This document shows, piece after piece, positions 1 through 32,000 of a stretch of DNA of 32,000 nt (within the stretch, counting starts at the first letter, position 1; every line of letters starts with the position of its first letter). The notes beneath the pieces are model-generated. The model was not told the DNA's origin. It did not search any database and saw nothing but the letters and a program-made list of their open reading frames with translations. The position numbers and the translations under genes were made by a program. The DNA comes from Candidatus Heimdallarchaeota archaeon (GTDB lineage: Archaea > Asgardarchaeota > Heimdallarchaeia > JABLTI01): positions 27,944 to 59,943 of the forward strand of contig JAUWKS010000015.1 in assembly GCA_030614005.1 (NCBI GenBank). The letters are read 5' to 3'.

Positions 1-68
1 CTTCTGGAACAATCGTTTTTCATGAAAAAACTGCCTATACTAACGTTTACAAACCAGTTCAAGCATAA
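1..68 (+). CDS. 3' end of a gene truncated by the window edge (...SGTIVFHEKTAYTNVYKPVQA*)
   Basis: Open frame from position 3 to TAA at 66-68, convergent with the JAMM gene; too short to assign. Confidence 0.3.
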   Translation, partial: SGTIVFHEKTAYTNVYKPVQA

Positions 69-108
69 TCAAAAGTGTTTGACTTGGTTCTATCATTATT
101 TTAATAAT

Positions 109-546
109 TCATTTTAGAGCAATTTTATCCGTAAAAATCACTTCTACATTCTTTAGTTCTCCCTTTTCCCTTAGTAGGTATCCCTTTGGTTTAGTTGGTT
201 CAGATGTACTGCTTATTAACCAGACACTTGGATTTACTTCCATGAATTTTTTATCGGTTCCAGAGGGATAGGGAGGTGCAGGATGTGTGTGATATATTCC
301 AACTACTTCCAAATCACTTTCATCAATTTTAGTGTAAATTTCAAGTAAAACTAAAGGATCAACAGTAAAGGAAACAGTTGATTTGTCAATGTTTTTTGGA
401 GTGAAAACTTCCTCTGCAAGAGCTTGTCTATCTTTGATTGTTCCGGCAATAATTGATACTGATTCATTTGGTGCAGTATTTTTTGCGTGTTTAACCATTT
501 TTTCAAATAATTCTTCTGGGATAACAATACTATCAATATCAATCAT
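109..546 (-). CDS. JAMM/MPN+ (JAB) metalloprotease, desampylase/deubiquitinase-like
   Basis: N-terminal Glu (PNESVS) and the HxH-x7-S-x2-D motif YHTHPAPPYPSGTD; 145 aa. Confidence 0.9.
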   Translation of the reverse strand: MIDIDSIVIPEELFEKMVKHAKNTAPNESVSIIAGTIKDRQALAEEVFTPKNIDKSTVSFTVDPLVLLEIYTKIDESDLEVVGIYHTHPAPPYPSGTDKKFMEVNPSVWLISSTSEPTKPKGYLLREKGELKNVEVIFTDKIALK

Positions 547-679
547 ATATTATAATGAAATTCATCAAGTAATAATTTTTTTATTAGCTGAAATGGGGAA
601 CATTCAGTAGAAATTACGCAAGTAAGAAAAAACATTAAAAAGGATATTCAATTCCCAAATATTAGTAATCTAGCTTTTT

Positions 680-716
680 GCGGGGGTAGCCCAGCTAGGT
701 CAAAGGCGCAGGGTTT
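680..716 (+). pseudogene. Orphan 5' half of a tRNA-Leu (acceptor 5' strand, D arm, anticodon stem 5' strand, U32-U33-U34)
   Basis: GCGGGGGTAGCCCAGCTAGGTCAAAGGCGCAGGGTTT is 33/37 identical to 7494-7530; no T-arm or acceptor 3' strand follows. Confidence 0.85.
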
Positions 717-1069
717 CGTTTCGTACCTTAATCATTTCTCCCTCAATATTTCAAAAGCTATGTGAGCATGAAGTTCTTCATGTTCCTCCCATAATTACAA
801 CAAAGCAATCTATTTATAAGGAAGGAAAAAAATTTCCCTTTTACTTTTTTCCGATTTTAAAAAGTTGATCTTAAGAACACCAAATAAATTTGAGAAAGCA
901 ATTTGGTGTGGGAAAGAACTCAAACCCCTGAACTCCTAAGAGGGAGAAAGTGTAACGAATAGCTACAAAATTTTAGCTATTTATAAGTATAAAATTTAAA
1001 AGTTAACATAGGATACTATTTATTAAAAAGAATTTTACCTGCATTTTCATTCATAAGGTAGGGATTTAA

Positions 1070-2287
1070 ATGAAAAATAACTTGAAAGGCATAGGATTAA
1101 AAGTTGATATAAAATCAGATGTGGATAATTACAATAGTAATTATGAAGAATATTTTGCAAGATTTGGGATATTTAATGGTTCGTTTCTTGAACGAAATAA
1201 ACCTGGGATAACAAAACAATTCAATTTTATAATTGATCCAGAAACATCTTTTCTAAATTATCCAAAAAAATTAATTAGAGAGCACGATTTAGTATTTCAA
1301 TATACAAACAAATTAACTGATGGAAATTTTAAGAAACGTCATCTCATTGAGGATGGCAAAGAATATCTTGATCCAGAATTCATTAGAGAAAGACTTGTTC
1401 CTTTGACAGAAAATGTTTTACAAATCGAAAGAGGACATTTGTCTTTTGAAGATAAGTCAATAGCTAATGGTATCGAAAACACTCCAATATTTGTGAGCAA
1501 TTACTCAGCACCTTATTTTTCATTGATGATTGAAACGTATCCCGATGAAATGGTTGAATTAAACGTCGAAAGTTATTCATTAATGAATGAACGAATCAGT
1601 AAGGAGGATGTTAAATTTAACAATATAATTTCCATTATTGAGTTATCTCTTAATGATCTTAAATATGAAGTTGAAACAAAAAACTGTATTTCGAAAATAC
1701 TATCAAAAAACCTATCTAAATCTATTTCTTTGAAATTAATCAGATATGGTAATCCATTAACAGAAGTTCAGTTACGAACTCTTTATAGAATACTGAAATG
1801 GTTGAAAGAGAAGAATTATACAATAATTTCGCAAAATTTAGGTCTTGAAGGCACTATTTTATCGTGGTTATTAAGAGTTCCTCTTATAAGTAGAGGATGT
1901 TTTTCTGAGCGAATAAACAAGAGAAAAAAAATAGAGGAAAGAAAAGAAGATGATAAAAAAGAAAAAGTTGGTCCATTCTTTCCTTCTGAAAAAAGATTAT
2001 ATGACCCAAATACATTCCATTTTAGAAAAAACGTGAAATGTAATTGTGATTATTGTAGGATAAGAAAGGCAGGAAAAGATGGAACACACGATTATGCATC
2101 TTTGGGCCATAATTTCAGTGCATTAATTAATGAAAATCAAGACATGGTATCAATTAAACATCAAAACCTAAAAGGTCTAATTCAACTCAAACTTGAGGAA
2201 GCTATTAGAGAAAGCAATAATTTAGGTATAAAAAAATATCATGTGAATAAATTGAAGAGAACTATGAAAATAATTTCTGAGGAATAA
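1070..2287 (+). CDS. Hypothetical protein, possibly tRNA-guanine transglycosylase (TGT)-superfamily-like, with a C-terminal Zn site
   Basis: C-terminal KCNCDYC...ASLGHNF resembles the TGT CxCxxC...H(N) zinc site; catalytic Asp motifs not recognisable. Confidence 0.4.
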   Translation: MKNNLKGIGLKVDIKSDVDNYNSNYEEYFARFGIFNGSFLERNKPGITKQFNFIIDPETSFLNYPKKLIREHDLVFQYTNKLTDGNFKKRHLIEDGKEYLDPEFIRERLVPLTENVLQIERGHLSFEDKSIANGIENTPIFVSNYSAPYFSLMIETYPDEMVELNVESYSLMNERISKEDVKFNNIISIIELSLNDLKYEVETKNCISKILSKNLSKSISLKLIRYGNPLTEVQLRTLYRILKWLKEKNYTIISQNLGLEGTILSWLLRVPLISRGCFSERINKRKKIEERKEDDKKEKVGPFFPSEKRLYDPNTFHFRKNVKCNCDYCRIRKAGKDGTHDYASLGHNFSALINENQDMVSIKHQNLKGLIQLKLEEAIRESNNLGIKKYHVNKLKRTMKIISEE

Positions 2288-2290
2288 CAA

Positions 2291-3658
2291 ATGGAAATTT
2301 TAGGTTATATACTATCAAGTTTTGCTACCGTTATAACAACTCTTCTAATAACATTCATTTTATTATTGTTTGGTAATCGAAAAAAAGGTAAGGAATATTT
2401 CCCTCAATTTGAATCTCTATATCTTCATTTAATAGATAAAATTTACGATTTAGAAAAGAAGCGTTTTATTACAACAAAAATATCACAAGAAAAATCATTA
2501 AATTATGTTAAAAAGGCTGTTTCTTGGAAATATTTTTGCTTTGGCATCAAAATTAGATTTACTAACAGAGATGAAGGCAAAGTTACTTTTCAAACACTAT
2601 TAAGGAAAATTCAGAAAAAGCTCATTGATAGCAGTTCAAAGATGGATAAAATTATTGTTGAAAACCTACTTTTATTTTACTTGTTGGAAAAAAAGTTCCT
2701 ACCAAATACATTTCGAACAAGCTATGAAAATGAATATAAAAAACATCGAATAGAAATACTAAACAAATATAAAATTGACGAAATGCAATTTCAAACATTA
2801 TATAGAAAATATATTTCCAAATCAAAGAAAAAAATACCATCAGCTGTTCTTAAAGAAATAGTGTTTCTACAAAAAAAGACTGAAAATTCATTAGATAAAA
2901 TATTAAATGATATATTGTCAAATATAATTAAGTATGTTCACAAATTAATGAAGGAATTAAAAGTTGATTTAAAACCTTATATTATGCAAATTGACAAAGA
3001 AGAATTATCTGTATTTTTCATTCAATATAAAATTAAATTAAAAGACCCACGTAATATAATGATTGAGGCATTAAAAAAGGCTAATTTTAGCAAATTATAT
3101 CCATTGCATTACACATGGATTAAAGTTGTAGAAAATTCAGAGCTAGCTATAGCAGAAAATATTGAAAAATGGCTAACAAGTAGATTAGGAAATGCTATTA
3201 AAAAAGCAAAAAAAGAAGGAGGAGGAAAATTCTTGATTTTTAAATTTTCATTAAAAAATTATCTAGAAAAAAATCTTGGTTTAGAAGATGATCCATATAT
3301 CTTTACAGATGCATTAGAATTACAGTTTAATGAAAACAAATCTTTAATGGAGAAATACATGTTAACTAAAGATATGGATAAACACTATCCACAATTGAAT
3401 CCAGCAAATTTTCTAATGAATCCTTTAACATTTATTAATTGTATCTTAGAAAAGGACATTAATGAGAACGAATTTAAAGAAATACTACAAACTCACAAGA
3501 TAGCTGTTGATAATACACTGGAATTAGATGCGATAAAAAAGGAAACATTAAAAGAAGCTTTTTCATTGTCTGAAAGAGACTATAAACACTTAAAACAGGC
3601 TATAAGCACAGTAGATTTAATTACATCTGATTTAACAGGATTAATATATGGATTCTAA
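2291..3658 (+). CDS. Hypothetical protein with an N-terminal transmembrane helix; probably co-transcribed with 1070-2287
   Basis: 455-aa ORF 3 nt after the upstream stop; hydrophobic N-terminus ILGYILSSFATVITTLLITFILLLFG. Confidence 0.7.
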   Translation: MEILGYILSSFATVITTLLITFILLLFGNRKKGKEYFPQFESLYLHLIDKIYDLEKKRFITTKISQEKSLNYVKKAVSWKYFCFGIKIRFTNRDEGKVTFQTLLRKIQKKLIDSSSKMDKIIVENLLLFYLLEKKFLPNTFRTSYENEYKKHRIEILNKYKIDEMQFQTLYRKYISKSKKKIPSAVLKEIVFLQKKTENSLDKILNDILSNIIKYVHKLMKELKVDLKPYIMQIDKEELSVFFIQYKIKLKDPRNIMIEALKKANFSKLYPLHYTWIKVVENSELAIAENIEKWLTSRLGNAIKKAKKEGGGKFLIFKFSLKNYLEKNLGLEDDPYIFTDALELQFNENKSLMEKYMLTKDMDKHYPQLNPANFLMNPLTFINCILEKDINENEFKEILQTHKIAVDNTLELDAIKKETLKEAFSLSERDYKHLKQAISTVDLITSDLTGLIYGF

Positions 3659-3852
3659 ATTAGAAAACACATTTAACAAATATTCTTTTTTTTATCAAAT
3701 TTAAGTAATTGATATTGAGATTAACAAAAAACTTGAATGAATATGATTGGTGAAGTGAATGTAATTCGAACATGTGAACTTCTGCAAAAGAATCTGAAAA
3801 GAAAGATTAGTATCATAATAATAATTTGAAAATTTTAATTTTTAGAAATTGC

Positions 3853-4365
3853 CTAATTATCAACATCAGGAGTAGTTAAATCCTGAAAGTCAGTGATTCG
3901 CATATTTTTATCTATTTCCCTCTGGAGAATTTCTTTTCGTTTTTCTTCTTGCATATCTTCTTCTGTTGGGAATATTTTCCACCACAATTTCTTAATTTGC
4001 TTTGGGATGACTATAAATGTAAGACCAAATATAATACCACAAACCAAAAAATACAAGAGAATATTAAAGATGTACTTCCAATCTTCACGTAAAAGATTTC
4101 CCCATTTAGATATTTCCTCACTATTAACAACTGATTGTAATAATTGTCCTGAAAATATAAAATAAAGTAGTGAAACAAAAGCACCTAATGCAACAACAAA
4201 TAAACCAACAAATAGAAGATAACCAATCTTCTTTAGGTTATTCGTAAACCATATTTTGACTTTATTCAAAAGAAAAAGAAATATTGCATAACTTATTCTT
4301 TGTCTTAATTTTAGGTCTCTCTCAATTAGAAATTCATTAAATTCCCTTTTATTTATATTTGTCAT
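3853..4365 (-). CDS. Hypothetical membrane protein (2-3 TM helices)
   Basis: 170-aa ORF with hydrophobic segments IGYLLFVGLFVVALGAFVSLLYFIF and YIFNILLYFLVCGIIFGLTFIVI. Confidence 0.7.
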   Translation of the reverse strand: MTNINKREFNEFLIERDLKLRQRISYAIFLFLLNKVKIWFTNNLKKIGYLLFVGLFVVALGAFVSLLYFIFSGQLLQSVVNSEEISKWGNLLREDWKYIFNILLYFLVCGIIFGLTFIVIPKQIKKLWWKIFPTEEDMQEEKRKEILQREIDKNMRITDFQDLTTPDVDN

Positions 4366-4438
4366 AATTACACCTGATTAAAAATAGTGGAATTATAATT
4401 TAAAGACGTTGTATTCAAATTTTGTAATACAAATTTGC

Positions 4439-4467
4439 AAAAAAAAAGTTATCCATAAAGGGATAAC
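4439..4467 (-). terminator. Hairpin plus U-tract terminator downstream of the 40-aa micro-ORF
   Basis: GTTATCC (4448-4454)/GGATAAC (4461-4467) stem next to A9 (4439-4447), which reads as T9 on the minus strand. Confidence 0.6.
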
Positions 4468-4487
4468 AGAATTTTGAAAACAATAGA

Positions 4488-4610
4488 TTATTCTTCTTCA
4501 TCTTCAGGATTAAGTTGTCTACTGCGATTATCCATATCATCCTTATGGGCGGAATTATTTGAATTTTTCACGTTAGAGCGTTGGTCATTACTGGATTGTC
4601 TTTTAGACAT
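4488..4610 (-). CDS. 40-aa polar micro-protein MSKRQSSNDQRSNVKNSNNSAHKDDMDNRSRQLNPEDEEE (absent from the ORF track)
   Basis: ATG at 4610, TAA at 4488-4490, strong GAGGTGAA ribosome-binding site at 4618-4625 (minus), own terminator. Confidence 0.75.
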   Translation of the reverse strand: MSKRQSSNDQRSNVKNSNNSAHKDDMDNRSRQLNPEDEEE

Positions 4611-4832
4611 TATGATTTTCACCTCTTTTTAGTAAATAAAAAGAAACGATAAACCACATGCTTCAAGAGTTTGTCCGGTTATAAGATCTAATCTTCTGGC
4701 AGAATGTTATCGATCATTCTTATGCAAACAGTACTATGAAGCACTTGAAATTCACCATTTCAAGGCAAGTAATCTGATGATTACTCAAAACTAAATTGTT
4801 CAACCACCAATAAAAACCTTAACAAATTCAGT

Positions 4833-5399
4833 CTAATTTTTATCAGTGATGTATTTTACTATCTTCATGAATAATTCCAATCCTTGAATAGCACATTCAT
4901 AACCAATTTTGGTTTGAAATTTTTTCGGATCAATATGCAATTTTATCGGTTCAGCATCAGGACCTCCAAAATATCCTTCTTCCATATTATATGGTAAACC
5001 TAAGGCCGAGAAGTGATTTCTGGTTTTAGGGTGTGCTATTTCATCTCGACATATTATCAGAAAATTTTCCAGCTCAGTAATAAGATCTTTTGATAGAAGA
5101 GAATTTATTAACTTGTAGAAATCTTTCCGAAACATCCTTTCTTGTAATTTGGACACTTTTGTCACATGCCAAAGTAGAAATTGTTCTATAGCAGAACCAA
5201 TGATTAAGGTTGAAGCTAAATAACATTCATTGAAAAATGCAATTGTAGCATTATGATACAATGGGATAGTATTGAAATCCTTAGGAACAATACTTTCAAT
5301 GTTATATTCTCTTTCTTTTTCCTTTAACCAACAGAATATTTCATACCTAAATTTTTGTCTTTTTTCCCGTTCTGTTTTAAACTCGTTAAAGCTAATCAT
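4833..5399 (-). CDS. HEPN-domain protein (DUF4145-like), putative RNase toxin
   Basis: N-terminal YLASTLIIGSAIE helix and the Rx4H motif RDEIAH; 188 aa. Confidence 0.7.
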   Translation of the reverse strand: MISFNEFKTEREKRQKFRYEIFCWLKEKEREYNIESIVPKDFNTIPLYHNATIAFFNECYLASTLIIGSAIEQFLLWHVTKVSKLQERMFRKDFYKLINSLLSKDLITELENFLIICRDEIAHPKTRNHFSALGLPYNMEEGYFGGPDAEPIKLHIDPKKFQTKIGYECAIQGLELFMKIVKYITDKN

Positions 5400-5511
5400 T
5401 CAAAAAAACCTCAGGATAAATACATCTTTCATAATTATATGTACTACTAAAAAAAGATATTATTGATTCGAAATGGAGAATTAGATTACATCTTACTGAT
5501 TGGTAATTGGT

Positions 5512-5670
5512 TTAACTATTCCGAATAATTATCGAATTATTTTCTAATGTTATGATAAGAGTATCACCTTTTTCAATATTCAATTCTTCGGCAATTTCAA
5601 GTGGAATGTTAATCATCAGACTATTATTATTATCCTGAACTTTTCGCTTAAATTTTATAGGCAATATCAT
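5512..5670 (-). CDS. AbrB/MazE/SpoVT-family DNA-binding protein, 52 aa (absent from the ORF track)
   Basis: MILPIKFKRKVQDNNNSLMINIPLEIAEELNIEKGDTLIITLENNSIIIRNS fits the family pattern S-x-x-I-x-I-P-x-x-I-x-x-x-L-x-I-x-x-G-D. Confidence 0.85.
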   Translation of the reverse strand: MILPIKFKRKVQDNNNSLMINIPLEIAEELNIEKGDTLIITLENNSIIIRNS

Positions 5671-5672
5671 TC

Positions 5673-5737
5673 ACCAACATAAAATTTGTTGGTAGAAGCA
5701 TTTAAATATTATTATTACCAATTGGTTATATGGTGGT
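5673..5737. promoter_or_regulatory. Divergent abrB/tnpB promoter: palindromic TATA flanked by two operator-like inverted repeats
   Basis: ATTTAAAT at 5700-5707 lies about 30 nt from both ATGs; ACCA-N13-TGGT at 5673-5693 and again at 5717-5737. Confidence 0.55.
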
Positions 5738-5740
5738 AAA

Positions 5741-7339
5741 ATGTCTTCATTCCTTAAAAAATATTACTTCAAAATAACACTTCCAGAAAACAAAAAGAAA
5801 TACTTGAGCAATTTCAAACAGTTGATAGAGAAGGCTACTAAACAATCATTAGAAAAACTTTGGTCGGAAGAATGGATAACACAATTAGGAATAACTACAG
5901 TAAAAGCACATTGCATCATTACAGCAGGACGTATAAGTATTGAGGAAGAAGGAAAGAAAATATATCTTCCCTCACGAGTGCGAATGGGGATTGCAGAACG
6001 AATCGGCAGAATTCTAAGAAGTCAATACAAGAGAATGAAATGTTTCAATGATTGTTTGAAAATCATGGAAATTGTAGGAGTTAATGAAAACGAAAGCAAA
6101 CTCATTAAACTATTGAACTTAACCTTTAGAAGTTATAAGAATAAACCATATTATAAGAAAGTGCTACTATTACAAAACATCCGACTGATTAAAAATTGGC
6201 AACAAAAAATTAGTATTGATTTTCATATGTTATCTTACTGTAACATAGTAAAACCAACAATCAAAAATTTTGTTTTTCCTTATGGACCAGATAACTACCG
6301 AGAATTAGATTATATGGTTAGGAATACCAGTATATGGTTCAAAATCAGACTACCTACAACAATCAATTCGAGAAGCATTAATGATTGGGAGTGGATAGAA
6401 GGGCTCATCCCTATACCTGAAAAATTACAAAAGAAAATAAATGAAAGCACAAACCAACACCCAAAGAAACCAAGAATGATAACAAAAACACTCAAAGGAG
6501 GAAAGGAATATTTCTTCTTCAGTTTCCCTTGGAATTTTGAAAAGAAAAAAGTGGTACAAAAAGAACGAACTCGTGCTCTTGCAGTCGATCTCGGTTTGAA
6601 GAAAATTGCTACTGCAGTAGTTTGTGAAAAGGACAAGCAATTATCAAAACCAATCTACCTTAAGATTACTTCTAAACAATATCAACATATTGAGCGATTA
6701 TTCAAACACCTTCAAGGGATATCTATTCAAATAAAAAGAAAAACAGGGAATCACCGAAAACAGCAGGAAGAACAGGCAAGAATTTATAGAAAGCTCTCTC
6801 GAATAAAACATCAACTTGTACAAACAACTACTACTATTCTTATTGACAAAGCGAAACAATGGAATTGTAGTGAAATCATTCTTGAGGATTTACGAATGTT
6901 CAGACCTAAGAAGGGATTAAGGAAATGGTCACGACGATTAAATGAATGGTTACATGGACAAATTGCTCAAATATTAGAGTATAAAACAAATGAAGAAGGA
7001 ATTAAACTACTAAAAGTCACTCCATGGGGAACATCTATCCATTGCCCAAGATGTACAAACACTCGAGGCTTGAAAGTTACAAGTCCAACAATTCTCACAC
7101 CAAAAAAAAGTGGGAGATGGTTCTATTGCCCAAATTGTGGATTCAATGCAGATAGAGATTATAACGCAGCTTTGAATATTTTCCGTGCAAGATTCATCAA
7201 TTATCGAAAAATAAAGAGTCTAAAAGACACCAGCCCTATCCCCTATATGGAGATAGGAATTCCTTCGCCCGACCGTTCTTGGCGAAGGTCCAGAAATGAT
7301 CTAACAACTACTCAAGTGGTGTTAGTGACTGGGGGGTAA
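5741..7339 (+). CDS. tnpB: TnpB (IS200/IS605-family RNA-guided nuclease, Cas12f-sized, 532 aa)
   Basis: RuvC-I AVDLGLK, RuvC-II ILEDL, Zn finger CPRC...CPNCG, RuvC-III DRDYNAALNI; no tnpA nearby. Confidence 0.9.
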   Translation: MSSFLKKYYFKITLPENKKKYLSNFKQLIEKATKQSLEKLWSEEWITQLGITTVKAHCIITAGRISIEEEGKKIYLPSRVRMGIAERIGRILRSQYKRMKCFNDCLKIMEIVGVNENESKLIKLLNLTFRSYKNKPYYKKVLLLQNIRLIKNWQQKISIDFHMLSYCNIVKPTIKNFVFPYGPDNYRELDYMVRNTSIWFKIRLPTTINSRSINDWEWIEGLIPIPEKLQKKINESTNQHPKKPRMITKTLKGGKEYFFFSFPWNFEKKKVVQKERTRALAVDLGLKKIATAVVCEKDKQLSKPIYLKITSKQYQHIERLFKHLQGISIQIKRKTGNHRKQQEEQARIYRKLSRIKHQLVQTTTTILIDKAKQWNCSEIILEDLRMFRPKKGLRKWSRRLNEWLHGQIAQILEYKTNEEGIKLLKVTPWGTSIHCPRCTNTRGLKVTSPTILTPKKSGRWFYCPNCGFNADRDYNAALNIFRARFINYRKIKSLKDTSPIPYMEIGIPSPDRSWRRSRNDLTTTQVVLVTGG

Positions 7340-7390
7340 AGAATATTCTTTACCCAAATGAAAAGAACGGTAAGGCTTAGGACCTTGTAT
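7230..7390 (+). ncRNA. Putative TnpB omegaRNA (reRNA) scaffold overlapping the tnpB 3' end; boundaries approximate
   Basis: Stems 7235-7240/7252-7257 and 7262-7269/7281-7288, perfect palindrome 7334-7355, loop 7272-7280 pairing with 7363-7371 (pseudoknot), and 7285-7291/7380-7386. Confidence 0.7.
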
Positions 7391-7450
7391 TTTAAATAAG
7401 AGCTGCAAGAAAAAATAAATTTTGGGCAATAGGTGATTTTTTAAATCATA

Positions 7451-7466
7451 GAAAGCATTTATAAAA
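7451..7466 (+). promoter_or_regulatory. BRE/TATA promoter of tRNA-Leu(UAG)
   Basis: GAAAGCA followed by TTTATAAA (7458-7465), 28 nt upstream of the mature 5' end. Confidence 0.55.
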
Positions 7467-7493
7467 TCTAAGTGAAAAAAATCTCTTAGTTCT

Positions 7494-7581
7494 GCGGGGA
7501 TAGCCCAGCATGGTCAAAGGCGCAGGATTTAGGCTCCTGTCTCGCAGGAGTACGCGCGTTCAAATCGCGTTCCCCGCACCA
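7494..7581 (+). tRNA. tRNA-Leu(UAG), intronless, CCA encoded
   Basis: Acceptor GCGGGGA/TCCCCGC, anticodon stem CAGGA/TCCTG with TAG at 7530-7532, long variable arm, T arm GCGCG-TTCAAAT-CGCGT, ACCA end. Confidence 0.97.
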
Positions 7582-7681
7582 ATCATATTATTTTCTATTA
7601 TTTGTTGTTACTTCCTTTCGTTGTTTTAAACTAAGATGTCTTTAAGAAAGCAAAGACGTACACTATTTCAGGAGAAATTTA

Positions 7682-9307
7682 ATGTCTGCATTCTTACATT
7701 GGGAATCGGATCCTTTACTACTCGATCTTACACCAACAGTACAAAACACTTGGGTAACTGCAAATGAATTATTGGAGAAAGAGACAAGGGACAAATTCCA
7801 AACAGAAGCAGAGCGTCTATTATTATATCCAATTATAATCCGTAAAGTAGATTTTATTACCGGTGAGCGCATTTTACAATCCTTCCCGTACATTCTCCTA
7901 AATCAAGAGTGGATTTCAAGGATACGAAAACAATCACTGGCTCATGCAGAGAAAGCACATCACTATTTTTTAGGGTCAAATATTTCAAAATCCATTCGAG
8001 ACTGGCAGCGAAAGATCATCAATTATCTCGAAGAGCAACAACGCCTCCCCTTTCCTCTTTTCCGGTTGATCCCCTCTTGGGAAACCTTCTTTCAAGGAAA
8101 ACAGTACATCCAATTTCAATCTGCACGAGGTGAAGGTTTTCAACTTCCACTCAAACTCACAGAAGAATTAGCATATTTAGTAGGTGTTGTGATGGGTGAT
8201 GGACACCTAGCGAACTACTTCGTTAATATAATTGATAGCTCGAAGGAGCATATTGAGAACCTTGTTAAATCATTAAAAAGAATATTTCAAACCAACATCG
8301 AATTTTTCGTTCAAAAAAACGCTCAAGCATGGAATGTCAATCTGCTTGGTAAATGGATTGTTCGGTTCTTTAATTTCCTATCCGGACAACCAATAGCCCA
8401 ACGAAAATATCCTCACTTGCGAGAACCACATCTCTTTCAAGACAAACCTTCCTTTCGTTCTGCCTTCTGGCGTGGACTTATGGATGCAGATGGGAGCTAT
8501 ATATCAACAATCAGTTTTGGCACAGCATCAAAAAAATTACTAAAAGATTTTTCAGACTTTTTAACCCAACAGAATATCCATCATCGATTCTATGAACAAT
8601 CAGTTTTTGGTGGTACAACATATAGTTTCAATATTGCTGGTGAATCTAGAAAGCAGTTTACACAGCTCATTGGTTCAAATCATCCGCAAAAAAAGTTGGA
8701 ATTAGAGAACTTACTCACTAGAAGAGTTAATCGTTTTGCTCGAAAAAGTGCAACATTGCGTAAACAAGGATTTTGGAAAGGGCAAGTAGTAGAAATTCAA
8801 CAAAAGAAAATGGTTGCTGGATATTTTAACTTTTTATTAATGCCACATTTCAGTTTGTCAACTTTCGGTGAAGAAATACGAAAATTGCGTCGTTTCCACA
8901 ATCACACTCAACAAAGTTTAGCAACAGAAGTCAATATTAAGAGGACATTGTTATCAAATTATGAGTTAAATATTACAACAATTCCAATAGCTGATTTAGA
9001 TAAAATATACTCATTCTATAATCGTTCATTATTAACCATTCTCAAAGAATATCCAAAGCTATTCATTCATTCTAGAAGTTCCCATTGTATGATAGATACC
9101 CAACCAAATAAAAAATTGTTACAATTACTAAGTGGTTTGCAATTTAAGGAAAGAGGATGTATAATGATTCTTAGAGAGAACAACAAGTCTAATGTTTCTT
9201 ATAGAGAAGAACTTAGTGATTATTTTTCCATAGATATAAAGTCAAATCGATTCCACAATTCAGCGCTTAATAACTTTGTAAGAGAGTTTTTTGTTCTTCG
9301 GAAGTAA
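7682..9307 (+). CDS. Free-standing double-motif LAGLIDADG-family protein fused to an XRE-type HTH
   Basis: LAYLVGVVMGDGHL and AFWRGLMDADGS motifs; EIRKLRRFHNHTQQSLATEVNIKRTLLSNYELN is an XRE HTH; AGGAG ribosome-binding site upstream. Confidence 0.8.
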   Translation: MSAFLHWESDPLLLDLTPTVQNTWVTANELLEKETRDKFQTEAERLLLYPIIIRKVDFITGERILQSFPYILLNQEWISRIRKQSLAHAEKAHHYFLGSNISKSIRDWQRKIINYLEEQQRLPFPLFRLIPSWETFFQGKQYIQFQSARGEGFQLPLKLTEELAYLVGVVMGDGHLANYFVNIIDSSKEHIENLVKSLKRIFQTNIEFFVQKNAQAWNVNLLGKWIVRFFNFLSGQPIAQRKYPHLREPHLFQDKPSFRSAFWRGLMDADGSYISTISFGTASKKLLKDFSDFLTQQNIHHRFYEQSVFGGTTYSFNIAGESRKQFTQLIGSNHPQKKLELENLLTRRVNRFARKSATLRKQGFWKGQVVEIQQKKMVAGYFNFLLMPHFSLSTFGEEIRKLRRFHNHTQQSLATEVNIKRTLLSNYELNITTIPIADLDKIYSFYNRSLLTILKEYPKLFIHSRSSHCMIDTQPNKKLLQLLSGLQFKERGCIMILRENNKSNVSYREELSDYFSIDIKSNRFHNSALNNFVREFFVLRK

Positions 9308-9571
9308 TGTGTTGAATTTAGAAAGAAAAAACTCAATAGTTCACGCTTGGTGGCGTGCTCGCATCGCCGCTACTCATCGCTTACAGCGATTCCTCACGCG
9401 TCAGTACGAATAATTATTGAAAAATTTTTATAAAAAATGCCAAAAACTACAAATCTAGCATAATCAGAAAGGAATGTCATTTTTTCTGCCGCTTATAAAG
9501 GAGAAGAGCATTTTTTAGCTCTTTATAAATAAAACCGACAAAAAGTACATTGAGAGATAGCTTCTGATAAT

Positions 9572-12500
9572 TTGGAAGGCATTTTCTCCTTTGAGAGTGG
9601 TTTAATGAGTATAGAAACATTCACGAAAAAGAGCATCCCTCTTTGCCTTTCATTAGGCATTACTTCTGTTTTAGAGCAAGGAGAATTGTTAGATGATCCT
9701 GTATTACATACCTTAACTCCCGAAGAACAAAAATTACTAGTGCTAAATGACAAAAGTCTCGCTTTAATATGCAAAAATTATCAACCAAAAAAACGCAGTC
9801 TTAATCCTATCCTAGTTTCCCTTGCAGTTCGTCGAATACTAGCTTTAAGAAAGCATAGTAAATTTCCGGTCTTTATTGTTGTAAAGTCAAAGAAGGATGG
9901 AGAAGCGTTACTTAATGAACTAACCAAATATGCAGATACTTGTAAACTCTATAATATGATCTTTAATTTGAAAGACAAAATTGATCAGGATTTTAAATCC
10001 CAGAACCATACCACAGCCGATTTTATTCTGCTCACCTATAAAAAACTGAGAGATTTAGTGGTGAACAAAGTTTGTCCAACAACAGAACAAATAGTCTTTC
10101 TTAATCCGCTAACTAAATACCGATGCCAAGAGGAGATAATTGATTTAGATATAATTATTGGTGGGCTTTACAGGCATAAGTGTCGAAGACCTCAGCTTTC
10201 CTTTCTTCTAGATAGTGCTCAGTTTCCAGTGCTTACTCGAGATGAATACAAATACTTACTCAAAGTTGATGATTGTCTTTTCTTTCGCTGTCAAGAAGGG
10301 TTTCGAACACAGAACAACAAACCATTTAGAAATTTTTTACCAAATTTATCTGATGAACACTATCAATTTTTCATCTTTGGTGAGCTCTTTCGTGGAAGAA
10401 AAAGTTCCGCTGATTTACGAAGGAAAATTCAAGAGACTATAACATACAAGCTGCATCTATTTAGTAACAATATCTATCCAGAGTTAGCAAGGAACAACAT
10501 CGAACTCAAAAATAAAATAGAAAAACGAAAAATGAAAATAGATAAACGAGTGCAAATAAAACTTAATCAAATATTAAACTTATTTACCAAGGGAGTATCG
10601 CACACCATCTATGGGCACGTACAAAGCAATTCGATAAAAAACACTTTCTCCTGGCAGGAGCCAGCTGAATCCGCTCCTTTTCTTCCATTAGTGGTGAAGA
10701 AGAAAGATAGCAAATACTATCTTACAGGACTAGGAGAAGCAGTCCTTATTGCCACCTCAAATATTGCAGGAATAGAGCACGGTTTTTCATCCTTTTTAAA
10801 TAAATTAGCTGGTTGTTTATTCAAACGGAACAAAGCAAGCACCAAATTATCTCTCGAAGAGATCATTAGATTTTATTGTCTATTAGTCGGTCTAGAAAAT
10901 ATAGACTTTCCAGTATTACCAGAACAGAGTGAGCATAAAAATTTAGATTCTTTCGTTAATGATTCCTTTGATGTTTACGACCAATTTATTGAGCGAGAGT
11001 TTGGTTTTATAATCAAGGATTATGCCAGTTTTGCATCTATACAATTACTGAGTGCCTTTGAGAAATTAATGGAAACCAATGCTTTCCTATTCTTCCAACG
11101 ATTGAAAAGTTACAAAAAGAACAAGAAAAGAACATGGGAAGAAAAAAGAAGTGAAGCAATACTAAAATCTGCGGGGTATGAACCTGTAACTGTAAAGCAA
11201 ACTGGCTTGAAATTTCACCTTGACTTTCAAAAAACGAAAAAGGAGTTGGAAAATTTCAAAGCGGAAGGATTGCTTATCTCACTAAAAACTTTCGATAACA
11301 GTGGTAGTTCAGAACTCAAGTATGGTACTCCAGAATTATTTACTAAATTTCCATATCTAAAGAAAACGTGTGGGAATTGTATGTGCCATAATAAGCGATT
11401 CAAGACCTGTTTACTCCTACGTCTTCTCCAAGCACACAATCCAAGCTTAGTACCGAGTGACTATCAAAACTATGCTCAAAGCTCTATTAGATCAGAAGCA
11501 ACAGCGTGTAAATACCATAAAGATCTAGCTGATTTTGATTCTGTCCTCGATAGAGTGCGATTTACTGCAAATATCCAAAAACTCTCTCTAAAAATGAGAA
11601 AAATAGCTGATTCATACTTCCTTGGGCAAACAAAAAAAACTGTTTTCCATTGTTGCTCATGTCAAGAAAAAATTGCAGAGTTCGGTTCTGAGGAGCAGCT
11701 ATTCTTTCCTCGAAAACGTGTTAGTTGTCCAAAGTGTTCTACAGTTTATTTAAAGAAAAATGAAGAAAAAATAACTATTCATACTGAACATCGCCATTAT
11801 CTTAGAATGCTCTATTATCAAATAGCAGGGTCTATCCCACAAGTGTTGCTGGAAAAAGATCCTTCGTATGCTTTTGTAATCTACGATAATGAAATGATAA
11901 AGTTAGAAAGGAAGAGCGATAAATCATTTATTCTTAGTATCTGCAAAAATGAGATCCCACTTGAAAAAGTAGAATATATTTTCTTTTCAGGGAAACGCTA
12001 CAAAAGAATAGAGAAATTCTTAGAAACATTAGCACAATTTGAACCAGAGAAATACCATTACACTAATAGTAGAGCAAAACCTAAATTGAAGAAATCAAAA
12101 AAGAATTTGTCGAGTGAATCATCTCAAGAGAAACCATTCACTAAGGAACAATACCAGTTCCTGCAAACAATTATTTCCTATCTGGGTGAGAAGAAAACAT
12201 TCAACCAGTCATTTTTACAAGCTAGACATCTATCAAATATTGGCGGAGGGTTATACCTCAGAAAAACAAACCTAGGAAAAGAAAACCCGAATGAGTATAT
12301 TGATCGTCAGTTATTCGAAATGATTGATTTACAAATTAGGGTTGCAGGAGGGGTGCGCTCTCGTTATTATGGCATGCAATTGGAAGCACAAAGTAACAGA
12401 TTTTTCTTTGAATTGCTCAAAGATGAAGGGGCAAAAGTTGGTCTCTGGACGCGCGGAAGAGTTACCTCACGGTTAGTTAAGGATATGTTCCTTTCCTATA

Positions 12501-13708
12501 GCCGGAAAACGAGCTATGCATATGCACCATTAGATGTGATCCTAAATCAGTTTATCAGGGGCTTTCGCTCAGAAATTGATGAGATATTTAGAAGGATTGG
12601 TCTTGAGCCTGCTCTCATGGGTGCAGGATTATTCCATAAAAGACGAACAAAATCGGATATAGATAATCTTGGGTTATATTTTGATCTTATAGAACCTGTA
12701 CGAGTGCTTGCATTAATCACTATGTTTGAAGCAATGCAGGCAGGAGTACTCACTATTGATGACTGTTCACTCGTTCTAGGGCAGAAAGGACAAGAGATCT
12801 ATCGGATAAAAAACAACGCTCAAAAGAAAATCAAAAAACTAATCACAGCAGCAGTTTCACTGCCAGTATATTTGCAAGGTAAAACTACTCCCTTTCTCCA
12901 AGCATTTGAGCAATATTTACTAACTTTTAGAGAAGCAATCTTGAGTTGTTTTGAAGATTTTCGACAGGAAAAACAGCTAAGCATGAGAAAAATCAAACAA
13001 TGTTTTCAAGAAGCAAATTTTAACCCTTTTGTTATATGCCCTTCTGGAATCGAAAGCGATCTCTCCCTGGTGAACAAGTTTGCTACAGAGTATGCAGACT
13101 TGTATGCCGGAAGCGAAGAGAGAGTTCTCGCAGCAAGAGATGCTCGTAATGCATTTCGAGGGATTGTAATACAGGAATGGCGTATTTGGAATAATAAGCG
13201 AGGACGGGATAAATTACAGCTCACTACATTCCAAAAGAAGGAACAGGATAGAAGTTTGCTAATAGTACTGGTTCTACTTTCCTATGCTCTTCAGATGGAA
13301 CTATATTTCGCAAAATATTCAACAAATCATATTCGAGAACTATTACAATTGACGCAAAATCAAACCCAAAGGATTCTTTCGCAAATGGTTAATCGGGGTT
13401 TGTTAATTCGTGAAAAAATCAACAGTCAATGCTATTATCAATTAAACACCACCAATCGAATGGTACAGGAATTACTATACTCTATAGGAAAAATTCCTAC
13501 TGAAGGAGAAATGCTTCTAGAGTTGGTAAGAAACTTTGACCATATCAATACAAGAACAATCAATCTAATTACCTCTTTGGAAGCGATTGATCACTCTCTT
13601 CAGCTAAAGCAAAACAATTTATGGATTGATTGGTTCCCTCCGAGAACTTTACTGCGAATTATGAATCGTATTGTAGAGCACCTGAAAATTTATGGACAAT
13701 ATTTCTGA
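9572..13708 (+). CDS. Giant multidomain Cas1-like protein: degenerate helicase-like N-terminus, wHTH, Cys-rich/Zn ribbon, Cas1 catalytic domain, C-terminal wHTH (start may be ATG 9605)
   Basis: GMQLEAQSNRFFF, PLDVILNQF, IGLEPALMGAGLFH and LYFDLIEPVR align by eye to the Cas1 motifs LxGxEGxAAxxYF, DPxNxxLNYGY, GLDPxxGxLH and LxxDLxExFR; E938, H1022, D1038/E1041. Confidence 0.75.
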   Translation: MEGIFSFESGLMSIETFTKKSIPLCLSLGITSVLEQGELLDDPVLHTLTPEEQKLLVLNDKSLALICKNYQPKKRSLNPILVSLAVRRILALRKHSKFPVFIVVKSKKDGEALLNELTKYADTCKLYNMIFNLKDKIDQDFKSQNHTTADFILLTYKKLRDLVVNKVCPTTEQIVFLNPLTKYRCQEEIIDLDIIIGGLYRHKCRRPQLSFLLDSAQFPVLTRDEYKYLLKVDDCLFFRCQEGFRTQNNKPFRNFLPNLSDEHYQFFIFGELFRGRKSSADLRRKIQETITYKLHLFSNNIYPELARNNIELKNKIEKRKMKIDKRVQIKLNQILNLFTKGVSHTIYGHVQSNSIKNTFSWQEPAESAPFLPLVVKKKDSKYYLTGLGEAVLIATSNIAGIEHGFSSFLNKLAGCLFKRNKASTKLSLEEIIRFYCLLVGLENIDFPVLPEQSEHKNLDSFVNDSFDVYDQFIEREFGFIIKDYASFASIQLLSAFEKLMETNAFLFFQRLKSYKKNKKRTWEEKRSEAILKSAGYEPVTVKQTGLKFHLDFQKTKKELENFKAEGLLISLKTFDNSGSSELKYGTPELFTKFPYLKKTCGNCMCHNKRFKTCLLLRLLQAHNPSLVPSDYQNYAQSSIRSEATACKYHKDLADFDSVLDRVRFTANIQKLSLKMRKIADSYFLGQTKKTVFHCCSCQEKIAEFGSEEQLFFPRKRVSCPKCSTVYLKKNEEKITIHTEHRHYLRMLYYQIAGSIPQVLLEKDPSYAFVIYDNEMIKLERKSDKSFILSICKNEIPLEKVEYIFFSGKRYKRIEKFLETLAQFEPEKYHYTNSRAKPKLKKSKKNLSSESSQEKPFTKEQYQFLQTIISYLGEKKTFNQSFLQARHLSNIGGGLYLRKTNLGKENPNEYIDRQLFEMIDLQIRVAGGVRSRYYGMQLEAQSNRFFFELLKDEGAKVGLWTRGRVTSRLVKDMFLSYSRKTSYAYAPLDVILNQFIRGFRSEIDEIFRRIGLEPALMGAGLFHKRRTKSDIDNLGLYFDLIEPVRVLALITMFEAMQAGVLTIDDCSLVLGQKGQEIYRIKNNAQKKIKKLITAAVSLPVYLQGKTTPFLQAFEQYLLTFREAILSCFEDFRQEKQLSMRKIKQCFQEANFNPFVICPSGIESDLSLVNKFATEYADLYAGSEERVLAARDARNAFRGIVIQEWRIWNNKRGRDKLQLTTFQKKEQDRSLLIVLVLLSYALQMELYFAKYSTNHIRELLQLTQNQTQRILSQMVNRGLLIREKINSQCYYQLNTTNRMVQELLYSIGKIPTEGEMLLELVRNFDHINTRTINLITSLEAIDHSLQLKQNNLWIDWFPPRTLLRIMNRIVEHLKIYGQYF

Positions 13709-13724
13709 TAAACAGGTGAATTAC

Positions 13725-16700
13725 ATGACTAAAATAAATGATATTAATAGACAAAATGACACAACTCAAAAATTTCCTTTAGAAGTAACTACTCCAAGAG
13801 AATGGGTTCCAATACTTACATTACCACCATCCAAACCAAGAGTGAAGACCGATTTTGTTTGGGCAGATCTCCTCCCTAAAGAAGCAGAAGGGTTCGGAGC
13901 AGTTCTTGAGTCAATAGTGCAAAGTAATCACCCCTATGAGCATCAAGAAGAAGCAATACAACATTTGCTGAATTCATCAACCACTAATAATGGGTTAATC
14001 ATTAATGGTGGAACGTATTCAGGGAAATCACTCTCGTTTAGTGTTCCTGGAATAGCTAAAATATTAACAGGTGAAACTGATTTTTTTGTTGTATTCTATC
14101 CATCGAAACAGCTCTTGTTGGATCAATTTGACCGTATGAAAGAATTAGTTGTAAAATTGGAAGAGCAGAGTGGGAAACGATTATCGGTTAAGATGTATAG
14201 TGGCGATACTAGCAGATCAACAGGTTCAACAGCTAGTAGGCAAGTACAAAAAAAAGAGCTCTTCGAAACAGAGCAACATCCACCAAACATCCTTTTAGCA
14301 ACGTTCGATAAATTTTGGTACCAGATGATGAGTGGAAAAAAGAATCCGTTGTTTGATAAAATTATGTCTTGTCAATATTTGGTTTTTGATGAGATACATG
14401 CCTTTGAAGGCTTTGCTGCAGCAATCATTAAGGGATTTGTACAGATACACAAGAAAAAGAATCCCAAGTGTCATGTTGTTCTTTCCTCCGCAACGATTGA
14501 CAATGTTATTGGTTTTCGAGATGATTTCTTACAAGGGGCAGGAATTATTACCTGCCCTCCTGTACGTGGTGAACATGAATTTCTTGGAATAACGAAAGAG
14601 CATACTGTACCTTTTCTTGCTGATCTTTGGCACGAACTAGATACTTTACCGGGAAAATTCTGCTTAGTATTCATGGACTCTAAAGAGGAGATTGAATTAT
14701 TAGCGGAACGACTGTGTGCAAAGCTTAAGCAAGACCACCCATTCTTTGAGGAAATAACTGTAGTAATAATTCATGCGGACTTGGCGTATGCTCAACGAAA
14801 AAAGATACTTGATGAGATAAAGAAGGGAACAAGGAATAGAATAAAGATACTCATTTCCTCTTCTGTTTTAGAGCTAGGAGTTAATATCCCAAATGTCCAA
14901 ACAGTAGTAAATATCGGGATACCAATAACACAAAAGGATGGTATTGTCCAAAGATTCGCTCGAAACCGTTCTAACCCAAGTGAAAGACGGGTGAATGTCT
15001 GTATTTTTAATCTAGCTAATTCTCGAGACAACTTCTATTGGCATCATCTGGAAATACTACGTAATATACTTGAAACAAATGCATGTAATCCCATATTGTA
15101 TCCAAGGCAGAACCCCAAGATTTTAGCAGGCTTGCTTGTGCTACATTTACGATATGGTATCAATGATTATCAAGAAATAATGTCGTTCTTCTTGAAAGAA
15201 GGAAGGAAAGTCTATGAAATAGCTCGACAGCAATACACTAAACTCATTAGTTTCAACGTGCTAAAAAAAGCACAAGGTAAAATATTGTTTACCAACCAGG
15301 GAGAAAATAGACTTCTACAATTGAAAAACAAAAATGTTCTTGTTCCATTATCTATCCGAGCAATTAGTGCTAATTGGTCAATACAATTGAAGAAAGGTAT
15401 TGATACTATTCGGTTAACAGATCGAACAACTTCCCTAGGTAAAATTTCAACCAAAGATGTGCTAAAGAAAGGTTTGTCTGGTAATCTTATTATTAGGAAT
15501 AGGAAGAAATACCTAGTTACTGATGTCGATATTGGGCATAAAACTGTCTTTGTGAAAAAATATTTTATTGATGATTCGGATGATACATTCTCTTTACCAC
15601 CAATGAATCAATTATATGACCCAACAATTTCAGTTGGCGTATTTCCGAAGAAAATTCAAGGAACAAGATTAGTGGGCATTAATTTTGGATTGATAACCAC
15701 CTATCGAAAGCCTAAGATAATAGTTAATGCTAATCCAAATGCTATGTATCTTAATGAAAGTAGCAGGAACGAAAACAACAATTATTTTTATCAAGAATTG
15801 ACACAGCAAGAATCGGACGAGTTAACCCTATCTGAAAAATCAGAAGGTATCATCATAAACATGGAAAACGAATTATTAAAACCAAAAAACCTTACTGCTA
15901 AGAAAATGCTAAAATTATTTGGTGAGATTCTACTAATTGAAGCTGAGATGGTTCTTTCTATACCTGCTTCTGAATTTGAACTCGTGTATAATGCAAATCA
16001 ATTGGCAATTTATGATAAAGGAGAACCAAATGGAAATGCAGAATATTTGTTTTTACACTTACAGGAAGTAGCCCAACAAGCATTACAGAGATTAGGGCAA
16101 TGTTCCTGTGAGCGAGGGTGTGAATATTGCTATGGTGAGATTCTGGGTCTTTTACCTGATGGTTCCAAAGAATATCTAAAACAATTGGTAAAAGATATGG
16201 TCAATATTTCAAATTTAGAGACACTTGATCATATATCATTAATTGAACCCAATTTGGAAATCGATTCACAAGAGAATAGGATCATTGCTTTTTCAGACGT
16301 TCATCTTACACATGAGTTATGCTATCATGAAGAATTTTTTGATGTTATTAGTAAATTCAGCAAAAAGGCGGATGTTATTATTATAAATGGTGACTTGTTG
16401 GACAAAGTGTCTGAGGAAAGTAAAGATGTATTCAATCAATTAAAAACAAAAGCAATACAGGAGGGATACTGGTCGAAATTAGTGTTTATTCGAAGTTCTT
16501 CTATTCATGATGGCAATCTCGAACAATTTTCTGGTTTTCTCCACCAAGATTATGTTTATATTGAATCTAAAACAGAGCAAGTGCTTTTTGTCCATGGGAA
16601 TAAAATAGGTATAGATGCTAAGTTAGCGAATAGCACTAGTATTGAAGTAGCAGCTATTCAAGCGAAAAAAGAGCTCATTAAAACCGGTAGAAGCTGGCTG

Positions 16701-16883
16701 CCAGATATAACTGAGGGAACTCATTTAGTAATCGGTCATTTACATCATCGATTCTACAATGAGCGTTTCCGTGTGTATGGTTTAGGTCATTGGTTGAAGA
16801 AAGGAAAAGAACGTCATCAGAAAATCTTAATGATAATTGATTCAGCTAAGGAATTGGATGAAATAAAGCTTTATCAGTATTGA
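13725..16883 (+). CDS. YprA/MrfA/Hrq1-like DEAH helicase + DUF1998 Zn domain + calcineurin-like metallophosphoesterase
   Basis: Q motif PYEHQEEAI, GGTYSGKS, DEIH, SAT, LELGVNIP; DUF1998-type IYD...CSCERGCEYC; MPE motifs SDVH, NGDLLD, IHD, VHG, GHLH; AGGTGA ribosome-binding site favours ATG 13725 over 13692. Confidence 0.85.
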   Translation: MTKINDINRQNDTTQKFPLEVTTPREWVPILTLPPSKPRVKTDFVWADLLPKEAEGFGAVLESIVQSNHPYEHQEEAIQHLLNSSTTNNGLIINGGTYSGKSLSFSVPGIAKILTGETDFFVVFYPSKQLLLDQFDRMKELVVKLEEQSGKRLSVKMYSGDTSRSTGSTASRQVQKKELFETEQHPPNILLATFDKFWYQMMSGKKNPLFDKIMSCQYLVFDEIHAFEGFAAAIIKGFVQIHKKKNPKCHVVLSSATIDNVIGFRDDFLQGAGIITCPPVRGEHEFLGITKEHTVPFLADLWHELDTLPGKFCLVFMDSKEEIELLAERLCAKLKQDHPFFEEITVVIIHADLAYAQRKKILDEIKKGTRNRIKILISSSVLELGVNIPNVQTVVNIGIPITQKDGIVQRFARNRSNPSERRVNVCIFNLANSRDNFYWHHLEILRNILETNACNPILYPRQNPKILAGLLVLHLRYGINDYQEIMSFFLKEGRKVYEIARQQYTKLISFNVLKKAQGKILFTNQGENRLLQLKNKNVLVPLSIRAISANWSIQLKKGIDTIRLTDRTTSLGKISTKDVLKKGLSGNLIIRNRKKYLVTDVDIGHKTVFVKKYFIDDSDDTFSLPPMNQLYDPTISVGVFPKKIQGTRLVGINFGLITTYRKPKIIVNANPNAMYLNESSRNENNNYFYQELTQQESDELTLSEKSEGIIINMENELLKPKNLTAKKMLKLFGEILLIEAEMVLSIPASEFELVYNANQLAIYDKGEPNGNAEYLFLHLQEVAQQALQRLGQCSCERGCEYCYGEILGLLPDGSKEYLKQLVKDMVNISNLETLDHISLIEPNLEIDSQENRIIAFSDVHLTHELCYHEEFFDVISKFSKKADVIIINGDLLDKVSEESKDVFNQLKTKAIQEGYWSKLVFIRSSSIHDGNLEQFSGFLHQDYVYIESKTEQVLFVHGNKIGIDAKLANSTSIEVAAIQAKKELIKTGRSWLPDITEGTHLVIGHLHHRFYNERFRVYGLGHWLKKGKERHQKILMIIDSAKELDEIKLYQY

Positions 16884-17034
16884 CAAAGCTAAATCATCCC
16901 TCTGTTAATTTTTCATAAATACTCATAAATTTCTCTATAAAGCGAATTCAAGGTTTTCAACAATATAATAATAGAACCTTAAAATTAATAAGCTATCAAG
17001 TAAGATTAATTTGTTGATTGGTGAGAGGAAAAAA

Positions 17035-18606
17035 ATGACCAAACAAAATGAAAACACAAACGGAACGCTTGAAGACTATATACCTGAAGAACAAATACAA
17101 CGAAAGAAAGTAACTCAACAACACTTAGAAAGTCATTTATGGGAATCAGCAAATATACTAAGAGGTAGCATTGACTCATCAGATTATAAGAATTACATTT
17201 TCGGTCTATTATTCTTGAAAAGAATAAATGATGTTTTTAATGAAGAAGCAATCAAAGAAGAAAAAGAATTACTGAAAGGAGATTATACAGAAGCGGATGC
17301 AAAAAAACTGGCTTGGGAGGATGAGGATTTTCATCAATTCTTTGTTCCTAAAAGAGCTAGATGGTCAGAAATAAGAAAGATTACTCAAGACATTGGGGAT
17401 AAACTAAACAAAGCATTTGAAGAATTGGAAAATAAGAATTCTGTTTTACAAGGAGTGTTGTCAAGTGTTGATTTCAATGATAAAGAACGATTACCCGATG
17501 AAATTCTCTCTAAATTATTACTGCATTTCACAAAAATAAGGTTACGAAACAGTGATCTTACAGAGCCTGATATTATGGGTAGAGCATATGAATACCTGAT
17601 AAAGCAGTTTGCTGATGATGCAGGAAAGAAAGGAGGAGAATTTTATACTCCAAGAGGAGTTGTCAAGTTAATTGTTCAGCTAATTCAACCAGAAGAAAGC
17701 ATGAGAATTTGTGATCCAACTGTAGGTTCTGGAGGCATGCTTATTGAATGTGCAAAATATGTTGAGGAACAAGGAGGAAACCTTTGGGATCTATCTCTTT
17801 ATGGTCAAGAAAAGAATCTCAATACTTGGGCAATTTGTAAGATGAATATGCTCTTTCATGATTTACTAGATGCAGATATTAAAAAGGGAGATACGATACG
17901 AGAACCAAAATTACTAGAAGGAGGAGAGTTAATGCTATTTGATAGAGTGATAGCTAATCCACCTTTCAGTTTGAAGAATTGGGGACGAGAAACAGCTGAA
18001 AATGATGGTTTTCAGAGGTTTAGATTTGGTGTCCCTCCAAAAAGCTATGGTGAAATGGCTTTTCTACAGCATATGATAGCAACCATTAATGTTAATGGAA
18101 AAATAGGAGTAGTAATGCCCCACGGAGTGCTTTTTAGAGGTGGAGCTGAAAAGAGAATACGTGAGGGGATATTACAGGAGGATTTACTCGAAGCAGTTAT
18201 TGGTTTAGCTCCTAAACTTTTCTATGGAACTAGAATACCTGCCAGTATTTTAATAATAAATAAGAACAAACCTGCTGAACGAAAGAATAAAATATTCTTT
18301 ATCGACGCTTCAAAAGATTATGAAGAAGGGAAAGCACAAAACGCTCTTAGAGAGAAGGATATTGAGAAAATCGTTAATGCATACTCAAAAGGGAAGGACA
18401 TTGAAAAATTCTGTAAATCTGTTGATCTTGAGGAAATCAAAGAAAATGACTTCAATTTGAACATTTCACTATATGTCTTTAATTTTGAGGAGGAGGAAGA
18501 AATTGATATCCAACAAGTGCTTGATGAATTGAAGGTTCATGAAAAAGAACGTGAAGAGCTAAATCAGAAGGTTCAAGGTTATTTGGAGGAATTGGGATTT
18601 GAGTAG
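17035..18606 (+). CDS. hsdM: Type I restriction-modification methyltransferase subunit
   Basis: GGEFYTPR, DPTVGSGG (motif I), ANPPF (motif IV, m6A); GGTGAGAGG ribosome-binding site before ATG 17035. Confidence 0.97.
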   Translation: MTKQNENTNGTLEDYIPEEQIQRKKVTQQHLESHLWESANILRGSIDSSDYKNYIFGLLFLKRINDVFNEEAIKEEKELLKGDYTEADAKKLAWEDEDFHQFFVPKRARWSEIRKITQDIGDKLNKAFEELENKNSVLQGVLSSVDFNDKERLPDEILSKLLLHFTKIRLRNSDLTEPDIMGRAYEYLIKQFADDAGKKGGEFYTPRGVVKLIVQLIQPEESMRICDPTVGSGGMLIECAKYVEEQGGNLWDLSLYGQEKNLNTWAICKMNMLFHDLLDADIKKGDTIREPKLLEGGELMLFDRVIANPPFSLKNWGRETAENDGFQRFRFGVPPKSYGEMAFLQHMIATINVNGKIGVVMPHGVLFRGGAEKRIREGILQEDLLEAVIGLAPKLFYGTRIPASILIINKNKPAERKNKIFFIDASKDYEEGKAQNALREKDIEKIVNAYSKGKDIEKFCKSVDLEEIKENDFNLNISLYVFNFEEEEEIDIQQVLDELKVHEKEREELNQKVQGYLEELGFE

Positions 18607-19888
18607 ATTATTAATGAATAATATTGATTATCCTAATAGTTGGAAAAAAACTAAATTAACTAAAATTTTCAGGGTAATAAAAGGTCAAAGCTATAAAAGT
18701 GAATTTTACTGTAATGAAGAGAAAGGTAGAATTTTTATTAATTTAAAATGTATTCAGAAATTTGGTGGTTTTAATTTTGATGGTATAAAATTTTATTGTG
18801 GTAAAGTCGATGAAGAGAAATTAGTAAAACCTGGCGAGCTAATTATTGCTAATACTGATCTAACAAGAAAAGCTGATGTTGTAGGTTATCCAATTTATGT
18901 ACCTGATTTTTATTCTAACAAAGAAATCGCTACTTCAATGGATGTCTCAATTTTGAGACCAAAAAATAATTATATCTTACAAAAATTCTTTTATTATTTA
19001 TTAGGTTCGAAAAAAATTCATAATATAATTTCTTCGATTTCAGAAGGATCAACTGTCTTGCATTTGAATATTGATTTATTGAAGAAATTAGTTATACCTG
19101 TTCCTCCTATAATTGAACAAAAGAAGATTTCTGAAATATTGCAGTCCATTGATAATGATATTCAGAAAATTCAAGAAATAATTTCCAAAACTAAACTTCT
19201 TAAACAAGGTCTCCTCCAACAATTATTAACCAAAGGCATCGGTCACACGGAGTTCAAGGAGACGCCCCTCGGGAGGACACCAAAAGAATGGAAAATTGTA
19301 GAATTAAAAGATATATGTCATCAGATTACTGATGGAAAACATGGAGATTGTAGAAATCAGAATAATTCCGGTTATTATTTTATTAGCGTAAAGGATATGA
19401 TCGATAGTAAATTAGATTATTCTAAAGCAAGACAAATAGTAGAGGATGATTTTATTGAGACACATAGAAGAACACAATTAGAATGCGGTGATATACTAAT
19501 CGCTAGCACAGGTGCTACTATTGGAAAAATAGCAATAGCTGAAGATAAAATAAGAACTTCAAGAACAACATTTCAAAAAAGTGTAGCTATTATTAAACCT
19601 AATAAGGAGATAGTCGATTCAAAATACTTGGCATATTTTCTAGAACTCTCGAACAGGAGAATAAAAAAATCTTCATATGGAGGTGCACAAAAAAATCTTC
19701 TTCTTCGAGATTTAAGGAAATTTAAAGTGATCCTCCCAAAATTAAGTTTTCAAAAAGAGATAGTTCATTTGTTTTCACTAATTGATGAAAAATTAACAAT
19801 TGAGAAAAAAATTTTAATTAGATTACAGCTTTTAATGAAAGGTCTTATGCAACAACTTCTAACAGGAAAAATACGAGTAAAAATATAG
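18599..19888 (+). CDS. hsdS: Type I R-M specificity subunit
   Basis: Two TRDs with conserved repeats (VPPIIEQKKI...KQGLLQQLLTKG; KGLMQQLLTGKIRV); overlaps the hsdM stop. Confidence 0.95.
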   Translation: MSRLLMNNIDYPNSWKKTKLTKIFRVIKGQSYKSEFYCNEEKGRIFINLKCIQKFGGFNFDGIKFYCGKVDEEKLVKPGELIIANTDLTRKADVVGYPIYVPDFYSNKEIATSMDVSILRPKNNYILQKFFYYLLGSKKIHNIISSISEGSTVLHLNIDLLKKLVIPVPPIIEQKKISEILQSIDNDIQKIQEIISKTKLLKQGLLQQLLTKGIGHTEFKETPLGRTPKEWKIVELKDICHQITDGKHGDCRNQNNSGYYFISVKDMIDSKLDYSKARQIVEDDFIETHRRTQLECGDILIASTGATIGKIAIAEDKIRTSRTTFQKSVAIIKPNKEIVDSKYLAYFLELSNRRIKKSSYGGAQKNLLLRDLRKFKVILPKLSFQKEIVHLFSLIDEKLTIEKKILIRLQLLMKGLMQQLLTGKIRVKI

Positions 19889-19900
19889 AAGAGGAAAGAA

Positions 19901-22879
19901 ATGAAAAAGGAAAATTGGAATGAATATAATTTAACGGAAAAGCCATTCATAGAATTACTACAGACGATGGAGTATGAATACGTTAATGGAAGAGAAATCT
20001 CTCCAGATAGCAAAAATCCTGAAAGAAAAAATTATCGTGAAGTAATTTTAATTAATCGCTTAACTGCAGCTTTGAAACGTTTTAATCCTGTTATTAATGA
20101 TGCTAATATCAAGAAAATAATTTTTGATTTAACACACATTTCAGGTAACAGTCTTATTGAAATCAATGAAAAATTCCACACATATTTAATTAATTATCTT
20201 TCCATTGAGCAGGATGTTGGGCAAGGAAGAAAACATCAAACAGTAAAAATCATCGATTTTGAAAATCCTGAAAATAACGATTTCTTAGTAGTTAATCAAT
20301 TCAAAGTTGGTGGCACCAAAGAGAATATTATTCCAGATATTGTTGTTTTCATTAATGGTATCCCTTTAGCAGTTATTGAATGTAAAAGTCCTACTATTAT
20401 CAATCCTTTACATGATGCTATCAATCAATTACTTCGTTATCAAAATCTTCGTAGTCACTCAACTGTTGAAGGTGCTGAAATGTTATTCTATACTAGCCAA
20501 ATCATAGTTGCTACTTCAAATTATTCTGCTAAATACGCAACTACTGGTTCTAGAGCTCGTGATTATCGTGCTTGGAAAGATCCATACCCAAGAAAACTCT
20601 CAGATCTTGGTGATAAACCAACTGCTCAGGAAATTCTTATTGCAGGTATTTTTGATAAAAAGAACCTTTTAGATTTAATTCGAAATTTCATTGTTTTTGA
20701 ACGAAGTTATGGTCAAATAATTAAAAAGCTTGCAAGGTATCAACAATTCAGAGCAGTTAATAAAGCAATAGACCGGATTCTCAACACTAAAACTCTTAAA
20801 GAGCGTGGTGGAACCGTTTGGCATACTCAAGGTTCAGGTAAATCTCTTACTATGTTGTGGTTAGCAGTTAAATTAAGGCGCATTTCTGCTCTCAGAAATC
20901 CTACAATTGTAATACTCACTGATCGTATTGATTTAGATGACCAGATTTCATCTACTTTTCAAAAATGCAAGTTTCCTAATCCTGTTCAAGCATCTAGTAT
21001 TGATGATTTGCGACATCTATTGAGTGCTAGCCTAGGTCAAACCATCATGACCACTGTTCAGAAGTTCCTTTACAAAGAGGGGGAGAAAAAAGGTAAATTC
21101 CCCGTTCTTTCTCGGTCAGAAAATATCTTTGTTCTTGCCGATGAAGCTCATCGTACTCAATATAAACTACTCGCAACTAATATGAGAACTGCTATTCCTA
21201 ATGCTTGTTATCTAGGTTTTACTGGCACACCTTTAACTAAGCAAGAGAAAAGTACAGCGGGTAAATTTGGTTCTTATATTGATGTTTACGATATTCAGCA
21301 ATCTATCTCTGATGAAGCAACTGTTCCTATTTATTATGAAGGACGATTGCCTGATGTTTGGATTGTCAAAGGGGAAAGTTTAGATGAGATATTTGATCGT
21401 ATTTTCATAGATTTTTCAGGGAGAGAAAAGGAAGCTATTAAGAATCGTTATGCAACCATTAAATCTGTTGTTGAAGCTCCAGCCCGAATCGAAGAAATCT
21501 GTTTAGATATTATTAAACACTATGAACAATTCATTGCCCCTAATGGCTTCAAAGCTCAGATTGTCACTATGAGTCGCGAAGCAGCTGTTACTTATCAAGA
21601 AACTATTGAACGGTTGAATGGTCCTGAATCAGCTGTAATAATGTCTGGTTCTCCAAATGACCCTACGAAATTGAAGAATTATCATACTACAAAGGATCAA
21701 CAAAGACAGTTAATTAACCGTTTCCTAAAACACAGAAGTGATGATAAACTATCAATTCTAATTGTTTGTGATATGCTTCTCACAGGCTTTGATGCTCCAG
21801 TTGAGCAGGTTATGTATTTAGATAAACCCCTCAAAGAACACAATCTTCTGCAAGCTATTGCTCGAGTTAACCGCCCCTATAAACATAAAGATCATGGTCT
21901 AATTGTTGATTATTTTGGTGTTTCAAAACTGCTTGAACAAGCTTTAGCTATTTTTGACTCCGCAGATATTCAAGGCAGTCTAGATGATATTAAAAATGAA
22001 CTTCCTCGTTTAGAAGCAAGTCATCGAACTGCAATGAGTTTCTTTGAAGGAGTAAATAAAAAAGATCTTGAGGAATGTATTGCTATTCTTAAACCTGAGG
22101 ATAAAAGATTAAGGTTTGAAGGAGCTTTCAAGAAATTCTCTAAAAGTATGGAAATGCTTATGCCTGATCCTGTTGTTAATCCTTATCTTAGAGATCTCCT
22201 CCTTTTAGGCAAGATTAGGAATGCTGCTAGAAATCGTTATAGAGATGAGCAATTGAATCTTCAAGGTTGTAGTGCTAAAGTTAAGAAATTAATTGAAGAC
22301 CACATTAGAGCTTCAGGCGTAGATCCTATCAGCGAACCCATAGACATTTTTTCCAGCCAATTTCAAACTAGCGTTGACAAATTAGTTAATGATCGTGCTC
22401 GAGCCAGTGAAATAGAATATGCCTTAAAGAAAGCAATCAGTATAAAATTTGAAGAAAACCCAAGTTTTTATACTTCCCTTAGAAAAAGGTTAGAGGAAAT
22501 CATTGATTCCTACAAAGCAGAGCGACTAATCATTTCTGAGGTAGTGAAGCAGTTGAGGAAATTAGTTACTGAATCTCAAAATATCAAATCCACAGCTCAA
22601 TCTCTTGGCTTAGATGAAGATTCTTTTGCTATTTTTGGTTTATTAAATGATGAAATTACCGAGGACGTTGCAGATAATAGTTTTAAGGATTCAGCTCCTG
22701 AAATAGTTAAAATATTACAAGATTTGACAGTTATTGATTGGATAACCAAAGATGATATTCAACGAAGGATGCGTAAGAAACTTAAACTTCTTTTAATAAA
22801 GAAGAAATATCCGAAGGATAAAGTTGAACCAGTCATTTATCGGATACTTGATTTAGCTCGCGTTAGATTCCGACGATAA
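19901..22879 (+). CDS. hsdR: Type I R-M restriction subunit
   Basis: PD-(D/E)xK nuclease IPDIVVFINGIPLAVIECK, HTQGSGKS, DEAHR, FTGTP, MLLTGFDAP, QAIARVNR. Confidence 0.97.
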   Translation: MKKENWNEYNLTEKPFIELLQTMEYEYVNGREISPDSKNPERKNYREVILINRLTAALKRFNPVINDANIKKIIFDLTHISGNSLIEINEKFHTYLINYLSIEQDVGQGRKHQTVKIIDFENPENNDFLVVNQFKVGGTKENIIPDIVVFINGIPLAVIECKSPTIINPLHDAINQLLRYQNLRSHSTVEGAEMLFYTSQIIVATSNYSAKYATTGSRARDYRAWKDPYPRKLSDLGDKPTAQEILIAGIFDKKNLLDLIRNFIVFERSYGQIIKKLARYQQFRAVNKAIDRILNTKTLKERGGTVWHTQGSGKSLTMLWLAVKLRRISALRNPTIVILTDRIDLDDQISSTFQKCKFPNPVQASSIDDLRHLLSASLGQTIMTTVQKFLYKEGEKKGKFPVLSRSENIFVLADEAHRTQYKLLATNMRTAIPNACYLGFTGTPLTKQEKSTAGKFGSYIDVYDIQQSISDEATVPIYYEGRLPDVWIVKGESLDEIFDRIFIDFSGREKEAIKNRYATIKSVVEAPARIEEICLDIIKHYEQFIAPNGFKAQIVTMSREAAVTYQETIERLNGPESAVIMSGSPNDPTKLKNYHTTKDQQRQLINRFLKHRSDDKLSILIVCDMLLTGFDAPVEQVMYLDKPLKEHNLLQAIARVNRPYKHKDHGLIVDYFGVSKLLEQALAIFDSADIQGSLDDIKNELPRLEASHRTAMSFFEGVNKKDLEECIAILKPEDKRLRFEGAFKKFSKSMEMLMPDPVVNPYLRDLLLLGKIRNAARNRYRDEQLNLQGCSAKVKKLIEDHIRASGVDPISEPIDIFSSQFQTSVDKLVNDRARASEIEYALKKAISIKFEENPSFYTSLRKRLEEIIDSYKAERLIISEVVKQLRKLVTESQNIKSTAQSLGLDEDSFAIFGLLNDEITEDVADNSFKDSAPEIVKILQDLTVIDWITKDDIQRRMRKKLKLLLIKKKYPKDKVEPVIYRILDLARVRFRR

Positions 22880-22906
22880 TATAAATGACAATTATAATAC
22901 AATTAT

Positions 22907-23644
22907 GTGGTATTTATGACTCATGTGATGTTTGGTAAAACAAAAATTGATTATAAAACGGAAATAAGCAACAAACGCAAAACCGTTGGCGTTTCAGTTG
23001 ATTATAATAATGGAGTCATTGTTACTTTACCAAAGAATATATCACAAGAAGAAATCGATAGAGTTGTTCTCCAAAAAGCTCCCTGGATTTTAGACAAGTT
23101 ACATGAATTTGGTGAAGTTATTATCAAACCATCTGATAATGAATTTGTTAGTGGTGAGAAATACCTCTATCTAGGCAGAGGTTACAGATTAAAGGTTATT
23201 GAGAGCGAAGATGTCATTAAACCTAGTCTAGTTTTTTACAGGGGAAAATTCCTTGTTACCATTAACAATAATATTACTGAAGAGGAACAAACACAAATAG
23301 TCAGAGATCAAATTCTTAAATGGTACATAGAAAAAGCAGAACTATTCCTTAAAGAGAGGGTTAGCATTCTTTCTGAGAAAACCGGCATACAACCTCAAGG
23401 AATGAGGGTCAGAGAACAACAGAAAAGATGGGGTAGCTGTACCAAAGATAACATCTTGATTTTCAACAGGTTAATTATTATGGCTCCTGTATCTGTAATC
23501 GATTATATTATTATTCATGAACTCTGTCATCTAAAATATCCTAATCATTCAGAGAACTTTTGGAAAGAGGTAGCTGTTTTTTGCCCAGACTTTCAAAATA
23601 GAAGAGATTGGTTGAGAATAAGAGGACCAGAATTATCATTTTAG
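22907..23644 (+). CDS. M48/YgjP (DUF45)-family metal-dependent hydrolase, commonly found next to type I R-M
   Basis: QQKRWGSC and IDYIIIHELCHL (HExxH). Confidence 0.9.
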   Translation: MVFMTHVMFGKTKIDYKTEISNKRKTVGVSVDYNNGVIVTLPKNISQEEIDRVVLQKAPWILDKLHEFGEVIIKPSDNEFVSGEKYLYLGRGYRLKVIESEDVIKPSLVFYRGKFLVTINNNITEEEQTQIVRDQILKWYIEKAELFLKERVSILSEKTGIQPQGMRVREQQKRWGSCTKDNILIFNRLIIMAPVSVIDYIIIHELCHLKYPNHSENFWKEVAVFCPDFQNRRDWLRIRGPELSF

Positions 23645-23952
23645 ATAACAATAACATTTTTTATTTTATGATGAGTAAAATTGTTACTATCAGATATTTC
23701 TTTGATTGTTAATATACACAACTTAGTGTTGTACCTTCCAGTTTAACTTCGATAACACTTAGTGGGTTACCATCTATTAATAGTAAATAATCAGAAAACC
23801 CTGTACTTAGCGGAAACACCTGTAACCAAAAGGACAAAGGGAGGAAAAGGAAAAATTAGTATAATTGGATATAAAATTCACTCATAAAAAATCACAAATA
23901 ATCAAATCTCTTAAATAATATACAAGAGCTGTAAGTGTAAAGGGTTAGAAAA

Positions 23953-25740
23953 ATGGATGACTTATTAGAAAAGGAATTAAAAAAACCTTCTTTAATTAAA
24001 AATCCAAGAATCTTAGATTTAAAATATATACCAAAGAAACTTCTTCACAGAGAAGACGAACAAAAGATGTTAATCAAATATTTCAAACCAGTTATTGAAG
24101 ATCCTGGTAAGTATTCTCAAAATGTAACAATTATTGGTCCTGTAGGAACTGGAAAAACAGCTATTGCTCTTAAATTTGGGGAAATGATTAAAGTATATTC
24201 AGCTCGAAAGAATCTGAATTTGGAATATGTTCATGTAAATTGCCGTAGAGCTCGATCAGCTTTTCTTACTCTACTTGAGGTTGCGAGAAAATTTAATCCG
24301 AATATATCGGTCAAAAAATTTTTACCAGATGAAATTATTAACATGCTTGTTAACTTACTTAGTCAAAGGAATTCTTTTTTGATTATTACATTAGATGAAA
24401 TTGATTTTATTATTCGGAAGGAAGGTTCAGATTTTCTTTATGATATGACCAGACTTACTGATGATAAACTGGATGAGAAGGAACGGATATCTCTTATTAC
24501 AATAGCACGTGAAAGTGAATTTAGAAAATTATTGGACGATAGTACTCTTAGTACTTTAAGACAAAATATAATTTCATTAGTACCGTATAATGAAGATCAA
24601 TTAAGGGATATAATAAAAGATAGAGCAAATGAAGCTTTTTATGAAGATACAGTTTCAGCAGAAGCTATTGATTTAATTTCAGATATAACTTCGAGAAAAG
24701 GAGATACCAGATTTGCTATTGAATTGTTGGAACGTGCTGGTATGTATGCAGATCACAAACAGTCACTAAAAGTTTTACCTGAACATGTAAGACATGCAAA
24801 TGCCTTGATTCATCCCTCAATTGGACAGGAAATTGTTACAGATTTAACAATTCATCAACAAATCATTCTATTAGCTATCGCAAAACAACTTCTGTCAACT
24901 AATAATGCATATGTGACTTTGGTTGAGGTAAAAACTGTTGACAGAGAACTGTGTAAAGATTATATGCTACCAATAAGCGAACATGCACTAATATTGGAAA
25001 ATCTTCAACATTTAGAATATTGTAATTTGATTGCAATAAAATATAGTAAAAAAGAGAAGAAAAAGCAACAGACCTTGATTAGTTTGTTGGATGTTTCAGC
25101 TGAAATAATTAAGAAGACAATTAAAGAACAATTACAAAAAACTACAAATGTTGTAAATGCAATTAAGCTTAAAGATAAAGATACGACCGAAGATAAATTA
25201 GTAAAAGATGTAAAAAAACTTCTAAAAATCTCATTTGAAGGAAATTTCTTTGACGTTAAAAGAGCATATGATAAAATAACCAGAGCAGAAATGACCAAAG
25301 ATATAATCGCTTTAGTAAATTCATCAGAAGAAAATGACAATACCGCATATGCAATAATTGGTATTGTAGAAATAAATCAAAAATTCGTATCAGCAGTAAA
25401 TGTGGAGAAAATTGATGTCATAGAACAAAAGATTGTGGATTGTATAAAATACAACACTAATCGAAAAATAAACCTACAAATAAGAAAAATAAGAATCTAT
25501 GAGCTCTATCTGTGGCAACAAAATAACGAAATTACAGATGAGATAGTTTTTAAAGAAGAACAGAAAAAACCGGAAAGCAAAGAGCAAATATTAGTAATAC
25601 AATTAAAGAGAGAATCAAGAGTTGTATATGAGTTGGCAAAGAAAACAGGATCATATGAAAAAGGGAGATCGTGGAAAAGAATTGGGTCACATACAGATGA
25701 ATTAACGCAAGATGATAGAGAAAAGCTAATGAAATTATAA
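23953..25740 (+). CDS. cdc6: Cdc6/Orc1 AAA+ replication initiator with a C-terminal Schlafen/AlbA_2-like domain
   Basis: LLHREDE, Walker A GPVGTGKT, Walker B LDEID, GDTRFAIELL, wHTH; the extra ~180 aa contain EGNFFDVK, KDIIALVNS, AIIGI and WKRIGSHT. Confidence 0.85.
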   Translation: MDDLLEKELKKPSLIKNPRILDLKYIPKKLLHREDEQKMLIKYFKPVIEDPGKYSQNVTIIGPVGTGKTAIALKFGEMIKVYSARKNLNLEYVHVNCRRARSAFLTLLEVARKFNPNISVKKFLPDEIINMLVNLLSQRNSFLIITLDEIDFIIRKEGSDFLYDMTRLTDDKLDEKERISLITIARESEFRKLLDDSTLSTLRQNIISLVPYNEDQLRDIIKDRANEAFYEDTVSAEAIDLISDITSRKGDTRFAIELLERAGMYADHKQSLKVLPEHVRHANALIHPSIGQEIVTDLTIHQQIILLAIAKQLLSTNNAYVTLVEVKTVDRELCKDYMLPISEHALILENLQHLEYCNLIAIKYSKKEKKKQQTLISLLDVSAEIIKKTIKEQLQKTTNVVNAIKLKDKDTTEDKLVKDVKKLLKISFEGNFFDVKRAYDKITRAEMTKDIIALVNSSEENDNTAYAIIGIVEINQKFVSAVNVEKIDVIEQKIVDCIKYNTNRKINLQIRKIRIYELYLWQQNNEITDEIVFKEEQKKPESKEQILVIQLKRESRVVYELAKKTGSYEKGRSWKRIGSHTDELTQDDREKLMKL

Positions 25741-25819
25741 ATTAACAATATAGTAAAGGATTAATTCTGAAAGATTTGAAATCAGTAAGAAAAGGAAATC
25801 TCTTGAGCACAAGTAAGAT

Positions 25820-25867
25820 ATCTTGTTTTGTAGAAGTTCGCGCGTTCGAATCGCGCACTCCGCACCA
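25820..25867 (+). repeat. Orphan, decayed 3' half of a tRNA-Leu (att-like)
   Basis: ATCTTG-TTTTGTAGAAGTTC-GCGCG-TTCGAAT-CGCGC-ACTCCGC-ACCA is colinear without gaps with 7534-7581; no 5' half upstream. Confidence 0.85.
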
Positions 25868-25910
25868 GTTCTTGACGTCTATAATAAAACATTAATAATC
25901 TGTTGAAAAA

Positions 25911-25945
25911 TAGATTAATGTAATTAAAAACACTATTGATTTCAC
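25911..25945 (+). repeat. Left copy of a 35/36-bp direct repeat flanking the dcd operon
   Basis: TAGATTAATGTAATTAAAAACACTATTGATTTCAC vs 29523-29558: 32/36 aligned, last 18 bp identical. Confidence 0.8.
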
Positions 25946-26025
25946 CAGTAGAACCAACAAGTAGATTTTTAGAAAAAAATATTTTGAGAACCATGGGGTA
26001 TAAAATTAGATTCTGAATATTCCTT

Positions 26026-26661
26026 TTATTCGAGTCTTTCCTTATTTTTTTCATCAATATATTTACCTAATTTAATAATTTCTGGGTCTTCAAATATTTT
26101 TGAATATCCAGGTCCTAGTTCTCCATAATATTTAGATTTCCTAGTGATTATTTCTTCTGTTTTTAGTTTATGAAAAACAATTTGTGCGATTCTCAATCCA
26201 GGATATAAATAAACTGGAATTTCTCCGATGTTTGCAATTTCAAATGTTAAATTCCCAGTATAACCGGGATGTACATGTGTTGCAGTAGCATGAATTACAA
26301 TTCCTAATCGCCCCCATGAAGATCTACCACTCAAATATCCCATTAGATCATACGGCAATCTTAGATATTCCAACGTTGAAGATAATATGAAACTACCAGG
26401 ATGCATAACAAGATAATCCCCAATATCGAGCCTAAAGATTTCTTGAGAATTTCTTGCTATTTCTTTATCATCTTTGCTAACTACATCAATCTTTGATGAT
26501 TGTATCATTTTTGAAGGCATAAAAATAAATCCCAATCTGAGATCTACAGAACCCTTATCAATCTGTTTTTCTTCATCCAATAAAGGCATAATATACAGTC
26601 TTTTCATTGGTTTTGGATGTCTTAGATAATCGTGAATATCTTTTGAAGATAGTATAACCAT
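26026..26661 (-). CDS. dcd: dCTP deaminase (trimeric dUTPase fold)
   Basis: GSVDLRLG, PGSFILSSTLE, GRSSWGRLG, HPGYTGNLTFE, RIAQIVF. Confidence 0.92.
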   Translation of the reverse strand: MVILSSKDIHDYLRHPKPMKRLYIMPLLDEEKQIDKGSVDLRLGFIFMPSKMIQSSKIDVVSKDDKEIARNSQEIFRLDIGDYLVMHPGSFILSSTLEYLRLPYDLMGYLSGRSSWGRLGIVIHATATHVHPGYTGNLTFEIANIGEIPVYLYPGLRIAQIVFHKLKTEEIITRKSKYYGELGPGYSKIFEDPEIIKLGKYIDEKNKERLE

Positions 26662-26673
26662 TTTCTGTGTCCC

Positions 26674-28083
26674 CTATTTTTCCTTTAAGAAATTGAGCTC
26701 ATAACGAAGATAACTTAGTTCAATAGAATTCGAAATATATTTATTTATATAAGTAAATACCTCTTCATCATTTGCAATGAAAGTTTCATTACTTATTAGT
26801 TCTTTAATTGAATCTAATTTGTTTCTGTATAAATACCATCCAAAATTTAGAATCTCAATGAAATTAAAATTCCTAAAATTAGGAGTATGTTTTGGTTCAT
26901 AAACCTCACTAATTGGTACAGAGATATCGAATTGCTCCTCTAATTCACTAATTTTTGATTTCAAGTAATTTAAGTCTACACTTTGGTTATCAGTTTTTTC
27001 TTCTACAACTTCGATGATTTTTTCTTTTAGATTATTTAGAATAAATAGTAATGTTTCCTGAGTTATAAAATCTTCAATATTGGTTTTTTCGGTTGTATTT
27101 TTTAGTTCTTTAGTTAGATTAGATACGTGCTCATTAATTATATGATTTATTTCATCGTCAACAAAAATTTGATATTTATTAGAATTTCGCTTTATTATTT
27201 CATTTAGAAAATAAAAGCGCAGACAATTTGGTGGATGTGTACTTTGGAATGGTCCAGAAATATCATCAGTTGAAAAAATCCAAATAAACGAATATAAAAA
27301 TGAGAATCCAAATATTCTTAGTGCAAAAATATCTGAAACTATTTCATTTACCCATTTGTGAATTTTAAATTTGAGTTTGTTTATAATTGGATCAGGATAT
27401 TTTGATAAAATCTTTGAAAAATCAGTTGTAAAAATTTGATCATGAATATTTTGATTTTTATAGAAATAATGCCCAAGCTCATGACCATATAAAGAATGAA
27501 TTAGTGGCATTTCCTTAAGTGTATAAGGAAAAGATAAAACTATTGATTCAATAGTGAATTTATTAAGGAATGATTCTATATTTTCGAAATGATCAGGAAG
27601 AAAATTTTTCAGATCTGAGAGTATATATCTTATTGAATAATTTATTTGCCATTTTGCTTGAAAGACTAAATTATATTCAAAATCATTTTTTGTTGAAACT
27701 TTATTAAATAAATCTTTTAAAGGATATAAAAATTCAAAAGGAATATCCTTTTTATTTGCATTTGATATTATTTCCAAAAGAGTATAGCTTACATTCTGAA
27801 CAATCGTATGTCTCTGTATCTTTGAAAAATTAGCATCAAAAAAAATCTTATCGTTAAAAATTTCTTTCTTTTGTTCATATAGATTTTGTAATTCTTCTTC
27901 CAAAATTTCGAGTTGCTTATTCATCAGAATTATTAAATCAATAAGATAATTCAGTAAATATCTTATACCTTTATAGTTGCTAAATGTATTTTTGTGTTTT
28001 TCAATCCAATCCATTAGTGCTTTATAATAAATCTTAATATATGAAATAGCATTTTTAATTCTAGTATAAAATGGATTATCCAT
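26674..28083 (-). CDS. Hypothetical HExxH protein (putative gluzincin-type metallopeptidase)
   Basis: YGHELGHYF, downstream EIVSDIFAL (third ligand position) and THPP; 469 aa. Confidence 0.65.
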   Translation of the reverse strand: MDNPFYTRIKNAISYIKIYYKALMDWIEKHKNTFSNYKGIRYLLNYLIDLIILMNKQLEILEEELQNLYEQKKEIFNDKIFFDANFSKIQRHTIVQNVSYTLLEIISNANKKDIPFEFLYPLKDLFNKVSTKNDFEYNLVFQAKWQINYSIRYILSDLKNFLPDHFENIESFLNKFTIESIVLSFPYTLKEMPLIHSLYGHELGHYFYKNQNIHDQIFTTDFSKILSKYPDPIINKLKFKIHKWVNEIVSDIFALRIFGFSFLYSFIWIFSTDDISGPFQSTHPPNCLRFYFLNEIIKRNSNKYQIFVDDEINHIINEHVSNLTKELKNTTEKTNIEDFITQETLLFILNNLKEKIIEVVEEKTDNQSVDLNYLKSKISELEEQFDISVPISEVYEPKHTPNFRNFNFIEILNFGWYLYRNKLDSIKELISNETFIANDEEVFTYINKYISNSIELSYLRYELNFLKEK

Positions 28084-28090
28084 TATTTAG

Positions 28091-28558
28091 TCAATTCCGT
28101 ATTGGTATTGGAGATTTATAAGATTCTTCGATATTTTCAATTGATGATTTCAAAGTGCTTTTACTAAGTAAAGAGACTTTTTCTCTAAGAGAATTTAGAT
28201 TATCTTTCGAAATGGTTTCTTTATTACTTTTTAACATTTTTAATTCAATTAAAATTTCTTCAAGAAAATGATATGAGGCTTCCAATTTCACAATATAATC
28301 ATTTTTAGTGTCAACTTCAGCTGGAAATATTTCTTCAATTCTAAGAAAACTTTTCGATTTTAGAGATGTAGAATCAGGCCTTTTATCAAGTAGAATGATT
28401 TCGATTTTTGAAATAGAATTATCTAAAATTAAATAATCTTTTTTCGATAAACTCAGATTCATATATATTTTTGTTAGCGTAATAGCTAAATCATCGAATA
28501 AAAAACCAATGTTTACTAATTTTCCAACAGTCCCTAATGAATAAAAATCAGATGTCAA
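28091..28558 (-). CDS. Hypothetical helical protein, first gene of the dcd operon
   Basis: 155-aa ORF with a TTG start and GGTGGA upstream; ends 7 nt before the next gene. Confidence 0.65.
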   Translation of the reverse strand: MTSDFYSLGTVGKLVNIGFLFDDLAITLTKIYMNLSLSKKDYLILDNSISKIEIILLDKRPDSTSLKSKSFLRIEEIFPAEVDTKNDYIVKLEASYHFLEEILIELKMLKSNKETISKDNLNSLREKVSLLSKSTLKSSIENIEESYKSPIPIRN

Positions 28559-28954
28559 TAGCTCAGTCCACCATACATTTTTTCAATCGCTTTTTTATTA
28601 AATATCTTTGTTTATATATATATATTTTGAGAACGGAAACGTCTCAATATATATTTCGTCTTATTTCTTATAAATACCTATAAATGATTCTTTATTATAA
28701 ATAAGTAATGATTAGGGATTTAATCTACCAATATTATTTTATATTGATTTAATTTTGTAAAAATTCATATTCCCAACTATATTTTATTCTATGCTTTTCT
28801 TTTTCACGATTATTTAGACATTTAATTTGAATTTTTACTAATTGTGCTCTAATATTAATACTACGCAATTCCTTTTCTAGATCTAAATGAAATTCTTCAC
28901 CACTAACGATTGGTTTTATTTTATCAATTACAGGATTCCGACCAATAATATGAT

Positions 28955-29294
28955 ATGTAATTTCTGGTTTTATCGAAATTCCTTTTCCTGAACTCTTTAT
29001 TAATAGAATAAATGGTTTACAATTAAGAGTTGATAACTTAATTGAGTATTTACAGAATGAGAATATAGAAATTATGAAATTTCAATTGGAGAATCTGATG
29101 AAGATTTTAAAGAAATTTCTCTTTCAATTAAGTTAGAGCAACATGAAAAGAGAATTGATTCAATAAACAATCGTTTAGATTTAATCCAAAGAAATAACGG
29201 AATTACGATGATAATTATCTCAACAACGTCATCATTAATTTCTACTTTTTTTGCTATACTTCATATTTTAGTCATCAAATTAAATATAATTTAA
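28955..29294 (+). pseudogene. Possible frameshifted remnant of a coiled-coil protein with a C-terminal membrane anchor
   Basis: Two overlapping open frames (...FIEIPFPELFINRINGLQLRVDNLIEY... and ...LEQHEKRIDSINNRLDLIQRNNGITMIIISTTSSLISTFFAILHILV...) with no proper start. Confidence 0.25.
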
Positions 29295-29522
29295 TATCTA
29301 TAAAATCATTTTATCACTTATTTTTTTCCTATTAATTAAAATCAATTTATAACCCAAACTAAATGATCTCTAATTTGCTTGCTAAATTACGCATTTCATT
29401 ATAGGTCTAATTTTAATTAAAGGACTAATGATGGAAATATTGTTTACTAACGATCTTGTTCAATTATCTATTATATAACGTAAAATGTGTTTAGTTGTCA
29501 GAGGAATTTAAATAATATAAGC

Positions 29523-29558
29523 TAGATTAGTGTAACTCATAAACACTATTGATTTCAC
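29523..29558 (+). repeat. Right copy of the 35/36-bp direct repeat
   Basis: TAGATTAGTGTAACTCATAAACACTATTGATTTCAC, immediately before the GGGTGA ribosome-binding site of the ABC gene. Confidence 0.8.
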
Positions 29559-29571
29559 TGGGTGAATTACT

Positions 29572-30249
29572 TTGGGTAAAACGATTTTACAAACTACTGA
29601 TTTGATTAAAATTTTCGCCGAAGGAACTCCATTAGAGGTTCACGCATTACGTGGTGTTAATTTGGCAATAGGGCAGGGTGAAATTGTAGCTATTATGGGT
29701 CCATCTGGATGTGGAAAAACTACTTTGCTAAATATGATTGGTGGTTTAGATAAACCTACTTCTGGCAGGGTAATTATCAATAATCAAGAAATCACTGATT
29801 ATTCAGATAAAGATATCACCGATTTTAGAAAGAAGAACCTTAGTTTTATTTTCCAATTCTTCAATCTTTTCGAAGTTTTAACCGCAGTTGAGAATGTTTC
29901 TTTGCCCCTTCTACTTAGAGGAGAACCAACCGCTGAGGCCCAAGAAAAAGCCAAAGTTATTTTACGAGAAGTAGGAATTGGCAGTCGATTGTATAATAGA
30001 CCTAATGAAATGTCAGGTGGTCAGCGCCAAAGAGTAGCTATTGCTCGTTCACTAATCACCAATCCCAAAATCGTTTTGGCTGATGAACCAACTGGTGATT
30101 TGTCCAGCGTAATATCTAAAGATATTATGAAACTGTTTAGAAGATTAAATGAAGATCTTGGTCAAACATTTGTTCTAGTTACTCATTCTGAATTAATCGG
30201 TTCTCTTTGTGATAGAATCATAAAGATGCATGATGGGTTAATTATTTGA
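29572..30249 (+). CDS. ABC transporter ATP-binding protein (LolD/MacB-like)
   Basis: GPSGCGKT, MSGGQRQRVAIARSL, LADEPTG, LVTH. Confidence 0.95.
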   Translation: MGKTILQTTDLIKIFAEGTPLEVHALRGVNLAIGQGEIVAIMGPSGCGKTTLLNMIGGLDKPTSGRVIINNQEITDYSDKDITDFRKKNLSFIFQFFNLFEVLTAVENVSLPLLLRGEPTAEAQEKAKVILREVGIGSRLYNRPNEMSGGQRQRVAIARSLITNPKIVLADEPTGDLSSVISKDIMKLFRRLNEDLGQTFVLVTHSELIGSLCDRIIKMHDGLII

Positions 30250-30326
30250 TGTACGAACATGATTTTTTCTTTCAAACCATCTGAAAATGAGAAACAATTT
30301 TAAGTTTTAAAATTGAAGTAGAAGGT

Positions 30327-31847
30327 ATGTCAGATATTGAAAAAGGTTCTGAAGAAGCAGAACTCGAATTGGAACTTGCTCCAAAAGATGATTCTATCGT
30401 CCTTGAAACGAAAACATCTTTTTGGAATGTTTTCAAATGGTCAATGTATGACCTAGCAAATACCATTTATTCTATGGTTATTGTTTCACTCATTATTAAC
30501 CAATATGTGTTGGTTATTGGCCAGGCCGATTTTGGTTTAAGTTACACAAGAGCTGATGCTGTTTTTAACATCGTTGTTGCTGTAATGCAAATCATAGTTG
30601 CAATTGGAATGCCTATTATGGGTGCTTTAAGTGATACTGCTGGCAAACGTAAACCATTTGTTCTTGTTTTAACAGGAATTATCTTGCTATTTGGCAGTCT
30701 TTTAGGTTTAAAACTTGGTGATGGAACCCATAGTTTGACAATGGTTCTAATATTTTATGTTATTGCCAACATTGCTTATCAATGGAGCTTAGCTTTTTAT
30801 GATGCAATGTTACCATTTATTGCTAGTCCAAAAGATGCCGGAAAAGTTGGTGGTTTTGGAGTAGCTTTTGGTTATTTTGGAACCTTAATTGGTATGGCAG
30901 TTATGATGGTTCTTGCAATATTTTGGGGTGGTACACCAAATAGTGACTCTGCAGAAGGTGTCTTGAAACTTGGTTATGTAGATAATCCTTGGACTTTTGT
31001 GATTACTATGGGATTGTTTGCTCTTTGTGCTTTGCCATTTATCTTTGTAAATGAACGTCAGAAAAAAGGGAAAACACCTCCAATAAAAGATGTCATTCTT
31101 GGGTCTTTTAGACAAGTTGGTAGTACATTCAAAGATATTCGTAAACATAAAGAGATGCTCAAATTCATCATTGGTTATTTCCTTGTTGTTGATGTTGCAA
31201 ATATAATTATTGCAAAAATGTTTCTCATAGTTAAAGATGGGTTGAAGATAACAGACACTGTTACAAATATGAACCTTGATTTTGCTATGATCTTTATTAT
31301 TATATCAACAGTTTCAGCAGTTGCCTTAACCTATTTCGTAGGAATGATTGCAGATAAATGGGGTGGAAAAGTTGCTTTTTATGTTGTCGGCAGCTTATGG
31401 GGCATTGCAATACTCCTCGGTGTTTTCTTGATCTTCTTTGCTGCACCAATCTCTGTTGGAGGAAATATTGCTTTTGTATTCGTTTTGGTAATGGGCATAA
31501 TTGCTGGACCAGCTTTAGGTGGTACTTGGGTTGCCCAAAGAGCAATGATTGTTGAACTTGCTCCTAAAGAAAAATTTGGAGAGTACTTTGGTTTTTCAAA
31601 ACTAAGTGGTAAACTTTCTTCCGCTTTAGGACCATTATTATGGACTGCTGTTTTTCTTCTCTATGAAGCATTAGCTACACGATTCTTTGGGGAAAATAAT
31701 TATTATCTTTTCAAAGCTTATGGTTATGCAATGTTAGTTGCTGGAATAGTCATGGCAATTGGACTGGTAATTATTAGCTTCGTAAAACCTTCTCGAAAGC
31801 TATTATCTGAGGAACAACCACTCGAAGAAAGTGAGCCAGCAAAATAA
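30327..31847 (+). CDS. MFS transporter (UMF1/Atg22-like)
   Basis: About 12 TM helices; WSMYDLANT, GALSDTAGKRK, FYDAML, GMIADKWGGK, GEYFGFS. Confidence 0.9.
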   Translation: MSDIEKGSEEAELELELAPKDDSIVLETKTSFWNVFKWSMYDLANTIYSMVIVSLIINQYVLVIGQADFGLSYTRADAVFNIVVAVMQIIVAIGMPIMGALSDTAGKRKPFVLVLTGIILLFGSLLGLKLGDGTHSLTMVLIFYVIANIAYQWSLAFYDAMLPFIASPKDAGKVGGFGVAFGYFGTLIGMAVMMVLAIFWGGTPNSDSAEGVLKLGYVDNPWTFVITMGLFALCALPFIFVNERQKKGKTPPIKDVILGSFRQVGSTFKDIRKHKEMLKFIIGYFLVVDVANIIIAKMFLIVKDGLKITDTVTNMNLDFAMIFIIISTVSAVALTYFVGMIADKWGGKVAFYVVGSLWGIAILLGVFLIFFAAPISVGGNIAFVFVLVMGIIAGPALGGTWVAQRAMIVELAPKEKFGEYFGFSKLSGKLSSALGPLLWTAVFLLYEALATRFFGENNYYLFKAYGYAMLVAGIVMAIGLVIISFVKPSRKLLSEEQPLEESEPAK

Positions 31848-31953
31848 ACTGATATTCAATGAAATTTCCTTTTGGAAATTTCCATTCTTATTTTTTCTAA
31901 GAGAAAGATTTTTACTTGTTTTAATTAAATTACAATAAAGGTGTATAAAGAAA

Positions 31954-32000
31954 ATGTCAGAGAACAAACTAGTTTCAAAAGGACCTGTTCTTGATCGTAT
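31954..32000 (+). CDS. Start of a gene truncated by the window edge (MSENKLVSKGPVLDR...)
   Basis: ATG at 31954 with AAGGTG upstream; frame stays open to the end of the window. Confidence 0.35.
   Translation, partial: MSENKLVSKGPVLDR

What the first reader, a model, noticed from the sequence alone, without database searches (positions are those of the whole stretch)
680..25867. tRNA-Leu present three times: 5' half, whole gene, 3' half, with no recombinase in between
Seen: an orphan 5' half (680-716, 33/37 identical to the intact gene) next to the left housekeeping gene, an intact tRNA-Leu(UAG) at 7494-7581, and an orphan 3' half (25821-25867, 37/47 identical, mostly C>T/G>A) 25 kb away towards the right housekeeping genes. 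Both halves break at the anticodon loop. Known: tRNA-targeting elements usually duplicate only the 3' part. Inference: either two elements integrated on opposite sides, one supplying a replacement 5' half plus promoter, or one 25-kb element split a host tRNA-Leu and carries its own. The 680 half can pair with the 7535-7581 half using two G-U wobbles (7:66, 31:39), which fits the first model. The 3' half also differs from the intact gene by A>G in the T-loop and T>C in the T-stem, against the AT drift, so it may come from a different tRNA-Leu allele.
Basis: partly seen in the sequence, partly recalled or inferred. Interest (0 to 1): 0.75.

Follow-up and report, generated by a model that had tools for sequence, protein, structure and literature searches.

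The report
Host tRNA-Leu split by genomic island
In this Heimdallarchaeota genome the only tRNA-Leu(UAG) gene was broken at its anticodon loop by about 25 kb of foreign DNA that carries its own working copy, leaving dead 5' and 3' halves of the original gene at the island's two edges; the pattern is clear, but its parts have precedents in archaea.

Summary
It has an intact tRNA-Leu(UAG) at 7494-7581, an orphan 5' half at 680-716 and an orphan 3' half at 25821-25867. Two weak, decayed, inverted 3' halves lie at 905-942 and 3749-3794.

Five relatives (four of the same genus, one of a sister genus) have JAMM, tRNA-Leu(UAG) and ABC directly adjacent, so this is the empty site. The orphans and their outer flanks are orthologous to the two sides of that gene. 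The intact gene is a different allele with compensatory pairs (A7-U66, A31-U39). It is the only UAG copy in the assembly.

A second species (G010) shares the island's skeleton, so misassembly is unlikely. A third (G009) has an independent 3'-side insertion with the predicted G7·U66 chimeric tRNA.

"No recombinase" is only partly right. There is no tyrosine recombinase, by six-frame search, and no serine recombinase in the larger ORFs, by Pfam. But the 1378-aa protein has a Cas1-fold domain, and TnpB and a LAGLIDADG-HTH protein are present.

My best reading (0.52) is a composite island built by successive insertions: first a 3'-side element, then a 5'-side one. A single insertion carrying its own tRNA is the main rival (0.27). 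A functional trans-spliced split tRNA is rejected.

The closest precedent is Caldiarchaeum tRNA-Thr (Sugahara 2012). I rate this a new variant of a known kind.

The parts
680..716 (+). Orphan 5' half of the host tRNA-Leu(UAG): positions 1-34 are host allele, followed by TTT. The native upstream flank is retained.
   Evidence: 36/37 identical to the G001 gene and 33/37 to the intact gene. nhmmer E=1.5e-8. Window 1-716 is collinear with G001 up to this point.
905..942 (-). Weak candidate: a decayed, inverted tRNA-Leu 3' half with a GGGG-type T arm.
   Evidence: nhmmer E=0.24 over profile positions 48-87. Sequence read. Not significant on its own.
943..3748 (+). G000-specific cassette with two ORFs of 405 and 455 aa that match no family. 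It is bracketed by the two weak inverted 3'-half-like pieces.
   Evidence: No Pfam, NCBIfam or PADLOC match. Absent from G010, where homology to the window begins at 3870.
3749..3794 (-). Weak candidate: a heavily C>T/G>A-decayed, inverted copy of the island-type 3' half plus its post-CCA flank.
   Evidence: nhmmer E=0.39. It shares CCAATCATATT with the intact gene's 3' end and flank.
3853..7339 (.). Right part of the 5'-side insertion: ORF170(-), ORF188(-) and TnpB(+) at 5741-7339. It is shared with G010, except ORF188.
   Evidence: TnpB matches Pfam PF07282 and PF01385. blastn to G010 gives 81-86% identity. ORF170 was found only in G000 and G010 among 12 family genomes.
7458..7466 (+). TATA-like box (TTTATAAAA) about 30 nt upstream of the intact tRNA, inside the 5'-side insertion.
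   Evidence: Read from the sequence. The region is conserved in G010. Its function is inferred.
7494..7581 (+). Intact, intron-less tRNA-Leu(UAG) of the island allele. It is the only UAG copy in the assembly.
   Evidence: It differs from the G001 allele at 11 positions, including compensatory 7:66 (A-U versus G-C) and 31:39 pairs.
7682..9307 (+). LAGLIDADG plus XRE-HTH protein, the first gene after the tRNA.
   Evidence: Pfam PF14528 and HTH_3. There is a recombination breakpoint against G010 at about 8208.
9572..13708 (+). Giant 1378-aa protein with a Cas1-fold domain at about residues 880-1200. It is the candidate integrase.
   Evidence: AF2 pLDDT 85. The top Foldseek PDB hits are all Cas1 or casposase, E down to 6e-7. 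E, H and D-x-x-E are invariant in 17 homologs. Pfam and PDB sequence searches are negative.
13692..16883 (+). DEAD/DEAH helicase with an MrfA-type Zn domain and a metallophosphoesterase. It is the third gene of the repeated module (module about 7630-16964).
   Evidence: Pfam. The module recurs on C48+C29, C8+C18 and C86 at 85-89% nt identity.
17011..23644 (+). Type I restriction-modification system (hsdM, hsdS, hsdR) plus a YgjP-like metallopeptidase: defence cargo.
   Evidence: Pfam. Absent from the G010 island.
23953..25740 (+). Island-borne Orc1/Cdc6 with a 200-aa C-terminal extension. It marks a captured replicon.
   Evidence: NCBIfam ORC1-type, E=1.5e-83. It is 64-68% identical to the genus's native Orc1, while the natives are 82-99% alike. 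It is shared with G010 at 88-89%.
25797..25820 (+). About 24 nt just upstream of the 3' orphan that resemble the 3' part of the anticodon-loop intron of the orthologous G004 gene.
   Evidence: Local alignment against the G004 loop plus intron, permutation p=0.003. Moderate evidence.
25821..25867 (+). Orphan 3' half of the host tRNA-Leu(UAG), from the anticodon-stem 3' strand to CCA, followed by the native flank leading to ABC.
   Evidence: nhmmer E=8e-9. Window 25824-25945 is collinear with G001 directly after its tRNA. G010 has the orthologous orphan.

Best explanation
The ancestral locus was JAMM, tRNA-Leu(UAG), ABC. The tRNA gene is an insertion hot spot in this Heimdallarchaeota genus. In the G000/G010 lineage I infer at least two successive insertions, one on each side of the anticodon loop.

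Step 1 (inferred). An extrachromosomal replicon carrying an Orc1/Cdc6 gene recombined with the host gene at or near the anticodon loop. Its own 3' part completed the host 5' part, with G7·U66 and G31·U39 wobbles. The host's original 3' exon, together with a piece of its intron, was pushed about 18 kb downstream next to ABC.

Step 2 (inferred). A second piece of foreign DNA, carrying a promoter and a tRNA 5' half with A7 and A31, recombined on the 5' side. This restored Watson-Crick pairs and left the host promoter and 5' exon stranded next to JAMM.

Result (shown). The working tRNA is entirely island-derived and is the only tRNA-Leu(UAG) gene, so the island cannot be lost without it. The two orphans are dead remnants.

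Later events (partly shown by comparison with G010). The cargo was reshuffled by recombination and further insertions: a defence module with a Cas1-fold protein, type I R-M, TnpB, and a two-ORF cassette. Whatever conventional integrase acted has been lost.
For: - Empty site. G001, G002, G003, G004 and G011 have JAMM, tRNA-Leu(UAG) and ABC adjacent. Window 1-716 and 25824 onward are collinear with G001 on either side of its tRNA.
- Natural step-1 state. In G009, JAMM is followed by a tRNA with a host-type 5' part (G7, CTAGG) and island-type loop, A31-U39 and U66. The LAGLIDADG and Cas1-like genes come next, and a 31-nt 3' orphan sits just before ABC.
- Directionality. Host 5' with island 3' gives two G·U pairs. 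The reverse chimera would give two A·C mismatches (sequences).
- Different make-up of the two sides. GC is 0.25-0.32 for 700-7000 and 0.30-0.38 for 7000-25000.
- Intron asymmetry. The 3' orphan is preceded by about 24 nt resembling the 3' part of the orthologous G004 intron (p=0.003). The 5' orphan's flank shows no intron similarity (p=0.37). This fits an intron-bearing gene at step 1 and an intron-less one at step 2.
- Local crossover signature. The 5' orphan is host-type through position 34 and then carries the island-type T35 (TTT).
- Serial insertion. Two more decayed 3'-half-like pieces lie inside the left part. Other G000 tRNAs also have orphan fragments without integrases: Arg(UCG) has a perfect 30-nt repeat 6 kb away, and there are four Ala-like 3' fragments.
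- Captured replicon. The island Orc1/Cdc6 is a divergent xenolog.
- Precedent. 5'-side duplication with a reconstituted tRNA is described in PMC3293823.
Against: - No integrase of any conventional family is present in the window, or at the comparable islands examined. The recombination mechanism is therefore inferred.
- The two host breakpoints coincide within a few nucleotides. A single insertion explains that more simply.
- No genome with step 1 alone was found in the G000 lineage. G009's event is independent, with a different junction and orphan length.
- G010 lacks the 5' orphan, so the 5'-side junction is documented in one species only, plus a contig from a second study.
- The intron similarity is modest and not significant for G010 (p=0.10).
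- The flank phylogeny is discordant, so the order of events cannot be read from a tree.
Confidence: 0.52

Rival explanations
1. Single insertion. One composite element, or a chunk of foreign chromosome, that already carried its own complete tRNA-Leu(UAG) was inserted into the anticodon loop or the 37/38 intron of the host gene. The insertion could have been by transposition, illegitimate recombination or double-strand-break repair. It split the host gene once, and the two orphans are the two sides of that single break.
For: - Both orphans break at the same place, after 34-37 and from about 39-41.
- The intact gene has coherent compensatory pairs across both halves (A7-U66, A31-U39), as expected of one co-evolved gene.
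- The 3' orphan keeps intron-like sequence, and the orthologous G004 gene has an intron exactly there.
- A Cas1-fold protein, TnpB and a LAGLIDADG nuclease-like protein are on board.
- Left and right conserved blocks show similar G000-G010 divergence, 81-89%.
Against: - No terminal inverted repeats or target-site duplication bracket 717-25820.
- The 5' flank shows no intron similarity and the anticodon is missing.
- The left and right parts differ in GC.
- The island is visibly mosaic. The Cas1 module is truncated at both ends relative to its other copies, and extra 3'-half-like pieces lie inside it.
- G009 shows that the tRNA-module linkage can arise by a 3'-side event alone.
Confidence: 0.27
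2. Nuclease-driven homing island. The island spreads into empty alleles by homologous recombination, using the orphans and their flanks as homology arms. A break in the host-type tRNA would be made by the island's LAGLIDADG-HTH protein or TnpB. The island's own tRNA escapes cleavage because its anticodon stem-loop differs.
For: - Four of the 11 differences between host and island alleles cluster symmetrically around the anticodon (31, 32, 38, 39).
- The LAGLIDADG gene is the first gene after the tRNA in G000, G010 and G009.
- G010's similarity switches from G000-like to G001-like right at the 3' orphan, which suggests island transfer by flank recombination.
- A homing-endonuclease-like gene was proposed to direct site-specific integration of Heimdall element HeimM2 (PMC8813620).
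Against: - The same LAGLIDADG-HTH/Cas1-like/helicase module sits away from any tRNA in other Heimdall genomes and in other G000 copies. The protein therefore looks like a module regulator, being fused to an XRE HTH.
- No cleavage data exist.
- This TnpB has no other copy in the assembly that would define its ends or its guide.
Confidence: 0.07
3. Functional split tRNA. The two orphans are transcribed separately and trans-spliced into a second tRNA-Leu, as in Nanoarchaeum or Caldivirga.
For: - The 5' orphan keeps its native upstream region and is 36/37 identical to a functional ortholog.
- Half of this genome's detected tRNAs carry introns, so the splicing machinery is active.
Against: - The 5' orphan has no UAG anticodon (GCAGGG-TTTCGTT).
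- The acceptor stem would have G7·A66 and G5·U68.
- The leader and trailer flanks cofold no better than shuffled flanks: -49.2 versus -52.2±3.6 kcal/mol.
- The 3' orphan diverges at about the same rate as its neighbouring DNA (79% versus 79-83%).
- An intact gene for the same isoacceptor exists.
Confidence: 0.02
4. Assembly artefact. The MAG contig was joined wrongly at repeated tRNA sequence.
For: Short-read contigs of public runs break at the tRNA copies. This is a metagenome bin with 3.4% contamination.
Against: - The exact repeats are only 15 and 9 nt long, shorter than usual assembly k-mers.
- G010, an independent MAG, has the same TnpB-tRNA-LAGLIDADG and Orc1-orphan-ABC junctions.
- A contig from a different study covers 684-1181, and others cover 6826-7903.
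Confidence: 0.02

Closest known systems
tRNA-Thr(GGU) locus heterogeneity in Caldiarchaeum subterraneum (Sugahara et al. 2012, PMC3293823)
   Same: A 5' fragment of a tRNA with its native upstream flank lies upstream of a reconstituted intact tRNA, with a foreign insertion in between. Intron content changes during integration. The authors interpret this as mobile-element integration followed by recombination.
   Different: In Caldiarchaeum the insertion is 1.8 kb, encodes a putative recombinase next to the tRNA, and only the 5' side is affected. Here both sides of the same gene are displaced, the insert totals about 25 kb of defence and replication cargo, no conventional recombinase remains, and the event removed an intron rather than adding one.
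Archaeal tRNA-targeted integrative elements with SSV-type or pNOB8-type tyrosine integrases, and 'gene capture' after integrase decay (as summarised in PMC3293823; the gene-capture concept is from my own knowledge of She and co-workers)
   Same: Partial tRNA direct repeats bracket foreign DNA. The reconstituted tRNA inherits element-derived bases. Elements become fixed when the integrase is lost. An Orc1/Cdc6-type replication gene is carried.
   Different: No integrase, whole or partitioned, is detectable. No open frame running through the tRNA-derived pieces matched an integrase family. Both a 5' and a 3' duplication surround one gene.
Family 2 casposons in Methanosarcina tRNA-Leu genes, co-resident with other elements (Krupovic et al. 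2016, PMC4779613)
   Same: A Cas1-family protein is encoded in an element next to a tRNA-Leu gene. Several unrelated elements pile up at the same tRNA.
   Different: Casposons have a PolB gene, terminal inverted repeats and a 14-bp target duplication in the 3'-distal part of the tRNA. None of these was found here. The Cas1-fold domain sits inside a 1378-aa protein, and most copies of the module are not next to tRNAs.
Trans-spliced split tRNA genes (Nanoarchaeum, Caldivirga; 'recently split' tRNAs, Chan et al. 2011, PMC3218864, known to me only from its abstract)
   Same: A tRNA gene is separated into a 5' and a 3' piece at the anticodon-loop/intron position in an intron-rich archaeon.
   Different: The pieces here are not functional: there is no anticodon, no complementary flanks, and mismatches in the acceptor stem. 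An intact gene for the isoacceptor exists.
Heimdallarchaeal mobile elements integrated at tRNA genes (Wu et al. 2022, PMC8813620)
   Same: The same phylum, with integration next to tRNA genes. A homing-endonuclease-like gene was proposed to direct site choice in one element (HeimM2).
   Different: Those elements were described with integrases or giant Otus/Ephialtes genes. A text search of that paper found no mention of Cas1, casposon or LAGLIDADG.

Membership tests
tRNA-targeted integrative element / genomic island (tyrosine-integrase type) | Foreign DNA bracketed by direct repeats that are partial copies of the target tRNA | tested here: met
   5' repeat 676-716 / 7490-7530 at 88%. 3' repeat 7535-7581 / 25821-25867 at 37/47. 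nhmmer E about 1e-8 for both orphans.
tRNA-targeted integrative element / genomic island (tyrosine-integrase type) | An uninterrupted target site in related genomes | tested here: met
   JAMM, tRNA-Leu(UAG) and ABC are contiguous in G001, G002, G003, G004 and G011.
tRNA-targeted integrative element / genomic island (tyrosine-integrase type) | An integrase gene (tyrosine or serine recombinase), intact beside the att site or partitioned across it | tested here: not met
   Pfam, NCBIfam and PADLOC on the larger ORFs. Six-frame PF00589 hits only contig C58, and PF16795 gives none. The short stop-to-stop frames across the tRNA-derived pieces were listed but not scanned individually.
tRNA-targeted integrative element / genomic island (tyrosine-integrase type) | Excision or a circular form | tested here: inconclusive
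   Logan contigs of 4 runs show no joint across the island within window 1-20000. The one 715>7540 joint is the tRNA-Leu(CAG) paralog.
Casposon | Cas1-family integrase (casposase) | tested here: met
   Met by fold only. AF2 model of residues 880-1200 has pLDDT 85; top PDB hits are Cas1 and casposase 6OPM, E 6e-7 to 1e-5, TM about 0.5. E/H/D-x-x-E are invariant. Pfam Cas_Cas1 is not hit.
Casposon | Family B DNA polymerase gene in the element | tested here: not met
   No PolB domain in any ORF of 70 aa or more by Pfam or NCBIfam.
Casposon | Terminal inverted repeats and a target-site duplication of about 14-15 bp | tested here: not met
   No inverted repeat pairs the ends of 717-25820 or of the module 7630-16964. 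The window's module copy is truncated at both ends relative to other copies.
Trans-spliced split tRNA | Complementary 3' trailer and 5' leader that bring the halves together in a bulge-helix-bulge | tested here: not met
   Cofold energy is -49.2 kcal/mol against -52.2±3.6 for shuffled flanks.
Trans-spliced split tRNA | The halves together encode a complete tRNA with an anticodon and a paired acceptor stem | tested here: not met
   No UAG in the 5' piece. 7:66 is G·A and 5:68 is G·U (sequences).
IS200/IS605-family element | TnpB, with or without a TnpA transposase, with defined ends and other copies | tested here: inconclusive
   TnpB domains are present at 5741-7339. There is no TnpA, and no second copy in G000 to define the ends.

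The most novel reading that the evidence does not exclude
The island is maintained and spread by a nuclease or Cas1-based mechanism rather than a classical integrase. One route: the LAGLIDADG-HTH protein or TnpB cuts host-type tRNA-Leu(UAG), so the island 'homes' into empty alleles using the orphan halves as homology arms. The other route: the Cas1-fold giant protein acts as a PolB-less, casposase-like integrase that targets tRNA-Leu. In either case the element makes itself indispensable by destroying the host's only tRNA-Leu(UAG) and supplying a cleavage-resistant, intron-less replacement. As a by-product, mobile elements would strip or donate tRNA introns in Asgard archaea.
Probability: 0.1. 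Interest if true: 0.85.

Novelty: new variant of a known kind. Interest (0 to 1): 0.5.

Why it matters
This locus shows a host tRNA gene being taken apart from both sides and functionally replaced by a mobile-element copy. The empty site and a natural one-sided insertion (in another species) are preserved in sister species.

Three questions are touched.
- How disrupted and split tRNA genes arise in archaea. Integration of mobile elements at the anticodon loop has long been proposed but rarely caught.
- How tRNA introns are lost or gained in Asgard archaea. A 2026 preprint (10.64898/2026.10.13.758758) found no general route. Here an intron-bearing ortholog, an intron remnant on the displaced 3' half and an intron-less reconstituted gene point to mobile elements as one route.
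- How islands become irreversible. This island carries the only tRNA-Leu(UAG) gene.

The locus also marks tRNA-Leu(UAG) as a defence-island hot spot in Heimdallarchaeota, and it places a multi-copy module with a Cas1-fold protein at that hot spot.

Tried and rejected
- Split SSV-type integrase. I listed stop-to-stop frames across all three tRNA pieces; they are mostly short and were not scanned individually. The six-frame PF00589 and PF16795 searches found nothing in this contig.
- Cas1 by sequence. Pfam on five sub-fragments, phmmer and a 17-sequence profile against PDB sequences were all negative. Only the fold search recognised Cas1.
- Terminal inverted repeats or target duplications around the island. 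None found.
- Donor of the island tRNA allele. None closer than G010 among 82 genomes of the class.
- Chimeric host-5'/island-3' tRNA in metagenome contigs. An exact-pattern scan found nothing. A broader pattern in genome contigs was unspecific, because the tRNA-Leu core is conserved across archaea.
- Integrases at comparable islands. The G005:C33 2.3-kb island, the G000 tRNA-Arg island with a perfect 30-nt repeat, and the G000 tRNA-Ala fragment array have none.
- Association of TnpB with the module. The window's TnpB is only about 27% identical to the divergently oriented TnpB next to other module copies, so it is not orthologous.
- The 10-bp inverted repeat 735-744/940-949 as an inversion scar (lead from e1-5394434). 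About 0.2 such repeats are expected by chance in that stretch, and the re-inverted product still lacks an anticodon. Left open.
- Intron 5' part next to the 5' orphan. Not significant (p=0.37).
- Ordering events by phylogeny of the flanks. The flanks are discordant: JAMM is star-like, while ABC-MFS groups G001 with G010.
- RNA evidence. No RNA holder was listed among public runs.
- Read laying. Only low-depth contigs were available and no excision joint was seen.

Full report
**What is there.**
The window is G000:C63:27944-59943 of a 3.6-Mb MAG that is 90% complete. Names of homologs and of sister MAGs place it in Candidatus Heimdallarchaeota from cold-seep sediment.

ARAGORN finds one tRNA, Leu(UAG), at 7494-7581, and Rfam tRNA scores 50.2 bits. 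The orphan 5' half at 680-716 is 33/37 identical to it. The orphan 3' half at 25821-25867 is 37/47 identical. A profile of ten Leu tRNAs from the genus finds both with E about 1e-8.

The same search gives two weak inverted hits, at 942-905 (E=0.24) and 3794-3749 (E=0.39). The second is credible. It is a C>T/G>A-decayed copy of the island-type 3' half, and it keeps the post-CCA flank ATCATATT of the intact gene. The window therefore holds three firm tRNA-Leu-derived pieces and two candidates.

**The empty site.**
In G001 (same genus), window 1-716 aligns up to the middle of an intact, intron-less tRNA-Leu(UAG). Window 25824-25945 continues from the middle of that same tRNA. Window 29519 onward (ABC, MFS) follows directly.

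JAMM, tRNA-Leu(UAG) and ABC are also contiguous in G002, G003, G004 and, in a sister genus, G011. The 5' orphan is 34/34 identical to the G001 gene up to the anticodon stem, then reads TTT where G001 has CTT. The 3' orphan starts at the 3' strand of the anticodon stem.

About 25.1 kb (717-25820) is therefore inserted in the anticodon loop of the ancestral gene. A further 3.6 kb (about 25947-29522: dCTP deaminase and two unknown genes) is a separate insertion bounded by a 36-bp direct repeat of host intergenic sequence.

**The intact gene is foreign.**
It differs from the G001 allele at 11 of 88 positions. These include two compensatory pairs: 7:66 is A-U instead of G-C, and 31:39 is A-U instead of G-C. 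Loop positions 32 and 38 also differ. Only G010 shares this allele among 82 genomes of the class. It is the only tRNA-Leu(UAG) in the assembly. It has a TATA-like box about 30 nt upstream, inside the inserted DNA.

**Not an artefact, and old.**
G010 is an independent MAG. It has the same blocks: ORF170, TnpB, tRNA and the first 175 codons of the LAGLIDADG gene at 81-86% nt identity, and Orc1/Cdc6, 3' orphan and ABC at 89.5%. Its middle cargo is different and it has no 5' orphan; a HEAT-Schlafen gene abuts JAMM there.

The exact repeats between the tRNA copies are only 15 and 9 nt. Contigs from two studies cover the junction regions, including 684-1181 and 6826-7903 in a second study. The only 'joint', 715>7540, is the tRNA-Leu(CAG) paralog.

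**An independent one-sided event.**
In G009, JAMM is followed directly by a tRNA-Leu(UAG). Its 5' part is host-type (G7, CTAGG D-loop). Its loop, A31-U39 and U66 are island-type, which gives G7·U66. The LAGLIDADG-HTH and giant-protein genes come next. On another contig a 31-nt 3' orphan sits just upstream of ABC.

The junction sequence and the orphan length differ from G000 and G010, so this is a separate insertion at the same tRNA.

**Recombinases.**
No tyrosine recombinase is found. Pfam, NCBIfam and PADLOC on the larger ORFs give none. Six-frame searches with PF00589 hit only contig C58, and PF16795 hits nothing. Serine recombinases were checked only through Pfam on ORFs of 145 aa or more.

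Following a lead from an earlier scan note (e1-5394440), I tested the 1378-aa protein. Sequence methods see nothing. Seventeen Heimdallarchaeota homologs keep E, H and D-x-x-E invariant in a LEAQSN ... GLFHRRKT ... YFDLIEPVR context. An AlphaFold model of residues 880-1200 (pLDDT 85) matches only Cas1 and casposase structures at the top of the PDB list (E down to 6e-7, probability 1.0, TM about 0.5).

So a Cas1-fold, potentially integrase-like domain is present, besides TnpB (5741-7339) and a LAGLIDADG-HTH protein (7682-9307).

The module LAGLIDADG-HTH / Cas1-like / helicase-phosphoesterase (about 7630-16964) recurs at 85-89% nt identity on C48+C29, C8+C18 and C86 of the same assembly, and in other Heimdall MAGs. 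There it sits next to a divergently oriented TnpB and not next to a tRNA. The window's copy is truncated at both ends, so it looks like recombined cargo rather than the agent of the original insertion.

**Captured replicon.**
The Orc1/Cdc6 at 23953-25740 is 64-68% identical to the native Orc1 of the genus. The native copies are 82-99% identical to each other, and in G009 and G010 they lie about 32 kb beyond ABC. The island copy also carries a 200-aa extension. This fits a captured extrachromosomal element.

**One insertion or two?**
Several points favour two or more steps.
- The G009 one-sided state exists.
- Wobble logic gives a viable order only if the 3' side came first.
- The left and right parts differ in GC (0.25-0.32 versus 0.30-0.38).
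- The left part is itself composite, with a G000-specific two-ORF cassette between two decayed 3'-half-like pieces.
- There is an intron asymmetry. The orthologous G004 gene has a 37-nt intron at 37/38. The 24 nt upstream of the G000 3' orphan resemble the 3' part of that intron (p=0.003). The flank of the 5' orphan shows nothing (p=0.37). A crossover in the anticodon loop of an intron-bearing gene would displace intron plus 3' exon and create an intron-less gene. A later 5'-side event would then leave no intron next to the 5' orphan.

Other points favour one step.
- The two breakpoints coincide within a few nucleotides.
- The compensatory pairs span both halves of the intact gene.
- No G000-lineage intermediate was found.

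Flank phylogeny cannot decide. ABC-MFS groups G001 with G010 (91%) against G000 (79-83%), JAMM is star-like, and the island ends group G000 with G010. This indicates recombination around the locus, perhaps transfer of the island by flank homology. I put the multi-step model at about 0.5 and the single insertion at about 0.27.

**Function of the orphans.**
They are dead.
- The 5' piece has no UAG anticodon.
- The acceptor stem formed with the 3' piece would contain G·A and G·U.
- The flanks show no complementarity beyond shuffles.
- The 3' piece diverges like its surroundings.

**Comparison with what is known.**
The closest case is Caldiarchaeum tRNA-Thr(GGU). There a 5' fragment, a 1.8-kb insertion with a putative recombinase and a reconstituted tRNA coexist, with an intron gained in the process (PMC3293823). 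That paper also notes that archaeal att sites can be the 5' or the 3' end of a tRNA.

Casposons and unrelated elements share a tRNA-Leu target in Methanosarcina (PMC4779613). Heimdall elements integrate at tRNAs (PMC8813620).

New here is that both sides of one gene are displaced, so the working tRNA is wholly exogenous. The cargo also includes a Cas1-fold module and a replication initiator, and no conventional integrase remains. Similar integrase-less tRNA islands occur elsewhere in this genome: tRNA-Arg with a perfect 30-nt repeat, and four tRNA-Ala-like fragments.

**Verdict.**
I class it as a new variant of a known kind, of moderate interest.

Noticed in passing
window 9572-13708 (residues about 880-1200): The giant 1378-aa protein, restricted to Heimdallarchaeota in the searches made, contains a Cas1-fold domain with invariant E/H/D-x-x-E. 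Pfam and PDB sequence searches miss it. There is no CRISPR array, Cas2 or PolB nearby.
   Followed up: partly
window about 7630-16964; G000 contigs C48+C29, C8+C18, C86: The LAGLIDADG-HTH / Cas1-like / helicase-phosphoesterase module is present in at least two or three further copies in the same assembly at 85-89% nt identity. Typical copies have a divergently oriented TnpB and a conserved palindromic intergenic region upstream, and a further reverse-strand gene downstream. The window copy lacks all three. The copies could be true paralogs or a co-binned relative.
   Followed up: partly
window 23953-25740; G010:C6:80016-81644; G009:C47:33871-35067: The island-borne Orc1/Cdc6 is a divergent xenolog, 64-68% identical to a native Orc1 that is otherwise 82-99% conserved and lies about 32 kb beyond ABC in relatives. 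No native copy is in the G000 assembly, whose contig ends 2 kb after MFS.
   Followed up: partly
window 25911-25946 and 29523-29558: A 36-bp direct repeat of host intergenic sequence brackets a 3.6-kb cassette (dCTP deaminase-like gene plus 469-aa and 155-aa unknowns). The cassette is absent from G001 and G010, and removing it restores the G001 arrangement.
   Followed up: partly
L061 (G004:C393) 3090-3214; L063 (G011:C283) 4275-4384: The orthologous tRNA-Leu(UAG) carries a 37-nt anticodon-loop intron in G004 and a D-loop insertion in G011. It is intron-less in G001, G002, G003 and G009. Sixteen of the 33 tRNAs detected in G000 have introns.
   Followed up: partly
G000:C7:19117-25179 (L080); G000:C110:51077-58449 (L081): tRNA-Arg(UCG) has a perfect 30-nt copy of its 3' end 6 kb downstream, with a TnpB fragment right after the tRNA and no integrase. 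Four tRNA-Ala-like 3' fragments lie within 7.4 kb on C110. Integrase-less tRNA islands seem common in this genome.
   Followed up: partly
window about 8208 versus L029 about 10574: G000-G010 identity drops from 86% nt to 43% aa inside the LAGLIDADG-HTH gene. This is a recombination breakpoint, and it suggests cargo exchange between conserved island ends.
   Followed up: no
L029 (G010:C6:30000-49999) 1-1807: Upstream of JAMM, G010 has a second, degenerate module on the other strand: a LAGLIDADG N-terminal part directly followed by the helicase C-terminal part, with the Cas1-like gene deleted.
   Followed up: no
window 5741-7493: The TnpB gene ends 155 nt before the intact tRNA. If the element's right end abuts the tRNA, the guide of its RNA would be the first bases of the tRNA. 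The tRNA's TATA-like box lies in this stretch.
   Followed up: no
L062 (G005:C33) 9791-12207: tRNA-Leu(CAG) is followed 2.3 kb downstream by a decayed 3' half preceded by the same intron-like block (GTGAGACAT|CTTG) as in the G004 UAG intron. This is another case where the displaced 3' half keeps intron sequence while the working gene has none.
   Followed up: partly

What the first reader, a model, noticed from the sequence alone, without database searches (positions are those of the whole stretch)
7682..16883. CRISPR-less three-gene Cas1 module at a tRNA-Leu: LAGLIDADG-XRE, giant Cas1-like protein, helicase-phosphoesterase
Seen: three co-oriented genes starting 100 bp after the tRNA. The central 1378-aa protein has Cas1-type motifs with all predicted metal ligands (E938, H1022, D1038/E1041). 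The window has no CRISPR array, cas2, PolB, terminal inverted repeats or other recombinase, yet the 18.2-kb block is bracketed by a duplicated tRNA 3' half. Known: Cas1 is an integrase that duplicates its target; casposons use Cas1 to insert into tRNA genes (tRNA-Leu in Methanosarcina mazei, tRNA-Pro in Aciduliprofundum boonei) but encode PolB and have TIRs. Highly diverged large Cas1 homologues have been reported in Asgard archaea, so the protein family may already be known even if its mechanism is not. Inference: a non-casposon, Cas1-mobilised element, or a non-programmable defence system, that ferries R-M and Schlafen cargo.
Basis: partly seen in the sequence, partly recalled or inferred. 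Interest (0 to 1): 0.9.

Follow-up and report, generated by a model that had tools for sequence, protein, structure and literature searches.

The report
Asgard Cas1-like integrase module at tRNA-Leu
The three genes are one more copy of a multi-copy Heimdall-archaeal gene set built around a very divergent but intact Cas1-type DNA integrase. This copy sits at the tRNA end of an 18-kb insertion that a sister genome lacks. The kind is already catalogued by computation, and nobody has tested what it does.

Summary
Residues ~760-1135 of the 1378-aa protein fold as Cas1: all top 50 PDB matches are Cas1 or casposase, and E938, H1022, D1038 and E1041 are invariant in 15 homologues. Its N-terminal half looks like a dead Hel308-type helicase.

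The module is not an orphan.
- It is a copy of the Asgard "aCas1" element core (Makarova 2020; Altae-Tran 2023, PMC10691335).
- It occurs at least 5 times in this genome.
- Elsewhere it lies between the ends of TnpB-type insertion sequences.
- This scan has already described paralogous copies on other DNA of this genome and related elements in other genomes (e1-1426061, e1-5382916, e1-1426056 and others).

New here:
- A same-genus genome has the empty tRNA-Leu site, so the block is a true insertion.
- A second same-genus genome has the same island ends but a different aCas1-Cas4 cassette.
- Two further relatives of the module also abut tRNA 3' ends. One is followed by four near-perfect 31-37-nt tRNA-Ala 3' repeats that separate defence-gene cassettes, with no integrase.

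The "duplicated tRNA half" is not a simple target duplication. The native tRNA lies in three colinear pieces, and the working tRNA is a diverged copy carried inside the inserted DNA.

My best reading is an integrase module of a mobile island (about 0.5). A defence role is not excluded.

The parts
680..713 (+). Native tRNA-Leu(TAG) positions 1-34. It sits at the orthologous distance (134 nt) from the JAB gene.
   Evidence: 34/34 identical to the tRNA of same-genus genome G001. It is part of a 465-nt, 90% alignment.
5741..7339 (+). TnpB gene (532 aa) of a separate upstream insertion (about 714-7371).
   Evidence: Pfam OrfB_IS605 and Cas12f1-like_TNB. It is 85% identical to the TnpB at the same place in G010.
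7344..7388 (+). TnpB right end (7344-7371), followed by 17 nt that match native tRNA-Leu positions 31-47. This is the position of the omegaRNA guide.
   Evidence: The right-end motif is shared with contig C9-type TnpB copies. 15 of 17 positions match the G001 anticodon arm.
7494..7581 (+). Functional tRNA-Leu(TAG). It is a copy diverged from the native one and lies inside the inserted DNA.
   Evidence: ARAGORN. It is 88% identical to the G001 tRNA and 98% to the G010 tRNA, and its upstream sequence is not the native one.
7582..7681 (+). Left junction and gene 1 leader. It is conserved with the G010 island. Homology to the paralogous module copies starts near 7630.
7682..9307 (+). Gene 1: a 541-aa two-domain LAGLIDADG protein with an XRE HTH. 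Both motif acids are kept (MGDG, DADG).
   Evidence: Pfam and PADLOC and the sequence itself. At least 13 paralogues occur in the genome, and several precede aCas1 cassettes.
9572..11371 (+). Gene 2, aa 1-600: an SF2-helicase-like (Hel308/Ski2-type) domain pair without Walker A/B, followed by a winged helix.
   Evidence: AF2 pLDDT 75. The listed Foldseek matches are almost all SF2 helicases, E about 2e-3. Atlas features agree. The winged helix matches RPC34-type winged helices.
11369..11776 (+). Gene 2, aa 600-735: two Cys4 clusters (zinc ribbons).
   Evidence: C600, C603, C613, C646 and C694, C697, C719, C722 are invariant.
11849..12976 (+). Gene 2, aa about 760-1135: the Cas1 fold (N-terminal beta domain plus catalytic helical domain) with E938, H1022, D1038 and E1041.
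13289..13516 (+). Gene 2, C-terminal winged helix (aa about 1240-1315).
   Evidence: PADLOC PDC-M05A at 5.8e-5. Weak TrmB and MarR hits. This part is a separate 172-aa gene in the split C110 version.
13692..16883 (+). Gene 3: a 1063-aa MrfA/YprA-type DExH helicase with an MZB Zn domain and a C-terminal calcineurin-like phosphoesterase.
   Evidence: Pfam, NCBIfam and PADLOC (best hit SngC, 6e-22).
16884..16964 (-). 80-nt remnant of the 3' end of a convergent hsdM gene. The paralogous copies carry it whole (C18) or truncated (C29). It marks the right limit of the shared module DNA.
17011..23644 (+). Type I restriction-modification operon (hsdM, hsdS, hsdR) plus a YgjP-like metallopeptidase. It is cargo of this island only.
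   Evidence: Pfam. It is absent from the orthologous G010 island.
23953..25740 (+). Orc1/Cdc6 with a C-terminal domain that may be AlbA_2/Schlafen-like. It forms the conserved right part of the island.
   Evidence: NCBIfam ORC1-type at 1.5e-83. Atlas lead of 0.88. 88% identical in G010.
25828..25868 (+). Native tRNA-Leu 3' remnant (about positions 45/48-88), followed by the native downstream flank.
25911..29558 (+). A third insertion relative to G001: 3.6 kb, GC 25%, with dCTP deaminase and two unknown genes. It is flanked by about 36-nt imperfect direct repeats of the native flank (25911-25945 and 29521-29558).

Best explanation
Shown. The 1378-aa protein is a fusion of a pseudo-helicase, a winged helix, two zinc ribbons, a Cas1 domain and a second winged helix, and its Cas1 active site is intact. 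With the LAGLIDADG-HTH protein and the helicase-phosphoesterase it forms the conserved core of a family of 'aCas1' elements found almost only in one genus. This copy lacks the TnpB gene and the IS-like ends that bound other copies. It forms the tRNA-proximal 9.3 kb of an 18.3-kb block inserted in the tRNA-Leu(TAG) gene.

Inferred. The Cas1 domain is the integrase or transposase that moves such elements. It would make staggered strand transfers into a preferred target, often the 3' part of a tRNA gene, as casposases do. The winged helices, zinc ribbons and the LAGLIDADG-HTH partner would recognise (and perhaps cut) DNA. The helicase-phosphoesterase would process element ends or flaps. The restriction-modification and Orc1-fusion genes would ride along as cargo that benefits the host.
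For: - Cas1 fold and catalytic residues.
- Multi-copy. The module occurs on C63 (the window), on contigs C8+C18 and C48+C29 (86-91% nt identity, assembly broken inside them), on C9 (40% aa identity) and as a split version on C110.
- Complete copies lie between IS-type ends that are shared with many short TnpB-only copies. On C9 an 18-nt inverted repeat and left-end/right-end termini bound 11.1 kb. In another Heimdall genome the left-end start of the short copies lies just after gene 3 and the right end lies after tnpB.
- The genome has no Y1 TnpA, and its one tyrosine recombinase is on another contig.
- The block is a true insertion. Same-genus genome G001 has the JAB gene, 134 nt, tRNA-Leu and the native flank, uninterrupted.
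- tRNA linkage recurs. The C110 module starts 116 nt after tRNA-Ala and is followed by four 31-37-nt, 97-100% identical 3'-end repeats. These delimit cassettes (MmeI restriction-modification plus NERD, UvrD, PIN) that hold no integrase. In another MAG, gene 3 overlaps a tRNA 3' end.
- G010 has a different aCas1-Cas4 cassette, also led by a gene 1 paralogue, at the same tRNA-Leu.
- Published inference: aCas1 is the likely transposase of TnpB-linked Asgard elements (PMC10691335).
Against: - No biochemical data exist for any aCas1.
- This copy has no recognisable element ends or inverted repeats.
- The two tRNA 3' copies differ at 5 of 33 positions, and the functional tRNA is a diverged copy inside the insert. 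The native tRNA lies in three colinear, almost non-overlapping pieces. So the repeat here is not evidence of a staggered-cut duplication.
- The G000 and G010 islands share both ends, so they descend from one insertion. Their interiors were probably swapped by recombination.
- The right limits of the closest copies fall at different points inside an adjacent hsdM gene. This looks like segmental duplication rather than precise transposition.
- The neighbours are mostly defence genes, and gene 3 resembles defence helicases.
- An earlier follow-up on a paralogous copy had its boldest reading overturned on later checking.
Confidence: 0.5

Rival explanations
1. A non-programmable defence system. The helicase-phosphoesterase and the Cas1 domain would act as nucleases on invading DNA, the LAGLIDADG-HTH protein would act as sensor or regulator, and the system would reside in a defence island like other systems.
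For: - Gene 3's best matches are defence helicases: SngC 6e-22, DruE, BrxH, DpdJ, Cas3. It also has an MZB/DUF1998 domain.
- Neighbours in five loci are restriction-modification systems (type I in the window and on C18, a remnant on C29, MmeI-type on C110 and L017), plus NERD, UvrD and PIN genes.
- Gene 1 has a WhiA-like LAGLIDADG+HTH architecture that would suit a regulator.
Against: - Four to five copies per genome at 86-91% nt identity, with assembly breaks, is typical of mobile DNA rather than of a defence system.
- Complete copies lie within IS-type ends shared with short TnpB copies.
- The full integrase-type catalytic set is conserved.
- No PADLOC system model matches the set as a whole.
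Confidence: 0.2
2. Passive passenger. The island was inserted by a recombinase that is now lost or acts in trans (for example a tyrosine integrase that uses a tRNA-like attachment site). The aCas1 module arrived later, by recombination between paralogous gene 1 copies. Its own function, in TnpB-element transposition or something else, would then have nothing to do with the tRNA site.
For: - The functional tRNA's 3' part differs from the native remnant in the way element-supplied attachment-site sequence does. The G010 remnant is close to the G001 native tRNA.
- The same island ends hold different aCas1 cassettes in G000 and G010.
- Only the 9.3-kb module is repeated in the genome.
- Repeats that cover the tRNA 3' half are typical of archaeal integrase attachment sites (general knowledge).
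Against: - No integrase or fragment of one is found in the window, in the C110 cassettes or in the G010 island. The genome's only tyrosine recombinase is on another contig.
- Three separate aCas1 modules abut tRNA 3' ends. With only 24 tRNAs detected in 3.6 Mb, this is unlikely by chance.
Confidence: 0.25

Closest known systems
Asgard 'aCas1' homologues and aCas1-TnpB loci (Makarova et al. 2020, CRISPR J 3:156; Altae-Tran et al. 2023, PMC10691335, groups Cas1H-Asgard-1/-2)
   Same: An extremely diverged Cas1 in Asgard archaea with no array or cas2. Paralogous copies are paired with TnpB and flanked by repeats. The literature predicts either a transposase or a non-programmable defence role.
   Different: This copy has no TnpB of its own and no element ends, and it sits next to a tRNA inside an island with cargo. 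The published GTTCACTCA motif downstream of tnpB was not found. I could not read the 2020 paper, so I cannot say whether this exact three-gene architecture is described there.
Casposons, especially family 2 (Methanosarcina mazei at tRNA-Leu, Aciduliprofundum boonei at tRNA-Pro)
   Same: A Cas1-family integrase without CRISPR. The fold matches casposase 6OPM. The preferred position is at tRNA 3' ends. The elements are multi-copy.
   Different: There is no PolB and no terminal inverted repeats here. The repeats are 31-41 nt rather than 14-15 bp. Cas1 is fused to a pseudo-helicase, winged helices and zinc ribbons, and its partners are a LAGLIDADG protein and a helicase-phosphoesterase.
CRISPR adaptation module Cas1-Cas2
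   Same: The Cas1 fold and the E/H/D-x-x-E site. The repeat length seen on C110 (31-37 nt) is in the range of CRISPR repeats.
   Different: There is no Cas2, no array and no leader. The units between the repeats are 1-16 kb gene cassettes, not spacers.
IS200/IS605-type TnpB elements
   Same: Other copies lie between asymmetric left and right ends. The TnpB omegaRNA scaffold ends at the right end, followed by a variable flank.
   Different: There is no Y1 TnpA in the genome. The three-gene aCas1 core occupies the place of the transposase gene.
MrfA/YprA and DUF1998-helicase defence proteins (DISARM DrmAB, Druantia DruE, Shango SngC)
   Same: Gene 3 has a DExH core and an MZB zinc domain.
   Different: It is fused to a calcineurin-like phosphoesterase and is always next to an aCas1 gene. 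It matches no complete named system.
WhiA-type LAGLIDADG-HTH proteins
   Same: Gene 1 has two LAGLIDADG domains followed by an HTH.
   Different: The acidic motif residues are kept, so cleavage is possible. There are 13 paralogues per genome, several of them leading aCas1 cassettes.

Membership tests
Cas1 superfamily | Two-domain Cas1 fold (N-terminal beta domain plus helical catalytic domain) | tested here: met
   AF2 model with pLDDT 81.5. All top 50 Foldseek PDB matches are Cas1 or casposase, E to 1.4e-9, about 380 aligned columns.
Cas1 superfamily | Conserved metal-binding residues (Glu, His, Asp/Glu pair) | tested here: met
   E938, H1022, D1038 and E1041 are invariant in 15 homologues. 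H and D are invariant and E nearly so when distant relatives are included. H and D-x-x-E align with casposase 6OPM.
Cas1 superfamily | Score above the Pfam PF01867 gathering threshold | tested here: not met
   The protein itself gives no hit, and the genome gives none either. A distant homologue (P0037) scores 45.5 bits against a 22.3-bit threshold.
Asgard aCas1-TnpB element | Diverged Cas1 gene next to a TnpB gene, with the locus flanked by repeats | tested here: inconclusive
   Met for paralogous and orthologous copies (C8, C9, L013, L016, L019). In the window the nearby TnpB belongs to a separate insertion on the other side of the tRNA, and no element ends are present.
Asgard aCas1-TnpB element | Hypervariable region and GTTCACTCA motif downstream of tnpB (PMC10691335) | tested here: not met
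   The motif is absent downstream of the tnpB genes examined. A conserved right end followed by a variable flank is present instead.
Casposon | Family B DNA polymerase in the element | tested here: not met
   No PolB domain in any ORF of the window scanned with Pfam.
Casposon | Terminal inverted repeats and a 14-15-bp target duplication | tested here: not met
   No inverted repeats at the module or island ends (junctions). The flanking repeat is 33-41 nt and imperfect.
CRISPR-Cas adaptation module | cas2 and a repeat-spacer array | tested here: not met
   No Cas2 in the genome. No array in the window.
IS200/IS605 | Y1 (HUH) TnpA transposase | tested here: not met
   No PF01797 match in the 90%-complete genome.
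Integrase-type tRNA island | Tyrosine or serine recombinase gene in the island | tested here: not met
   None in the window ORFs. The single PF00589 hit in the genome is on contig C58.
Named anti-phage systems (PADLOC) | All components match one system's models | tested here: not met
   Only the helicase gives partial hits (SngC, DruE, Cas3). Genes 1 and 2 give only HTH-type hits.

The most novel reading that the evidence does not exclude
aCas1 modules would act as cassette-capturing integrases. They would insert gene-sized DNA (their own module and defence-gene cassettes) next to a tRNA gene and duplicate about 35-40 bp of target each time. This would build tRNA-anchored arrays of cassettes separated by tRNA 3'-end repeats, a gene-scale counterpart of CRISPR spacer acquisition or an integron without a tyrosine integrase. 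Nearby, TnpB guides match the native tRNA, and the element supplies a diverged tRNA copy whose anticodon arm differs from that guide.
Probability: 0.2. Interest if true: 0.9.

Novelty: new member of a known kind. Interest (0 to 1): 0.6.

Why it matters
Cas1 is the enzyme that gave rise to CRISPR memory, and casposons are so far its only studied relatives outside CRISPR. The Heimdall aCas1 proteins are a third, untested branch with an intact active site and unusual partners.

This locus gives concrete substrates for a first biochemical test: an empty site, an occupied site, defined junctions, and a second tRNA with near-perfect 31-37-nt repeats. If the enzyme duplicates about 36 bp of target, that would bear directly on how repeat-length-defined integration evolved. 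If the module turns out to be a defence system, it would be a new use of Cas1. Either way, the class itself is already catalogued computationally.

Tried and rejected
- Single-sequence searches for Cas1 (Pfam, NCBIfam, PADLOC, PDB phmmer, and the full-length family profile against PDB) gave nothing. Only the domain profile and the fold search worked.
- The default repeat finder did not list the tRNA repeat, because mismatches break its seeds.
- No inverted repeats were found at the module or island ends.
- No left-end or right-end motif of either TnpB-IS type was found in the window beyond the right end of the window's own TnpB.
- The GTTCACTCA motif of PMC10691335 is not present downstream of the tnpB genes.
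- No tRNA-Asp 3' repeats occur in the C9 island. No repeat of the L015 tRNA occurs within that contig.
- My first tRNA scan of the other copies ran without intron mode and wrongly suggested that there was no tRNA link. An intron-aware scan corrected this.
- I laid Logan contigs of four cold-seep or marine-sediment runs on 6900-26400. Coverage was fragmentary (depth about 4-5) and no contig joined across the island. Contigs cannot show rare excised or empty forms, so this says nothing either way.
- Makarova et al. 2020 could not be read. What I say about it comes from papers that cite it and from memory.
- I rejected the idea that the distal tRNA piece comes from another tRNA-Leu isoacceptor. 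Comparison with G001 showed that it is the decayed native 3' end.
Full report
**Anatomy.** The window is contig C63:27944-59943 of a 3.6-Mb, 90%-complete genome with 33.5% GC. The named homologues all come from Heimdallarchaeota MAGs, and the DNA is held by cold-seep and marine-sediment runs. ARAGORN finds one tRNA, tRNA-Leu(TAG), at 7494-7581. Three intact co-oriented ORFs follow at 7682-9307, 9572-13708 and 13692-16883. After them come a type I restriction-modification operon, a YgjP-like peptidase and an Orc1/Cdc6 gene with a 200-aa extension. A TnpB gene lies at 5741-7339.

**Is the central protein a Cas1?** On its own it hits no Cas1 model in Pfam, NCBIfam, PADLOC or PDB sequences. Homologues are rare:
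- 16 clusters in 5.8 billion proteins.
- 21 representatives in 1.8 billion.
- Among 250 sampled genomes of the phylum, matches fall almost only in the window's own genus.

In 15 full-length homologues, E938, H1022, D1038 and E1041 are invariant. A profile of aa 745-1135 that includes distant relatives hits casposase 6OPM at E 0.002, with the His and the D-x-x-E pair aligned. One distant relative, P0037, passes Pfam Cas_Cas1 at 7e-12. The AF2 model (pLDDT 81.5) finds only Cas1 or casposase chains among its top 50 PDB matches, with E down to 1.4e-9 and both domains aligned. The Cas1 fold and site are therefore confirmed.

The N-terminal 600 residues (pLDDT 75) match almost only SF2 helicases such as Hel308, Brr2 and Mtr4, at weak E-values. 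I see no Walker A or B motif in the sequence. The region reads as a pseudo-helicase plus a winged helix, followed by two invariant Cys4 clusters and, after the Cas1 domain, a second winged helix.

**The partners.**
- Gene 1 has two LAGLIDADG motifs that keep their acids, plus an XRE HTH.
- Gene 3 is a DExH helicase with an MZB domain and a calcineurin-type phosphoesterase. Its nearest matches are defence helicases.

**The module is multi-copy.** The same three genes recur on contigs C8+C18 and C48+C29 (86-91% nt identity, with the assembly broken inside them), on C9 (40% aa identity) and, split into smaller genes, on C110. DNA homology to the window runs only from about 7630 to 16964. The repeated unit is therefore the 9.3-kb module, not the 18-kb block.

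Gene 1 has at least 13 paralogues. Several of them lead a second cassette whose 672-aa protein is another diverged Cas1 (hhalign 99.3%, E 3e-20) next to a Cas4-like PD-(D/E)xK nuclease. The genome has no Pfam Cas1, Cas2 or Y1 TnpA, and its single tyrosine recombinase is on another contig.

**Link to TnpB elements.** On C8, C9, C15, C48 and C86, and in two other Heimdall genomes, a TnpB gene is transcribed divergently from gene 1 across a conserved spacer.

Short TnpB-only copies of the C8 type share a defined left end, the first few bases of gene 1, the spacer, tnpB, and a right end that is followed by variable sequence. In genome GCA_050009915.1 the same left-end start lies just downstream of gene 3. 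The long element there is therefore left end, gene 3, gene 2, gene 1, tnpB, right end, about 11 kb in all.

On C9 an 18-nt inverted repeat and left-end/right-end termini bound 11.1 kb. The same termini occur at many contig ends.

This matches the published note that Asgard aCas1 replaces the transposase in some TnpB elements and that such loci are flanked by repeats (PMC10691335). Earlier follow-ups of this scan reached the same reading on the C9 copy and in other genomes.

The window copy has none of these ends. Its right limit falls 80 nt into the 3' end of a convergent hsdM gene that is whole on C18 and truncated on C29. That pattern looks like segmental duplication or recombination rather than precise transposition.

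**The tRNA site.** Same-genus genome G001 carries the JAB gene, 134 nt, tRNA-Leu(TAG) and then sequence homologous to window 25869-25923 and 29522-29880. It is therefore an empty site, and the block after the tRNA is a real insertion.

The native tRNA of the window is in three colinear pieces:
- Positions 1-34 at 680-713. These are 34/34 identical to G001 and sit at the orthologous distance from the JAB gene.
- Positions 31-47 at 7372-7388. These match at 15 of 17 positions and lie directly after the TnpB right end, which is the omegaRNA guide position.
- Positions about 45/48-88 at 25828-25868, followed by the native flank.

The working tRNA at 7494-7581 differs from the native type in the acceptor stem, the D loop and the anticodon stem, and it has a non-native upstream region. 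It is therefore carried inside the inserted DNA. So the 28-of-33 repeat that brackets the island is the native gene's remnant, not proof of a staggered-cut duplication.

Same-genus genome G010 has the same TnpB, the same tRNA copy, the same left junction (about 85% identity over 130 nt, into the gene 1 start) and the same right end (Orc1 88% identical, then the tRNA remnant). Between them lie a gene 1 paralogue (43% identity), a Cas4-like gene and a 627-aa Cas1 of the second family, with no restriction-modification system. The two islands share an origin, and their interiors were exchanged.

**Is tRNA adjacency recurrent?** Yes.
- The split module on C110 starts 116 nt after tRNA-Ala(TGC). Four direct repeats of the tRNA's last 31-37 nt (97-100% identity) follow at 16.4, 19.9, 22.7 and 23.7 kb downstream.
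- These repeats delimit four cassettes: (1) the module with NERD and MmeI-type restriction-modification genes; (2) a remnant of an older module copy plus two further genes; (3) a UvrD helicase; (4) a PIN-like gene. None contains an integrase.
- In another MAG, gene 3 overlaps the 3' end of a tRNA confirmed by Rfam.
- A third insertion in the window (25946-29520) is flanked by about 36-nt repeats of non-tRNA flank.

The similar repeat length on different targets is suggestive. It is not proof of a Cas1-type duplication.

**Verdict.** But the module belongs to a class already described computationally and already met by this scan. Most copies lie inside TnpB-type ends, and nothing yet shows that Cas1 made this insertion.

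I rate an integrase module of a mobile island as most likely (about 0.5). The rivals are a passive-passenger reading (0.25) and a defence system (0.2). Laying public contigs on the locus gave no excision or empty-site junctions, but contigs cannot show rare forms.

Noticed in passing
window 7344-7388: The 17 nt directly after the TnpB right end, where an omegaRNA guide is taken, match the anticodon arm of the native-type tRNA-Leu(TAG) at 15 of 17 positions. They do not match the diverged functional tRNA 100 nt downstream. The TnpB may be aimed at the native tRNA gene, and the diverged copy carried in the inserted DNA would not match that guide.
   Followed up: partly
window 714-7371: A 6.7-kb low-GC (29%) insertion splits the native tRNA-Leu at position 34 and ends with the TnpB right end. 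It carries an unannotated two-gene unit (405 and 455 aa), two small ORFs and an AbrB-like gene. It is absent from G001.
   Followed up: partly
window 25911-29558: A 3.6-kb insertion (GC 25%) holds dCTP deaminase and two unknown genes. It is flanked by about 36-nt imperfect direct repeats of the native tRNA-downstream flank and is absent from G001.
   Followed up: partly
G000 contig C110:34604-58449 (L021, L024): tRNA-Ala(TGC) is followed by four 31-37-nt, 97-100% identical repeats of its 3' end. These separate four cassettes of 16.3, 3.5, 2.7 and 1.0 kb (split aCas1 module with NERD and MmeI genes; module remnant plus two genes; UvrD; PIN-like). No integrase is present.
   Followed up: partly
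G000 contigs C67:40710-46796, C9:127789-134196, C78, C122 (L020): A second aCas1 family: a gene 1 paralogue, a 246-aa protein, a 672-aa zinc-ribbon-Cas1 protein (hhalign 99.3% to the window's Cas1 profile), a 228-aa winged-helix protein and a Cas4-like PD-(D/E)xK nuclease. At least four copies are present.
   Followed up: partly
window 23953-25740: A full-length Orc1/Cdc6 carries a 200-aa C-terminal domain whose language-model features resemble SLFN_AlbA_2 (score 0.88). Pfam does not detect it. In G010 the gene appears split into 392-aa and 180-aa ORFs.
   Followed up: partly
G000 contig C8:196-4302 (L007) and C71:90626-90718: The C8 copy of the Cas1-like gene has one in-frame TAG. ARAGORN also predicts a tRNA with a CTA anticodon (Pyl-type) on C71. 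The TAG could be a defect or a decoded codon.
   Followed up: no
G000 contig C9:134528-139771 (L008:2529-7772): A 1747-aa NERD-NACHT protein lies next to the C9 element, inside a long island downstream of tRNA-Asp.
   Followed up: no
L017/L018 (GCA_019058195.1): A 27%-identical relative of the Cas1 fusion is preceded by a Rad51/RadA-like ATPase. After it come a helicase, a separate 207-aa gene, an MmeI-type restriction-modification gene and an inverted gene 1 paralogue. No TnpB is present.
   Followed up: no

What the first reader, a model, noticed from the sequence alone, without database searches (positions are those of the whole stretch)
23953..25740. Cdc6/Orc1 fused to a Schlafen (AlbA_2) RNase-like domain
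Seen: a full-length, host-like Cdc6 (AAA+ and wHTH, ~400 aa), a Lys/Asp-rich linker, then E429-x4-D434-x-K436 (EGNFFDVK), KDIIALVNS, AIIGI and a terminal KRIGSHT. These match the AlbA_2 pattern E-x4-E-x-K...K-x-I-x-A-x-x-N...I-I-G-V...R-x-G-S. Known: the Schlafen core is a tRNA endonuclease (SLFN11/12 act on tRNA-Leu(UAA)), and prokaryotic Schlafen domains are fused to varied sensors. Inference: a replication-initiator domain used as a sensor or decoy for viral origins or replication proteins, triggering tRNA cleavage; or an element initiator with a built-in addiction toxin. I do not know of this fusion being described.
Basis: partly seen in the sequence, partly recalled or inferred. Interest (0 to 1): 0.8.

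Follow-up and report, generated by a model that had tools for sequence, protein, structure and literature searches.

The report
Orc1/Cdc6 initiator fused to Schlafen nuclease
A Heimdall-group (Asgard) archaeon encodes one protein joining a diverged copy of its own replication-initiator (Orc1/Cdc6) to a Schlafen-type RNA-cutting domain, at the edge of DNA inserted into a tRNA gene; the fusion is real, recurs in a distant relative, and is probably a sensor-plus-nuclease conflict protein, though no function was tested.

Summary
Window 23953-25740 (+) is an intact 595-aa ORF. Residues 1-394 are a complete Orc1/Cdc6. Residues 415-595 are a Schlafen/AlbA_2 domain by transitive profile evidence and a pLDDT-95 fold, with an invariant E429-x4-D434-x-K436.

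The fusion is not an artefact. Independent contigs from two runs span the junction unchanged. A 590-aa fused relative (56% identity) occurs in two other samples, and its C-terminus passes Pfam's AlbA_2 threshold on its own.

In the sister species the same gene carries TAA where this one has CAA (Q395), so the fusion is interrupted there. Both halves have evolved under purifying selection (dN/dS about 0.2).

The Orc1 part is a fast-evolving paralogue (67-70% identity) of the genus-wide initiator. Its ATPase motifs are intact; its winged-helix DNA-binding domain is heavily altered.

The gene is the last gene of a 25-kb insertion that splits a tRNA-Leu gene. Four congeners have the empty site, and tRNA-Leu remnants also flank the distant fused copy.

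Relatives of the nuclease domain are fused to HEAT, WD40-Roc, TPR or LRR sensor-type repeats.

Best reading (about 0.5): an Orc1-derived ATP/DNA switch controlling a Schlafen RNase, carried on a mobile island. Main rival: the island's own replication initiator with a toxin domain. I found no published description of this architecture.

The parts
23953..25740 (+). Whole ORF, 595 aa: Orc1/Cdc6 - linker - Schlafen/AlbA_2
   Evidence: Junction confirmed by independent contigs of two runs.
23953..25134 (+). Orc1/Cdc6 module (aa 1-394): AAA+ base, lid, winged helix. A diverged paralogue of the genus-wide 'type A' Orc1.
   Evidence: Pfam and NCBIfam hits. 67-70% identity to type A. Long branch in trees. 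Winged helix changed at 32 of 72 type-A-invariant columns.
24136..24159 (+). Walker A, GPVGTGKT (aa 62-69)
24391..24405 (+). Walker B, LDEID (aa 147-151)
25048..25071 (+). Winged-helix wing segment KKEKKKQQ (aa 366-373). It replaces the type-A-invariant G-Q-R-G-Q-T-type wing.
25135..25137 (+). Codon CAA (Gln395). The sister species has TAA here, ending its Cdc6 ORF at 392 aa.
   Evidence: The CAA is present in contigs of runs X1 and X2.
25135..25194 (+). Lys/Asp/Thr-rich linker (aa 395-414)
25195..25737 (+). Schlafen/AlbA_2 domain (aa 415-595)
25237..25260 (+). Predicted catalytic motif E429-x4-D434-x-K436
   Evidence: Invariant in 21 of 21 family members. The motif is defined as Ex4(E/D)xK in PMC12330615.
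23814..23952 (+). Upstream region conserved with the sister species. It contains an AT-rich TATA-like element about 30 nt before the ATG; the promoter role is inferred.
25826..25867 (+). Decayed 3' remnant of the native tRNA-Leu gene; right end of the insertion, 86 nt after the stop codon.
680..716 (+). 5' half of the native tRNA-Leu gene; left end of the insertion.
7494..7581 (+). Intact tRNA-Leu(TAG) carried inside the inserted DNA.

Best explanation
Two points are shown with high confidence. First, this is a genuine single-chain fusion of a complete Orc1/Cdc6 AAA+/winged-helix module to a C-terminal Schlafen (AlbA_2) nuclease domain that keeps the Ex4DxK catalytic signature. Second, the Orc1 module is a rapidly diverged paralogue of the host's own initiator, and the gene is carried at the edge of DNA inserted into a tRNA-Leu gene of a Heimdall-group archaeon.

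The mechanism is inferred. The protein would be a one-protein conflict (defence or exclusion) system. The Orc1-derived module would act as the ATP-dependent sensor or switch. It would bind foreign or aberrant replication DNA through its ISM and re-tooled winged helix, or serve as a decoy for factors that target the host initiator. It would then license the Schlafen domain to cut tRNA or other RNA and shut down translation in the affected cell.

In the sister species the two halves are separated by a stop codon. The nuclease there may be made separately from a TTG/GTG start, or may no longer be made.
For: Domain identity:
- Orc1/Cdc6 profile hits.
- 17 of 21 homologues of the C-terminal domain hit PF04326, and the fused relative P0033 passes its gathering threshold (30.3 vs 25.3 bits).
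- The family profile hits SLFN12 and the CRISPR-associated Schlafen CbCash in the PDB.
- AF2 model pLDDT 95. Foldseek ranks 1-34 in the PDB are Schlafen/SAMD9/AlbA_2. Z is 10.1 to DIP2311, 8.7 to the SAMD9 tRNase domain and 8.0-8.1 to SLFN11/14.
- E429, D434 and K436 are invariant in the family.

Fusion is real and maintained:
- Contigs of two runs span it.
- 590-aa fused relatives at 56% identity occur in two further samples.
- dN/dS is 0.23 for the Orc1 part and 0.19 for the AlbA_2 part against the sister species.

Sensor-effector logic:
- The same AlbA_2 subfamily is C-terminally fused to HEAT, WD40-Roc GTPase, TPR and LRR modules.
- Prokaryotic Schlafens are shown anti-phage tRNases fused to sensors (PMC12330615; PMC13462974).
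- ORC/Cdc6-clade ATPases have been proposed as DNA sensors in defence systems (10.64898/2026.10.19.760177; PMC12839542).

Neofunctionalisation:
- The host keeps a separate, highly conserved type A Orc1; the sister species has both copies.
- The fused copies are long branches.
- Walker A/B, the sensor-2 GDxR and the ISM are intact, but 40-44% of type-A-invariant winged-helix columns are changed in both fused lineages, including the wing.

Context:
- The island is variable and includes a complete type I R-M system.
- Distribution is sporadic: 2 of 11 genus genomes, and the AlbA_2 subfamily occurs in 17 of 399 Asgard genomes searched.
Against: - No activity, expression or phenotype data exist.
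- The window's own C-terminal domain does not hit PF04326 directly.
- PADLOC recognises neither this protein nor its immediate neighbours.
- The in-frame stop in the sister species shows that the covalent fusion is dispensable there.
- The position next to the attachment-site remnant, in three genomes, fits an element-backbone gene (a replication protein) as well as it fits cargo.
- The G000 assembly lacks the type A Orc1, so I cannot exclude that the fused protein serves as an initiator in this organism.
- Trees do not resolve whether the two fused lineages share one origin.
Confidence: 0.5

Rival explanations
1. The protein is the replication initiator of the integrated element. The Orc1 module fires an origin on the excised island, and the Schlafen domain serves the element as an addiction toxin, a host-shutoff or anti-competitor nuclease, or an extra nucleic-acid-binding domain.
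For: - The gene is the last gene of a ~25-kb insertion that splits tRNA-Leu, 86 nt from the right-end remnant. The same junction is present in the sister species although the inner cargo differs.
- The distant fused copy (L051) has tRNA-Leu 3'-half-like remnants on both sides.
- Orc1/Cdc6 genes are common replication genes of archaeal integrated plasmids and proviruses (my own knowledge).
- The ATPase motifs are intact.
Against: - No integrase or other replication or mobility backbone was recognised in the island apart from a TnpB and a LAGLIDADG protein.
- No conserved repeat (ORB-like) cluster lies next to the gene, and only ~140 nt upstream are conserved between the two species.
- The winged-helix wing that is invariant in the functional type A initiators is lost.
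- No relatives were found in IMG/VR viral contigs.
- The nuclease subfamily's other partners are sensor-type repeats, not replication proteins.
Confidence: 0.25
2. The protein is a host-intrinsic regulator. It would be a second Orc1 paralogue that couples replication-origin or replication-stress status to translation by cleaving tRNA. This is analogous to, not homologous in architecture with, human SLFN11 at stressed forks.
For: - It is a close paralogue of the host initiator with intact ATPase motifs.
- The Schlafen catalytic motif is retained.
- It lies ~31 kb from where the type A orc1 sits in congeners.
Against: - It is present in only 2 of 11 genus genomes and inside an insertion that is absent from four congeners.
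- It is interrupted by a stop in one of the two species.
- A core regulator would be expected to be conserved.
Confidence: 0.1
3. The fusion has no function of its own. Either two adjacent in-frame genes (Cdc6, then a stand-alone AlbA_2 nuclease) were joined in this genome by a TAA-to-CAA stop loss, or the gene is decaying.
For: - The sister species has TAA at the junction and TTG GTG (possible starts) where this genome has TTA GTA.
- Natural type A Orc1 proteins end only 4-6 residues beyond that point.
Against: - A 56%-identical relative has the same continuous fusion in two other samples.
- The linker stays in frame and both halves show dN/dS of about 0.2.
- About 97% of prokaryotic Schlafen domains are fused to other domains (PMC12330615).
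Confidence: 0.07

Closest known systems
Prokaryotic Schlafen (pSlfn) anti-phage proteins, e.g. RorSlfn5 (Ig-like sensor + Slfn tRNase; PMC12330615), and CRISPR-associated Schlafen, Cash (Csx15 + Slfn; PMC13462974)
   Same: AlbA_2/Schlafen fold. Catalytic Ex4(E/D)xK motif, in the same Ex4DxK variant as RorSlfn5. The nuclease is fused in one chain to a different putative sensing module. The location is a variable island next to a restriction system.
   Different: The partner is a full Orc1/Cdc6 replication-initiator paralogue, which I did not find described. The Schlafen domain is C-terminal and carries a family-specific ~45-residue insert. The organism is an Asgard archaeon. No trigger, target or protection has been shown.
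Archaeal Orc1/Cdc6 replication initiators (TIGR02928; the genus' own 'type A' Orc1)
   Same: Complete AAA+ base, ISM, lid and winged-helix domains. 67-70% identity to type A. Walker A/B and sensor-2 are intact. It scores above the TIGR02928 cutoff.
   Different: It has ~200 extra C-terminal residues. 40-44% of type-A-invariant winged-helix positions are changed, including the wing. It evolves fast, is patchy in distribution, and lies in inserted DNA rather than at the conserved type A locus.
ORC/Cdc6-clade AAA+ ATPases recruited to defence (BrxC and DUF499 of BREX and BREX-related systems; the ORC-CDC6 component of HINPO systems)
   Same: An ORC/Cdc6-type ATPase with a wHTH is proposed to sense or bind selfish-element DNA and is coupled to RNase effectors (HEPN, Schlafen) in the same loci.
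   Different: Those ATPases are distant, specialised families in multi-gene systems. Here the ATPase is a recent copy of the organism's own initiator and is fused directly to the effector.
Human SLFN11 (Schlafen tRNase + helicase acting at stressed replication forks)
   Same: A Schlafen RNase core joined to a P-loop NTPase module that reads DNA or replication status.
   Different: The NTPase is different (SF1 helicase vs AAA+ Orc1) and the domain order is reversed. The resemblance is an analogy; there is no evidence of common descent of the architecture.

Membership tests
Orc1/Cdc6 (TIGR02928; Pfam Cdc6_lid PF22703 + Cdc6_C PF09079) | Family HMM scores above the curated cutoffs | tested here: met
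   TIGR02928 254.4 bits vs 181.3. PF22703 76.1 vs 27. PF09079 37.1 vs 25.1. The equivalog model NF001623 falls below its cutoff (280.8 vs 311).
Orc1/Cdc6 (TIGR02928; Pfam Cdc6_lid PF22703 + Cdc6_C PF09079) | Intact AAA+ motifs (Walker A, Walker B, sensor-2 GDxR, ISM) | tested here: met
   GPVGTGKT, LDEID and GDTR are present, and the ISM segment is identical to the type A consensus.
Orc1/Cdc6 (TIGR02928; Pfam Cdc6_lid PF22703 + Cdc6_C PF09079) | Winged-helix DNA-contact elements conserved as in the functional initiators of the same genus | tested here: not met
   32 of 72 type-A-invariant wH columns are changed. The wing G-Q-R-G-Q-T is replaced by E-K-K-K-Q-Q, and by E-H-Y-G-N-I in P0033. The DNA-contact role of these residues is inferred from published Orc1-DNA structures (my own knowledge).
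Orc1/Cdc6 (TIGR02928; Pfam Cdc6_lid PF22703 + Cdc6_C PF09079) | Binds an origin and initiates replication | not testable with these tools
   No conserved ORB-like repeats were seen next to the gene, but this is weak evidence.
Schlafen / AlbA_2 (Pfam PF04326) | Family HMM hit above the gathering score | tested here: inconclusive
   The window's own domain gives no hit at E<=10. 17 of 21 homologues hit (best 8.9e-11). P0005, P0015, P0016, P0002, P0004 and the fused relative P0033 pass the 25.3-bit cutoff. The window domain is 35-46% identical to these.
Schlafen / AlbA_2 (Pfam PF04326) | AlbA_2 fold | tested here: met
   AF2 pLDDT 95.4, pTM 0.89. Foldseek PDB ranks 1-34 are Schlafen/SAMD9/AlbA_2 entries, 16 of them at E<=0.001, with probability 1.00 for the best rows. 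Swiss-Prot hits are Schlafens. VIA-align Z 10.1 (3lmm), 8.8 (2kyy), 8.7 (SAMD9 tRNase), 8.0-8.1 (SLFN11/14), then a drop to about 5 for Alba proteins.
Schlafen / AlbA_2 (Pfam PF04326) | Catalytic Ex4(E/D)xK motif | tested here: met
   E429, D434 and K436 are invariant in 21 of 21 family members. Pfam profile position 1 aligns to the first Glu of the motif in homologues. The motif definition comes from PMC12330615.
Schlafen / AlbA_2 (Pfam PF04326) | tRNA/RNA endonuclease activity | not testable with these tools
   Needs biochemistry.
Prokaryotic Schlafen defence proteins (pSlfn) | Nuclease fused to a sensor domain in one polypeptide | tested here: met
   The fusion is confirmed. That the Orc1 module acts as a sensor is an inference.
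Prokaryotic Schlafen defence proteins (pSlfn) | Located among defence genes or in variable islands | tested here: met
   A complete type I R-M (HsdM/S/R) plus a YgjP peptidase lie directly upstream. Island content differs between the two species. Four congeners have the empty site. PADLOC gave no hits for this protein or its immediate neighbours.
Prokaryotic Schlafen defence proteins (pSlfn) | Protects against viruses or mobile elements in a nuclease-dependent way | not testable with these tools
tRNA-gene-integrated genomic island or integrative element | Insertion bounded by parts of a tRNA gene, with an empty site in relatives | tested here: met
   The 5' half is at 680-716 and the 3' remnant at 25826-25867. 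JAB - tRNA-Leu - ABC is contiguous in G001, G002, G003 and G004.
tRNA-gene-integrated genomic island or integrative element | Recognisable integrase/recombinase | tested here: inconclusive
   No tyrosine or serine recombinase was found by Pfam in the island ORFs. A TnpB, a LAGLIDADG-HTH protein and a 1378-aa protein without Pfam hits are present.

The most novel reading that the evidence does not exclude
An Asgard mobile island duplicated its host's own replication initiator and wired it to a Schlafen tRNase. This would make a guard or decoy that reads attacks on, or hijacking of, the replication-initiation machinery and answers by cutting tRNA. The same island splits the native tRNA-Leu(TAG) gene and supplies a variant tRNA-Leu(TAG) with a different anticodon stem-loop. 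That variant might be the nuclease-resistant, 'immune' copy of the target. If so, the trio of initiator-decoy, Schlafen nuclease and replacement tRNA would form one addiction or exclusion module, and would be an archaeal precedent for the link between replication stress and Schlafen known from human SLFN11.
Probability: 0.1. Interest if true: 0.9.

Novelty: new variant of a known kind. Interest (0 to 1): 0.62.

Why it matters
Schlafen nucleases have only recently been shown to be antiviral tRNases in bacteria as well as in humans, and what their many fused "sensor" domains detect is mostly unknown. Here the partner is a near-copy of the cell's replication initiator, not an orphan domain. Its ligands (ATP, origin-like DNA, MCM) are well understood, which makes a sensing hypothesis directly testable.

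The organism belongs to the Heimdall group, the archaea closest to eukaryotes. In eukaryotes, SLFN11 couples replication stress to tRNA cleavage. A functional Orc1-Schlafen protein would show that linking the replication machinery to translation shut-off is an old and recurrent solution.

The finding also documents a tRNA-Leu integration hot spot in Asgard genomes, with a clean empty site and a replacement tRNA. That is useful for defining Asgard mobile elements.

Tried and rejected
- Direct Pfam, NCBIfam and PADLOC scans of the C-terminal domain gave no AlbA_2 hit. The only hits were weak and sub-threshold: NitrOD1 (E 0.005), DUF7625 and an S1-domain model. I treat these as noise.
- The single-sequence AF2 model was useless (pLDDT 41). 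Only the alignment-based model was used.
- A word-index search with residues 400-595 found only the query itself. The fused relative P0033 appeared only in the full-length search.
- The search for related loci with the 21-row alignment failed because it had no conserved stretch.
- With the 6-row alignment, JGI metagenomes gave three HEAT-AlbA_2 loci and no further Cdc6 fusion.
- IMG/VR viral contigs gave no relative of the nuclease domain or of P0033.
- Complex prediction, Orc1 module against AlbA_2 domain: no answer (score 0.00, controls not run). This is not evidence either way.
- No RNA holder was listed among the sequencing runs, so expression could not be assessed.
- The supplementary tables of the pSlfn paper are not held, so I could not check whether an Orc1/Cdc6 partner is among its 55 architectures. 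The main text does not mention AAA, ORC or Cdc6.
- Full-text searches for AlbA_2+Orc1, Schlafen+Cdc6+archaea and Schlafen+Asgard found no description of this fusion.
- I tested whether the HEAT gene downstream of the distant fused copy is the detached N-terminus of the HEAT-AlbA_2 proteins. Only a 39-residue match at E 0.018 appeared, so I rejected this as unsupported.
- ORB-like origin repeats upstream of the gene: only one imperfect 18-nt pair, in a stretch not conserved in the sister species.
- The type A Orc1 or its flanks in G000: not found in the 90%-complete assembly. Absence from the genome cannot be concluded.
- HMMER's alignment of the family profile to SLFN12 places the motif on an upstream D-x4-D-x-K rather than on the catalytic E-x4-E-x-K. 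I did not rely on that alignment for residue equivalence.
Full report
**1. The observation.**
Window 23953-25740 (+) is an uninterrupted 595-codon ORF.

The N-terminal ~394 residues are a complete Orc1/Cdc6. Scores are Cdc6_lid 76 bits, Cdc6_C winged helix 37 bits, and TIGR02928 254 bits against a cutoff of 181. Walker A (GPVGTGKT), Walker B (LDEID) and the GDxR sensor-2 are all present.

**2. The C-terminal domain.**
On its own it gives no Pfam AlbA_2 hit. An exhaustive HMMER search of 1.8 billion cluster representatives found 21 homologues, 16 of them at E <= 1e-10, and the match lies at or near the C-terminus in all but one of them. Seventeen of the 21 hit PF04326 SLFN_AlbA_2, and several pass its gathering score.

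A profile of the family hits human SLFN12 (E 0.0025), the CRISPR-associated Schlafen CbCash, and SLFN14 in the PDB. Protein-language-model features point the same way.

With the family alignment AlphaFold2 gives pLDDT 95.4 and pTM 0.89. The structure searches agree:
- Foldseek ranks 1-34 in the PDB are all Schlafen, SAMD9 tRNase or bacterial AlbA_2 entries.
- The Swiss-Prot hits are Schlafens.
- VIA-align gives Z 10.1 (DIP2311), 8.8 (2kyy), 8.7 (SAMD9 tRNase) and 8.0-8.1 (SLFN11/14). The next fold (Alba) scores about 5.

Ex4(E/D)xK is the published catalytic signature of prokaryotic and human Schlafen RNases, and the Ex4DxK variant is the one mutated in RorSlfn5 (PMC12330615). The domain assignment is therefore supported. 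RNase activity is inferred.

**3. Is the fusion real?**
Three lines of evidence bear on this.

(a) Independent Logan contigs from two cold-seep runs (X1 25055-25251; X2 24867-25350) cross the junction with no differences. Both belong to one study that may be the MAG's source, and depth is only about 3x.

(b) The sister species (G010, a Candidatus Heimdallarchaeota MAG) has the same locus at about 89% identity. It has TAA where this genome has CAA (Gln395, window 25135-25137). It also has TTG GTG, two possible starts, where this genome has TTA GTA. So there a 392-aa Cdc6 is followed in the same frame by a 180-200-codon open AlbA_2 frame. dN/dS between the two species is 0.23 for the Orc1 part, 0.20 for the 21-codon linker and 0.19 for the AlbA_2 part. 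Both halves have therefore been under purifying selection.

(c) A full-length search found P0033, 590 aa, 56% identical over 100% of the query. A cluster mate, P0151, sits on a 10.2-kb contig from another sample, and that contig translates exactly to the fused protein. P0033's C-terminus passes Pfam's AlbA_2 threshold by itself (30.3 vs 25.3 bits).

The architecture is thus maintained across large divergence. The stop in the sister species is best read as a secondary interruption or split. Natural type A Orc1 proteins end 4-6 residues beyond that point.

**4. What kind of Orc1 is it?**
Nearly all genomes of the genus carry a highly conserved ~400-aa 'type A' Orc1, which NCBI names an ORC1-type DNA replication protein. 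It is 67-70% identical to the Orc1 part of this protein. The sister species has both type A and the island copy on one contig, 34 kb apart.

In trees the island copies and P0033 are long branches inside the otherwise short-branched type A radiation. Monophyly of the fused copies is neither supported nor rejected (p-AU 0.29).

I compared each domain against 297 columns that are nearly invariant in type A:

| Domain | Columns changed in this protein | Columns changed in P0033 |
|---|---|---|
| N-terminus | 2 of 46 | 7 of 46 |
| AAA+ base | 30 of 129 | 17 of 129 |
| Lid | 5 of 50 | 8 of 50 |
| Winged helix | 32 of 72 | 29 of 72 |

The changes concentrate in the winged helix. They include the wing (G-Q-R-G-Q-T to E-K-K-K-Q-Q in this protein, or E-H-Y-G-N-I in P0033) and aromatic residues of the preceding helix. 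The ATPase motifs and the ISM are unchanged.

This is the pattern of a duplicated initiator whose ATP switch is kept and whose DNA-reading head is re-tooled. The residue roles are inferred from published Orc1-DNA structures (my own knowledge).

G000's assembly (90% complete) lacks type A and its flanks. In congeners type A lies about 31 kb beyond the MFS gene, where this contig ends. It is therefore probably unassembled, but this is not proven.

**5. Partners of the nuclease subfamily.**
The homologous C-terminal AlbA_2 domains are fused to HEAT repeats, WD40 + Roc GTPase, TPR or LRR modules. The subfamily occurs in 17 of 399 Asgard genomes searched, and only G000 and G010 have a Cdc6 next to it.

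P0033's nuclease domain is closest to a HEAT-fused protein (56%). This suggests shuffling of N-terminal modules on a constant effector, which is typical of sensor-effector conflict proteins.

**6. Genomic context.**
Four congeners show a compact JAB - tRNA-Leu(TAG) - ABC - MFS arrangement. In this window the native tRNA-Leu is split. Its 5' half is at 680-716, next to JAB. Its decayed 3' remnant is at 25826-25867, and the flank after it matches the empty-site flank.

About 25.1 kb lie between the two halves. In order, they hold:
- four unknown ORFs;
- a TnpB;
- an intact tRNA-Leu(TAG) at 7494-7581, the only full copy in the assembly;
- a LAGLIDADG-HTH gene;
- a 1378-aa protein;
- a helicase-MZB-phosphoesterase;
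- a complete type I R-M (HsdM/S/R);
- a YgjP peptidase;
- as the last gene, Orc1-Schlafen, whose stop is 86 nt before the remnant.

The sister species shares the right junction and the TnpB-tRNA-LAGLIDADG left part, but it has different cargo between them. It also lacks the 3.6-kb dCTP-deaminase cassette that follows the remnant here.

In the distant contig L051 the fused gene has tRNA-Leu-3'-half-like remnants on both sides. So the gene is persistently linked to tRNA-Leu attachment-site remnants.

**7. Interpretation.**
The identity and the reality of the fusion are well supported. For function I favour (about 0.5) a single-chain conflict protein in which an Orc1-derived ATP/DNA switch controls a Schlafen RNase. 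The support is:
- the effector family's other sensor-type partners;
- published Schlafen defence systems (PMC12330615, PMC13462974);
- proposals that ORC/Cdc6-clade ATPases sense selfish DNA;
- the re-tooled winged helix;
- the patchy distribution;
- the island context.

The main rival (about 0.25) is that it is the island's own initiator carrying a toxin or host-control domain. The att-proximal position in three genomes favours this. The lack of any recognisable integrase, origin repeats or viral relatives weakens it. A host checkpoint role (about 0.1) and a meaningless read-through (about 0.07) are less likely.

**8. Novelty.**
Schlafen effectors fused to varied sensors, and ORC/Cdc6-clade ATPases in defence, are both known. 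A bona fide paralogue of the host initiator fused directly to a Schlafen nuclease is not described in the papers I could search. I could not inspect the pSlfn supplementary tables. I rate it a new variant of a known kind: rare, with three lineages seen, and of above-average interest because it is in Asgard archaea and is directly testable.

Noticed in passing
window 680-716, 7494-7581, 25826-25867: The native tRNA-Leu(TAG) gene is split near its anticodon loop by about 25.1 kb of inserted DNA. The insertion carries its own intact tRNA-Leu(TAG). Four congeners have the uninterrupted JAB - tRNA-Leu - ABC site. The island-borne tRNA differs from the native type in acceptor base 7, the D-loop and the anticodon stem-loop.
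   Followed up: partly
window 25945-29519 (genes 26026-28558, minus strand): A 3.6-kb cassette holds a dCTP-deaminase-like gene plus 469-aa and 155-aa unknown proteins. It lies between the tRNA remnant and the ABC gene and is absent from the sister species. PADLOC does not recognise any of the three genes.
   Followed up: partly
L051:3527-3600 and L051:5468-5535: The distant fused gene (P0151) is flanked on both sides by tRNA-Leu-3'-half-like remnants. It looks like a single-gene cassette, or the residue of repeated integrations. A HEAT-repeat gene and a TPR gene lie downstream.
   Followed up: partly
G000 whole assembly; G010:C6:80016-81197 (L019): The genus-wide type A Orc1 and its flanks are not found in this 90%-complete assembly. 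In congeners the gene lies about 31 kb beyond the MFS gene, where this contig ends. G000 shows only the fused copy and a 30%-identical Orc1 on contig C11.
   Followed up: partly
L020 / L068 (G002:C256:1-405, minus strand): A third species has a fragment 79% identical to the N-terminal 134 aa of the island-type Orc1, cut by a contig end. It is not at the tRNA-Leu site, which is empty in that genome. Whether it is fused to AlbA_2 cannot be seen.
   Followed up: no
window 5699-8208 and L006:1-2509: The TnpB - tRNA-Leu - LAGLIDADG-HTH segment is shared at 85% identity with the sister species. The following 1378-aa protein and the helicase-MZB-metallophosphatase are not at that place there. A diverged LAGLIDADG and part of the helicase lie upstream of JAB in G010 instead (L069).
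   Followed up: partly
proteins P0006-P0021; loci L029, L030: The same AlbA_2 subfamily forms the C-terminus of ~940-aa WD40-Roc GTPase proteins, and of HEAT, TPR and LRR proteins, several of them in other Asgard families. This is a family of repeat/GTPase-sensor plus Schlafen proteins that deserves its own look.
   Followed up: partly
PDB SLFN12 alignment: HMMER aligns the family's E-x4-D-x-K to an upstream D-x4-D-x-K in SLFN12 rather than to the catalytic E-x4-E-x-K 14 residues later. This is a caution against transferring residue numbers from that alignment.
   Followed up: no

What the first reader, a model, noticed from the sequence alone, without database searches (positions are those of the whole stretch)
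25911..29558. 3.6-kb cassette bounded by a CRISPR-repeat-sized (35/36-bp) direct repeat just after the tRNA 3' half
Seen: the left copy is 43 bp after the orphan CCA and the right copy is 13 bp before the ABC gene start; 32/36 aligned with 18 contiguous identical bases. Removing one copy and the cassette joins the tRNA end directly to the ABC gene's ribosome-binding site, giving a clean empty site. The cassette encodes no mobility gene. Known: IS target duplications are usually 2-14 bp, while Cas1 duplicates repeats of about 30-37 bp during spacer integration. Inference: an independent gene-capture event, conceivably made in trans by the neighbouring Cas1-like protein as a gene-sized 'spacer'. 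I found no third full copy.
Basis: partly seen in the sequence, partly recalled or inferred. Interest (0 to 1): 0.7.

Follow-up and report, generated by a model that had tools for sequence, protein, structure and literature searches.

The report
Repeat-flanked gene cassette inserted beside tRNA-Leu
A 3.6-kb block of three probable defence genes really was inserted into a Heimdall-group Asgard archaeon just upstream of an ABC-transporter gene, copying a 36-base host sequence to both sides, but nothing in the sequence shows that the nearby Cas1-like enzyme did it.

Summary
A 35-nt copy (25911-25945) and a 36-nt copy (29523-29558) agree in 32 of 36 columns. Their 18-nt exact core occurs only twice in the 3.6-Mb genome. 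They bracket 3,577 nt that nine related genomes or contigs lack. Two of these (G001, G010) keep one recognisable copy of the repeat between the tRNA-Leu end and the ABC gene, which is the predicted empty site.

The insert is cargo: a conserved operon (155-aa protein, 469-aa HExxH protein, dCTP deaminase) plus 964 nt of non-coding DNA. It has no recombinase, no terminal inverted repeats and no homology to the host beyond the repeat.

The neighbouring 1378-aa protein is Cas1-like by transitive homology. However, its module here is a truncated copy, and an intact relative on contig C9 shows no target duplication. The cassette ends resemble no Cas1-element end, and no other cassette uses this site.

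Two points favour Cas1. The assembly has only one tyrosine recombinase hit and no serine recombinase hit. Other Cas1-like elements in the genus sit at tRNA ends with 33-35-nt repeats.

My reading is a real insertion scar made by an unidentified enzyme. Integration of an integrase-less cassette through an att-like copy of the site is most likely (about 0.4); Cas1 acting in trans is about 0.2. Earlier notes of this scan described similar repeat-separated stacks at other tRNAs of this genome.

The parts
680..716 (+). 5' half of the native tRNA-Leu gene (context)
   Evidence: One difference in 37 nt from the intact native tRNA-Leu of G001.
7494..7581 (+). Intact tRNA-Leu(TAG), a foreign allele carried between the two islands (context)
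   Evidence: ARAGORN and Rfam find it. It differs from the native allele by paired changes: G7A with C66U, and both strands of the anticodon stem.
9572..13708 (+). 1378-aa Cas1-like protein, the 'neighbouring Cas1' of the finding (context)
   Evidence: No direct Pfam Cas1 hit. Its C-terminal 529 aa have 21 homologues. Three of 16 aligned members match Pfam Cas_Cas1, best E 7.3e-12. E (90% or more), H and D columns are conserved.
25803..25867 (+). Displaced 3' half of the native tRNA-Leu, with an intron remnant, ending in the orphan CCA
   Evidence: Aligns to the intron plus 3' exon of G004 and to the 3' half of G001.
25868..25910 (+). 43-nt spacer holding the AT-rich motif conserved upstream of the ABC gene in all relatives (probable native promoter, inferred)
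   Evidence: Motif of the type TTCTAATAAT or ATTAATAAT seen in G001, G003, G004, G005, G009, G010 and L033.
25911..25945 (+). Left copy of the direct repeat (35 nt)
25946..29522 (.). Inserted cassette, 3,577 nt, 24-29% G+C, absent from all relatives
   Evidence: Homology break in G001 and G010. No DNA match in 81 class genomes apart from a 233-nt dCTP-deaminase hit. Composition.
26026..26661 (-). dCTP deaminase, 211 aa, last gene of the cassette operon
   Evidence: Pfam DCD 5.6e-37. TIGR02274 at 143.8 bits against a cut-off of 92.8. It is the only above-cut-off copy in the genus.
26674..28083 (-). 469-aa protein with an invariant HELGH (HExxH) motif, probable zinc peptidase
   Evidence: No Pfam, NCBIfam or PADLOC hit. 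The motif is invariant in the two distant homologues. Peptidase_U49/M48 appear only as weak leads at 0.78.
28091..28558 (-). 155-aa protein, first gene of the operon, no detectable relatives by sequence
   Evidence: A 148-aa gene holds the same position in the Logan contigs.
28559..29522 (.). 964-nt AT-rich non-coding end of the cassette
   Evidence: All six frames are full of stops. No tblastx or blastn relative in the genome. No Rfam match.
29523..29558 (+). Right copy of the direct repeat (36 nt); its first 28 nt are identical to the single copy in G001
29572..30249 (+). ABC-transporter ATPase gene whose leader was the target
   Evidence: Pfam ABC_tran 1.1e-38. GGGTGA ribosome-binding site at 29560-29565. 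dS 0.13 to G001 and 0.51 to G010.

Best explanation
The stretch is the scar of one real, lineage-specific integration event. A 3.58-kb piece of foreign DNA landed in the leader of an ABC-transporter gene. The target lies 43 nt downstream of a tRNA-Leu that is itself an integration hot spot. A 35-37-nt host segment now stands on both sides of the insert. This much is shown.

The insert is cargo, not a self-mobile element. It holds a conserved three-gene operon (small protein, HExxH peptidase-like protein, dCTP deaminase), which is probably an anti-virus module, plus about 1 kb of non-coding DNA.

The mechanism is inferred. I think the incoming DNA was most likely a circular, integrase-less cassette that carried a slightly diverged copy of the 36-nt site. 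It would have recombined with the chromosomal site by att x att, Campbell-type recombination. The recombinase would have acted in trans or been lost since, and its identity is unknown. In that reading the right copy is the unchanged host site and most of the left copy is the element's version.

The insertion cut the ABC gene off from its conserved upstream AT-rich motif. An AT-rich stretch at the cassette's right end may now serve as promoter (inference).
For: Insertion with one-copy empty sites in G001 and G010, and cassette-free sites in six further relatives.

The duplication is sharply bounded. There is no significant homology between the cassette's inner ends and the host flanks beyond the repeat (p 0.1-0.5).

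No terminal inverted repeats. No recombinase domain or pseudogene in the cassette.

The cargo operon recurs as a 148-, 495- and 197-aa (DCD) operon in unrelated metagenome contigs, without flanking repeats there.

The dCTP deaminase is accessory in this genus.

The right copy matches the outgroups at every informative position. All differences lie on the left copy, at positions 8-18, next to an 18-nt identical core. This is what an element-borne att arm plus a crossover region would give.

The adjacent islands show element-borne tRNA sequence rather than a copied native sequence. The working tRNA-Leu is a foreign allele with compensatory changes, while the orphan halves are the native allele. 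One distal tRNA-Ala copy in G010 carries a compensatory T-stem pair.
Against: No enzyme for this route is visible. The 90%-complete assembly has one tyrosine recombinase hit, at a contig end, and no serine or SSV-type integrase hits.

The site is not in a tRNA gene, unlike typical archaeal att sites.

No second place with this sequence, such as an attP on another element, exists in 82 class genomes.

The asymmetry between the copies is statistically weak. The differences at positions 14-18 could be one complex mutation, and the right copy may be held by selection as the ABC leader.

A circular cassette that already carries the site needs an earlier event to explain how it acquired it.
Confidence: 0.4

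Rival explanations
1. Cas1-type integration in trans. One of the roughly ten Cas1-like integrases of this genome joined the 3' ends of a linear cassette to the two strands 35-37 nt apart. Gap repair then duplicated the segment, as happens with a CRISPR repeat or a casposon target.
For: The neighbour 9572-13708 is Cas1-like with conserved E, H and D columns.

About 10 such genes are in G000 and up to 15 in genus members. Conventional integrases are nearly absent.

Elements with a roughly 500-aa Cas1-like gene sit at tRNA-Ala, tRNA-Pro and tRNA-Lys ends. The bracketing repeats measured (tRNA-Ala, tRNA-Pro) are 33-35 nt. Proteins 77% identical use different tRNAs, while 44%-identical ones use the same tRNA, which hints at a target-flexible enzyme.

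The duplication here is sharply bounded and of the same size.

Published work proposes aCas1 as a transposase because its loci are often flanked by repeats (PMC10691335).
Against: The local module is homologous to other copies only over 7630-16964, and its right end is a recombination breakpoint.

The intact 11-kb relative on C9 has IS605-like asymmetric ends sharing an 18-nt motif and no visible target duplication.

The cassette ends match no end of any Cas1-linked element, whereas the 3.5-kb insert in the tRNA-Ala stack keeps its family's end at 91%.

The target is not a tRNA end. Only two copies exist, with no array growth or other cassette in nine relatives.

The repeat is not a significant hairpin.
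Confidence: 0.2
2. The duplication is a by-product of illegitimate or one-sided homologous recombination, with no dedicated enzyme. DNA from a relative, in which the cassette already lay directly upstream of the site and the ABC gene, was anchored by homology in the ABC gene. Its other end was joined illegitimately just after the recipient's own copy of the site.
For: No recombinase, no terminal repeats and no recognisable end motifs.

Recombination between lineages is evident at this locus. Islands 1-2 are shared with G010 at 85-89% identity although the core ABC gene has dS 0.51. The MFS gene of G000 is only 64-80% identical to both relatives, which are about 92% identical to each other.
Against: No donor with that arrangement was found.

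The flanks on both sides of the cassette fit a single history with G001: dS 0.13 in the ABC gene and about 9-15% divergence in the non-coding left flank. No import boundary is therefore needed.

This route is documented in bacteria (my knowledge), not in archaea.
Confidence: 0.15
3. The cassette is ancestral and the relatives lost it by recombination between the two repeat copies.
For: Recombination between direct repeats would leave exactly one copy, as seen in G001 and G010.
Against: Eight genomes and one metagenome contig spanning the genus lack it.

The cassette DNA and its dCTP deaminase are absent from the rest of the genus.

Its G+C content (24-29%) is below that of the flanks.

The more distant relatives do not even have a recognisable copy of the repeat sequence.
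Confidence: 0.03

Closest known systems
Integrase-less att-flanked elements (cis-mobilisable elements, 'CIMEs', of streptococcal ICEs) and decayed integrated elements stacked at archaeal tRNA genes (e.g. Thaumarchaeota iMGEs, PMC6563490). Comparison from my knowledge.
   Same: Cargo DNA bracketed by imperfect direct repeats of a few tens of bases. A one-copy empty site in relatives. No recombinase gene of its own. Located at an integration hot spot with other islands.
   Different: The repeat is not part of the tRNA gene. No cognate integrase or second att-bearing element can be named. The genome has almost no tyrosine or serine recombinases.
Casposons (Cas1-driven transposons; PMC4046053, PMC5137440, PMC6977970)
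   Same: Insertion next to a tRNA gene. A Cas1-family gene in the neighbourhood. A target duplication with sharp borders.
   Different: By my knowledge of that literature, casposons carry their own casposase and PolB, have terminal inverted repeats and duplicate 14-15 bp. Here there are no inverted repeats, the duplication is 35-37 nt, the cassette has no Cas1, and the Cas1-like gene lies about 12 kb away in another island.
CRISPR spacer integration by Cas1-Cas2
   Same: The duplicated segment has the length of a CRISPR repeat (about 36 nt) and lies at a fixed place downstream of a conserved 'leader-like' feature.
   Different: The insert is 3.6 kb, not about 35 bp. There are two repeat copies only. 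No Cas2, array, leader motif or palindromic repeat is present.
Asgard aCas1 and aCas1-TnpB loci (Makarova et al. 2020, CRISPR J 3:156, not readable here; Altae-Tran et al. 2023, PMC10691335)
   Same: Same organism group and same protein family next door. The published proposal that aCas1 is a transposase rests on repeats flanking the loci.
   Different: Those repeats bound the aCas1 locus itself. Here the repeat bounds a separate cassette without aCas1 or TnpB.

Membership tests
Cas1-family integration product (CRISPR-like or casposon-like) | A Cas1-family integrase encoded in or near the unit | tested here: met
   ORF 9572-13708 has no direct Pfam hit. Three of 16 aligned homologues of its C-terminal part match Cas_Cas1 (best E 7.3e-12), with conserved E, H and D columns. 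It lies about 12 kb away, outside the cassette.
Cas1-family integration product (CRISPR-like or casposon-like) | Sharply bounded duplication of the target | tested here: met
   35-37 nt, with no significant homology beyond it. The length fits CRISPR repeats, not the 14-15 bp of casposons.
Cas1-family integration product (CRISPR-like or casposon-like) | Insert ends recognised by the integrase (terminal inverted repeats, or ends shared with autonomous elements) | tested here: not met
   No terminal inverted repeat. No match to the ends of the C9-type element or of the tRNA-linked elements.
Cas1-family integration product (CRISPR-like or casposon-like) | Repeated use of the same repeat (array growth, or other inserts at the site in relatives) | tested here: not met
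   Two copies only. All nine relatives have no insert between the tRNA end and the ABC gene.
Cas1-family integration product (CRISPR-like or casposon-like) | Catalysis of the joining by the Cas1-like protein | not testable with these tools
   Needs an in vitro integration assay.
Site-specific integrative element (att duplication) | Direct repeats flanking the insert, and a single copy at the empty site | tested here: met
Site-specific integrative element (att duplication) | Tyrosine or serine recombinase gene in the element | tested here: not met
   No hit in the cassette or the window. The genome has one PF00589 hit (C58) and none for PF00239 or PF16795. The 964-nt non-coding end shows no coding remnant.
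Site-specific integrative element (att duplication) | Element-borne copy of the site that differs from the host copy outside an identical crossover core | tested here: inconclusive
   All differences lie on the left copy at positions 8-18, beside an 18-nt identical core, and the right copy equals the outgroup state. The numbers are small and other readings are possible.
IS element or DNA transposon with target-site duplication | Transposase, terminal inverted repeats, 2-14-bp duplication | tested here: not met
   None of the three is present.
Defence-island cargo at an integration hot spot | Accessory genes absent from close relatives, next to other defence genes | tested here: met
   The cassette is absent from relatives. 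The window also holds a type I restriction-modification system and a helicase with a DUF1998-like zinc domain and a phosphoesterase domain. The defence function of the cassette itself is untested, with no PADLOC hit.

The most novel reading that the evidence does not exclude
An Asgard Cas1-like integrase, acting in trans, inserted a whole gene cassette into a non-repeat chromosomal site and duplicated a CRISPR-repeat-sized (about 36-nt) segment. That would be a natural 'gene-sized spacer' event. It would show that these enzymes measure a 33-37-nt stagger, the same size as the tRNA-end repeats around their own elements. It would also stand between casposon transposition and CRISPR adaptation.
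Probability: 0.17. Interest if true: 0.85.

Novelty: new member of a known kind. Interest (0 to 1): 0.42.

Why it matters
The locus gives a clean natural before-and-after pair for DNA integration in a Heimdall-group Asgard archaeon. The filled site is in this genome, and the exact empty site is in a sister species (dS 0.13).

These genomes are full of islands separated by 30-46-nt repeats. They have almost no conventional integrases but many untested Cas1-like genes. The 92-nt empty-site sequence and the cassette ends are therefore a ready-made substrate for a direct test of what those enzymes do.

If the enzyme proves to be a Cas1 relative, the event would bear on how CRISPR repeat duplication arose. 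If not, it is an ordinary scar of horizontal gene acquisition carrying a candidate new defence operon.

Tried and rejected
1. Public reads: three cold-seep runs, held only as low-depth contigs (3-8x), bridge both junctions. They show no joint that skips the cassette and no circle junction. This says nothing about excision.

2. Other copies of the repeat core in 81 class genomes: none.

3. More sites: the metagenome scan with the ABC protein gave one further close relative (L033), with an empty site.

4. The cassette elsewhere: DNA search of the class found only a 233-nt dCTP-deaminase match. The HExxH protein has one same-strain fragment and two distant homologues. The 155-aa protein has no homologues. 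ENA contig L030 is the same strain, 99.4% identical, with the same left junction.

5. Repeats around the homologous operon in Logan contig L026: none convincing.

6. Integrase remnant or RNA in the 964-nt non-coding end: no signal from six-frame reading, tblastx, Rfam or tandem repeats.

7. Hairpin in the repeat: z about -1, not significant.

8. I first read the 95-99% identity of the right repeat copy plus the ABC gene to G001 as a recombination block ending at the cassette. I rejected this after dS came out at 0.13, the same as the non-coding left flank; the high identity reflects purifying selection.

9. Search for a living tRNA-Pro allele matching the distal repeat copy of a G005 element: none, so that copy is uninformative.

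10. Makarova et al. 2020 could not be read.
Full report
OBSERVATION

The orphan CCA (25865-25867) lies 43 nt before the left copy. The TTG start of the ABC gene (29572) lies 13 nt after the right copy, with a GGGTGA ribosome-binding site between them. The copies agree in 32 of 36 columns. All three substitutions and the 1-nt gap fall in the left half, followed by 18 identical bases.

The 18-mer, even with 2 mismatches, is expected 0.01 times in the window and is found twice. It occurs twice in the 3.62-Mb genome. The 19-nt core (up to 1 mismatch) was found in none of the other 81 genomes of the class.

Both junctions are bridged without differences by contigs of independent public runs from a cold-seep study and by an ENA contig. 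The structure is therefore not an assembly join.

THE EMPTY SITE EXISTS

In G001 and G010 (same genus), BLAST homology to the window runs up to 25945 and continues at 29519. The overlap is a single copy of the repeat. G001 is empty of everything: JAB gene, intact native tRNA-Leu, 43-nt spacer, one repeat copy, ribosome-binding site, ABC gene.

G002, G003, G004, G005, G009 and metagenome contig L033 also go from the tRNA-Leu, or its 3' fragment, to the ABC gene in about 90-130 nt without the cassette. At their distance the repeat sequence itself is no longer recognisable.

Beyond the 35-37 nt there is no significant similarity between the inner ends of the cassette and the host flanks. The duplication is therefore sharply bounded. 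Loss in all relatives is far less parsimonious than gain in this lineage.

WHAT WAS INSERTED

The 3,577 nt (24-29% G+C) carry one operon on the minus strand:
- a 155-aa protein with no relatives;
- a 469-aa protein whose only feature is an invariant HELGH motif (weak Peptidase_U49/M48 leads only);
- a bona fide dCTP deaminase (TIGR02274, 143.8 bits against a cut-off of 92.8).

The same three-gene order (148, 495 and 197 aa) recurs in Logan metagenome contigs of another organism, so the operon is a functional unit. No repeat brackets it there. Within the genus, only this genome has an above-threshold dCTP deaminase, so the gene is accessory. No PADLOC model matches. A defence role is inferred from the gene content and from the neighbours, a type I restriction-modification system and a helicase with DUF1998-like and phosphoesterase domains.

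The last 964 nt (28559-29522) are non-coding. They show no trace of a decayed gene, no RNA family and no relative in the genome. The cassette has no recombinase domain and no terminal inverted repeats.

THE SURROUNDINGS

The site lies at a crowded hot spot. The native tRNA-Leu gene is split. Its 5' half is at 680-716, one difference from G001. Its 3' half, with a remnant of an intron like that of G004, is at about 25803-25867.

Between the halves lie about 25 kb of islands and a complete tRNA-Leu (7494-7581). That gene is a different allele with compensatory changes: G7A with C66U, and both strands of the anticodon stem. The 41- and 46-nt 'repeats' around the two islands are therefore homology between native halves and an island-borne gene. 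They are not copies of one native sequence.

G010 shares the island ends at 85-89% identity, although its ABC gene has dS 0.51 to this genome. G001, which has no islands, has dS 0.13. The islands therefore moved between lineages.

IS THE NEIGHBOUR A Cas1?

The neighbour is Cas1-like, though only by transitive homology. Pfam does not see it. The C-terminal 529 residues of the 1378-aa protein have 21 homologues in 1.8 billion representatives. Three of 16 aligned members match Pfam Cas_Cas1 (best E 7.3e-12). The alignment keeps E (90% or more of members), H and D columns, together with two R, an N and two G. The genome has about ten such genes and genus members up to fifteen.

DOES THIS ENZYME FAMILY MAKE SUCH DUPLICATIONS?

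The evidence is mixed.

Against:
- The module in the window (LAGLIDADG-HTH protein, Cas1-like protein, helicase-phosphoesterase) is homologous to the other copies only from 7630 to 16964. Its right end is a recombination breakpoint, because the other copies continue together beyond it.
- The intact 11-kb relative on contig C9 has asymmetric, IS605-like ends. These share an inverted 18-nt motif, have many short derivatives at contig ends, and show no visible target duplication.
- The cassette ends match none of these ends. They also do not match the conserved left end of the tRNA-linked elements. By contrast, the 3.5-kb 'gene-sized' insert in the tRNA-Ala stack of contig C110 keeps its family's end at 91% over 117 nt, so it is a deletion derivative.

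For:
- The assembly (90% complete) has one tyrosine recombinase hit and no serine or SSV-type integrase hits.
- At least five tRNA loci carry stacked copies of their 3' ends, 30-46 nt long.
- Elements with a roughly 500-aa Cas1-like gene share a conserved end and sit at tRNA-Ala, tRNA-Pro and tRNA-Lys. The bracketing repeats measured (tRNA-Ala, tRNA-Pro) are 33-35 nt. Proteins 77% identical use different tRNAs, and 44%-identical ones use the same tRNA. That hints at an enzyme that does not depend on an element-borne att sequence.
- Altae-Tran et al. 2023 (PMC10691335) also propose aCas1 as a transposase on the ground of flanking repeats.

THE TWO COPIES COMPARED

With G001 and G010 as outgroups, the right copy shows no change of its own. 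The left copy carries all of them: position 8, and a cluster at positions 14-18. An element-borne att arm next to an identical crossover core would give this pattern. However, the cluster may be a single complex mutation, and the right copy may be conserved as the ABC leader. The test is therefore weak.

The divergence between the copies is 8-11%, against a neutral divergence of 13% between this genome and G001. If the copies started identical, the insertion is nearly as old as that species split.

I first took the 95-99% identity of the right flank to G001 as an imported block ending at the cassette. The synonymous rate shows it is simply a conserved gene.

VERDICT

The mechanism cannot be read from the sequence. 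I rank the readings as follows:
- integration through an att-like copy of the site, by a trans-acting or lost recombinase: about 0.4;
- Cas1-type staggered integration in trans: about 0.2;
- illegitimate or one-sided homologous recombination: about 0.15;
- loss in the relatives: about 0.03;
- the remainder (about 0.2), including an assembly artefact, is not assigned to any named mechanism.

The thing is best filed as an integrase-less cargo cassette at a tRNA-linked hot spot. Its main value is as a defined substrate for testing the Asgard Cas1-like proteins. Earlier notes of this scan described the Cas1-like module of this window and repeat-separated stacks at tRNA-Ala and tRNA-Asp of the same genome. 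I re-checked the Cas1 likeness and the tRNA-Ala stack myself.

Noticed in passing
window 680-716, 7494-7581, 25803-25867: The native tRNA-Leu is split into two orphan halves about 25 kb apart. The break appears to lie in or next to an intron like that of G004 and L033. A complete tRNA-Leu of a different allele, with compensatory changes, sits between the two islands and presumably replaces it. G010 has the same arrangement.
   Followed up: partly
window 30300-32000: The MFS transporter gene after the ABC gene is only 64-80% identical to both G001 and G010, which are about 92% identical to each other there. This suggests an allele replacement in this genome, unrelated to the cassette.
   Followed up: no
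genome contig C9:140901-152078 and many contig ends: The 11-kb TnpB, LAGLIDADG-HTH, Cas1-like and helicase element has two different conserved ends that share an inverted 18-nt motif (ATGTCCTATTTGTCCATA). Dozens of contig ends and roughly 330-nt mini-elements carry the same ends. The C9 copy shows no target duplication.
   Followed up: partly
genome contig C110:34604-58449; L115, L118, L120, L121, L122: Elements with a roughly 500-aa Cas1-like gene share a conserved sequence shortly after the CCA of tRNA-Ala, tRNA-Pro and tRNA-Lys in different genus members. The tRNA-Pro element of G005 is about 14.2 kb between 30-33-nt repeats. One distal tRNA-Ala copy in G010 has a compensatory T-stem pair of the G000 allele.
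   Followed up: partly
window 7682-9307 and at least 12 other places in the genome: The LAGLIDADG plus XRE-HTH protein is a multi-copy family (31-83% identity). It usually stands directly upstream of a Cas1-like gene.
   Followed up: no
genome contig C21:1-85 and 34755-34839: An exact 85-nt direct repeat begins at the first base of contig C21 and recurs 34.75 kb downstream; this may be a circular 34.7-kb replicon or virus, if the second copy lies at the contig's end.
   Followed up: no
genome contigs C102:1379-8837 and C95:29027-33754: A 50-68-nt non-tRNA repeat recurs five or six times at spacings of 0.86-4 kb in intergenic DNA. Its nature is unknown.
   Followed up: no
window 25868-25910 and 29500-29522: The AT-rich motif conserved upstream of the ABC gene in all relatives now lies upstream of the left repeat copy and points into the cassette, antisense to the dCTP deaminase gene. 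A TTTAAATAATAT stretch at the cassette's right end stands at a similar distance from the right copy and may have taken over as promoter (inference).
   Followed up: no

What the first reader, a model, noticed from the sequence alone, without database searches (positions are those of the whole stretch)
26026..28558. Candidate defence operon: small helical protein, HExxH peptidase-like protein, dCTP deaminase
Seen: three tightly linked minus-strand genes (7- and 12-nt gaps), extremely AT-rich, inside the repeat-bounded cassette. The deaminase keeps RSS and the catalytic Glu (NLTFE) but has HPG where housekeeping enzymes usually have DPG. Known: dCTP depletion is an antiviral strategy, but the characterised defensive deaminases are of the cytidine-deaminase fold, not this trimeric dUTPase fold; proteases gate several abortive-infection effectors. 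Inference: a protease-regulated nucleotide-depletion or uracil-poisoning system that I cannot match to a named one.
Basis: partly seen in the sequence, partly recalled or inferred. Interest (0 to 1): 0.7.

Follow-up and report, generated by a model that had tools for sequence, protein, structure and literature searches.

The report
Mobile peptidase–dCTP deaminase three-gene module
A Heimdall-group (Asgard) archaeon from a cold seep carries a 3.6-kb inserted cassette encoding a small helical protein, a zinc protease-like protein and a dCTP deaminase; the same trio, sometimes fused, recurs in other archaea and on bacterial plasmids, matches no described system, and is probably an untested virus-defence or addiction module acting on the DNA-precursor pool.

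Summary
Three minus-strand genes (155, 469 and 211 aa; gaps of 7 and 12 nt) lie in an AT-rich 3.6-kb insertion flanked by a 35/36-nt direct repeat.

- **Acquired, not core:** two congeners have the empty site. None of 10 congeners has either the peptidase-like gene or a true dcd.
- **Deaminase:** it is a bona fide Dcd-family protein (TIGR02274, 144 bits) with the catalytic Ser, Arg and Glu. The usual Asp of the DPG motif is His here and varies across the partnered clade.
- **Peptidase-like protein:** it founds an unnamed family of about 200 representatives. Its core is an M48-like gluzincin fold with invariant HExxH and an E-x-x-S-D motif.
- **Linkage:** every strong family member examined sits next to a Dcd gene. 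Five are fused to the Dcd, and in one genus the small protein is fused to the peptidase.
- **Distribution:** the trio also occurs on Bradyrhizobium, Rhizobium and E. coli phage-plasmid replicons. This scan has noted it before on bacterial DNA.
- **No named match:** PADLOC, Pfam and PHROGs name no system, and I found no paper describing it.

A defence role is plausible but untested. In other Asgard genera the pair sits in conserved housekeeping synteny, which keeps a metabolic reading alive. My reading is a protease-gated dCTP-to-dUTP conflict module, at about 45% confidence.

The parts
28091..28558 (-). Gene 1: small all-helical protein (155 aa, TTG start) of no known family. It is the first gene of the operon.
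   Evidence: ORF. No Pfam, NCBIfam, PADLOC, PHROGs or Atlas hit. A 148-175 aa protein in the same position precedes the peptidase gene in homologous loci and is weakly alignable, about 21% identity. It is fused to the N-terminus of the peptidase in genus g28 as 601-605 aa proteins; a 5-sequence HMM of the small protein detects it in two of the five at 5e-9 and 7e-8.
26674..28083 (-). Gene 2: M48-like gluzincin metallopeptidase-like protein (469 aa). It has an N-terminal three-helix bundle (1-107), a zincin core (about 108-300) with H201-E202-x-x-H205 and E247-x-x-S-D251, and a C-terminal helical domain with the NAGW motif (413-416).
   Evidence: No Pfam, NCBIfam or PADLOC hit. Exhaustive HMMER found 198 representatives at E<=1e-3, with no informative name among those looked up. 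H201, E202, D251, P284 and R289 are invariant; H205, E247 and W416 are nearly invariant. AF2 model: pLDDT 92, pTM 0.91. Domain model versus PDB: ZMPSTE24 Z 9.2 (155 aligned, rmsd 6.3), Ste24p Z 8.5, BepA Z 6.7, 3c37 Z 6.1, followed by other zincins.
26026..26661 (-). Gene 3: Dcd-family (dUTPase-fold) dCTP deaminase (211 aa). The catalytic Ser114, Arg118 and Glu141 are kept. His131 replaces the Asp of the I-D-P-G motif.
   Evidence: PF22769 at 5.6e-37; TIGR02274 at 143.8 bits against a cut-off of 92.8. Aligns with M. tuberculosis and E. coli Dcd structures at 3.5e-27 and 2.2e-23. S114, R118 and E141 are invariant in 21 partnered Dcds, while the Asp position varies among H/N/Q/G/S/A/E/D.
25911..25945 (.). 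Left copy of the 35/36-nt direct repeat bounding the cassette (18-nt exact core at 25928-25945).
   Evidence: The empty sites in congeners G010 and G001 hold a single copy.
29523..29558 (.). Right copy of the direct repeat, 13 nt upstream of the ABC-transporter ATPase gene (start at 29572).
   Evidence: Window 29519-29614 aligns to G010 immediately after the sequence that matches window 23814-25945.
28559..29522 (.). About 960 nt of very AT-rich cassette DNA upstream of gene 1 with no ORF of 50 aa or more. It holds the presumed promoter region (TATA-like run at 28611-28624) and possibly decayed genes. No recombinase is present.
   Evidence: No Rfam family.

Best explanation
This is a self-contained, horizontally acquired three-gene conflict module. 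Its products most likely form one complex: a trimeric Dcd-fold dCTP deaminase, an M48-like zinc metallopeptidase, and a small helical protein that acts as adaptor, inhibitor or substrate.

**Shown**
- The genes are real, co-oriented and tightly spaced.
- The peptidase and Dcd genes are adjacent wherever strong family members were found, and are sometimes fused.
- Both enzymes keep their catalytic residues.
- Here the module is a repeat-flanked insertion in a tRNA-Leu integration hotspot, beside a restriction/helicase island. It is absent from all congeners.
- The same module sits on bacterial plasmids and phage-plasmids.

**Inferred**
- In the resting state the deaminase is held inactive by its partners.
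- A virus- or stress-derived cue activates the peptidase, which cleaves the small protein, a linker or a lid segment and frees the deaminase.
- The deaminase then converts dCTP to dUTP. The motif-III Asp that dUTPases use for pyrophosphate hydrolysis is missing, so the product is probably dUTP rather than dUMP.
- Loss of dCTP and excess dUTP block or corrupt replication of the invader, and perhaps of the host, which would make it abortive infection.
- The same logic would also let the module act as an addiction cassette for mobile elements.
For: **1. Conserved unit**
- The small -> HExxH -> DCD order was found in nearly all metagenome contigs looked up: L017-L024, L055 and an ENA contig held without DNA. 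A fused HExxH-DCD preceded by the small gene is in L056-L058. In L059 the contig ends inside the third gene, but my HMM identified that truncated ORF as Dcd at 1.1e-38.
- In the phylum scan, all but one of the hits at E<1e-20 have a Dcd gene adjacent. The exception, L036, ends at a contig edge.

**2. Rosetta-stone fusions**
- P0004, P0005, P0044, P0054 and P0150 (661-745 aa) are HExxH + PF22769.
- In genus g28 the HExxH proteins are 601-605 aa with an N-terminal extension. The small-protein HMM detects it in two of the five at 5e-9 and 7e-8.

**3. Catalytic residues conserved in both enzymes**
-.

**4. Peptidase fold**
- Closest to M48: Z 9.2, 8.5, 6.7 and 6.1. Nearly all other hits are zinc peptidases.
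- Language-model neighbours carry the M48, U49 (Lit) and M78 families.

**5. Accessory and mobile**
- Congener G010 has a precise empty site. In G001 the locus collapses to a single tRNA-Leu followed by the ABC gene.
- None of 10 congeners has the peptidase-like gene. Only G000 of 11 genomes in the genus exceeds the TIGR02274 cut-off.
- The family is patchy: 27 of 399 genomes and 17 of 85 genera in the phylum.

**6. Bacterial mobile replicons**
- Conjugative Bradyrhizobium plasmid: HMM 1.3e-50.
- E. coli P1-like phage-plasmid: 1.3e-20.
- Rhizobium plasmid: 1.5e-20. There the trio sits beside a multiubiquitin/ThiF/DUF6527 operon and an AAA ATPase.

**7. Defence context in the window**
- A complete type I R-M system (PADLOC E down to 1e-183) and a SngC/DruE/BrxH-like helicase lie nearby.

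**8. Distinct Dcd lineage**
- Partnered Dcds fall outside a 93/96-supported clade that holds E. coli, haloarchaeal, Priestia and Asgard solo Dcds.

**9. Complex prediction, peptidase + Dcd: weak support only**
- Score 0.55 (median of three runs) against a best control of 0.00.
- That mark was reached by 58 of 80 solved complexes and 2 of 110 mismatched pairs. Scores of 0.60 or under came from only 7 of those 80 solved complexes and from both passing mismatches.
- The runs agree in at least 89% of contacts, and the partner's pLDDT is at least 77.
Against: - No experiment exists and no RNA data were found.
- PADLOC has no model that matches any of the three proteins.
- In six other Asgard genomes the 48 neighbours scanned are mostly housekeeping: ribosomal L16/L10e, EF-Tu-type GTPases, PolD DP2, SpoU, enolase and PPDK, with only a few methyltransferase hits.
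- The locus is syntenic within genera g28 and g26. In G115, G133, G113 and G177 the partnered Dcd is the only one above the TIGR02274 cut-off. This fits a stable metabolic role.
- The Asp-to-His change cannot by itself be read as functional, because the solo Asgard Dcds have Asn at that position.
- Protease gating, the trigger and the dUTP product are all inference.
- The cassette carries no recombinase, so how it moved is unknown.
Confidence: 0.45

Rival explanations
1. This is a regulated nucleotide-metabolism module. The Dcd supplies dUTP/dUMP for thymidylate synthesis, which is useful to very AT-rich genomes and mobile elements. The peptidase-like protein and small protein act as regulatory or assembly subunits, and there is no role in conflict.
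For: - The catalytic machinery of the Dcd is intact.
- In genera g28 and g26 the pair lies in conserved synteny among housekeeping genes and is the only Dcd above the family cut-off.
- Phage families do include Dcd as a nucleotide-metabolism gene: phrog_1663 at 5.7e-39.
- The host and the cassette are AT-rich.
Against: - The window's genus lives without any dcd: only 1 of 11 genomes is over the cut-off. The gene is therefore dispensable there.
- A metabolic enzyme has no obvious need for an obligatorily coupled peptidase whose zinc ligands and catalytic Glu are invariant.
- The distribution is patchy, spans both prokaryotic domains and is plasmid-borne.
- Partnered Dcds are phylogenetically separate from housekeeping Dcds.
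Confidence: 0.25
2. This is an addiction (toxin-antitoxin-like) cassette that stabilises mobile elements. The Dcd is the toxin through dCTP exhaustion. The small protein is a labile antitoxin. The peptidase degrades or processes the antitoxin. Any antiviral effect would be secondary.
For: - The module is carried on conjugative plasmids, phage-plasmids and a repeat-flanked cassette.
- On the E. coli phage-plasmid, a HigA/RelE pair lies about 5 kb downstream in the same variable region.
- The organisation is compact and translationally coupled, with overlapping stop and start codons in many homologues.
Against: - The two-gene forms in genera g26 and g27 lack the small protein.
- The locus is chromosomally stable and syntenic in some genera.
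- No toxicity data exist.
Confidence: 0.15
3. The roles are reversed. The peptidase is the effector, comparable to Lit cleaving EF-Tu. The Dcd-fold subunit is a nucleotide sensor that detects virus-altered dNTP pools or modified dCTP/dUTP and switches the peptidase on.
For: - Language-model neighbours of the peptidase include clusters carrying Peptidase_U49 (Lit), with scores 0.75-0.78.
- From general knowledge of the family: Dcd enzymes are allosterically regulated by dTTP, so the fold can sense nucleotides.
- The sugar-contacting Asp position is hypervariable in the partnered clade, as might be expected for changing ligand specificity.
Against: - The deaminase catalytic Ser, Arg and Glu are invariant in all 21 partnered Dcds. 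This argues that catalysis matters, not just binding.
- There is no Pfam U49 match.
- The Atlas scores are below 0.9 and count as leads only.
Confidence: 0.1

Closest known systems
Housekeeping dCTP deaminase Dcd / bifunctional Dcd-dUTPase (E. coli 1XS1, M. tuberculosis 2QXX, M. jannaschii 1OGH; TIGR02274, PF22769)
   Same: - Same fold and family: 143.8 bits against a cut-off of 92.8.
- The catalytic Ser, Arg and Glu and the C-terminal lid motif align.
   Different: - The Asp of I-D-P-G is His here and varies across the partnered clade.
- The gene is always coupled or fused to a peptidase-like protein.
- Here it is acquired on a cassette and absent from congeners.
- It falls outside the clade of housekeeping Dcds.
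Defensive dCTP deaminase of Tal et al. (bioRxiv 10.1101/2021.04.26.441389) and AvcD/DcdV of AvcID (bioRxiv 10.1101/2021.03.31.437871; PMC10511110)
   Same: The proposed outcome is the same: deamination of deoxycytidine nucleotides that depletes dCTP during infection. AvcD is also held in check by a partner, in that case an RNA antitoxin.
   Different: - Those enzymes are zinc-dependent cytidine/dCMP-deaminase-fold proteins with an N-terminal kinase-like domain.
- This one has the metal-free trimeric dUTPase fold, no PADLOC match, and a protein peptidase as partner.
- Function is untested here.
M48 metallopeptidases (Ste24/ZMPSTE24, HtpX, BepA)
   Same: - HExxH, plus a downstream Glu in an E-x-x-[A/S]-D motif on the next long helix.
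- These are the best structural matches: Z 9.2, 8.5 and 6.7.
   Different: - No PF01435 match.
- The predicted protein is soluble, with an N-terminal three-helix bundle and a C-terminal helical domain not seen in those enzymes.
- Sequence identity is 13-14%.
Protease components of immune and regulatory systems: Lit (Peptidase U49), and IrrE/PprI, ImmA and CapP (M78)
   Same: These are HExxH zinc peptidases that switch a response on after sensing a phage product or DNA damage. There is weak structural similarity: PprI Z 5.6, CapP Z 4.1. Language-model neighbours carry U49 and M78.
   Different: - No profile match to U49 or M78.
- No HTH repressor partner is detectable.
- The partner here is an enzyme, which is sometimes fused to the peptidase.
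dUTPase-domain candidate highlighted by DefensePredictor (Science 2026, PMC13092281)
   Same: That paper lists a dUTPase domain among predicted defence domains and states that none of them has been experimentally validated.
   Different: The text I could read does not describe the peptidase partner or the trio, so I could not establish that it is the same system.

Membership tests
dCTP deaminase Dcd (TIGR02274 / PF22769) | Profile score above the curated cut-off | tested here: met
   TIGR02274 at 143.8 bits (cut-off 92.8). PF22769 at 127.6 bits (cut-off 27)..
dCTP deaminase Dcd (TIGR02274 / PF22769) | Catalytic Ser, Arg and Glu (E. coli Ser111, Arg115, Glu138) | tested here: met
   S114, R118 and E141 align with the E. 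coli and M. tuberculosis structures and are invariant in 21 partnered homologues.
dCTP deaminase Dcd (TIGR02274 / PF22769) | Conserved Asp of the I-D-P-G motif (motif III of the dUTPase superfamily) | tested here: not met
   His131 here. The position is H/N/Q/G/S/A/E/D in partnered Dcds and Asn in solo Asgard Dcds.
dCTP deaminase Dcd (TIGR02274 / PF22769) | dCTP deaminase activity and homotrimeric assembly | not testable with these tools
   Needs an enzyme assay and a structure.
M48 metallopeptidase (PF01435) | Pfam profile match | tested here: not met
   No Pfam family at E<=0.1. No PDB sequence match for the family profile.
M48 metallopeptidase (PF01435) | HExxH plus a third zinc ligand Glu in an E-x-x-A-D-type motif | tested here: met
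   H201, E202, H205 and E247-I-V-S-D251. H201, E202 and D251 are invariant; H205 and E247 are at least 90% conserved in 65 sequences. The M48 motif itself is recalled from general knowledge of the family.
M48 metallopeptidase (PF01435) | Structural similarity of the catalytic domain | tested here: inconclusive
   ZMPSTE24 Z 9.2 (155 aligned, rmsd 6.3), Ste24p Z 8.5, BepA Z 6.7 (rmsd 3.5) and 3c37 Z 6.1 lead a list made almost entirely of zincins. The best Foldseek E-value is only 0.14.
Defensive dCTP deaminase (Tal et al.) / AvcD | Cytidine/dCMP-deaminase (zinc) fold with a kinase-like N-domain, and a PADLOC/DefenseFinder model match | tested here: not met
   No PADLOC hit. The only domains found are DCD and dUTPase.
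Lit peptidase (U49, PF10463) | Pfam profile match | tested here: not met
   No Pfam hit. There are only language-model neighbours at 0.75-0.78 in which 12-49% of members carry PF10463.
Anti-phage defence system (generic) | Enrichment next to known defence genes | tested here: inconclusive
   Yes in this window, where type I R-M and a SngC/DruE-like helicase lie nearby, and on a Rhizobium plasmid, beside a ubiquitin-like operon. No in six other Asgard genomes. No systematic statistic was computed.
Anti-phage defence system (generic) | Protection against virus infection | not testable with these tools
   Needs a phage or virus challenge.

The most novel reading that the evidence does not exclude
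The trio would be a new class of immune module shared by bacteria and Asgard archaea. A zinc protease releases a dUTPase-fold deaminase that has lost the dUTP-hydrolysing Asp. The cell is then flooded with dUTP while dCTP collapses. In archaea this would exploit the uracil-stalling behaviour of archaeal replicative polymerases. That would make it uracil poisoning rather than simple starvation, a mechanism distinct from all characterised nucleotide-depletion defences.
Probability: 0.12. Interest if true: 0.8.

Novelty: new variant of a known kind. Interest (0 to 1): 0.58.

Why it matters
- **A second route to nucleotide-pool immunity.** If the module is defensive, it shows nucleotide-pool immunity was invented a second time on an unrelated enzyme fold and coupled to a protease switch. 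It would also show that the same cassette moves between bacteria and the archaeal lineage closest to eukaryotes.
- **A new peptidase family.** It defines an unnamed M48-like family of about 200 sequence clusters with a clear functional partner. That makes the family's biochemistry directly testable.
- **Value even if not defensive.** An obligatory peptidase-Dcd complex would be a new mode of regulating a textbook enzyme of pyrimidine metabolism.
- **Contribution of the archaeal copy.** The scan had already noted the trio in bacteria. This copy adds a clean empty-site comparison, the natural fusions, and the counter-evidence from housekeeping synteny.

Tried and rejected
- **tblastn of the archaeal HExxH protein** against the plasmid and phage collections found no match. 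The bacterial copies were reached through the Dcd instead.
- **Family profile against PDB sequences** gave only coiled-coil noise from the N-terminal bundle.
- **Whole-protein fold searches** were dominated by that helical bundle. The catalytic domain had to be folded alone.
- **Small protein:** no Pfam, NCBIfam, PADLOC, PHROGs or Atlas lead. Its only Pfam row, Phytoreovirus Pns9/10 at 18 bits against a cut-off of 27, was rejected as noise.
- **Expression:** no RNA holder is listed for the stretch, so expression could not be assessed. The contigs laid showed no form that skips the cassette, but contigs drop rare variants.
- **Rfam:** no RNA family in the cassette.
- **Literature:** three full-text searches found no paper describing a peptidase plus Dcd-fold deaminase system. 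The 'DCD' hits in the Koonin-group papers refer to an unrelated domain. Burroughs et al. 2015 is not held.
- **Minus-strand ORF at 25782-26057 (91 aa):** rejected as a gene, because it overlaps the tRNA 3' fragment.
- **Housekeeping dcd in core synteny:** considered and rejected for this genome.
Full report
**Observation**

The gaps between them are 7 and 12 nt. GC falls to 0.24-0.29 across 26-29 kb, against 0.30-0.38 in most of the window.

- HELGH in the middle protein.
- GRSSWGRLG and HVHPGYTGNLTFEIAN in the deaminase.

**The deaminase**

It is a clear member of the Dcd family. PF22769 scores 5.6e-37 and TIGR02274 scores 143.8 bits against a cut-off of 92.8. It aligns over its whole core with the M. 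tuberculosis and E. coli Dcd structures at 3.5e-27 and 2.2e-23.

Ser114, Arg118 and Glu141 correspond to the E. coli catalytic Ser111, Arg115 and Glu138. All three are invariant in 21 peptidase-partnered homologues.

The Asp of the I-D-P-G motif is His here. In partnered Dcds that position is H, N, Q, G, S, A, E or D. Established knowledge of the dUTPase superfamily says this Asp activates the water that attacks the alpha-phosphate. Its loss therefore suggests a monofunctional, dUTP-forming enzyme. That is inference only, and the solo Asgard Dcds carry Asn at the same place.

**The HExxH protein**

It has no Pfam, NCBIfam, PADLOC or PHROGs match. A word-indexed search found almost nothing. An exhaustive HMMER search found 198 cluster representatives at E<=1e-3, and none of those looked up carries an informative name.

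In an alignment of 65 members:
- H201, E202, D251, P284 and R289 are invariant.
- G204, H205, W244, E247, G259 and W416 are at least 90% conserved.

The AlphaFold model is confident (pLDDT 92, pTM 0.91). It shows three parts:
- An N-terminal three-helix bundle.
- A strand-strand-strand-helix zincin core carrying HELGH, followed by a long helix carrying E247-x-x-S-D251.
- A C-terminal helical domain.

Whole-protein fold searches were swamped by the helical bundle. The catalytic domain folded alone (pLDDT 89) gave a much cleaner list:

| PDB match | Z |
|---|---|
| ZMPSTE24 | 9.2 |
| Ste24p | 8.5 |
| BepA | 6.7 |
| 3c37 | 6.1 |

These are followed almost only by other zinc peptidases: neprilysin-type M13, PprI/IrrE, BlaR1, thermolysin and M1 aminopeptidases. 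The E-x-x-[A/S]-D spacing after the third ligand is the M48 signature. I therefore call the protein an M48-like gluzincin, but not a member of Pfam M48, whose profile it does not match.

**Is the pairing real?**

Yes.
- Two weak first hits already sat in the same small -> HExxH -> DCD order.
- Nearly every further contig looked up showed the same order. In L059 the contig ends inside the third gene, which my HMM still identified as Dcd at 1.1e-38.
- All five long family members (661-745 aa) are HExxH + DCD fusions.
- A profile scan of 399 genomes of the phylum found the family in 27 genomes and 17 of 85 genera. All but one of the hits at E<1e-20 have a Dcd gene next door. The exception ends at a contig edge.
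- In genus g28 the HExxH proteins are 601-605 aa with an N-terminal extension, which the small-protein HMM detects in two of the five. Genera g26 and g27 have a two-gene form without the small protein.
- Weaker hits (E about 1e-11 to 1e-20, around 380 aa) lack a Dcd neighbour and are probably a sister family.
- The complex predictor gave weak support for peptidase-Dcd binding. The score was 0.55 against a best control of 0.00. That mark was reached by 58 of 80 solved complexes and 2 of 110 mismatches, but scores of 0.60 or under came from only 7 of those 80 solved complexes and from both passing mismatches. The runs agree in at least 89% of contacts and the partner's pLDDT is at least 77. Given the natural fusions, the prior was already high.

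**Genomic status in this organism**

A congener contig is labelled Candidatus Heimdallarchaeota. The stretch is held by three cold-seep metagenome runs, whose contigs bridge both cassette junctions.

*Gene content.* The genome (90% complete) has only one other Dcd-fold gene, an archaeal dUTPase (NF002598 at 166 bits). Within the genus, only this genome exceeds the TIGR02274 cut-off (1 of 11). The others have just the dUTPase orthologue, and none has the HExxH family.

*Empty sites.*
- In G010 the Orc1/Cdc6 gene and the tRNA fragment run straight into the ABC-transporter gene. Window 23814-25945 and window 29519-29614 map to adjacent, 39-nt-overlapping positions there.
- The cassette is bounded by a 35/36-nt imperfect direct repeat whose 18-nt core is unique to these two sites in the genome.
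- In G001 the whole of 717-29518 is replaced by a single tRNA-Leu followed by the ABC gene.

*What this means.* The region is a tRNA-Leu integration hotspot holding at least two larger elements, with the trio cassette as a separate third insertion. The neighbouring element is a defence island: a complete type I R-M system, a YgjP-like peptidase, and a SngC/DruE/BrxH-like DEAD-MZB helicase fused to a phosphoesterase.

It is the only dcd, but it is plainly acquired rather than core.

**Distribution beyond archaea**

A Dcd tblastn search led to three bacterial replicons:
- A conjugative Bradyrhizobium plasmid with a full-length trio (family HMM 1.3e-50, and also HPG in its Dcd).
- P1-like E. coli and Salmonella phage-plasmids with a shorter trio (1.3e-20).
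- A Rhizobium plasmid (1.5e-20), where the trio sits beside a multiubiquitin/ThiF/DUF6527 operon and an AAA ATPase.

This scan's earlier notes had already reported the bacterial trio several times, in E. coli phage-plasmids and across many phyla, as an untested defence candidate. I confirmed by profile search that those bacterial copies and this archaeal one belong to one family.

In a maximum-likelihood tree, the housekeeping or solo Dcds (E. coli, two haloarchaea, Priestia and nine Asgard) form a 93/96-supported clade that excludes all partnered Dcds. The partnered ones are poorly resolved among themselves, and the dUTPase outgroup branch is very long.

**Counter-evidence**

- In six other Asgard genomes, the 48 neighbours scanned are mainly housekeeping: ribosomal L16/L10e, EF-Tu-type GTPases, PolD DP2, SpoU, enolase and PPDK, with only a few methyltransferase hits in PADLOC.
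- The locus is syntenic within genera g28 and g26.
- In four of five such genomes the partnered Dcd is the only one above the family cut-off.

This keeps a metabolic reading alive. It also means that defence-island context is not a general property of the family.

**Mechanism**

The shown facts are these: one conserved unit, natural fusions, intact catalytic sites in both enzymes, and mobility. They fit best a conflict module in which the peptidase controls the deaminase.

- I commit to protease-gated conversion of dCTP to dUTP that blocks invader replication, at about 45%.
- The rivals are a regulated metabolic Dcd (25%), an addiction cassette (15%), and a Lit-like protease effector with the Dcd fold as nucleotide sensor (10%).

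**Comparison with known systems**

- The characterised defensive deoxycytidine deaminases (Tal et al., 10.1101/2021.04.26.441389; AvcD, 10.1101/2021.03.31.437871) have the zinc cytidine-deaminase fold. Neither PADLOC nor Pfam links them to this protein.
- DefensePredictor (PMC13092281) lists a dUTPase domain among predicted, unvalidated defence domains. I could not tell whether that is this trio.
- I found no paper describing the peptidase-Dcd module.

**Verdict**

This is a real, conserved, undescribed three-gene module. If it is defensive, it is a new variant of nucleotide-depletion immunity. Its function is untested.

Noticed in passing
window 676-716, 7494-7581, about 25824-25870: tRNA-Leu integration hotspot. 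A 5' tRNA half (676-716), a full tRNA-Leu (7494-7581) and a 3' tRNA part with CCA (about 25824-25870) bracket two integrated elements (about 717-7493 and 7582-25823). Congener G001 has one tRNA-Leu directly followed by the ABC gene.
   Followed up: partly
window 9572-16883: A 1378-aa protein with no Pfam family is followed, with overlap, by a 1063-aa DEAD/Helicase_C + MZB (DUF1998) helicase fused to a calcineurin-like phosphoesterase. PADLOC's nearest matches are SngC (6e-22), DruE, BrxH and DpdJ. This is probably a YprA-type helicase defence system of an undescribed architecture.
   Followed up: partly
window 23953-25740: An Orc1/Cdc6 protein (595 aa) with a C-terminal extension of about 200 aa sits at the end of the integrated element. 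It is 89% identical to the Orc1/Cdc6 protein of congener G010 (a Ca. Heimdallarchaeota MAG). It may be a replication or integration gene of the element rather than the cellular initiator.
   Followed up: no
window 17011-23644: A complete type I R-M operon (hsdM, hsdS, hsdR) is followed by a YgjP-like (PF01863) metallopeptidase gene.
   Followed up: partly
window 5741-7339: A TnpB/Cas12f-like protein (OrfB_IS605 + TNB domain) lies just upstream of the full tRNA-Leu. The region is about 86% identical in congener G010.
   Followed up: no
window 25979-25991 and 28622-28634: A second short direct repeat (13 nt exact, ATATTTTGAGAAC, within a 24-nt 83% match) closely brackets the three genes inside the cassette. 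It may be chance in AT-rich DNA, or shared promoter/terminator-like sequence.
   Followed up: no
window 7682-9307: A 541-aa protein combines a LAGLIDADG_3 domain with an XRE-type HTH, right after the tRNA-Leu. A diverged second copy lies elsewhere in the G010 region fetched (L070, about 2930-3700).
   Followed up: no
L091 (Priestia megaterium plasmid NZ_CP085445.1): A solo dcd sits with rpsN, folE2, GTP-binding (YciC-like) genes and a Fur-family regulator. This looks like a zinc-starvation paralogue cluster. It suggests the metal-free Dcd may substitute for the zinc-dependent dCMP deaminase when zinc is scarce.
   Followed up: no
L027-L031 (genus g28), L037-L041 (genera g26/g27): The module varies in architecture. 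In g28 the small protein is fused to the peptidase (601-605 aa). In g26/g27 there is a two-gene form with a shorter peptidase (372-381 aa) and no small protein. Both forms lie in conserved housekeeping synteny.
   Followed up: partly
L056-L058 (JGI metagenome contigs): The fused HExxH-DCD form (689 aa), preceded by the small gene, lies after a run of small same-strand ORFs and before a DnaN-like sliding-clamp gene. This looks like a phage or other mobile-element region.
   Followed up: no
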